IMG/VR virus record: IMGVR_UViG_3300035145_003477
Span: 1 to 35,594 of that record
Strand: one strand, 5' to 3'
DNA from: a virus
Taxonomy: Duplodnaviria > Caudoviricetes
Length of the DNA: 35,594 bases
Part shown: piece after piece, positions 1 to 35,594 of the stretch
Layout: every line of letters begins with the position of its first letter
Position numbering within the stretch: the first letter of the stretch is position 1
The notes under the pieces: model-generated
What the model was told of the DNA's origin: nothing
Seen by the model: only the letters and a program-made list of their open reading frames with translations
The model's database searches: none
Translations under genes and position numbers: made by a program

Positions 1-1
1 C

Positions 2-2725
2 TGGGCATTTAGTTTTGCAAATAATTTTGAAGTAACTTCAAGATCACCTTATGTTAAAAATGTTACTGTAATTACAAAAGGTAGTGTAACGTCAGCAAGT
101 GATCCGAGAGGCTTTGATCAAGGTGATGCAGGACGTGGTGCAAAACTTGACGGTGAACAAGCCACTGCAAATTCAAAAGAAGCAAGTATGCTTTTCCATG
201 CAGTCACTTTTATTACTCCGGCAGGTATTGGACTAAAAGCATATAACGGTGCAAGAGTTGAATGGTTAAACTCTTTTGTATATTTTGCCGACAAGGCAAT
301 GGTTGGTGAAAATGGTGTTAATGGTTTAAAAGGTACAGGTAAAACAAAAATAAAATTAAGCGGACTTGTTGGAACACCAACAGCAACAGAAACATTTACT
401 TACGTTGATTCAAATGGTCAAAATGTTAATGCAACAGTATCGTCTGTTGATGGCAATTATATTTTCTTAAACGGAAATGTTGCAGGTCTTGAAACAAAAT
501 ACCAACGTGGTGGTAAAACTATTATTTCAAATGGTAATGCACAAATAGATACAACTATTAAAAAGTTTGGCACAGGTTCTTTAATGTTAGATGGTACTGG
601 CGACTATATTGCAGTTGCTAATGATCCAGACTTTGGGTTTGGTACTGGAACATTTAGTATCGAAGGATGGTTCTACGCAAACAATGTAAGTGGAACTAAA
701 GCAATGATCGATCTGAGAGCAGGTACAAACACTGATCCAGGATTATATGTTCGCTTGGTAAATGATGTAGTGTATGTGTATTACAATGGTGCGGATATAC
801 TTAACGGTGGATCAATATCAGCAACAACATGGACTCATGTTGCAGTAACAAGAACAGGAACAACACTTAATTTATATGTTAACGGATCAAGAGTTGCATC
901 TAATAGTTCATTTAATAATGATTTAGGAGCAAGTAAACCTTTAGCAATAGGATCAACTTATGCTGGTGCTGATTATTGGGACGGTCACATTGATGACTTT
1001 AGAATATCAACAGTAGCAAGATATACATTAGGAAGTTATACACCTCCACTTAACGAAGTATCTAACGATACCGATACAGAATTACTTTTAAGATTTAATG
1101 GTGCTGATAGTTCTAATAGTTTTGTAGATGAAGTTATTGTTTTACAGTCAATTGGATTTGGCGGCGGAGCATACGCTACTGGAATTGAACTTGCAGACTT
1201 CTCAGACTTTGGTTGTGAAATTAGATCAATTGGTAGTGCCTGTGTATATGGTAACTATGGTGTGTATGGAGATGGTAACGGTGTTGTTATGTATCTCATT
1301 GGACAGAACCTTGCATACATTGGTGTAGGTAAGAGAGTTGATAATGATCAAACTTATGTTGTTCAGTCACAAGAAGTAACAAAACTTAATTCAGCAAACG
1401 TTTTTTACAGTTCAGTTGATCACAGAGGTGATTTTAGAGTAGGTGACATTTTCCATGTTGACCAAGAACTTGGTACAGTTAACTTTACAAATGCAAACTT
1501 TAACATTGATACATTAGAAAGTGTAAGATTTAGTTCAGGAAGTTCAACTACTGTAATTGACGGAACAAAACTACAAACAGGTAATATTAAATTTAGTGGT
1601 AACACTGTGGAAAGTTTATCAGGAAATCTAAATATTGACAGTGCTGATGGTATTGTTAACTTTGCAGACAATGTAAACATTGCAGGAAATTTAGATGTAA
1701 CAGGTGATGTTACTATTGGTGGTAATATTACTATTGGTGATGCACCGTCAGATAGTATTTCTATTATTGCTGGTATCTCAAGTAATTTAGTACCTGAAGG
1801 AGATGGAGTATATGATCTCGGTATTCCTTCTAATAGATGGCGTAAAGCATATTTAGGTGAAGCACAAATTGACGATATTAACATTAATACAAATGTAATT
1901 CAAACTACAAATACAAATCAAGATTTAGAATTACGTGCAAGTGGCACAGGTAGTATTGTAGTTGATAATTTAAGTTTTAAAACAAACATCATTTCAAGTG
2001 ATACAGGTAGTATTGTATTACAACCTGCAGATGGACAAGTTGATGTAAACTCAACAGGTAGTTTAACTTTACCAAGAGGTACAACAGCACAACGCCCAGG
2101 TAGTGCTGTAAATGGTATGATTCGTTATAACACAGATACTGATGTATTTGAGGGTTATGACGGACAGTGGATTACACTAAATGGTGTGCGTGATGTTGAC
2201 CAAGACACATATATTTTGGCAGAGCAAACACCAGGATCAGACGACGATACATTATATTTTTATGCTGGTGGGCAATTAGTTGCAGATGTAAATCAAACAC
2301 GTTTCAATGTAAACAAATTAGCAGTAGATGACATCGAAATCGAAGGAAATACTGTAAGAACTGTAACTACAAACGCAGATTTGAACCTACAAGCAAACGG
2401 AACTGGTAAAGTTATCATAGAAAACTTTGGTTTCAATCAAAATTCGATAACTAATAGTGTAGCCGGTGCAGTAACTACTCTTGCCCAGACTGGAAATGGT
2501 TATTTCAAGATTGAAGGACAGGGCGGATTTGTTATTCCTGTAGGTGACCTAACTAATAGACACCCTACACCAGAAACTGGAATGATGCGTTTTAACACGC
2601 AAGATGACAGAGTTGAAATTTATGACCAAGCAGGTCAGTGGGTGTCAGTAGCAGGTAGTTCAGGTGCGGTATCGGCTCAGGACGCAGAACAAATTGCAAT
2701 ACAAATGGCAGTGGTTTTAGGATAA
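2..2725 (+). CDS. Large tail fibre/virion structural protein with a LamG/ConA-like lectin domain (5' truncated by the window)
   Basis: Frame is open from position 2 (WAFSFANNF...RSPYVKNVTVITKG), so ATG 188 is internal. LamG-like block (KFGTGSLMLDG...FSIEGWFY...WTHVAVTR...YVNG...GHIDDFRIS). VFYSSVDHRGDFRVG motif shared with ORFs 5410 and 11710. Two P-x-G-x(3)-R-x...G-M-x-R-x-N units and DDIxIxxNxxxTxxTNxDL repeats typical of phage fibres. Confidence 0.8.
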   Translation, partial: WAFSFANNFEVTSRSPYVKNVTVITKGSVTSASDPRGFDQGDAGRGAKLDGEQATANSKEASMLFHAVTFITPAGIGLKAYNGARVEWLNSFVYFADKAMVGENGVNGLKGTGKTKIKLSGLVGTPTATETFTYVDSNGQNVNATVSSVDGNYIFLNGNVAGLETKYQRGGKTIISNGNAQIDTTIKKFGTGSLMLDGTGDYIAVANDPDFGFGTGTFSIEGWFYANNVSGTKAMIDLRAGTNTDPGLYVRLVNDVVYVYYNGADILNGGSISATTWTHVAVTRTGTTLNLYVNGSRVASNSSFNNDLGASKPLAIGSTYAGADYWDGHIDDFRISTVARYTLGSYTPPLNEVSNDTDTELLLRFNGADSSNSFVDEVIVLQSIGFGGGAYATGIELADFSDFGCEIRSIGSACVYGNYGVYGDGNGVVMYLIGQNLAYIGVGKRVDNDQTYVVQSQEVTKLNSANVFYSSVDHRGDFRVGDIFHVDQELGTVNFTNANFNIDTLESVRFSSGSSTTVIDGTKLQTGNIKFSGNTVESLSGNLNIDSADGIVNFADNVNIAGNLDVTGDVTIGGNITIGDAPSDSISIIAGISSNLVPEGDGVYDLGIPSNRWRKAYLGEAQIDDININTNVIQTTNTNQDLELRASGTGSIVVDNLSFKTNIISSDTGSIVLQPADGQVDVNSTGSLTLPRGTTAQRPGSAVNGMIRYNTDTDVFEGYDGQWITLNGVRDVDQDTYILAEQTPGSDDDTLYFYAGGQLVADVNQTRFNVNKLAVDDIEIEGNTVRTVTTNADLNLQANGTGKVIIENFGFNQNSITNSVAGAVTTLAQTGNGYFKIEGQGGFVIPVGDLTNRHPTPETGMMRFNTQDDRVEIYDQAGQWVSVAGSSGAVSAQDAEQIAIQMAVVLG

Positions 2726-2729
2726 TAGA

Positions 2730-3059
2730 ATGGCAACATTTTTTAAAAATAAAGTAGTAAAAGAAATAGGAAAAGTAAATGTACCAATTTATGAAGTTGG
2801 TCCAAGTGCAAGAGCAACTGTAATTGGTTTAAGTTTAGCAAACTTAACTGAATCAGTAGTTAGTGCTTCGGTACAGATTGCAGATGATACTTCTGTTACA
2901 GGTTACTACATCAAAGACGTGTTGATTCCACCGAACGCATCTTTAAAAGTATTAAATGGTGGTGAAAAAATTATTCTTGCGGCAACAAATATTCTGTATG
3001 TACAAGCAGATATTGACGCAAGTTTAGATTGTGTAATGAGTTTCGTGGAGATAGTGTAA
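2730..3059 (+). CDS. Small putative virion protein (distant paralogue of 16843..17163)
   Basis: 109 aa, AGGA upstream, directly follows a giant fibre gene. Pattern (I/V)Y-x-V...LS(L/V)xN...Y(I)xxD...I(I/V)(L/M)...LxV is shared with ORF 16843. Confidence 0.65.
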   Translation: MATFFKNKVVKEIGKVNVPIYEVGPSARATVIGLSLANLTESVVSASVQIADDTSVTGYYIKDVLIPPNASLKVLNGGEKIILAATNILYVQADIDASLDCVMSFVEIV

Positions 3060-3060
3060 C

Positions 3061-3519
3061 ATGAGTCAATTCTTTACAGGTCAAAGTATTACAAACGTAA
3101 TCCAAGACAATCTTGGAGAAAGATACTTTTATGGATTACGTAGATCAGATGATGGCGAACTGTTTTTAGGAAAACTTGACCAGTTAAGTTTAGAAGATAC
3201 TATACAAATTAATAAAGAAGGTGATGTAGAAGATAACTTCACTGACTTTGATGAAGGTGTAGAATTTTTTGAAGGTAGAGATTCAGCACACAATTTAACT
3301 TATAAGAATTTAAATTATGAACAATTTCGTTGGGATGATGCAAATTTATTTTATTACGTTAATGATGAAGGTGAATTAGTTGTAAGAATTAACCAAGGAC
3401 GTAATGATGGTGCAGTAGAATATGCCGGCGACACAATTACTATTGTAGATAGTGACAAAGAATGGGATAACACTAATCTTACATTAGATAATAACAACAT
3501 TACGTTTGACGCAACATAG
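3061..3519 (+). CDS. Acidic conserved phage protein, probably structural (paralogue of 5005..5373)
   Basis: RYFYGLRR, EFFEGRD and YEQFRWDD blocks are identical to ORF 5005; extra C-terminal WDNTNLTLDNNNITFDAT tail. Confidence 0.7.
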   Translation: MSQFFTGQSITNVIQDNLGERYFYGLRRSDDGELFLGKLDQLSLEDTIQINKEGDVEDNFTDFDEGVEFFEGRDSAHNLTYKNLNYEQFRWDDANLFYYVNDEGELVVRINQGRNDGAVEYAGDTITIVDSDKEWDNTNLTLDNNNITFDAT

Positions 3520-3534
3520 GAGCAGGAGTAGGAC

Positions 3535-4995
3535 ATGACAAAACAAGCAGTAAACGTAGGCGTACTTCCAAATGATGGACAAGGAGATAACCTCCGAGCA
3601 GGCGCTACGAAAATTAATAACAACTTTAACGAGTTGTACACAGCATTAGGAGATGGAGACCAGTTAGTAACTATTGTTAACGGTGTTCTAAATTCATTTC
3701 CAGCAACTTCTACAGGAAGTAACAAGGTAACGTTCCTTTACAATAACTTTGCGTCATTACCAAGTCCTACAACATATGACGGAATGTTAGCAAAAGTAAC
3801 AGCCGACAACGCAGTTTATTATGCTCATAACAATGCTTGGGTAAAAATGTTAGACACTACAAGTCCTCTTGCTTCTTTAGGCAACATATCTGATTCTGCT
3901 CCATCAGATGGACAAGCACTTGTTTGGAATCAAAGTAACACACAATGGCAACCAGGTAACGTTGCATCACAAGGTGGATCAAGTACATTTGTTGCACTTT
4001 CTGATACACCTACAGACTTTTCAGGTGCTGGCGGAAAAATAGTTAGAGTCAACAGCGGAGCAACTGCTTTAGAGTACAGCACATCAGTTACAGCCGCGGA
4101 AGTAGGTGCAATTCCTATTAGTGCATTAAGTAACGTATCATCTAACTCTCCAAGTACAGGAGATGTTTTAAAATGGGATGGTAGTGCATGGGCACCAGGG
4201 GCGGATATTGCCTCAGGTGGTAGTGGTCTTGATGCAGATACACTTGATGGATTTGATAGTGCATACTTTTTAGATTATAATAACTTTTCAAACACTCCAA
4301 CACTGTTTGGCGGTGCATTTTTAAACTTATCAGACACTCCAGCAAACTTTACTGGTGCGGCAAATAGATTTGTTAAAGTTAATTCAGCAGGTAATGCCTT
4401 AGAATTTGTTGTTGATCAATCAACAGACCAAAACTTATTTGCTACAATGGCCGGTGATAGCGGTACTGTAACAGCAAGTGGACTTACAGATACATTTACT
4501 ATTGCTGGTGGAACTGATATTGTTACTTCGATTACAGGAGAAACACTTACAATTGACTTCAATGGTACACTCGGAGCAACAACATTAAACGGTTTGACTG
4601 ATGTATCAACAGCAAGTGCAGTTGTAGGTAGTGTACCTAAGTATGATGGTACAAGTTTTGTAATGAATAGTGGAGCAAGTATTACATGGACACTTGGAGC
4701 CAATGGGTCAAGTGATTATACATTTACTGGTCCAGGATTTCCAACAACACAAAATGATCCAGTGTTATACTTAATGCGTGGATTGACATATTATTTTATT
4801 AACAACAGTGGCGGCGGACATCCATTCCAAATTAGAGTTTCAAATGGTGGTTCAGCATACAATACAGGAACAACAAACAACGGTGGTTCTACCGGAATTA
4901 TTACATTTACAGTTCCTATGAATGCTCCAAGTACATTATATTATCAATGTACTGCACACAGTAACATGGGAAATACAATTAATATTGTAAGTTAA
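3535..4995 (+). CDS. Baseplate-anchored fibre protein: T4 gp9/gp10-like N-terminus, fibre repeats, C-terminal cupredoxin-like domain
   Basis: N-terminus KQAVNVGVLPNDGQGDNLRAGATKINNNFNELY matches the gp9/gp10 N-terminal motif. Repeats LxxLxN(I/V)S...GxxLxW and FxxLSDTPxxFxG. C-terminal HPF...VPMNAPSTLYYQCTAHSNMG. Confidence 0.8.
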   Translation: MTKQAVNVGVLPNDGQGDNLRAGATKINNNFNELYTALGDGDQLVTIVNGVLNSFPATSTGSNKVTFLYNNFASLPSPTTYDGMLAKVTADNAVYYAHNNAWVKMLDTTSPLASLGNISDSAPSDGQALVWNQSNTQWQPGNVASQGGSSTFVALSDTPTDFSGAGGKIVRVNSGATALEYSTSVTAAEVGAIPISALSNVSSNSPSTGDVLKWDGSAWAPGADIASGGSGLDADTLDGFDSAYFLDYNNFSNTPTLFGGAFLNLSDTPANFTGAANRFVKVNSAGNALEFVVDQSTDQNLFATMAGDSGTVTASGLTDTFTIAGGTDIVTSITGETLTIDFNGTLGATTLNGLTDVSTASAVVGSVPKYDGTSFVMNSGASITWTLGANGSSDYTFTGPGFPTTQNDPVLYLMRGLTYYFINNSGGGHPFQIRVSNGGSAYNTGTTNNGGSTGIITFTVPMNAPSTLYYQCTAHSNMGNTINIVS

Positions 4996-5004
4996 GGATA
5001 GAAA

Positions 5005-5373
5005 ATGGCAAGTTTTTACGAAGGTACAGAAGTCGGAACACTACTTAAGACTGTAAAAGGCAGTAGATACTTTTATGGTTTACGTAGAACTCAAGACGGC
5101 AGTTTATATCTTGTAAAATCGGATCAAATGAAAAGTACAGACGGTGTACAACTTAATACACCAGGAGATCCAACACAAAACTATCCAGATTTTCAAAGAG
5201 GAATTGAATTTTTTGAAGGTAGAGATGAAGAACACAATCTATCATATGAAAATCTTCGCTATGAACAGTTTAGATGGGACGATAGAAACTTAATATACTA
5301 CGTAGACGAAGAAGGTAACTTAATAGTGCGTATAAACCAGGATTTTGATTTTCCAGATGGGGTATCTGAATAA
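5005..5373 (+). CDS. Acidic conserved phage protein, probably structural (paralogue of 3061..3519)
   Basis: 122 aa, AGGA upstream, collinear similarity with ORF 3061. Confidence 0.7.
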   Translation: MASFYEGTEVGTLLKTVKGSRYFYGLRRTQDGSLYLVKSDQMKSTDGVQLNTPGDPTQNYPDFQRGIEFFEGRDEEHNLSYENLRYEQFRWDDRNLIYYVDEEGNLIVRINQDFDFPDGVSE

Positions 5374-5377
5374 TGGT

Positions 5378-5383
5378 TAAATA
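5378..5383 (+). promoter_or_regulatory. Putative T4-like late promoter core (TAAATA)
   Basis: Intergenic GGTTAAATACAATAG upstream of ORF 5410; resembles the T4 late consensus TATAAATA and recurs in most longer intergenic gaps. Confidence 0.65.
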
Positions 5384-5409
5384 CAATAGTAAATCAGGAA
5401 GCAAAATAA

Positions 5410-8400
5410 ATGGCTGAATTTAAAATTGATAGAATACGATTTAGATGGACTGGCAACTGGCAGGCCGCTAAACAATACATAAAAGACGACATCGTTGCAT
5501 ACGGTGGTAAGACTTTTGTGTGTTTAAATGGACACACAGCAGATCCTGATTTTTATATTGATTATCTAAACCAAACATTACCTAAATGGACACAGATGAC
5601 CGATGGTTATCAGTGGGTTAATCAGTGGACACCTGGCACTTATTACAAAGTAAATGACATTGTACGTTATGGTGGACAAGTATATGCGGCTATTGTAGGT
5701 CATAGTGCTACAAGTTACACACCTCCGTCGACTACTACAACAATAAATGTCACAGTTGACATGGATACTGGGTCAATTACTGACACAGGTAGAGCAAATA
5801 CTACAACAGGTGCACTTTATCTAAATGGTGTTGAAAGAAATATTTTAACAATAGACAAAGGCACAACTTATATATTTGACCAAACAGACGCAACTAATGT
5901 AAACTTTGGTGGACAACAGCATCCGATTGCATTCAGTGTGTATGAAGATGGCGACAAGCATGAAACTCCACTTGTAGATTATTACACAGATGGTTTAACA
6001 TATCTAATTGACGGCATTGAAGTTACAGAAGCAACTTATCTAAGTGGATTTGCTGGTGCAAGTTCAAGACAGGTTCGTTTTATTGTACCGAATGATGCTC
6101 CAGATAAACTTTATTATTTCAACAGAACTGTAAACAGTAAAGACAAAGGCGCATATTTAAATATTGAAACACCAGGACAGATTGGTGCTAATGATTTTGG
6201 TAACTGGAAATTAATCACAGCAGATCAAAACTGGAGATATGAATGGTTACCACAAGTAATTTATAGACTTGGTGACTGTGTAAAGTATGGCGGAAATGTT
6301 TACAAGTGTACAACTGAACACATTTCTTCAACTACTGTTGCAGGACTTGAAGCAGATGCAACTAAATGGCAAACAGTTACAAGATCAGACAATTGGAAAG
6401 ACTATTGGACACCGAGAACACGTTACGTTTACGATGATGTTGTAAGATATGGTGGAATAATTTATCGTTGTCTTACTGGTCATGTTAGTGCAAACGATGA
6501 TGCATTGGGTCTTGAAGAAGATTCAACTAAATGGGAAGATTTAATCAGTGGTATCGATTACAAACAGCATTGGGTACCAAGTAGAAACATCACAGTTACA
6601 GGCATTGGTGCAGGTGTTGTTACATCAGGCGCTCATAATTTAGCAAATGGTGATTTAGTACAGTACAATACAGATGGAACTGATGCAGACAACATAGATA
6701 ATGACACTTATTATTATGTAAGAAGAGTAAGTGATACAGAATTTAAACTTTATAGATATTATGATGACGCTTTAGCAGATAGAAATAATTTAAATGCTGA
6801 TGGCGGTACAGGTAACCAAACATTTATTAAACGTTACAAGTACAAGAAAGGTGACATAGTTAGATATGGTCCAACTATGTGGTATTGTACAACTGGACAT
6901 AACACAAATGAAGTGTTTGCAGAAAGTTTCTTTAACATTTGGCTCCCAGGATATGACTACGAATTAGAATGGACTTCTTCTGAAACTTATCAACCAGGCG
7001 ATATTGTTAAACATGGTGGTTATTCTTATACCGCATTAACAGTTAATACAAACAGTGTTCCGTCATTTAACGGAATAACACAAAATACAGGTGATTGGGA
7101 ACTATTAACAACTGGTTACAGAATGGGTGGTCAATATAATACCAACCCTGACTTGGCTGATGAAGCATCTTATTGGAATATAGCACAACAATATTACACA
7201 GGTGATGTAGTAAGATTTGGTGGTTATCTATATATTGCATTAAGAGATAGTTTAGGATCAGAACCAGATGATCAAATACAGACTATCGACGTTACAATTA
7301 CTGTTGGTAATCCAGGTAGTGGAAACAGATACTATGTGAACGGTGTGCTTGAAGGTCCTATTACACTTATAGAAGGTAACACTTACAAGTTTATCCAGAA
7401 TGATTCTTCAAACTTAACACATCAACTTTATATTAGTACAACACAGAATGGTCATCATACAGGTGGACAATACAACTATGTTGAAAATGGAGTAACTTAC
7501 TGGTTAGATGGTGTTCAAGTTGCTGACTTGGCCGCATATGGAACAGGATTTGCCGCGGCAACTGAAAGATATGTTCAGTACATAGTACCACGTGATGCAT
7601 ACAAGGCCAACTATCTTGTGTGTGCAAACCATTCAGGTATGTACGGTGCTGGTGTAATGACCACACAGTACTCTAACAACAATTGGCAAACACTTATTGA
7701 CGGTGACAGATTTAGAGGTAACTGGTCAGACACAGTGCTTGTAGACGGTGTAAGTTCAACAAACAATTATTTCCTTGGAGATATTGTTACCTATGAAGGT
7801 ACACTGTGGCGTTGTATAAAAAGACATACTGCTTCGCAGTCAGGTACAAGACCAGATTTAGATGTAGAATATACAAATGAAAACTTTTGGACAAAAGTCA
7901 TCCAAGGTGGTAACAATAACGTTCTTCAATATTATGGTGATATTAGAACACATGACGGCACAGATCATGTAAGACTTGGTATTGGAAATCCAGGTGACTC
8001 ACTAAAAGTTGATGCTAATGATAATTTAACCTGGGAAGCACAAGAACAAACAGACAAAGTTTATTTTGTATCGCCAGATGGTATTGATAGCACAGATACT
8101 GGTAGAGGTTTATCACAAACTGCACCATTTAAAACTATCAAATATGCTACACAGTACATTTTAGCAGACGAAGGTACAAGAGCGCCTGCAACTATTCTTG
8201 TTAAAACAGGAAGATATAAAGAAATTTGTCCAATCAAAGTGCCGGCTAATGTTGCTATTGTTGGAGATGAATTACGTTCTACTTTTGTAGAACCAACAGA
8301 CGAAACTAAAGACCAAGATATGTTCCAAGTACGTAACGGTTGCGGTCTTAGAAATATGACACTATCAGGATTACAAGGTGAGTTTACTGCGGCAGATGCC

Positions 8401-11400
8401 TACTTACTTAAAAGAGTAACCGGCGGAGCCTTTGTTGCACTTGATCCAGGCACAGGTCCAGACGATACCAGTGTGTGGATTACTAATAAATCAACTTATG
8501 TACAAAACGTTTCTACATTTGGTAACAAATGTGTTGGTATGAAAGTTGATGGAACACTGCACAATGGTGGTAACAAGTCTATTGTTGCTAACGACTTTAC
8601 ACAAATTATTCAAGATGGTATTGGTTATTGGTGTAATGCTGATGGTTTATCAGAACTTGTATCAGTGTTTACATATTATTGTTACATAGGTTATCTATGT
8701 ACAGATGGTGGTAAGGTTCGTGCTACTAATGGTAACAACTCATATGGTGAATATGGTTCTGTTGCTGTTGGGTTTGATCAAAACGAAACTCCAATCAGTG
8801 CTAAAGTAAACAACTATTCAAAAGAAGCAACTGTAAGTAAAGTTTACAACGATGAAAACAAATTATTTGCAGTAGGTTACAGTAATACAGGTACACATTA
8901 TACAAGTGGTACTGTTACTGTTACAGGTTCGGGTGAAAACGCGGCGGGTTCAATTACAGAAATTAGAAATGGTTCTGTAACAGAAATTAGAATTACTGAT
9001 CCAGGTGACTCATCAGCGGCAGGCGGTGGTGGTTACACCTATGCCAACAACAGAGGTCAAGGTGGATCAACAACAAGCATACAAATTGCTAACCAAGATA
9101 CAAATAATGAAACATACTATTTGAATCATTTAATTACTATTGTAGAAGGTGAAGGTCGTGGACAGTATGCTTATATAACAAGTTATGATTGGAACAACGG
9201 TGGTGCAACTGCTGTATCAGTAACAAGTGGACAAGATGCTACACTTACTGAAGGAACATACACAGGAGTAAGAGGTGCAAGTTCAAGAGTAGATGCTACT
9301 GAGCCAACATTCACAATTTCAGTTGACGCAACAGGAATTGTACAAGCGGCAATTACTGATCCAGGTACTGCAAACCAAGTAGGTGATGTAATTACAATTC
9401 AGAATGCTGAAGTTGGAGGCACTGGACAAAATATTACTCTTAATGTAGATAGTGTTACTGCTGGTGATAAAACTATGACCGTTGCAAGACCTGTAGACGG
9501 ACAACCAGGATGGCAACATCATTTACCAGGTGAAACATTATCAGGGGCAGTTGGCACAGATAAAGAATTAAGACCATTAGATGAAACAACCAGATATGAA
9601 ATTACACCAAGGTTGACATTTAGTGCTCCACCTTATACAGCAAACAGTACAAACTTACCAACAGGTAGTTCAGTTGTTGCAAGTGCTGTAAGAACTTTTG
9701 AAGAAAGTAACACAAATATTACAAGAACTGTAATTGTAGGTAATAATACTATTGTGTATTCCGACAGTGGAACATCATTTACAGAAGCAAGTTCTTATCA
9801 AGATTTAAATTATGTTGGCGTAGCGGCAATCAACAGTGGTTGGATGGCTATAGATGGCAATGGTAGATGTAAGTTTAGTACTAATGGCCTATCATGGGCA
9901 GATGCAGGAGCAAACTTATTAAGTTATGGTTTGACTTTCAATAACATAGGTGGTGGAAACAATGTGTTAATTGCAACAGCAGATTCAACATCAAACATTT
10001 ACAGATCAACAGACGGTGGACAAAACTGGTCACAGGTTAATGCAAGTGTAAGTAATGCAAAATTTGTTGCATATGGTAACGGTAAATGGGTATTAGCAAA
10101 CGAAGCCGGTGACACATATGAAAGTATTGACGATGGTGTTAATTGGGCGGCAGGTCCAGACATTGGCGGTGTTCAATATGACATCACAGATTTAAAATTT
10201 GGTGGCGGAAAATTTATAGCAACTTGTTTTGATTCACCAAACGATTTATCAACTGTTAATAATGCTTTCCATTACAGTTTTACAGACGCGGCAACCACAG
10301 CAGGAAACACTGTATGGTTAAAAGGTGAAGATACAAATGTTGCTGATAACATTTATGTAAACTATCAACAGGGTACATGGTTAGGTGTAACAGCATCAGG
10401 TAGTATTATTCAATCAGACGATGGTGTATATTGGGAAAACAAAGGAACTGTAAGTGGATCATACAACGGTATGGCTTGTGGTGTAACACAAGATGGTCCT
10501 GCGTTTTATCCTTTACAAACTGGACAACAAGCATCTATGGATGTTATTACAACAGGTGCAACAACAAGAGCGACTGCAAGAGTAGATGGTGGTAAGATTA
10601 CAGAATTTATTATTCAAGAACCAGGAAGTGGTTACGGACAAAACTCACCAACTATGACAATTATTGATAACAACAATACAAAAGACATTAGTTACAATAT
10701 TAGAATGGCAAACGGTACTGTTGGACAAGTTGAATTTACAAACAGAGGTACAGGATATATTAACATTGGTGTAACAGTTGATGGTGATGGTTATGCAGAT
10801 TTATATCAAACTGGTGATAAATTAATTGTAAAAGATTTGTCAAGAGAACCTGGACCAGGTGACAACTTATACATTACAGGAATTAATGATATCTATTATG
10901 CTGTACAATCAGTAACAGACTTAACAGGTTCTGCAGGTAATTATACTGCAACACTTACAATTACTCCAACACTTGATAGAGCAGAATCTCCAGAACATGA
11001 AACTGATTTAATAATTAGACAGAAATATTCACAGGTTAGATTAACAGGTCATGACTTCCTTGAAATTGGTAAAGGTAATTTATATACATCACAGTATCCT
11101 TTACTAACACCAATTGAAGGTTATGACATAAGAGAGTTCCAAGAAACAGAAAATGCAGGTGGTGGTAGAGTTTTCTATACATCAACTGACCAAGATGGTA
11201 ACTTTAGAGTTGGTGAACTATTTAAAGTTGAACAGTCAACTGGTATTGTATCACTTAATGCTTCATACTTTGAATTAGATGGTTTAAGTGAACTACGTTT
11301 AGGTGGTGTTACACTTGGTGGCACAAATGCTGTTATTAAAGAGTTTTCTACAGATACAACATTTACTGCGAACAGTAACGAAATTGTTCCTACACAGAGG

Positions 11401-11667
11401 GCAATCGCAGGATATGTTGATAGTAGAATTAGTGGTGGTGGTACAAATGTAAACGTAAACGCCGTTATCGCTGGTGAAGTTCGTGTACAAGGTAATAATA
11501 TTACTTCAGAAGCAAATAGAAAGATCAATATTACTACACAAATGAACTTCGAAAAACCAGTAGATGGCGATATGGCGGCAATGGCCATGTTTACAGGTGC
11601 TACAAACTTCGGATTAATTGATGAAGGAGATCCTACTACTCCGCAAGAGATGGGTATGGGTAATTAA
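5410..11667 (+). CDS. Giant modular virion fibre/spike protein (2085 aa): 8 CBM5/12-like Trp repeats, inserted cupredoxin-like domains, beta-helix-like core, Asp-box propeller
   Basis: Repeats WxxxxxYxxxDxVxYGGxxYxCxxxH. YFVSPDG...PFKTIKYA...GDELRST pectin-lyase-like entry. Asp-boxes (YRSTDGGQNW, SIDDGVNW, QSDDGVYW). C-terminal SQVRLTGHDFL and RVFYTSTDQDGNFRVG shared with ORF 11710. Confidence 0.8.
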   Translation: MAEFKIDRIRFRWTGNWQAAKQYIKDDIVAYGGKTFVCLNGHTADPDFYIDYLNQTLPKWTQMTDGYQWVNQWTPGTYYKVNDIVRYGGQVYAAIVGHSATSYTPPSTTTTINVTVDMDTGSITDTGRANTTTGALYLNGVERNILTIDKGTTYIFDQTDATNVNFGGQQHPIAFSVYEDGDKHETPLVDYYTDGLTYLIDGIEVTEATYLSGFAGASSRQVRFIVPNDAPDKLYYFNRTVNSKDKGAYLNIETPGQIGANDFGNWKLITADQNWRYEWLPQVIYRLGDCVKYGGNVYKCTTEHISSTTVAGLEADATKWQTVTRSDNWKDYWTPRTRYVYDDVVRYGGIIYRCLTGHVSANDDALGLEEDSTKWEDLISGIDYKQHWVPSRNITVTGIGAGVVTSGAHNLANGDLVQYNTDGTDADNIDNDTYYYVRRVSDTEFKLYRYYDDALADRNNLNADGGTGNQTFIKRYKYKKGDIVRYGPTMWYCTTGHNTNEVFAESFFNIWLPGYDYELEWTSSETYQPGDIVKHGGYSYTALTVNTNSVPSFNGITQNTGDWELLTTGYRMGGQYNTNPDLADEASYWNIAQQYYTGDVVRFGGYLYIALRDSLGSEPDDQIQTIDVTITVGNPGSGNRYYVNGVLEGPITLIEGNTYKFIQNDSSNLTHQLYISTTQNGHHTGGQYNYVENGVTYWLDGVQVADLAAYGTGFAAATERYVQYIVPRDAYKANYLVCANHSGMYGAGVMTTQYSNNNWQTLIDGDRFRGNWSDTVLVDGVSSTNNYFLGDIVTYEGTLWRCIKRHTASQSGTRPDLDVEYTNENFWTKVIQGGNNNVLQYYGDIRTHDGTDHVRLGIGNPGDSLKVDANDNLTWEAQEQTDKVYFVSPDGIDSTDTGRGLSQTAPFKTIKYATQYILADEGTRAPATILVKTGRYKEICPIKVPANVAIVGDELRSTFVEPTDETKDQDMFQVRNGCGLRNMTLSGLQGEFTAADAYLLKRVTGGAFVALDPGTGPDDTSVWITNKSTYVQNVSTFGNKCVGMKVDGTLHNGGNKSIVANDFTQIIQDGIGYWCNADGLSELVSVFTYYCYIGYLCTDGGKVRATNGNNSYGEYGSVAVGFDQNETPISAKVNNYSKEATVSKVYNDENKLFAVGYSNTGTHYTSGTVTVTGSGENAAGSITEIRNGSVTEIRITDPGDSSAAGGGGYTYANNRGQGGSTTSIQIANQDTNNETYYLNHLITIVEGEGRGQYAYITSYDWNNGGATAVSVTSGQDATLTEGTYTGVRGASSRVDATEPTFTISVDATGIVQAAITDPGTANQVGDVITIQNAEVGGTGQNITLNVDSVTAGDKTMTVARPVDGQPGWQHHLPGETLSGAVGTDKELRPLDETTRYEITPRLTFSAPPYTANSTNLPTGSSVVASAVRTFEESNTNITRTVIVGNNTIVYSDSGTSFTEASSYQDLNYVGVAAINSGWMAIDGNGRCKFSTNGLSWADAGANLLSYGLTFNNIGGGNNVLIATADSTSNIYRSTDGGQNWSQVNASVSNAKFVAYGNGKWVLANEAGDTYESIDDGVNWAAGPDIGGVQYDITDLKFGGGKFIATCFDSPNDLSTVNNAFHYSFTDAATTAGNTVWLKGEDTNVADNIYVNYQQGTWLGVTASGSIIQSDDGVYWENKGTVSGSYNGMACGVTQDGPAFYPLQTGQQASMDVITTGATTRATARVDGGKITEFIIQEPGSGYGQNSPTMTIIDNNNTKDISYNIRMANGTVGQVEFTNRGTGYINIGVTVDGDGYADLYQTGDKLIVKDLSREPGPGDNLYITGINDIYYAVQSVTDLTGSAGNYTATLTITPTLDRAESPEHETDLIIRQKYSQVRLTGHDFLEIGKGNLYTSQYPLLTPIEGYDIREFQETENAGGGRVFYTSTDQDGNFRVGELFKVEQSTGIVSLNASYFELDGLSELRLGGVTLGGTNAVIKEFSTDTTFTANSNEIVPTQRAIAGYVDSRISGGGTNVNVNAVIAGEVRVQGNNITSEANRKINITTQMNFEKPVDGDMAAMAMFTGATNFGLIDEGDPTTPQEMGMGN
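5446..7896 (+). repeat. Eight Trp/Tyr-rich protein repeats (carbohydrate-binding CBM5/12-like), interrupted by three inserted domains
   Basis: Counted in the translation: DDIVAYGG, NDIVRYGG, GDCVKYGG, DDVVRYGG, GDIVRYGP, GDIVKHGG, GDVVRFGG, GDIVTYEG. Confidence 0.8.
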
Positions 11668-11676
11668 GCATAATGA

Positions 11677-11682
11677 TAAATA
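11677..11682 (+). promoter_or_regulatory. Putative late promoter core (GATAAATAC)
   Basis: Intergenic, upstream of the AGGA ribosome-binding site and ATG 11710. Confidence 0.7.
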
Positions 11683-11709
11683 CAAATAACACAAAGTTAG
11701 GAACCTATA

Positions 11710-14700
11710 ATGGCTGAATTTAAACTCGGAAGAATTAGATTTATATGGAAAGGTGCGTGGGTCACCGCGAAACAATACTATAAAGATGATGTCGTTAGAT
11801 ACGGTGGTCGTACTTATATTGTTAACACAGGTCATATTTCATCTAATTTTGATACAGATATTTCAAAATTTGATTTACTATCTGACGGTTCTGAGTGGAA
11901 AGGCAACTGGGCACTTTCAACAGTCTATAAACCACGTGACATTGTCAAGTACGGTGGATACTTATACATCTGTAACACAGGTCATACATCAGCATCTACA
12001 GAAGGTGACGGTCTTGAGTTAGATCAAACCAAATGGGATCTTTTTGCAGAAGGCTTTGATTGGAAAGGTGACTGGGGTGTTACTACAAGATACAAAGTAA
12101 ATGACCTTGTACGTTATGGCGGAGTTATGTATCTTTGTACAGAAGAACATACTTCAGCGGCAGACGCCGCCGATGGTTTAGAATTAGATTCTACAAAATG
12201 GGATTTATTCGCTAATGGAATGACATGGCGAAATGTTTGGACTGCAACTACAAGATACAAAAAAGGTGATGTTGTTAGATATGGTGGACAAGTTTATATT
12301 GCTAACACTGGTCATACAGCGGCGGCTACAGACGCACTTGGTTTAGAAGCAAACCAGGCATCATGGGATTACTTACACAAAGGTATTGAATACTTAGGTG
12401 AGTGGACAACAGCAACAAGATACAAAATTAATGACGTTGTTAAGTACGGTGGTGATATTTGGATTTGTACAACTTTTCATACTTCAACAACCACACTTGC
12501 AGTAGACGAAGCAAACTGGTCAATCTTTGTACCAGGTTTAGAATTTGAAGATAGTTGGCAAAACAATGTAAACTATCAGCCAGGTGATGTTGTAACATAC
12601 GGTGGTTATTCTTATATCTCGATTACAAACAACACTGCTCAAGTTCCTTTCAATAATCCAACACAATGGGATTTATTTACAACAGGTTTTAGTTTCAAAG
12701 GCGACTACAATAACGTAACAAATTATAAAATTGGTGACGTTGTACGCTTAGGTGGTTGGACATACATTGCACTTGCAGATGGTGTTGGTAATAGACCGCC
12801 AGATGCAGTTTACTGGGATAAACTTAATGAAGGTTTATACTGGAAAGGTGCTTGGCAAAATGCAGTTTACTATGACAAAGGTGATGTTGTTAGAGGGATT
12901 AATAATGTCAACTCATATGTTTGTGTCGCGGCACACACTTCAGAACAAGTAGGTTCAGGACAAAACAGACCAGACCAAGATACACCAGGTAACTTTTGGA
13001 ACTTATTAAGTGGCGGTGCTGAAGTTGGTAACTTAACTACACGTGGTGACCTTGTTTACTACGGTGGTTCAGGTCCAACAAGATTACCAGTAGGTGCTCC
13101 AGGACAAGTTTTAAAAGTTAATGAAGCAGGTACAGATCCAGAATGGGCATACTTTGGTCAACTTGATGCAGTGTATTACACAGCAATCGAAGGAGTTGAT
13201 TCAGCAGTACCGGCGGCAGGTGTTACACTTGACAAACCATTTAAAACAGTAAACTTTGGTTTACAACAAATTGAAAATGGTGCAAGAAACCCTTACGCAA
13301 AAGAATTGTTATTTAGAAACAAAGGCTTCATTCAAGACGAAGCATTAAGTTGGGTAGATACACAGGTTGTAAATTCAACTTCACCGTTCACAGGTTCATT
13401 TACTTACACTGCGGCAAACTGGCGTAGAGATTTAGGTACATGGCTTGATGCACTTATTTGGGATTTAGGTCACGGCGGCAACAGAAAATCAAGATTAGAA
13501 ACTCTTGCAATATTTGATACAAACGCAGATCAATTTTATATTTCAAATGATGGTATCACAGCAGAATGGAAAGCAACACTTGATTATGTAAAAACATTAA
13601 TCGATGATGTAATTACACAGGATACTCCTTCAAGTAACTATCAATCACTAAGAAGTGTTTCTAATCCATCATTACAGATTACTAATTCGTCTATCAGTGA
13701 AGAAGCAGGCGCACAAACAATTATTAATAATTTGACTGCTATTGCAACAGCGGCTTTAACAGCAGGAAACACAACAGGTGTACCTGCAGAGATTGTTGCA
13801 AATGACACATTATTTGTTAAGACAGGACAGTTTAACGAAGTACTTCCAATGGTAGTTCCAGAAAGTTGTGCTGTTGTTGGTGATGAACTACGTTCTACTA
13901 AAATTTCACCAGCGGCAAGTTTAACAAGTTCAAGTGATACACAATACTCACTTGCTGGTATTACACATATGGCAAGTATCATTGATGATATTATTACAAA
14001 TACATCTGTTACTGCACAAACAGGAAATGCTATATCACAAAACACAGCAGAACCAGTTGGTTCAAGTGCGGCAGGAACTTATGCGGCATCTATTGCAACT
14101 GATATTAAAAACAAAATTGATTTTGTAATTAATGCTAACGGTTCAGATGTTGCAATGTCAGGAAGTAACACTCCTAATAAAACAGCAGGTTTCACAGACG
14201 GTGTATTAAGATTAGAAGAAAACAAAGAATTTATTGCAGAAGATGTAACAAGATACATTATTGCAACATATCCTGGTTATACTGATTTTATTTCAGGACC
14301 TAACGCGGCAACACTACAAGCGGCTTGTAAACGTGACGTAAGACGTTACATTGAAGCAATTCAACATGATATGATTTACACAGGACGTTACAAAGCATTA
14401 AGAGCCGCAGAACAATATACAAATAGTGTAGGCGGTTCAACAGCAAATGATATGTTCTATGTAAGAAATGGAACAGGCTTAAGAAACTGTACAGTAACAG
14501 GCTTAACTGGTACACTTGGATCAGTAAACACATATGGTACTAAACGCCCAAGTGCAGGTGCTTATGTATCGTTGGATCCAGGTTGGGGTACAGCACACGA
14601 AGAAGTTTGGGTTAAAAACAAATCTTGTTATGTGCAAAACGTAACAACATTTGGAACAGGATGTATTGGATTAAAAATTGACGGTGATTTACACGCAGGT

Positions 14701-16830
14701 GGTAACGACTCTATTGTTGCTAACGACTTTACACAGGTACTATCAGATGGTATTGGTGTTTGGTGTACAAACTTAGGTAGAACAGAACTTGTTTCCGTGT
14801 TCTCATACTATGGACACATTGGTTACCTTGCAGAAAACGGCGGTAAGATTCGTGCTACAAACGGTAACTCATCATATGGTGACTTTGGTTGTGTAGCAGA
14901 AGGTGTTGACGTAACAGAAACTCCAATTATTGCTTACACAGATAACAAACACGCTCAAGCACAGGTAGGTGCAGTACTTACTGACGGTGAAAGAATTCTT
15001 GCATTAGAATACCTAAATGCTGGTAGAGATTATGACACTAACGGTGGTAACGCAGTTATTTCAATTGGTGGTGACGGTTTTAACATTGGTACTGTAACTC
15101 CTGTTTACAGAACAGGTGGTGTTATGGAAGTAAGATTACTTAACACAGATGTTGACAGTGATGGTGAAGGCGACTTTGGTGGTAAAGATTATGTAACGGC
15201 AGGTAATGCCGCACAGATTGGTAATGCAACAAGTATTACAATTTCAAACACGGATACTAATTCATCAGGCGCACTTGTTGGAATGGCTATTTGGATTGAA
15301 GCAGGTTTAGGTGCAGGACAGTATGGTTACATTGATACGTACAACGCAGGTACTAAACAAGCAACAATTAGAAAATATTCAGATGGTTCACAAGGTTGGG
15401 ATCATATTTTAGGTGAGTCTATCTTATCATTACTCGACAGTACAACAACTTATGTGATTGAGCCAAGACTTGAATTTGCAACACCAACAGGTGATGGTTC
15501 AAGTACAAGTATTAAAGCAATTGGTAGATGTAGAGTACAAGACGGAAAAATTAATCAGATTAGAATTATTGAACCAGGACAAGGTTATACATCTGCTCCA
15601 GGATTAACAATTACTGATCCAAGTAATACAATTGATGCACCAATCCAAGTAAGAATTGGCGACGGTGTACTTGCACAACCAACATTTGCTGGTTCAACCA
15701 ACGGTGGTAGAGGTGAAGATTTTGAAACTGCTACTGCTACTGTAACTGCAACTGAAATAGAAGAAACTATTTCAAATGTTTCACAGGCAAATCCAGCAAG
15801 AGTAACAATTACAGGACACAGTATCAACCTTGATGGTACAAAAGTTAGAATAGAAAATGTTTTAGGATTAGGAGCAAGATTCTTTGATGTTACAACATTC
15901 TATGCAAAAGTAGTAGATGCAAACAATGTTGACTTATATTCAGATCCATTCTTAACACAAACTATTGACTCTTCAGCATTAGCGGCATATACTTCCGGCG
16001 GTACTTTAAAACATGGCGGCGGTTATATGGATAACTTACAATCAGGTAAGTTTGTACAAGTAAGTGGATTGAAAACTAAACCAAGAGCAGGTTCAAACGT
16101 TGAATTTGACAATCAACAAAATGTATTCTACAAACTTGTTGCAGTTAAAAATTTATTAGGTGGTGACGCAGGACCGTTCACCGCACAGTTACAGGTATCA
16201 CCAGACATTCCAGTAGGCGATGCACCTGCACACCAAGAAAGTGCAGAAATTAGATTGAGATATTCTCAAGTACGTCTAACAGGACATGACTTCTTAGATA
16301 TTGGTACTGGTAACTTTACACAAACAAATTATCCAAACCTACCATTACAAGATCCGGTTCCAGCAAATGAAACCAGAGAAGGTGGTGGTGGTAGAGTGTT
16401 CTTTACATCAACAGACCAAGATGGTAACTTTAGAGTTGGCGGATTGTTTAACGTTGAACAGTCAACTGGTGTTGCTACACTTGACGCTGATGCATTTAAC
16501 ATTTCAGGATTACAAGAACTTTCGTTGGGTAATATTGCACTTGGTAATACAGGAGCAACTATCAACGAATTTAGCACCGATGGTACATTTGCCGCAAACA
16601 GCGACAGTATTGTACCAACACAAAGAGCAATTAAAACTTATATTACGTCACAGATTGGTGGTGGTGCAAGTACACTTAACGTTAACCAAATTATTGCTGG
16701 TCTCGTACAAATTTCTGGACAAGAAATTACTACAACCACAGTAGTTCCGATTAACGTAAAGGCCCAATTTAATTTCACCAAAGGAATTGATGGGGCACCT
16801 GTGGCGCTAAATATGTTTTTGATGGGATAA
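11710..16830 (+). CDS. Giant modular virion fibre/spike protein (1706 aa), paralogue of 5410..11667, with two inserted helical CxRD-type domains
   Basis: Same start (MAEFKxxRIRFxWxGxW), 8 Trp repeats, and shared GDELRST, SIVANDFTQ, GGKxRATNGN, SQVRLTGHDFL and TSTDQDGNFRVG blocks. Confidence 0.8.
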   Translation: MAEFKLGRIRFIWKGAWVTAKQYYKDDVVRYGGRTYIVNTGHISSNFDTDISKFDLLSDGSEWKGNWALSTVYKPRDIVKYGGYLYICNTGHTSASTEGDGLELDQTKWDLFAEGFDWKGDWGVTTRYKVNDLVRYGGVMYLCTEEHTSAADAADGLELDSTKWDLFANGMTWRNVWTATTRYKKGDVVRYGGQVYIANTGHTAAATDALGLEANQASWDYLHKGIEYLGEWTTATRYKINDVVKYGGDIWICTTFHTSTTTLAVDEANWSIFVPGLEFEDSWQNNVNYQPGDVVTYGGYSYISITNNTAQVPFNNPTQWDLFTTGFSFKGDYNNVTNYKIGDVVRLGGWTYIALADGVGNRPPDAVYWDKLNEGLYWKGAWQNAVYYDKGDVVRGINNVNSYVCVAAHTSEQVGSGQNRPDQDTPGNFWNLLSGGAEVGNLTTRGDLVYYGGSGPTRLPVGAPGQVLKVNEAGTDPEWAYFGQLDAVYYTAIEGVDSAVPAAGVTLDKPFKTVNFGLQQIENGARNPYAKELLFRNKGFIQDEALSWVDTQVVNSTSPFTGSFTYTAANWRRDLGTWLDALIWDLGHGGNRKSRLETLAIFDTNADQFYISNDGITAEWKATLDYVKTLIDDVITQDTPSSNYQSLRSVSNPSLQITNSSISEEAGAQTIINNLTAIATAALTAGNTTGVPAEIVANDTLFVKTGQFNEVLPMVVPESCAVVGDELRSTKISPAASLTSSSDTQYSLAGITHMASIIDDIITNTSVTAQTGNAISQNTAEPVGSSAAGTYAASIATDIKNKIDFVINANGSDVAMSGSNTPNKTAGFTDGVLRLEENKEFIAEDVTRYIIATYPGYTDFISGPNAATLQAACKRDVRRYIEAIQHDMIYTGRYKALRAAEQYTNSVGGSTANDMFYVRNGTGLRNCTVTGLTGTLGSVNTYGTKRPSAGAYVSLDPGWGTAHEEVWVKNKSCYVQNVTTFGTGCIGLKIDGDLHAGGNDSIVANDFTQVLSDGIGVWCTNLGRTELVSVFSYYGHIGYLAENGGKIRATNGNSSYGDFGCVAEGVDVTETPIIAYTDNKHAQAQVGAVLTDGERILALEYLNAGRDYDTNGGNAVISIGGDGFNIGTVTPVYRTGGVMEVRLLNTDVDSDGEGDFGGKDYVTAGNAAQIGNATSITISNTDTNSSGALVGMAIWIEAGLGAGQYGYIDTYNAGTKQATIRKYSDGSQGWDHILGESILSLLDSTTTYVIEPRLEFATPTGDGSSTSIKAIGRCRVQDGKINQIRIIEPGQGYTSAPGLTITDPSNTIDAPIQVRIGDGVLAQPTFAGSTNGGRGEDFETATATVTATEIEETISNVSQANPARVTITGHSINLDGTKVRIENVLGLGARFFDVTTFYAKVVDANNVDLYSDPFLTQTIDSSALAAYTSGGTLKHGGGYMDNLQSGKFVQVSGLKTKPRAGSNVEFDNQQNVFYKLVAVKNLLGGDAGPFTAQLQVSPDIPVGDAPAHQESAEIRLRYSQVRLTGHDFLDIGTGNFTQTNYPNLPLQDPVPANETREGGGGRVFFTSTDQDGNFRVGGLFNVEQSTGVATLDADAFNISGLQELSLGNIALGNTGATINEFSTDGTFAANSDSIVPTQRAIKTYITSQIGGGASTLNVNQIIAGLVQISGQEITTTTVVPINVKAQFNFTKGIDGAPVALNMFLMG
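11746..13005 (+). repeat. Eight tandem ~50-aa Trp/Tyr-rich repeats (CBM5/12-like)
   Basis: DDVVRYGG, RDIVKYGG, NDLVRYGG, GDVVRYGG, NDVVKYGG, GDVVTYGG, GDVVRLGG, GDVVRGIN. Confidence 0.85.
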
Positions 16831-16842
16831 AGGAGATAAATT

Positions 16843-17163
16843 ATGGCATCAGGTAGATTAGGAGCGAGCGACATCACAGCAGGCGCGACTGATACCACTG
16901 TTTACACTGTGCCAGTGGACAACTACGCAGTTGCTACTCTTTCGGTGTGTAACAGAGGTAATCAGGCAATCGCAGTGCGTGTTGCCGTTGCGGCCGCAGA
17001 TACCCCAACAGCGGCGGAGTACATTGAGTATGATACAGAAGTATTAGCACACGGAGTACTTGAAAGATCGGGGATAGTAATGGACGCGGGTAAAAAACTT
17101 GTAGTATATACAAGTTCAGCCAACGTTAGTGCAGTAGTGTTCGGTATTGAGACTGCGGCATAA
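16843..17163 (+). CDS. Small putative virion protein (distant paralogue of 2730..3059)
   Basis: 106 aa, AAGGAG upstream; VYTVP...LSVCN...YIEYD...LERSGIVM; follows a giant fibre gene. Confidence 0.7.
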   Translation: MASGRLGASDITAGATDTTVYTVPVDNYAVATLSVCNRGNQAIAVRVAVAAADTPTAAEYIEYDTEVLAHGVLERSGIVMDAGKKLVVYTSSANVSAVVFGIETAA

Positions 17164-17166
17164 ATA
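17161..17166 (+). promoter_or_regulatory. Putative late promoter core overlapping the stop codon of ORF 16843
   Basis: TAAATACAATAG at 17161-17172 is identical to 5378-5389. Confidence 0.65.
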
Positions 17167-17184
17167 CAATAGAAGGATATAACA

Positions 17185-17511
17185 ATGGGAAGATACATAA
17201 CTACAACTGGAACCGCTGGTACTGTATTAAAGACTGTTGGATCCGCATATCAGGCTGTTGTCAATGACAGAATTTTGTGTACATCAGGAGGTTTTACAAT
17301 TACACTTCCGCTTTCTACAAGTTTGTTAGAAAATGACACAATTCAGATCGTTGACGTTACAGGAGCATTTGCGTCATCCAATGTTACGGTTGCACGTAAC
17401 GGCGCGAAAATCCAGAACTTAACAGAAGATTTAACATTAGATATTAATAACTCGGCTGTAACACTTGTATATACAGGTGCAACTTACGGTTGGATTATTA
17501 GTGGAACATAA
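17185..17511 (+). CDS. Stand-alone T4 gp34-like fibre repeat domain protein
   Basis: FTITLP...NDTIQIVDVTGAF...NVTVARNGAKI...DLTLD...VTLVY...GW is the pattern of proximal long-tail-fibre repeat domains (recognised by eye). Confidence 0.65.
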   Translation: MGRYITTTGTAGTVLKTVGSAYQAVVNDRILCTSGGFTITLPLSTSLLENDTIQIVDVTGAFASSNVTVARNGAKIQNLTEDLTLDINNSAVTLVYTGATYGWIISGT

Positions 17512-17528
17512 GATAGGAAGTATATAGA

Positions 17529-18260
17529 ATGGCCACTTTACGAGGACTTTTATCAGACATTGAGCCAGCCAGATCCGGCGTACAGCGTCAGTTCTGGGTG
17601 TGGAACGATAGCACAGGCATCGGTAACGGTGGAAGATGTTGTTTGTGGACCGTTCCTGCTAACACTATCAACGCAACATTTGAATTATGGGGCGGTGGTG
17701 GCGGTGGTCACGGCGGATGCTGTTGTCAGTTTCCAAATAGACCGGCCGCAGGTGGATCATATGCTATAAGAACTATTCAAACAACGGCTGGATGTCAATA
17801 CACAGTCTGTGCAGGCGGTTCAACTACGTGTTGCTGTCACGGATGTTTAGGCGGAAATGGCTATCCAAGTTTTGTTACAGGTTCAAGTATTCCTACTACT
17901 TGTGCACCAGGTGGGTGCGGAGGTAAGGCTTGTTGTTTCACAAGTGCATACACTTGTCACCCAAGTTTTGTGTGGCAGTGTGGTACAGGAGATTGGGGAC
18001 TACCACAAATTACTGGTAGTGCCAAAAGAAGTCAATATTGTCATAACCAAATGTGGGCGTTCATCGGTGGACCTGCAATGTTTGGTGTGTCAAGACGAGG
18101 AAAGGACTGGTGTGCAGGTAACTTTACCAACACTGGTTCATGTTTCCAATGTTTAGCGTCCTTCCCAGGAGGAGGAGGCGGCGGCGGAGCGGCCTGCGGA
18201 GAACCTTGTTGCTGGGGCGGCTGGGGACAAGCAGGTGCGGTAAAAGTGAGTTATAGTTAA
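17529..18260 (+). CDS. Cys/Gly-rich protein 1, putative fibre-tip adhesin
   Basis: 24 Cys in 243 aa; GGRCCLWTVP...FELWGGGG...CCC...FPGGGG...VKVSY. Confidence 0.7.
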   Translation: MATLRGLLSDIEPARSGVQRQFWVWNDSTGIGNGGRCCLWTVPANTINATFELWGGGGGGHGGCCCQFPNRPAAGGSYAIRTIQTTAGCQYTVCAGGSTTCCCHGCLGGNGYPSFVTGSSIPTTCAPGGCGGKACCFTSAYTCHPSFVWQCGTGDWGLPQITGSAKRSQYCHNQMWAFIGGPAMFGVSRRGKDWCAGNFTNTGSCFQCLASFPGGGGGGGAACGEPCCWGGWGQAGAVKVSYS

Positions 18261-18278
18261 TAAAGGAGAAAAGGACAT

Positions 18279-18983
18279 ATGCCTAATACAATTATACAAC
18301 AGACATTCACATATGATCTTCCAGATGACTATCTTGCCCAGACAAATGCTGATGGCAGAACCGCAACTGCAAATTACAATGGGCCGGATAAAATTTGGGT
18401 GTTCATAGATAGAGACACAGGTAAATCAGATACTTCAAGACTTGTTCTTACAGAAGAAGAAGATGGTGCTGATTTTCCAATTCCAGAAGACCAATATAAG
18501 GTAGAAATAAATTGTGCAACAGATCCAGTACTTTGTTCACTATTTGACGCAAAAGTTGAATGGGACACAGTAGTTGGACAAACAAATATTGTTGTAAATT
18601 TACCAGATGGTACTACTTACGAAAGACCAGATCCAACTGACGTTGATCACACTTACGAATTAGATGAGTGTGCATATAACTTAGATGGAACTAACACTGA
18701 CGGTAAGTGGACTGGTGGTACATGGACAATGCAGTGGAAACAGCCTTGGACTTCATGGGAACAATTAATTACAGTTAGAAACAATATGTTAGCAGGATCA
18801 GACAGTAAAATTGCTGATGATATGCCGGCGGCTACTAAACAGTTATGGTTAGATTACAGACAAGCATTACGTGATTTACCTGCAACATTTGGCCGTGGTA
18901 CTGCTAATGAAATACCTGCTTACATGGTAAACTTTCCAGTTGAGCCAGGGGCAGATATTGCAACAGTAGAGGACGACGAATAA
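18279..18983 (+). CDS. Tail fibre assembly chaperone-like protein 1
   Basis: C-terminal WEQLITVRNNMLAGSD...WLDYRQALRDLP is the phage tail assembly chaperone signature; paralogue of ORF 20480. Confidence 0.75.
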   Translation: MPNTIIQQTFTYDLPDDYLAQTNADGRTATANYNGPDKIWVFIDRDTGKSDTSRLVLTEEEDGADFPIPEDQYKVEINCATDPVLCSLFDAKVEWDTVVGQTNIVVNLPDGTTYERPDPTDVDHTYELDECAYNLDGTNTDGKWTGGTWTMQWKQPWTSWEQLITVRNNMLAGSDSKIADDMPAATKQLWLDYRQALRDLPATFGRGTANEIPAYMVNFPVEPGADIATVEDDE

Positions 18984-18984
18984 G

Positions 18985-19725
18985 ATGTCAAGTTTAAGAA
19001 CCTTACTACAATACGGTACTTCTTCATCAGGTTCTGTTCCGTTGAGAAGTCTTAGAGTTTACAATACATCAATTACTTCTCCAAATAACGGCGGATCTTG
19101 TTGTGTATGGACAGTACCAGCAGGCGCTGAATGGGCCGCTTTCGAAGTTTGGGGAGGTGGTGGACCAGGTGCAGGCGTATGTTGTTGCCAACAAGGTTGG
19201 TCAGGTGGTTCTGGTTCTTATGGTAGACGTATTATTGAAGTCGATGTAGGCGATCAATTTACAATTTGTGCAGGTGGATCAACTTGTTGTCACTCAAGAT
19301 GTTATTCATGTAGAGGATTTCCAAGTTATGTATGTGGACCAAACAGTTTTTGTATGTGTTCATCAGGAGGTTCTGAAGCGGCTTCTAAATGTTTTTGGAG
19401 TCAAAACTGCTCGTACAGTGGATGTCAAATGTTCAACTGTGGTTGTGTAAATGGCGCAACACTGGCAATTTGTGGTACAACTGGTGGCGGACATGGTTCT
19501 GCTCACTGTGCCTCTGATATGCACCAGTATATGCCAAGTGCACCATTCACAGGAATGACACGTATGTCACGTTCAGGTTGTTACAAAACACATGGACAAG
19601 ATCATGGAGATCATGGTGTGTTCCCAGGAGGTGGTGGCGCATCAGGTGTAACACACAACGAAACTTGTTATTGTGGAGCGAAAGGAATGGGCGGTATGGT
19701 AACAGTTTACTATACAGCAACATAG
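18985..19725 (+). CDS. Cys/Gly-rich protein 2, putative fibre-tip adhesin
   Basis: 23 Cys in 246 aa; same motif order as ORF 17529; His-rich patch THGQDHGDHG. Confidence 0.7.
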   Translation: MSSLRTLLQYGTSSSGSVPLRSLRVYNTSITSPNNGGSCCVWTVPAGAEWAAFEVWGGGGPGAGVCCCQQGWSGGSGSYGRRIIEVDVGDQFTICAGGSTCCHSRCYSCRGFPSYVCGPNSFCMCSSGGSEAASKCFWSQNCSYSGCQMFNCGCVNGATLAICGTTGGGHGSAHCASDMHQYMPSAPFTGMTRMSRSGCYKTHGQDHGDHGVFPGGGGASGVTHNETCYCGAKGMGGMVTVYYTAT

Positions 19726-19729
19726 GAGT

Positions 19730-19735
19730 TAAATA
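19730..19735 (+). promoter_or_regulatory. Possible late promoter core TAAATA, 5 nt before ATG 19741
   Basis: GGAGTTAAATAGTATTATG; the gap is short and AT-rich, so this could be chance. Confidence 0.4.
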
Positions 19736-19740
19736 GTATT

Positions 19741-20463
19741 ATGTCAACATTAAGAGATTTTTTATTCGGTTACGATGACCCAAAAGCAATTCCAAGAGAA
19801 CTTGCTGTATATAACACGAATACTACAACTCCTAACAATGGAGGTAGGTGTTGTTTATGGACAGTACCTGCCGGTACTGCATATGCAGTGTTTGAAATTT
19901 GGGGCGGTGGCGCCGCTGGAGACGGTGGTTGCTGTTGTCAAATGGGATATCCATCAACTGGTGGATCCTACGGTCAAAAAGCATTAGACGTAGAACCTGG
20001 ACAACAAATTACAATTTGTGCGGCTGGTTCAACGTGTTGTAGACAAAAAGGAAACTGTCAACAAGGTTGTGACTCTTACGTATGTAGATCAGGTTCATGG
20101 TGTGCAAGAGCCTGCGGTGGTAGAGTTATGCGTACAGAATGTTTTATGTATAGAACTTGTTATTCATGTTGTAGAATGAGATACTGTGTTCATGGACACA
20201 GCGGTATGGATTTTGGTATTGGTAGTACAAATTCTACATCACAATTAAGTCAATACTGTCACGATAGAGGTAATATGATGATTGGTGATTCATATGGACG
20301 TGGCGGATTAAGAAACGGACCTAACGGCTGTTGCGGTTGGGGTGGTTCACAAGGCTTTGGTTTATTCCCAGGTGGTGGCGGAATGTCAGCACAGGCATAC
20401 GGTGAAGTTTGTTGTTGTGGATCTCCAGGTGCAGGTGGTTTAGTGTACGTGGTGTATTATTAA
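19741..20463 (+). CDS. Cys/Gly-rich protein 3, putative fibre-tip adhesin
   Basis: 24 Cys in 240 aa; NNGGRCCLWTVPAG...FEIWGGG...CCC...TCC...FPGGGG...CCCG...VYVVYY. Confidence 0.7.
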   Translation: MSTLRDFLFGYDDPKAIPRELAVYNTNTTTPNNGGRCCLWTVPAGTAYAVFEIWGGGAAGDGGCCCQMGYPSTGGSYGQKALDVEPGQQITICAAGSTCCRQKGNCQQGCDSYVCRSGSWCARACGGRVMRTECFMYRTCYSCCRMRYCVHGHSGMDFGIGSTNSTSQLSQYCHDRGNMMIGDSYGRGGLRNGPNGCCGWGGSQGFGLFPGGGGMSAQAYGEVCCCGSPGAGGLVYVVYY

Positions 20464-20479
20464 TAGGTAGGGATATAGA

Positions 20480-21442
20480 ATGACAAATATTAGAAAAACT
20501 TTTAACTATCCTAAACCAGATGAATATTTAGGACAGTTAGATAACGAGCAATTAGTTGGAACTCATACATATGAAGGTCCAGATACTATGTGGGTCTTTA
20601 TTGATAGAGCAACTAATAAAATTGCTCCTGCAGGATACATGGAAGAAGAGGACGGAATGGACTTTACTCCACCTGTGAATCTTAGAAAAGTTTTAGTTGA
20701 CTGTAATGAATACCCTATTATTTGTTCATTAATGGAACAAGATCATGATGATGAAGAGCATGAAACAATTACTGAAACACTACCAAATGGTGTTGAATAT
20801 GTAACTTATGCTGACCCACCACCAGATCATACATATGAAAAATTTGACATTGAATGTAATAGTAACGATGAATTTATCAAAGTACCAAGTTCAATTAGAG
20901 GTGGCACAGCACACTATCCGTGGAAACAACCACACGTGAAATGGCCGCACTTACGTAGACACAGAACTTCATTATTAGGTTGGTCAGACGATAAAGTAAA
21001 TTCAGATATGCCTGCAAGTTTACAAACTGCTTGGGCAAATTACAGACAAGCATTAAGAGATATTCCAGTAACTTATGGAGATAGTTTTGATGTTGAAATT
21101 ACTGCTGGCGGAACAGGTTATCAAGAAGGTGACACATTTACATTTACTAAAGCAACTTTAGAAGATTGGATTGTTGCTGATGAACTTGTAGCAACTGTAA
21201 AAACTATTAATACTGGTACAGGTGCTGTAACGGCTCTTACATTAAGCGGTAATCAAGCCAAGAATGATGGACAAGATATCGTAGTAGGTAGAGAAGCACA
21301 GGAGTTTGCAACACCAACTTACACATATGCGGCGGCTGATTCATCAGGCGGCGGTACAGGTGCAACATTTAGAATTCACAAATGCCAAAGGTATGCGGCT
21401 TGGAAAGTAGATCTTCCACGTTCACCTTGCGGTACTGCATAA
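20480..21442 (+). CDS. Tail fibre assembly chaperone-like protein 2 with an inserted fibre-type beta domain
   Basis: WPHLRRHRTSLLGWSD...WANYRQALRDIP; N-terminal TFxYxxPDxYL, YxGPDxxWVFIDR and DHTYE shared with ORF 18279. Confidence 0.75.
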   Translation: MTNIRKTFNYPKPDEYLGQLDNEQLVGTHTYEGPDTMWVFIDRATNKIAPAGYMEEEDGMDFTPPVNLRKVLVDCNEYPIICSLMEQDHDDEEHETITETLPNGVEYVTYADPPPDHTYEKFDIECNSNDEFIKVPSSIRGGTAHYPWKQPHVKWPHLRRHRTSLLGWSDDKVNSDMPASLQTAWANYRQALRDIPVTYGDSFDVEITAGGTGYQEGDTFTFTKATLEDWIVADELVATVKTINTGTGAVTALTLSGNQAKNDGQDIVVGREAQEFATPTYTYAAADSSGGGTGATFRIHKCQRYAAWKVDLPRSPCGTA

Positions 21443-21476
21443 TTCCAAAAATAGTCTAACACTTACATTACTAACT

Positions 21477-21482
21477 TAAATA
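21477..21482 (+). promoter_or_regulatory. Putative late promoter core TAAATA, 5 nt before ATG 21488
   Basis: CTTAAATAATTGCATG; no Shine-Dalgarno-like sequence in the 45-nt gap. Confidence 0.55.
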
Positions 21483-21487
21483 ATTGC

Positions 21488-22315
21488 ATGAGCAATAAAG
21501 TTAGGTTTGCGGGTGCTCAAATACCCGTTACTCAAAAATTAGACGAAAATAAGAAAGCAATTTTAGAAGCCATAGACTGGGCAGGCAAAAATAACTGCAA
21601 TTGGCTACTAACTCCTGAAGGTTCTCTGTCAGGATATTTCCCCAATTTTGATTTAGTTACTCCTAACGGTATGAATGATATTGCTAAAGCAACTTATGAA
21701 ATAGTTACAGAAGCAAATAAACAAGGCATGGGCATTGCATTAGGCACACTTTGGACAGATATAGAACATAGAGGCACAATAAGAAGAAATCAAATTAGAT
21801 ACTATGATAGTGAAGGAAAATTTTTAGGAGCAACTAATAAGCAATACATAGTTGGTGGCGAAGATTCTCCAAGTCATAGTTGGGATCAAGTTTTAGCAGA
21901 TCCGCCAGGAACAACCAAAACACACTACTTGAATAATGTAAGAACAACAGGAATGATTTGTAACGATTTTTGGGGGAATGGATTTAGATTCAATGCTCCA
22001 AGTTTAATGATGTTAGCAAAATTACATCAATGCGAAGTTGTATTACATAGCACTAATGGTGATAGAGGAAATGATCAAGACGAACTATGGATGGAATGGC
22101 ATGACGTACATCTTAGAATGATGAGTAAACAGTATCAAATTCCTATTATTACTGTTGATAGTTGTTGTGATAAATTTGGAGAAAATAGAGACTTACCAAC
22201 AAGTTCTAAAAGTGGCGTATTAATAGATGGTCAATATGTTGTTTCAGTCCCACGCACAGGACAACAACATTTCTATTGGGACTATTTCAAACCTGAGCCT
22301 GCAGAAAATGTATAA
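21488..22315 (+). CDS. Carbon-nitrogen hydrolase (nitrilase superfamily)
   Basis: AGAQ start and catalytic triad motifs LLTPEGSLSGY (Glu), NKQY (Lys) and GMICNDFW (Cys). Confidence 0.85.
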   Translation: MSNKVRFAGAQIPVTQKLDENKKAILEAIDWAGKNNCNWLLTPEGSLSGYFPNFDLVTPNGMNDIAKATYEIVTEANKQGMGIALGTLWTDIEHRGTIRRNQIRYYDSEGKFLGATNKQYIVGGEDSPSHSWDQVLADPPGTTKTHYLNNVRTTGMICNDFWGNGFRFNAPSLMMLAKLHQCEVVLHSTNGDRGNDQDELWMEWHDVHLRMMSKQYQIPIITVDSCCDKFGENRDLPTSSKSGVLIDGQYVVSVPRTGQQHFYWDYFKPEPAENV

Positions 22316-22318
22316 CAA

Positions 22319-22324
22319 TAAGTA
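22319..22324 (+). promoter_or_regulatory. Possible variant late promoter (TAAGTA)
   Basis: TAAGTAATTGCA (22319-22330) differs by one base from TAAATAATTGCA (21477-21488) upstream of the preceding gene. Confidence 0.45.
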
Positions 22325-22348
22325 ATTGCAAATGAGGAACACAAACTA

Positions 22349-23309
22349 ATGTCTAAAAGAAGCACAGCCTTTTTTATTAACGGTGGCGCAGGAAGGGTTA
22401 TTACAAGTATCCCTGCTCTTGAAAAATTTCATGAAGAAAATCCAGACGATGATTTTGTAATCGTATGTGAAGGTGGTACAGACTTTTTCAAAGGTCATCC
22501 AACATTATATAGAAAGACATATGATGTATGGCACAAAAATTTATTTGAAGATAAACTAAAAGATAGAATTTGTAAAACACCAGAACCTTACAGAGTATTT
22601 GAATATTATAATCAACAGGCAAGTTTAGCACAATGTTATGATATTGAAATAAACGGTAAAGGTGTAAGAGAACTTCCAAAGCCAACTCTTAAGTTAAGCA
22701 CTCAAGAACGTATGAGTGGTAAAAAACTAATTGAAGAAGTAAAAGAAAAAACTAAAAAAGATAAAGTTATTGTGTTCCAAGCATTTGGCAGAGGTACAAT
22801 AAATGACAACGGTATGATTGCTGATCCTTCAGGCAGAAAACGTTGTCAATCTTGTTAATAAATTAAGTAAAGATTACGGTATTGTTTTCTTTAGTGAAAT
22901 TGCTATTGAATTTCAAAAGCATGGAGTAAAACAACCTGTTGCTATTCCGCAAAACATTGACTTAAGAATGTGGGCAGGTATTATTGATGCCGCAGATCAT
23001 TTTTTAGGTTGTGATAGTGTAGGACAACATATTGCATATGCATTAGATAAAACAGCAACGGTAGTCATTGGTTCTACATTCAAAGAAAATATTTCTTATC
23101 CTGATAATCCTAAGTTTGATATTCTTGATATGGGAGAAGGTGCAAGAGTTTATTCCCCTATTAGAATTACTATTGACGAACTTTCAGATAGAACTAACGA
23201 AGGCATAATGTATATGAATGATAAAATTGAAGATGTAATTGTGTCATCTGTAAACAGTATGGTAAAAGATGGAAAACCAGTCGAAATCCCAGACGCTAAA
23301 GAAGAATAG
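22349..23309 (+). pseudogene. GT-B fold, GT9 (heptosyltransferase)-like glycosyltransferase split by a frameshift near 22835
   Basis: N-half (GGAGRVITSIPAL...LPKPTLKLS...VIVFQAFG) and C-half (DLRMWAGIIDAADHFLGCDSVGQHIAYAL...VVIGST) are the two Rossmann halves of one GT9-like protein in different frames. The second ORF has no convincing start of its own. Confidence 0.7.
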
Positions 23310-24195
23310 ACTGTTTGTATTTGGTTGTTCTTTTACAATGTATGCGTGGCCAACGTATGCAGATTTCTTAGGATATGAATTTGATCATTATGAAAACTGG
23401 GGATTTCCAGGATTAGGTAATCGTGCTATTGCAGAACGTGTTGCTGAATGTCATATAAAAAATAATATTACAAAAGATGATACAGTGCTTGTACAGTGGA
23501 GTACACATACTCGTAATGACTGGCACACTTTTAGAACAGTAGAGTTTAAAGGCAAACGTGGAGATGCAATTAGAAATACAGACGAAATAGGTTGGAAAAC
23601 TAAAGGTAGTATTTTTAATTACATGAATAGAGAAATTTGTTATGACGACAAGTGGATCGAAACATTCTGGGACGAGCATAGTTATTTCATGCATGGACAA
23701 AATGCAATAATTCTTACAACAGGATTATTAGAAAGTATAGGCTGTACCTATCGTATGTTAAGCATAGGTGAAATGGAAAAACTTGGTAGTGATATGCCAG
23801 ACGCACCAGGATTTGGTGAAAGTAATCATGAAAAAATTAATGTATATGAAGAAAAGAAAGAATTAGAAGTTTACAAAAATATTGATAAAACAAACTGGCT
23901 TCAACCATTAGGATTATACAGTTGGAAAAATAAAGAACTACAATATACTTTTTATGATCCTAATAGTAAAAAAGATTGGACAGAATTGCACCCAAGTCAT
24001 TGGCAACATTACAAGTATCTTAATGAAGTAGTGCGTCCAAGTCTGGGCATAACAGACAAAAATAATGATAAACAAGTTAATACATATAAAGTTTTAGATC
24101 AACTTAAAAATGACAATAAAGACCTTTTAAGTTTTGAAGAAGCAATATTAGATAAAATTATTGACTATAAACATATAGGATATGTAGGATTTTAA
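23269..24195 (+). CDS. SGNH/GDSL-like hypothetical protein
   Basis: LFVFGCSFT (block I-like), NWGFPGLGN (block II-like), VLVQWS...RND, and C-terminal ELHPSHWQH; overlaps the upstream gene by 41 nt. Confidence 0.55.
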   Translation: MENQSKSQTLKKNRLFVFGCSFTMYAWPTYADFLGYEFDHYENWGFPGLGNRAIAERVAECHIKNNITKDDTVLVQWSTHTRNDWHTFRTVEFKGKRGDAIRNTDEIGWKTKGSIFNYMNREICYDDKWIETFWDEHSYFMHGQNAIILTTGLLESIGCTYRMLSIGEMEKLGSDMPDAPGFGESNHEKINVYEEKKELEVYKNIDKTNWLQPLGLYSWKNKELQYTFYDPNSKKDWTELHPSHWQHYKYLNEVVRPSLGITDKNNDKQVNTYKVLDQLKNDNKDLLSFEEAILDKIIDYKHIGYVGF

Positions 24196-24196
24196 T

Positions 24197-26014
24197 ATGA
24201 AGAAACCACCAATTTGGATTGCCGGAATAGCACGTGGACACAACGCAGGTGTATGTTTACTTAAAGACGGCGAAGTAATTTTTAGTATTGAAGAAGAACG
24301 TTTAAGTCGTCACAAATATGACGGTGGACCTCTTGCATCAATGATGAAAATTTTAGAATACACAGACAAACTTGATTATCTTGTAGTTGCACATACACAA
24401 AACTTATATGATACAGCAGGAAAAATTGATTACACAGGCGATGATGTTTACACAGGACTTGCAAGAAAATTAGGATTAATTAAAAGAAGTTATGATTACA
24501 TTCCAAGGCATCCGCAAGTAATAGATTTAAGTTATTTTCATCACAAGTTACACGCCGCATTAGCCTTTTATAATTCAGGATTTGAAGATGCTGTTGCAGT
24601 AATTGTTGACGGTGCAGGAACTTTCTTTGATGCTAAGATGGACGGAGAACACGGTCCAACTACTACACTATTTGAAACAGAAACAATTTATGATTGTGAA
24701 ATGCCAATAGGATTTAAAACACTGTACAAACACTTAGGTGTAAATGGCCCTATGGTAGGTGCAGAATATAATGGGTTTGACGGAAAGTTTTTTGGAGAAG
24801 AAGAGCCTATTCCTGAAGTTGTTATTAGTGAGTGTGCAGGTATTGTTAAAACTTACGAAGCAGTTACAGGCTATTGCGGATTTAGTTTTATTGAAGCAGG
24901 AAAAACTATGGGATTGTTTCCATATGGCACACATAATCCAACAGAGTTTCCTCCGTTGTTTACAGAAAATCAAACGTCACCTCTATCTAATAGAAATTTA
25001 ATTACACCAACATATCCAAATGGTGCTCATGTTAATAGAAACTTCTTTGAATTTTTAAGAGATAGACGTGAGCAAGATCAAGATGTTACAAAACTGCAAA
25101 ATAGAAGAGATATGGCCTATGCTGTACAAACGCAAACACAAAAACAAGTTGCTAATTTAATTCGCAAAGCAGTTAAAATGAGCGGTAAGAAAAATGTTGT
25201 GTTATCAGGAGGTTATGGTTTAAACTGTGTAGCAAACTATTATTACCTTGAAGAATTAAAAGATTTAGATATTAATCTTTATGTTGAGCCTGTATCAAAT
25301 GATGCCGGTACAGCAATGGGGGCCGCTTTATTACAATACAGAGCCATTACTAAAGATAAAACAATTCATACACAAAAAGATACTCTATACAATGGACCAG
25401 CATACTGTCATTCATTAAATGAAATCACAGAGACTGCTGAAGCACATAAAGGAACAGTAGAGTTTGATATAACAGAAGATAAAATTGTAGATCTAATTAC
25501 AGATAGAAACATAGTTGCTATATGGCAGGGCAAAAGTGAAAACGGTCCAAGAGCCTTAGGTAATAGAAGTTTCTTATATGACCCAACTGATCCTGACGGT
25601 AAAGATCACGTAAACAGAGTAAAACGTAGAGAATATTTTAGACCATTTGCAGGTACAATTCTTGAGGAAGATGTACATGAATGGTTTGATTTACGTGGCA
25701 TGGATTCATCACCAACAATGATGTATGCAGTAAATTGCCAACCCGGAATTGAGGAGAAGATTCCTTGTATTATTCACGTTGACGGAACTTGTAGAATTCA
25801 GACTGTAAACAAAGAACAGAACGAAAACTACTATAATTTAATTAAAAAGTTCAAAGAAAAAACAGGTGTGCCTATTGTGTTTAATACAAGTTTTAACTTA
25901 GGCGGTGACCCTTTAGTTGAAACATTAGATAATGCTGTACATACCCTTGCAAAAAGTGACGTAGAATACCTATATTTGCCTGAATACAACGCCTTAATTA
26001 CAGTAAAAAACTAA
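24197..26014 (+). CDS. O-carbamoyltransferase, NodU/CmcH/TobZ family
   Basis: EEERLSRHK, HHKLHA, VDGAG, GKTMGL, SGGYGLNCVAN, DAGTAMGAA, GPRALGNRS, KRREYFRPFA, HVDGTCRIQTV, NTSFN. Confidence 0.93.
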   Translation: MKKPPIWIAGIARGHNAGVCLLKDGEVIFSIEEERLSRHKYDGGPLASMMKILEYTDKLDYLVVAHTQNLYDTAGKIDYTGDDVYTGLARKLGLIKRSYDYIPRHPQVIDLSYFHHKLHAALAFYNSGFEDAVAVIVDGAGTFFDAKMDGEHGPTTTLFETETIYDCEMPIGFKTLYKHLGVNGPMVGAEYNGFDGKFFGEEEPIPEVVISECAGIVKTYEAVTGYCGFSFIEAGKTMGLFPYGTHNPTEFPPLFTENQTSPLSNRNLITPTYPNGAHVNRNFFEFLRDRREQDQDVTKLQNRRDMAYAVQTQTQKQVANLIRKAVKMSGKKNVVLSGGYGLNCVANYYYLEELKDLDINLYVEPVSNDAGTAMGAALLQYRAITKDKTIHTQKDTLYNGPAYCHSLNEITETAEAHKGTVEFDITEDKIVDLITDRNIVAIWQGKSENGPRALGNRSFLYDPTDPDGKDHVNRVKRREYFRPFAGTILEEDVHEWFDLRGMDSSPTMMYAVNCQPGIEEKIPCIIHVDGTCRIQTVNKEQNENYYNLIKKFKEKTGVPIVFNTSFNLGGDPLVETLDNAVHTLAKSDVEYLYLPEYNALITVKN

Positions 26015-26028
26015 ATCCTCAAATACGA

Positions 26029-26034
26029 TAAATA
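26029..26034 (+). promoter_or_regulatory. Putative late promoter core (GATAAATAC)
   Basis: Intergenic, upstream of GAGGA and ATG 26052; same 9-mer as 11675-11683. Confidence 0.7.
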
Positions 26035-26051
26035 CATTAAAGAGGACTATA

Positions 26052-26471
26052 ATGTTTGATATCACGAAGTTTTTTGGCAAAGGATTAAAGAATACTGTAA
26101 TGCTCAAAAATGGAGCAAATCTCAGTTATCACGGCCCGTGGAAAAAAATTACAGAAGATACACTGCTTGACAGATGGCTTGTTGGTGATTTTTGTGCGGC
26201 AGAATATACTATTGTTGCAGATTTAAGTACTTTTCAAAAAGAAATTGTAAAATGTTTAGTAGTAGCAGGACCAAGTACTGCTGAACTTACAGTATATGGC
26301 CGTAGTAATTTAGGTAATGAAATTATTTCACTGTCAGCAACAGTAAATGACAGTTATGTAAATGTTATTGTTAATGCTAAACCATTAGACGACTCAGCAC
26401 CAGGTAGAGGTGCAAAATGTGTGTTTAGTGCAAACTATTATCAAACACAAAACTTCTTGGTACCAGCATAA
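26052..26471 (+). CDS. Hypothetical protein, probably a small beta-rich virion protein
   Basis: 139 aa, GAGGA upstream, late promoter core, flanked downstream by structural genes. Confidence 0.6.
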   Translation: MFDITKFFGKGLKNTVMLKNGANLSYHGPWKKITEDTLLDRWLVGDFCAAEYTIVADLSTFQKEIVKCLVVAGPSTAELTVYGRSNLGNEIISLSATVNDSYVNVIVNAKPLDDSAPGRGAKCVFSANYYQTQNFLVPA

Positions 26472-26480
26472 TGGGGCAGA

Positions 26481-26486
26481 TAAATA
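26481..26486 (+). promoter_or_regulatory. Putative late promoter core (GATAAATAT)
   Basis: Intergenic, upstream of GGAG (26496-26499) and ATG 26506. Confidence 0.65.
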
Positions 26487-26505
26487 TGCGTAATTGGAGT
26501 GTAAG

Positions 26506-27543
26506 ATGGCAGTAACATATAACCCTTTTGAAGCAGAATACGGTTTTAAAAGTCCAGGTTTCTCTGTCGATACCGAAGGCAATGTAACTTTAAAAAGTAT
26601 CACCTATACAGTAACAGAGGAAGATACTATTGAAGGTAGATTCTATATGAATCAAGTAGGCACAGGACAAAGTGCTGTGTTTACACAAGATGGAGTTTTC
26701 GATGAAGGTTCAACAGTATTAACAGAAAATCCTCCAATAACACTAACACGTGGTACAACACATACATTTAATTTAAATAATTTTACATTTTTAACTTTTA
26801 ATATTTTCCAAGTAGATCCAAATGGTAATAGTGCTATTATTATTAATGGGACTCCTGTTGTATATTACAATGAAGGCTTATCACACAAAGCAAGTGATAC
26901 AGCAACAGATTCGGTCACAGGATTGTCTGCACAAAGTAAAAATTCAGGTGTACTGACATTTGATGTTCCTGCGTTAGCACCAACAACATTATATTATGCT
27001 ACTGGTGATGGCAGTGTATATGGAACAATTACAACACAAGATCCAACTGTTACAGGTATTGGATCGTTTACAAGTTTAACAGCAATTGAAGACGTAACAT
27101 TTAATGGACAAGATGCAGAAATAAACATTGTACCGCAAGGTGCATATGGTACTGTAACAATTAATCCAGCAGGACAAGGTACATTAAGCAATATGTATGT
27201 AAATGCATTGACACTTACTGCTACGTCAACTACAACAATTAATCCAGCAGACTTTAATGTATCTGTACAACCGTCAGGAACAGGTGTTTTGACACTTTCT
27301 TCTGGTGCTGAAGGCACAATTAACAATATGTCTATAGGACAAACTACTGCAAGGGACGGATCATTCTTGGCCCTAAATGCAGAAAATGGGTTAAATAATA
27401 CTGTCATAGGTAACGAAACTCCAGAGGAGGCTACATTTACCCAGGCAACAGGAACCGCGGCACCAACAGTAGGTACACACTTGGCTAATAAGAGTTATGT
27501 AGACAGTACTGCAACTGCGTTGAGTATTGCGTTAGGAGTATAG
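26506..27543 (+). CDS. Fibre-like virion protein with a degenerate cupredoxin-like domain
   Basis: Start moved from TTG 26494 to ATG 26506 (GGAG 6 nt upstream). ITLTRGTTHTF...FDVPALAPTTLYY, ANKSYVD fibre motif, C-terminal ALSIALGV. Confidence 0.7.
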   Translation: MAVTYNPFEAEYGFKSPGFSVDTEGNVTLKSITYTVTEEDTIEGRFYMNQVGTGQSAVFTQDGVFDEGSTVLTENPPITLTRGTTHTFNLNNFTFLTFNIFQVDPNGNSAIIINGTPVVYYNEGLSHKASDTATDSVTGLSAQSKNSGVLTFDVPALAPTTLYYATGDGSVYGTITTQDPTVTGIGSFTSLTAIEDVTFNGQDAEINIVPQGAYGTVTINPAGQGTLSNMYVNALTLTATSTTTINPADFNVSVQPSGTGVLTLSSGAEGTINNMSIGQTTARDGSFLALNAENGLNNTVIGNETPEEATFTQATGTAAPTVGTHLANKSYVDSTATALSIALGV

Positions 27544-27549
27544 AGTTAG

Positions 27550-30500
27550 ATGGCTAAGAAGAAAATTAATGATTATATTTTCCATACAGGAATACCGTAC
27601 TCGGAAAATAGATATCCTAATGCGTACTGGTTAATTCAAAATAACGTTGAATTTATTAAAGACGAAGTTAGAGCATACATTAATTCAGAAATTGCAATAG
27701 CGGCTCAGTACAATGTAACTGGCGCTACTTATACACCTACAGACCATACGATGGTTTTAACTATTGGTACTCACGCACTTACAGTAGGCTCTTTTATTAA
27801 ACTTGCAACAGATAGTCTTACATTTACACCTGCACTTACAATTGACTACACTGATATTTTCCTTGTAAAAGCAATAACGGCAGACTCTATTACAATTGAT
27901 GTACCAACATCAGACGTAACAGCAAGAACGTTTAGCAGTGCAAATGCAAATGCTGTAATTAATGTGTTCTATAATTACACAAATGATAGCAATGATAAAT
28001 GTGAAAGAGATATGGGTTACAATCTTATTGGTGGTGATATTCGTAATCCAGTTCAAGATCAACCAGGTGGTTTATTATATGACTTACGTTATGGTGGTAA
28101 TGAACAAGCACGTTATCTTGCATCAACATATTGGGATGGCGCACTACCACAAATTGATGGTGATAGAAATCCAGAAAGAGCGGCTAAAGAATTTTGTGCA
28201 TGGCTGATTAAAACTTACATTTTAGATAATGTTGCATACACAACAAAACAATCACCTGCAGAAACAACACAAACAATTAATACAGAATATGTTGCAGAAA
28301 CAGAGGCTGATGCAGTAGTAGATAAAGTATTAACTGAAACAATAGGTGAAGTAATTTACTTTGGTACACCTAATATGCCTGCATTTGAAAATGCAAAAAT
28401 TAGTAGAGTACTATTTCCATCAAAAGTAAAACAAGAAAACCTACTTTTAATTACAGATACTACAAACAATGTTGTATTGTTCAACTTCAGTGATCCAACT
28501 ACTGGTGCTGAAACAAAATACACTGAAGAATCGATAGAATTTACACCAACATACGAATACTTTCAAAAGTTTTTAGAAAACACAGATAATATTACACAGG
28601 TTTTATTTGATAAGACCACTGAGAATGAAGAGTTTCTTAAAAACGCAAGAAACCTTTTAACACAAAACAAAGAATTTATTAAGGACGAAGTACGTGCCTG
28701 GATTGCAGATCAAGTTGCTAATGCAGGGTCTGGTTCAATTTGGTCAGGTTATACTTATAATGCCGCCAAGTGTGAAAGAGATACAGGCTTTAATATTGAT
28801 GCAATCATTAAAGATATGCAGTATGGCGGAAATGATAATGTAAGATCGACTGCGGCAAAATATTGGAAAGGTCCTACACCACAAATTGATGGTTCAAGAG
28901 AACAAGAAATTGCGGCTAAAAACTTTATGCGTGATTTAGTTAATAATTATATTTTAACTAAAGCAGTATATCCTACTAAACAAGGCGGCTCACCAGAAAC
29001 TACACAATACTTTTTAGGTGGCACTGCTGAATTAGGAGGCGATACAAGAGTTACAGAACTTGTTGCAATTTTAACAACTGTAATTAAAGAAGGATTAAGC
29101 AAATTACCTCCGTTAGATAAACCACAAATTTTCCATGATACAGACAAGTTACAGATTTTTGTTGATCAAGGTGATTTAAAAGTTAGACCATATGACTTTG
29201 GTACTGATGCAATTGAAAGACAAAGAGTTGCAAACAGTTTATCAATGCTTGACGCTGACTTTGAGTATGGTCTACAGCCTACTAAATGGCAGGCTATTGG
29301 TACAATGCGTGGTTATCCTTCAACTTATGAAGTGCCAGGAACAGACACATCAGTATTAAGTGTTGTAACAGATGCATCAACAGGCAGTCAAGGAGTTGGT
29401 CAATCATTAATTACTGTAACATCAGTTGGACCACATGGCTTTGAAGCAGGTAAGCCTATTACTATTAGAGGTTTAGATGGTTCTGTTGCAGGAAATGGTC
29501 GTGCTGAAGGTACATTTATTGTTAACACAGTTCCTACTACAACAACTTTTACCTACTATGCAAAAGCAAAAGTAGGAACAAGTGCAGGAACAACACTACA
29601 CACTTTCTATACAATACTTAGAGGTGCAGATTTTTATACTGGTGCAACAATCCAGGGTGATACACCGAGTTTTGAAGTAACTACACAAGGTTCAAACGGA
29701 TCGTTTAGTTTGGCACTTGGCGCATTAAGTGGAGAAAATAGATTAACAACACAGCAGTCTCCACCAAACTTAGGTGCACCATTACAAACAGCAGGTGGCG
29801 AAATTCCTTTAGGTTCGCAGGTTACTGGTACAGTTGGAACAGGTGGAATCACAACAACTCCTGTCACAACAGCAGACACACCACAAGGTTCATTTACAAT
29901 CGATGTACAAGATGCATCAGCAGTTACAGTTGGTACTGGTCTTGATAGAGGTGATGGATTCGCGGCATTTGTTACACAGGTTTCAGGTAATACTTTAACA
30001 TTAAGTGAAGCAACTACAAGAGTGCTTGTAGGTAATACTGTAACTTATACAGGAGTAACAGGAACAAATGACAACTCAATTGGTAACGGAGCATCATTTG
30101 ATGTTGTAAGAACAAACGGAGTTTACAATACTACACTAAACAGTGGCGGGCAAGATTATCAAGTTGGAGATAATATTCTTATAGACGGTGGACAAGTAGG
30201 AGGTGCTTCAGGCACTAACGATATTAGAATTTTAGTTGACACTGTCGACACTGGTGGTGAAATACTTACATTTACTGAAACTGGTGTTGGTTTTGATGGT
30301 AATGGTACATTCTTTGATAGAACTGGTACGCTTCAAGGTGGTATTGGTACTACACCGGTATTTGATGTCACATATACAAATAATGTTTACTCAGTTTCAG
30401 TAGCATCTCCAGATACATCAGGAGGATATGTTGTAGGTGATCAAATTAAGATTGATGGTTTTGAATTAGGCGGACAAAGTGTAACTAATGATGTTATTAT

Positions 30501-33500
30501 TAAGGTTGAAGCAGTTGGTACAGGCGGAGGTATTACTACTGTAAGTGCCACTGGTACAGCCGTAGATGCTGATGTAACTTATTCTTCTCCAAGTTATACA
30601 ACAACTACTGTAAGTGGTGTTGATGCAGACTTTAACATTCAAAGAATTGGAACTGCATATACTGTGTTTATTACTAATGCAGGAACAGGATATTTAGCAG
30701 GAGAATCATTTACTATACTTGGCAGTGCATTAGGTGGCGTTGACGGAGTAAACAATTTAACAATCACTATTGCTACTGTGGACACAGGTGGTGAAATACT
30801 AACAGTGAATACAAGTGGTACAGCAGTAAACACAAAAACTTATGGATATGTTACAACAGGATCTAATTACATTGGTAGTGGTGCTGAATTCCAAGTAGAT
30901 TTAGCCTCAGGCGCATACACAGTGACAGTACAAAGTGCAGGTAGTCAGTATGGTGTTGATCAAGAAATTGTGATCCAAGGTACAGAAATGAGTGGAACAA
31001 GTCCTGCTAACGACATTACAATTACAATTACAAGTGTAAATGCTTCAGATGGCGGAATATCGGGTATTAGTTTTACAGGTACAGGTGCTACAGGTAGCGG
31101 AAATTATACAGCAGTTATTGGTAATAATGATCCAAACTCAGGTGCAGATGCTGTATTTGATGTAACCAGAACCGGAGGCGCATACAGTTTAGTTGTTGCA
31201 ACTAACGACGGTGCAGGATACAAAGTTGGTGATAGAATTATTATTCCAGGAGATCAACTCGGCGGTGCAACACCTACAAACGACTTAACGTTACGTTGTA
31301 CAGTTGAATCAACTGAAGGTGATTTTGTTGGTATTGATGTAACTGGTACAGCAGTGTCAGGTGATGTATTAGATCTTTACAGTTCTGTAACAATGTCAGA
31401 ACAAACAACAGGACAAATTAATCAAAGTACAGTAATAACTTACAGTGCGTTAGCAAGTATTAGAGTAACATTTGCAACACCACATGGTCTTGTGCCAGGT
31501 GATGCTTTTGCTGTTACTATTTCATCAGACGACGGTGCTAATAATCACGCACTTGCGGCAGGACCATTTAGTGCTACTGCGGTTCCTTCAAATGTACAAC
31601 TTGAGTATCAGTGTAGATCTCCAGGATTCCTTGATACAACATCAGATCAGCAAATTACTGGTAACGTGTATCCAAGACCAGATTCGTTCTTTATTCACAG
31701 ACCATATGATGGAGGTGTGCAGTTAGGAACAGGAGGTCCACAACATGGATCACAAGCAATTAGACAGAGTAAAAAATATATTAGATACCAATCAGGTAAA
31801 GGTATCATGTACACAACTGGTGCCTTGTTTGCGCCAAGTTATAACATTTTAAATATTACAGCAGATGCTACTTCAATAGGTTCAACTATTACTGTAACTA
31901 CTGACGAAACAGAACACGGATTACAAGTTGGTGGAGGTATTAGAATTATCGGAGTAGACACAGTTGGTTATAATGGAAACTATACTGTATCAGCAGTAAA
32001 TGATGAAAACGAATTTGAAATAATTGCAATTTCGGCATTAGGAAGCACTACACCAGAATTAAGTTCAGAGTGTCAAGTATCATTAAGAACATTCCACGGT
32101 GCAACTGTACGTTCAGGAGCATTTGATGATCAGAATGGTATTTTCTTTGAATACGATGGAACACAATTTAGTGCTGTACAAAGAACTGCAACATTACAGT
32201 TAGCAGGTGTTGTTGATGTTGATGTTGACTCAAACACTGTCACAGGTACAGGTACAAGATTTAGAGAACAGTTAAAAGCAGGTGATAGAATTGTATTGAA
32301 AGGTATGACACACGTTGTAACACAGGTTGATAGCAATACTACAATGTATCTTGCACCTGACTTCCGTGGTGTAACAGATGTACGTGCAAGTAAACTATGT
32401 TTAATTAGAGATAAAAAGACCGAACAAGAAGATTTCAACTTAGATAGAATGGATGGCACTGGTCCAAGTGGATATAACTTAGATATCAGTAAGATGCAGA
32501 TGGTTGGGATACAGTATTCATGGTATGGTGCTGGTTTTATTGACTATATGCTCAGAGGTGCTGATGGTAACTTTGTATTCTGTCACAGAATGCGTAACTC
32601 AAACATTAACACAGAAGCATTTATGAGAACAGGTAATATGCCTGTGCGTTATGAAATTACAAACGAAGGTCCAAACGGCAAACTTGCAGAAGATATTTCA
32701 GACTCATCAACAGTTATACCGTTACAAGATGCTTCTTTCTTCCCACCAGAAGGTGGTACAGTATATATTGATGCTGAAATGATACGTTTCACAGGGATCG
32801 ATGGTAAAAATTTAATTGGCTTGACAAGATCAAGTTCTATGACAAACTTTGCCGCAGGTGCTACAAGAACTTACACTGGAGGTCCAGCGGCGGCACATAC
32901 AAGAAACACAGGGGTAGTATTGGTTAGTAACACTGCTTCACCTAACATATCACACTGGGGTTCAGCGTTTATTACAGACGGCGGATTTGATTCAGATCGT
33001 GGATATCTTTTCAGTTACAAATCCACAGGTACAAATGTAACTACTACGAGAAACACATCATTCCTACTACGACTTGCACCGTCAGTATCCAATGCACTTG
33101 TTGGTGACTTAGGTGAACGTGAACTTTTAAACAGAGCACAGTTACTACTTGAAGGTCTTGAGATTACTACTGATCCACCTGCATCAAGTGATACAGGAGG
33201 TATTATTGTTGAAGGAATTCTAAATCCTCAAAACTATCCAGCCAACCCAGATGATATTGGTTGGCAGGGACTGTCCGGCCTTGCACAAGGTGGCCAACCA
33301 AGTTTTGCACAGATTGCCCCGGGCGGATCTGTTAACTGGAACTCAGGTGCTGTTGCAACTACGTCGCAAGTAACTACTCAAGCGCCTATTACTGCAAACA
33401 TCATTGCAAAAGATAGAGGTTATAGAGGTGGTAATAGTTATTGGGACAACGGTTTAACAAGTGGTAGAAATAGATTCTTTGTACTTGACAGTTTCTATCA

Positions 33501-34158
33501 ATCAAATCAAGCACTATTTGAAACCGGTGTTGAAGTACAAAGTCAATCAGGAAATTATTTTCCATCAGGTACTACAATAACTTCAGTATCAAGTTACACA
33601 TGGAGCACAAATGGTTTAGGTAATGTAAGACACGTCTTTACTTCTTCTTCTCCTACTTCAAACGTAACAGGGGATGTTCCATTAGTGTTTACAAAAACAT
33701 TTAAAGGTGCACCTACTAACAACATCTACTTCGAAAAATCAGATTATGATAGTGCTGGTGTTGTACAAGGTACTACTGTTAGTGATTCAAGATTCCCTGC
33801 AGGAACACAGGTTTCTACAGTATCATTAAAAACTTATGGTTCTACAGAATATTATGATGTTACATTTAACCAGGCATCAGATGCAACTGCAATTACGGCT
33901 GGTACTACAGACATAGAATTTGAGTTTGTGCAACCTCCATATGCACAACCAGGTGAAACTATCTTCTCATTTATTGCACAACCAGGTGAAAGATCAACAT
34001 TGGATCTTGCATTCATTAAAGAATTAACAAATACTACATTAGGTGGTAGAGGTACTTTCCCGAATGGTCCAGACGTATTAGCAATTAACGTTTATAAAAC
34101 GTCAGGTGCGGCAATTACAGCCAATCTTGTTCTACGTTGGTCGGAAGCACAGGCTTAA
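27550..34158 (+). CDS. Giant modular virion structural protein (2202 aa) with two KCERD helical domains and five beta repeats
   Basis: Two NxEFIKDEVRAxI...KCERDxG...YGGN...YWxGxxPQIDG units; several H(G/A)(L/F)xxG barrel domains; five GxxxxFxV...YxxG(D/E)xxxIxGxxxGGxxxxN(D/N) repeats; Thr/Gly-rich composition. Confidence 0.8.
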   Translation: MAKKKINDYIFHTGIPYSENRYPNAYWLIQNNVEFIKDEVRAYINSEIAIAAQYNVTGATYTPTDHTMVLTIGTHALTVGSFIKLATDSLTFTPALTIDYTDIFLVKAITADSITIDVPTSDVTARTFSSANANAVINVFYNYTNDSNDKCERDMGYNLIGGDIRNPVQDQPGGLLYDLRYGGNEQARYLASTYWDGALPQIDGDRNPERAAKEFCAWLIKTYILDNVAYTTKQSPAETTQTINTEYVAETEADAVVDKVLTETIGEVIYFGTPNMPAFENAKISRVLFPSKVKQENLLLITDTTNNVVLFNFSDPTTGAETKYTEESIEFTPTYEYFQKFLENTDNITQVLFDKTTENEEFLKNARNLLTQNKEFIKDEVRAWIADQVANAGSGSIWSGYTYNAAKCERDTGFNIDAIIKDMQYGGNDNVRSTAAKYWKGPTPQIDGSREQEIAAKNFMRDLVNNYILTKAVYPTKQGGSPETTQYFLGGTAELGGDTRVTELVAILTTVIKEGLSKLPPLDKPQIFHDTDKLQIFVDQGDLKVRPYDFGTDAIERQRVANSLSMLDADFEYGLQPTKWQAIGTMRGYPSTYEVPGTDTSVLSVVTDASTGSQGVGQSLITVTSVGPHGFEAGKPITIRGLDGSVAGNGRAEGTFIVNTVPTTTTFTYYAKAKVGTSAGTTLHTFYTILRGADFYTGATIQGDTPSFEVTTQGSNGSFSLALGALSGENRLTTQQSPPNLGAPLQTAGGEIPLGSQVTGTVGTGGITTTPVTTADTPQGSFTIDVQDASAVTVGTGLDRGDGFAAFVTQVSGNTLTLSEATTRVLVGNTVTYTGVTGTNDNSIGNGASFDVVRTNGVYNTTLNSGGQDYQVGDNILIDGGQVGGASGTNDIRILVDTVDTGGEILTFTETGVGFDGNGTFFDRTGTLQGGIGTTPVFDVTYTNNVYSVSVASPDTSGGYVVGDQIKIDGFELGGQSVTNDVIIKVEAVGTGGGITTVSATGTAVDADVTYSSPSYTTTTVSGVDADFNIQRIGTAYTVFITNAGTGYLAGESFTILGSALGGVDGVNNLTITIATVDTGGEILTVNTSGTAVNTKTYGYVTTGSNYIGSGAEFQVDLASGAYTVTVQSAGSQYGVDQEIVIQGTEMSGTSPANDITITITSVNASDGGISGISFTGTGATGSGNYTAVIGNNDPNSGADAVFDVTRTGGAYSLVVATNDGAGYKVGDRIIIPGDQLGGATPTNDLTLRCTVESTEGDFVGIDVTGTAVSGDVLDLYSSVTMSEQTTGQINQSTVITYSALASIRVTFATPHGLVPGDAFAVTISSDDGANNHALAAGPFSATAVPSNVQLEYQCRSPGFLDTTSDQQITGNVYPRPDSFFIHRPYDGGVQLGTGGPQHGSQAIRQSKKYIRYQSGKGIMYTTGALFAPSYNILNITADATSIGSTITVTTDETEHGLQVGGGIRIIGVDTVGYNGNYTVSAVNDENEFEIIAISALGSTTPELSSECQVSLRTFHGATVRSGAFDDQNGIFFEYDGTQFSAVQRTATLQLAGVVDVDVDSNTVTGTGTRFREQLKAGDRIVLKGMTHVVTQVDSNTTMYLAPDFRGVTDVRASKLCLIRDKKTEQEDFNLDRMDGTGPSGYNLDISKMQMVGIQYSWYGAGFIDYMLRGADGNFVFCHRMRNSNINTEAFMRTGNMPVRYEITNEGPNGKLAEDISDSSTVIPLQDASFFPPEGGTVYIDAEMIRFTGIDGKNLIGLTRSSSMTNFAAGATRTYTGGPAAAHTRNTGVVLVSNTASPNISHWGSAFITDGGFDSDRGYLFSYKSTGTNVTTTRNTSFLLRLAPSVSNALVGDLGERELLNRAQLLLEGLEITTDPPASSDTGGIIVEGILNPQNYPANPDDIGWQGLSGLAQGGQPSFAQIAPGGSVNWNSGAVATTSQVTTQAPITANIIAKDRGYRGGNSYWDNGLTSGRNRFFVLDSFYQSNQALFETGVEVQSQSGNYFPSGTTITSVSSYTWSTNGLGNVRHVFTSSSPTSNVTGDVPLVFTKTFKGAPTNNIYFEKSDYDSAGVVQGTTVSDSRFPAGTQVSTVSLKTYGSTEYYDVTFNQASDATAITAGTTDIEFEFVQPPYAQPGETIFSFIAQPGERSTLDLAFIKELTNTTLGGRGTFPNGPDVLAINVYKTSGAAITANLVLRWSEAQA
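30070..31350 (+). repeat. Five tandem ~85-90 aa beta-rich protein repeats
   Basis: YQVGDNILIDGGQVGG, YVVGDQIKIDGFELGG, YLAGESFTILGSALGG, YGVDQEIVIQGTEMSG, YKVGDRIIIPGDQLGG. Confidence 0.8.
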
Positions 34159-34559
34159 TCTAAAGTCGGCGGGGGATTTTGTTTCTTTAAAACTTCTTTT
34201 TGACTGTCACCAGGAATAATTCTGTAATTATCCTCAACAGAATCAGGTGTACTTACTTCACTAATAGAACTTCCGTCCTCAAGTGCAATAAGTTGGTGTG
34301 GTTGTAGTGGTGGATTGTGCCAAGTATCACCTGGCTTTAATTCTTTAGAGTATAAAACTGCATCTTTAGTGTCAATCCATTTACATTCAAAGCGTCCTGA
34401 GTTGACAAACCATGTTTCGTCCTTTTCTCTGTGAAAATGCATGGAAAATTTGTTACCTGCTTTTTCAAATACCATAATCTTACCACAGTATTTGTCGTTA
34501 GTTGCCCAGATTAGTTCATAACCCCAACCTTTTTCAACTTTACCATCAAGACGACTCAT
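34155..34559 (-). CDS. Cupin, sugar-isomerase-like (mannose-6-phosphate isomerase type II C-terminal-like)
   Basis: VEKGWGYELIW, SMHFHREKDETW (H-x-H-x4-E), PPLQPHQL and EVSTPD cupin metal motifs. Confidence 0.8.
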   Translation of the reverse strand: MSRLDGKVEKGWGYELIWATNDKYCGKIMVFEKAGNKFSMHFHREKDETWFVNSGRFECKWIDTKDAVLYSKELKPGDTWHNPPLQPHQLIALEDGSSISEVSTPDSVEDNYRIIPGDSQKEVLKKQNPPPTLD

Positions 34560-35257
34560 TCTTTACTCCATTTATCCTTGAATTTTTTATATGCACCTCT
34601 AAACTTGCTTTGGAATATCATATTACTGACAAAACTTGCTTCATATTTCTCTTTATCTTCATCTTGTACAGTAGTTTCCAACTCTGTAAGCCTAATTGGC
34701 ACATACATTGCTAAAGGAGTACCTTTTTCTATCAAAAATTCTCCTTCTTTTTTAATTAGTAGTTGTTGATTGATCTGATGACTCCATTCGGTATGTGTTA
34801 TACCGGGCATACACTCAAAATTTTCATTAAAATCATAAAACATTGGCAGTTGCATCATTGCCCAGCCTGGACTGGTACGCACTCTCCATGGACAATCAGT
34901 TTTTGCAACACATAGATACTTGTCTTTTGCATTACTTGGTATGTAATCTTTAAATTGATTGTCATAATGCAAACTCATTGTGAAATCTTTATTACTTGAA
35001 TGCCATGCAAAGTCTTTTTTATCAACTTTAAGGTGGAAATCACACCACATAGTAATTACATATGCGTTTTTAAAATAATCTACAAAGCCAGGACAATTTT
35101 TTAGTGTACCTTTGTCCATAAAATTATCAGGTTCGAGAAATTTTGGCATATTCTTGAACCAAGGCGGTATAAATTTAGTAGCAGACTGCACTGGTTCTAC
35201 TTTTGCAAGTCCAGGTACTACACTCCACCATTCAACTTTACAGTTATTTTTGCTCAT
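34556..35257 (-). CDS. Conserved phage hypothetical protein
   Basis: Likely start ATG 35257 (MSKNNCKVEWW), overlapping the end of hldD; IPPWFK, TLKNCPGFVD, PWRVRTSPGW, KGTPLAMYVP; ATGA overlap with the cupin start. Confidence 0.65.
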   Translation of the reverse strand: MSKNNCKVEWWSVVPGLAKVEPVQSATKFIPPWFKNMPKFLEPDNFMDKGTLKNCPGFVDYFKNAYVITMWCDFHLKVDKKDFAWHSSNKDFTMSLHYDNQFKDYIPSNAKDKYLCVAKTDCPWRVRTSPGWAMMQLPMFYDFNENFECMPGITHTEWSHQINQQLLIKKEGEFLIEKGTPLAMYVPIRLTELETTVQDEDKEKYEASFVSNMIFQSKFRGAYKKFKDKWSKE

Positions 35258-35594
35258 AGATCCAATCTTGTACTCTAATGTATTGATGTGGACAAACTTT
35301 TGATAATTTTTCCATATCAGCACAGGTATATTCTTGATATTGACCTTTAAGTTTTTCAGGCATGGGTATTTCTTTCACTACTGCATCATATTTCTTTGCT
35401 ATGACGTTTGCAATTTCTTTAAAAGATGTAGTACCACCAGTACCAAGGTTAAAAATACCACTTGTATCTGTTTCTAACATTTTTTCATGTACTAAACAAA
35501 TGTCTTGTACACTTATAAAGTCACGTAGATAGTTTTCACTACCAACAAATAATTTAATTTCACCTTCTTTGGCTTGTTTAGTAAATTTTGTAAC
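35244..35594 (-). CDS. hldD: ADP-L-glycero-D-manno-heptose 6-epimerase, C-terminal part (runs off the window)
   Basis: Frame is open from the window edge: KLFVGSENYLRDFISVQD...SGIFNLGTG...SF...IPMPEKLKGQYQEYTCAD, matching the HldD/RfaD/GmhD C-terminus. Confidence 0.85.
   Translation of the reverse strand, partial: VTKFTKQAKEGEIKLFVGSENYLRDFISVQDICLVHEKMLETDTSGIFNLGTGGTTSFKEIANVIAKKYDAVVKEIPMPEKLKGQYQEYTCADMEKLSKVCPHQYIRVQDWIYEQK

Follow-up and report, generated by a model that had tools for sequence, protein, structure and literature searches.

Predicted bilin-type globins, cupredoxin-like domains and cysteine-rich fibre tips in the late tail genes of an uncultured T4-like jumbo phage

The DNA analysed here (the window, 35,594 nt) is the tail and baseplate late gene module of an uncultured, aquatic T4-like jumbo phage, and the genome record to which it belongs (G000) consists of this 35.6-kb contig alone. 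A scan of the genome collection found no host-integrated copy. A complete relative (G053; 357.6 kb, 100% complete) is syntenic, with a median identity of 49-59% to the window's close relatives; psbA is absent from its genome, so the host is probably not a cyanobacterium. As the first-pass annotation had noted, three cofactor-type signatures lie in co-oriented genes, all on the plus strand, and each exceeds chance in 500 within-protein shuffles. C-x-R-D occurs 3 times against a mean of 0.30 (P = 0.002; nt 14326, 28000 and 28771), and C-x2-H-x2-M twice against a mean of 0.07 (0 of 500 shuffles; nt 4948 and 7621, with an upstream His at nt 4819 and 7420, respectively). CC is found 20 times against 7.4 by chance and CCC 5 times against 0.6, nearly all in genes 17529, 18985 and 19741, which have 23-24 Cys each, or about 10% cysteine. 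PHROG and Pfam annotation points to the presence of the motif-bearing proteins in the virion. The features of the module are as follows.

3535..4995, plus strand: gp9-like baseplate/tail-fibre connector, 486 aa (PF07880 N-terminus above cut-off; phrog_677, E 7e-94)
4681..4992, plus strand: C-terminal cupredoxin-like domain, all type-1 copper ligands present (His nt 4819, Cys 4948, His 4957, Met 4966)
5378..5383, plus strand: TAAATA site resembling a late promoter, ahead of gene 5410 (further sites at 11677, 16808, 17161, 19730, 21477, 26029 and 26481)
5410..11667, plus strand: tail-fibre protein, 2085 aa, CBM5/12-like repeats and two cupredoxin-like domains (PF02839, phrog_9851)
5782..6165, plus strand: cupredoxin-like domain without Cys, second His and Met
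7333..7647, plus strand: cupredoxin-like domain, full ligand set (His nt 7420, Cys 7621)
11710..16830, plus strand: tail-fibre protein, 1706 aa, CBM5/12-like repeats and two phycobiliprotein-type globin domains (Pfam/PHROG annotation, domain mapping)
13294..13788, plus strand: globin domain, W-x-R-D instead of C-x-R-D (nt 13420)
13930..14430, plus strand: globin domain, circularly permuted, C-half (13930-14133) preceding N-half (14209-14430), C-x-R-D at nt 14326
17529..18260, plus strand: Cys/Gly-rich protein 1, 24 Cys, predicted TNF-like and glycine-rich Pam3 gp24-type adhesin (PF21722 above cut-off; model, fold searches)
18279..18983, plus strand: tail-fibre assembly chaperone-like protein 1 (PF16778 above cut-off)
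18985..19725, plus strand: Cys/Gly-rich protein 2, 23 Cys, paralogue (phrog_4205; alignment A2)
19741..20463, plus strand: Cys/Gly-rich protein 3, 24 Cys, paralogue (phrog_4205; alignment A2)
20480..21442, plus strand: tail-fibre assembly chaperone-like protein 2 (PF16778 above cut-off)
26494..27543, plus strand: 349-aa protein with ligand-free cupredoxin-like domain (26683-27033)
27550..34158, plus strand: virion structural protein, 2202 aa, two phycobiliprotein-type globin domains (phrog_5838, E 1e-246)
27922..28386, plus strand: globin domain, C-x-R-D at nt 28000
28636..29115, plus strand: globin domain, C-x-R-D at nt 28771, copy used for the structure model

One of the four globin domains thus has Trp for Cys, and the permuted order, C-half then N-half, recurs in the relatives G001, G021 and G053. 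The model of the copy at 28636..29115 has a pLDDT of 94 and a pTM of 0.90. In a structure search of 48,161 chains, ranks 1-8 were phycobiliproteins (Z 11.3-13.7, rmsd 2.0-3.5 Å over 115-139 residues), and haem-sensor globins came close behind, their Z of 10.8-11.2 differing by no more than about 1 from that of several phycobiliproteins. Foldseek gave no match at E <= 0.001 for this model; among the matches listed, the rows to rank 44 were phycobiliprotein entries. The conserved proximal histidine of haem-binding globins is missing: across about 1,506 globin copies, in no column is His one of the three commonest residues at more than 10%. By contrast with the rest of the domain, which is about 30% identical between copies, the motif is conserved in the same alignment at 96% (Cys), 96% (Arg) and 99% (Asp). 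The fold ranks, the model and this conservation argue that the C-x-R-D signature is a genuine bilin-type globin cofactor-site family, and the domain is predicted to be a phycobiliprotein-type globin.

Sequence profiles place the phage Cys-x-Arg-Asp on the chromophore helix of phycocyanin alpha, with weak E values of 0.015 and 0.083 against phycocyanin. The light-harvesting family PF00502 has no above-cut-off match among the window's proteins, the window's copy has no match to it, and 3 of 50 members of the phage globin family reach E <= 0.1 (best 0.0016). Neither the profile nor the PF00502 results are significant, so sequence by itself does not prove homology to phycobiliproteins. Alignments to antenna subunits start at their residues 32-50, implying that the N-terminal dimerisation helices are missing from the phage domain. 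CXRD has been named as a bilin attachment motif, and the BBAG globins bind bilins without lyases and are photoinactive, according to the available part of the source (PMC10151467). The phage domains share with BBAGs and with the phycobiliproteins (phycocyanin, allophycocyanin, phycoerythrin and ApcE) a predicted globin fold and C-x-R-D in the same helix, and bilin is likely attached at this cysteine. Unlike those proteins, the phage domains are internal repeats of giant tail proteins (1,706 and 2,202 aa; up to 34 matched stretches within one phage protein) rather than free subunits, and they differ from phycobiliproteins in lacking the dimerisation helices, in falling below Pfam detection and in that their bilin binding is a prediction.

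A second point of likeness is the company the domain keeps, since in relatives it occurs with haem oxygenase and bilin reductase genes and, in cyanophages, with cpeT. The window's contig has no bilin genes, which are known from relatives; a locus of this phage would lie outside it. The complete relative carries ALA synthase (above cut-off), HemO, a bilin reductase and 8 globin matches, and the orthologue of the reductase in G051 matches PcyX (5owg) at E 4e-78. The globin is present on 4 of 5 and 11 of 18 contigs selected for pcyX (nearly all of them fragments), and hemO flanks pcyX in 71 of 80 loci. Furthermore, all 11 cpeT-positive cyanophages carry a globin domain (16 cyanophages tested, p 0.018), and in S-PM2, S-CAM3 and S-RSM4 cpeT lies within 1.5 kb of a globin-bearing gene. 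The proposed link to bilin genes stands for the globin, but does not extend to bilin reductase in the 16 cyanophages, where the enzyme is found in 3 of 13 phages with globin and in 2 of the 3 that lack it; P-SSM2 and S-SSM7 encode the reductase and no globin. No bilin genes were found in 23 close-relative fragments (G001, G002 and G006-G026) or in 5 capsid-selected contigs of 28-60% completeness; the mapped region of G001, G021 and G026 corresponds to about 32-165 kb of the complete relative, whose bilin locus, at 329 kb, is beyond its reach, which makes the negative for these three uninformative. Among lyases, CpeS was found in 0 of 5 uncultured records and CpeT in 1 of 5 (G033), and there is no lyase in the complete relative. 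A role in bilin handling for the nitrilase-like gene at 21488 was rejected: although a 33-37% homologue sits between hemO and pcyX in G051, just 3 of 80 other loci share this arrangement.

The second signature, H...C-x2-H-x2-M, sits in a cupredoxin-like domain. Several copies of each signature had been claimed; C-x-R-D does occur at 3 sites, but the copper motif is complete in only 2 of the 4 homologous domains. The ligands are retained or lost together: among 91 non-redundant domains, 47 have the Cys and second His, all 47 also have the first His (axial ligand Met in 46, Gln in 1), and the site is missing from the other 44. A profile built solely from motif-bearing copies (alignment A4) matches plastocyanin (E 1.7e-4), amicyanin (1.7e-3) and nitrite reductase (1.4e-5), and PF00127 is found in 7 of 40 members at E <= 0.1. 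The short ligand loop, Cys-x2-His-x2-Met, is that of amicyanin. Like the small blue copper proteins (amicyanin, plastocyanin, rusticyanin; PF00127), the phage domain has the ligand order His...Cys-x2-His-x2-Met, co-conserved ligands and profile matches that cover most of its length; unlike them it is a module of gp9-like and fibre proteins, not a soluble electron carrier, about half its copies have no site, and its fold is predicted from sequence. Ligand co-conservation and the profile matches support a genuine type-1 copper cupredoxin family, and domains with all four ligands likely bind one copper.

Such losses fit a rival reading in which the domains carry no cofactor and act as structural spacers or binding modules, their motifs being inherited leftovers or an aid to folding. 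Besides the 44 cupredoxin-like copies without ligands, only 31 of 54 cyanophage globin copies have the full motif, the other 23 including all three P-SSM4 copies, which lack Cys. Substitutions also occur in orthologous copies of near relatives, such as G021, whose counterpart of the modelled globin has Ile instead of Cys, and the complete relative has no lyase. Against this, 18 of the 23 degenerate cyanophage copies retain Cys and Asp, the globin is linked to cpeT and hemO-pcyX, and the conservation of a lone Cys with its Arg and Asp, together with all-or-none retention of four copper ligands, argues for selection on a ligand site. We consider cofactor-free domains fairly unlikely.

Another reading makes the globin alone a light gate, in which bilin on the fibre or baseplate absorbs light and licenses adsorption, the copper and cysteine modules being unrelated. 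In the available part of a study that proposes light-sensitive tail fibres or receptors (PMC6628666), darkness prevents the adsorption of P-HM1 and P-HM2 but not that of P-SSM2, and adsorption of S-PM2 depends on light, though not on host photosynthesis. P-HM1, P-HM2 and S-PM2 have the globin, whereas P-SSM2 has none and carries cupredoxin and Cys-rich genes; S-PM2 has no cupredoxin match. The dark-adsorption phenotypes, as far as that source gives them, thus follow the globin domain only, in a comparison of three phages, two of them close kin, with one. Phycoerythrobilin lacks the bond that photoswitches. Moreover, P-SSM2 adsorption is still enhanced by light, and the same source, in its available part, knows of no light-dependent adsorption among phages of heterotrophs (PMC6628666), the host of the psbA-free complete relative probably not being a cyanobacterium. 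BBAG holoproteins are described as photoinactive (PMC10151467, in part). A light gate seems improbable.

The Cys-rich trio had been taken for a third cofactor site, and is better read as adhesin tips. The model of the first protein (pLDDT 66.5; residues 164-208 below 50) matches the Pam3 fibre 7ypx at E 1e-6 (Z 16.3, rmsd 6.1 Å over 196), followed by the Bxb1 tip (Z 13.6), the ALK glycine-rich domain (8.6-8.9) and a next match at 3.5. The trio is thus predicted to form host-gripping fibre tips of the Pam3 gp24 type; disulfides are the likely state of their cysteines. In Pam3, the fibre gene gp24 adjoins the chaperone gene gp25 (PMC9608196, in part), and tail-fibre chaperone genes likewise adjoin the Cys-rich genes here; the TNF-like/glycine-rich fold of about 240 aa is shared with gp24, the Bxb1 tip and the ALK/LTK glycine-rich domain. 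The window differs in having three paralogues, two chaperones, about 10% cysteine and a very short N-terminal helical part. The nearest gene arrangement is found in S-SSM7, where cassette SSSM7_113-121 runs from a fibre gene through three Cys-rich genes and hypothetical genes to T4-GC 302 and carbamoyltransferase; this order is that of window 11710-26014, and the three Cys-rich homologues have 28-30 Cys. Unlike the window, S-SSM7 has no globin domain, which shows that the cassette moves independently of it. Searches with the trio gave 0 matches in the complete relative, yet a different 31-Cys glycine-rich protein occupies the same slot there; all three types can thus persist together within this clade.

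A further reading, built on the first-pass annotation, joins the three signatures in a single virion system under common regulation, a sensor of light or redox state that would set off adsorption or contraction. In its favour, all three are syntenic in the close relatives G001 and G021, the complete relative has globins, one complete copper site and the 31-Cys protein, and Pam3 fibres are held by disulfides whose reduction triggers contraction (PMC9942802, in part). Across phages, however, the parts assort independently: the globin is found in 150 phage records, the cupredoxin-like domain in 324 and the Cys-rich proteins in 4. Among 16 cyanophages, globin and cupredoxin show no association (p 1.0), Cys-rich genes occur in 1 of 13 with globin and 2 of 3 without, and all three coincide only in S-CAM3, where the copper site lacks the axial Met. 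The sites lie in different proteins, and copy number changes freely. No dedicated thiol oxidase was found: DsbB occurs in 0 of 5 genomes, and the 0 of 5 for the Erv1/Alr oxidase is uninformative, the control being silent as well.

Nor is the promoter motif specific to the set. TAAATA is enriched 5' of starts (8 of 13 plus-strand sites within 45 nt, binomial p 4e-10). Of the seven motif-bearing genes, 5410 and 11710 have it immediately in front and 19741 has it at a distance of 11 nt, and it is not directly before the other four, 3535, 17529, 18985 and 27550. With 66 of 405 ORFs in the complete relative and 22 of 89 in G001 also preceded by TAAATA, the motif marks late genes generally. The exact T4 late consensus, TATAAATA, is absent from the window. 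Common membership of the tail would explain why the three modules share genes and a late promoter; they are likely not one sensing system, and a single co-regulated switch is very improbable.

Metal ions occur in phage tail tips, such as those of T4 gp37 and lambda gpL, and among 36 Cys-rich homologues, themselves 10% Cys, about 26 columns have Cys in at least 30% and 8 of these in at least 94%, CxxC occurs in 35 of 36 and Cx4Cx2C in 9, and even Cys counts in just 14 of 34 give no parity signal for disulfides. Metal or iron-sulfur clusters at the tips, serving contact with host metal-uptake receptors, are nonetheless very improbable: the 4Fe-4S ferredoxin motif is found in 0 of 36 and CxxxCxxC in 4, the HxH fibre motif occurs at one site only, and the cysteines are dispersed along a fold that works Cys-free, as in a glycine-rich protein of the complete relative.

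The domain families, their motifs, their conservation and their gene neighbourhoods in relatives are plain in the genomes. We give about an even chance to a late tail and baseplate module with three separately assorting parts: bilin-type globins, one-copper cupredoxin-like domains and disulfide-bearing fibre tips. The particle is likely to bear both bile pigment and copper. Judging by the genes of relatives, such a phage would produce phycoerythrobilin itself, through phage-encoded ALA synthase, haem oxygenase and PcyX. As this clade showed neither CpeT nor CpeS, the globin domains would load bilin in the lyase-free manner of BBAG globins; cyanophages would rely on bilin from the host together with a CpeT of their own. 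On fibres and baseplate, pigment and copper may act as a passive shield against light and oxidants or as a surface-binding feature, not as a switch, while the neighbouring chaperones would fold adhesin tips that are exchanged between phages as a cassette.

The available part of an earlier study leaves the use of phage bilin open, and suggests host phytochrome or BBAG proteins as acceptors (PMC11480375). The complete relative has all three genes of its alaS-hemO-pcyX set and no psbA; the difference here is that the phage's own tail genes supply the candidate acceptor, and that the bilin genes are not part of this contig. In the open-access full-text literature, we found no paper on phycobiliprotein-type or cupredoxin domains in phage tail proteins. 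It is a long shot that aquatic T4-like phages have coloured, copper-bearing particles in which tail globins are the missing bilin acceptors and tail bilin, supplied by HemO-PcyX in jumbo phages and as CpeT-loaded host bilin in cyanophages, is the phage's own photoreceptor and causes the light-dependent adsorption of S-PM2 and P-HM2.

Failure of the three-part system makes the globin the first priority and the copper domain the next. The roles of phage bilin enzymes and CpeT lyases, left open in the available part of PMC11480375, become testable in cultured phages and a single small recombinant domain, as does the cause of light-only adsorption in some cyanophages (PMC6628666, in part). If real, blue-copper sites carried by tail proteins in hundreds of marine phages would form a copper pool that has gone unrecognised.

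The large ORFs of the window, a single 35,594-nt record, are all co-oriented on the + strand (188 to 34158), and Pfam and PHROGs searches assign them to a baseplate wedge, a gp9-like connector, virion structural proteins, tail-fibre chaperones and a carbamoyltransferase, with CBM5/12-like repeats on the tail fibres. Relatives with 55-95% identity are fragments rated at 9-26% completeness; the genome G053 (357.6 kb, rated 100% complete) is syntenic with the window and these fragments at a median identity of 49-59%. From this synteny, the T4-type gp23 and terminase of G053, and the absence from G053 of psbA, which was looked for, we infer that the window belongs to a T4-like jumbo phage, probably one with a non-cyanobacterial host.

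The window contains three C-x-R-D motifs, two C-x2-H-x2-M motifs and three proteins with 23-24 cysteines, every count above shuffled expectation, which bears out the three motif types of the first-pass annotation. Its description of multi-copy cofactor domains is correct for the domains and less so for the sites: profiles find four globin-type domains, only three with the Cys and one with Trp, and four cupredoxin-like domains, only two with the full copper set. The common promoter that it assigned to the three signatures is not specific to them. TAAATA lies within 45 nt of a start at 8 of 13 sites in the window, precedes 66 of 405 ORFs in G053 and 22 of 89 in the close-relative fragment G001, is missing directly before four of the seven motif-bearing window genes, and reads as a general late promoter.

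Relatives of the C-x-R-D domain number 849 when proteins are clustered at 50% and counted by representative; the longest of these proteins is 6,382 aa, and one protein can hold as many as 34 matched stretches. Across about 1,506 copies in the top 150 proteins the motif residues are conserved at 96% (Cys), 96% (Arg) and 99% (Asp), with no conserved His in the domain. The best sequence-profile match is phycocyanin, below significance (E 0.015, 0.083), and PF00502 matches 3 of 50 members. In a comparison of the predicted model (pLDDT 94) with 48,161 chains, phycobiliproteins occupy ranks 1-8 (Z 11.3-13.7, rmsd 2.0-3.5 A) and sensor globins come next (Z <=11.2); Foldseek gives phycobiliprotein entries through rank 44, with no match at E <= 0.001. 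Because Z values of such size can be common among helical proteins, the phycobiliprotein case rests on fold, ranking and motif jointly. CXRD is described as a bilin attachment motif, and related bilin-binding globins (BBAGs) take bilins without lyases (PMC10151467). One globin domain of the window (13930-14430) is circularly permuted, a state kept in G053 and in the close-relative fragments G001 and G021.

Genes for bilin supply are found in G053, which encodes haem oxygenase and bilin reductase and has an ALA synthase above cut-off; neither of the bilin lyases CpeT and CpeS was found there. The reductase orthologue of a further contig, G051, matches the phage enzyme PcyX at E 4e-78, and ALA synthase, haem oxygenase and PcyX form the gene set of PMC11480375, whose account leaves its purpose open. 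Relatives of pcyX are frequent (158 stretches), and hemO adjoins pcyX in 71 of the 80 loci kept. The globin domain is present on 4/5 pcyX-selected contigs, on 11/18 more (the longest 18 further contigs out of the 80 loci), and on 7/10 capsid-selected contigs; among 47 further records, reductase and oxygenase exceed the cut-off in the same five, all globin-positive. Neither enzyme occurs in the 23 close-relative fragments, of which those that were mapped stop short of the locus; the window's own phage is only inferred to make bilin. In G053 both enzymes are encoded in a clpS-hemO-pcyX cassette (325828-330470) with the curli-secretion genes csgF and csgG nearby; csgF-like ORFs lie near pcyX in 27/80 loci and csgG-like ORFs in 24/80. 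In the window, the gene after the adhesin cassette (21488-22315) is nitrilase-like (CN hydrolase), and homologues (33-37%) sit between hemO and pcyX in G051 (49.7-50.7 kb) and in 3/80 pcyX loci (L457, L458, L461).

Every INPHARED record matched by the globin domain is a cyanophage. In a matrix of 16 cyanophages (14 from the match lists of the three modules, two by accession), 13 carry globin, 14 cupredoxin, 3 the Cys-rich proteins, 11 cpeT and 5 a bilin reductase; two phages of heterotrophs, HTVC008M and phiM12, carry none of the five. Globin is present in 11/11 cpeT cyanophages (p 0.018 among the 16, a statistic that ignores kinship and selection). In the three with canonical CpeT, cpeT lies <=1.5 kb upstream of a giant globin-bearing gene; the remaining eight have a divergent cpeT, tens of kb from the globin gene. 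A cpeT lyase gene stands just upstream of a giant multi-C-x-R-D gene in S-PM2 (163952-177267), S-CAM3 (18150-23584) and S-RSM4 (170023-177038). The expected link between globin and bilin genes is upheld by the pcyX contigs and by cpeT, but not by the cyanophage reductase, which occurs in 3/13 globin-positive versus 2/3 globin-negative phages. The complete motif is found in only 31 of 54 fetched cyanophage globin copies; Cys and Asp are retained in 18 of the 23 others, and P-SSM4 has lost the Cys. At the fetched locus L294 (AJ630128 168556-173383), 16 tRNAs are annotated within the reading frame of p218 (3,779 codons), apparently through an error in the coordinates of the record.

In most of its 324 records, the copper-type domain makes up the C-terminal part of cyanophage gp9. 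Of 91 non-redundant copies aligned without gaps (six gapped rows were left out), 46 have the ligands H/C/H/M and one has H/C/H/Q, and 44 are without the Cys and second His; the Cys is always accompanied by the first His. A profile from 40 motif-bearing copies matches nitrite reductase, plastocyanin, amicyanin and rusticyanin, and PF00127 is found in 7 of the 40. All 14 cupredoxin-positive cyanophages have at least one copy with first His, Cys and second His, and the Met is present everywhere except in S-CAM3. Such a pattern would be expected of a type-1 copper site under selection. Sites are gained and lost among orthologous copies. In locus L116 (12293-12676) and fragment G021 (71398-78018), the orthologue of the window's ligand-free domain is H/C/H/Q, with Gln axial, and the domain after it has lost the second His. 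Paralogous small proteins (phrog_8997) stand on both sides of the gp9-like gene (window 3061-3519 and 5005-5373), with one in G053.

The likeliest reading, to which we give an even chance, is a virion in which bilin would be covalently attached to some fibre and structural proteins and copper would sit on gp9 and one fibre. Both would be passive, serving protection or surface binding, and the disulfide-rich adhesin tips would be an exchangeable cassette of their own. That the domains are cofactor-free is possible, if doubtful.

Phycoerythrobilin is not known to photoisomerise in the usual way. This, together with the photoinactivity of the BBAGs (PMC10151467), disfavours a switch, and a light gate built on the globin only is unlikely. 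Light is needed for adsorption of P-HM1, P-HM2 and S-PM2, and P-SSM2 adsorbs in the dark, less well (PMC6628666); the first three are globin-positive, and P-SSM2 is without globin and has the cupredoxin and Cys-rich modules. At three phages versus one, this tracking of light-dependent adsorption by globin is only a lead.

The three signatures had been proposed to form one system, and this is most improbable, since the modules are distributed differently, in 150 (globin), 324 (cupredoxin) and 4 (Cys-rich, by tblastn) INPHARED records. All three occur together in 1/16 cyanophages, globin is missing from two of the three that carry Cys-rich proteins, and S-PM2 and B3 carry globins but gave no cupredoxin match. 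In the jumbo clade the three module types do stay together, which is explained equally well by tail-gene synteny. DsbB was found in 0/5 genomes, and the glutaredoxin and AhpC/AhpD-like genes that G053 carries are ordinary in phages.

The Cys-rich proteins match PF21722 and phrog_4205, and their model (pLDDT 66.5, with residues 164-208 unreliable) is closest to the Pam3 fibre, with Z 16.3. The Bxb1 tail tip follows at 13.6 and the glycine-rich domain of ALK at 8.6-8.9, the next match being at 3.5. An adjacent chaperone folds the receptor-binding fibre gp24 of Pam3 (PMC9608196); similarly, the window trio is flanked by two PF16778 chaperone genes. A ferredoxin-type motif was found in 0/36 homologues, leaving metal-cluster tips the least probable reading of all, and cysteine parity among the homologues gave no signal, so that the disulfides of the favoured reading are favoured only by analogy with the Pam3 virion, which uses them (PMC9942802). 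The cassette is mobile: it was matched in the 4 INPHARED records, S-SSM7, which is globin-negative, shows its gene order, and in G053 the slot of the trio is taken by just one protein, an unrelated glycine-rich one (489 aa, 31 Cys). Downstream of the cassette (window 22349-26014) lie a glycosyltransferase-like gene, a 308-aa unknown and a NodU-like carbamoyltransferase gene, much as T4-GC 302/303 follow the cassette in S-SSM7. The glycosyltransferase-like gene (phrog_8954) is split in two (22349-23309), with 14 nt missing relative to five related loci and an intact 323-aa ORF in G001, and is either a pseudogene or an assembly error. Beside the baseplate genes of G053 (about 165000-190000) runs a long series of genes with 8-12 Cys each, which by their motifs we take to resemble radical-SAM proteins.

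The folds are already known, and no paper listed by searches of open-access texts places them in tail proteins of phages; the supplements of PMC10151467 and PMC11480375 could list such proteins. Where PMC13446030 and PMC2984593 treat phage bilin genes, the roles given are host-centred only, or none. What is added here is a direct test of the combined three-part claim, which fails, and the linkage to cpeT in cultured phages.
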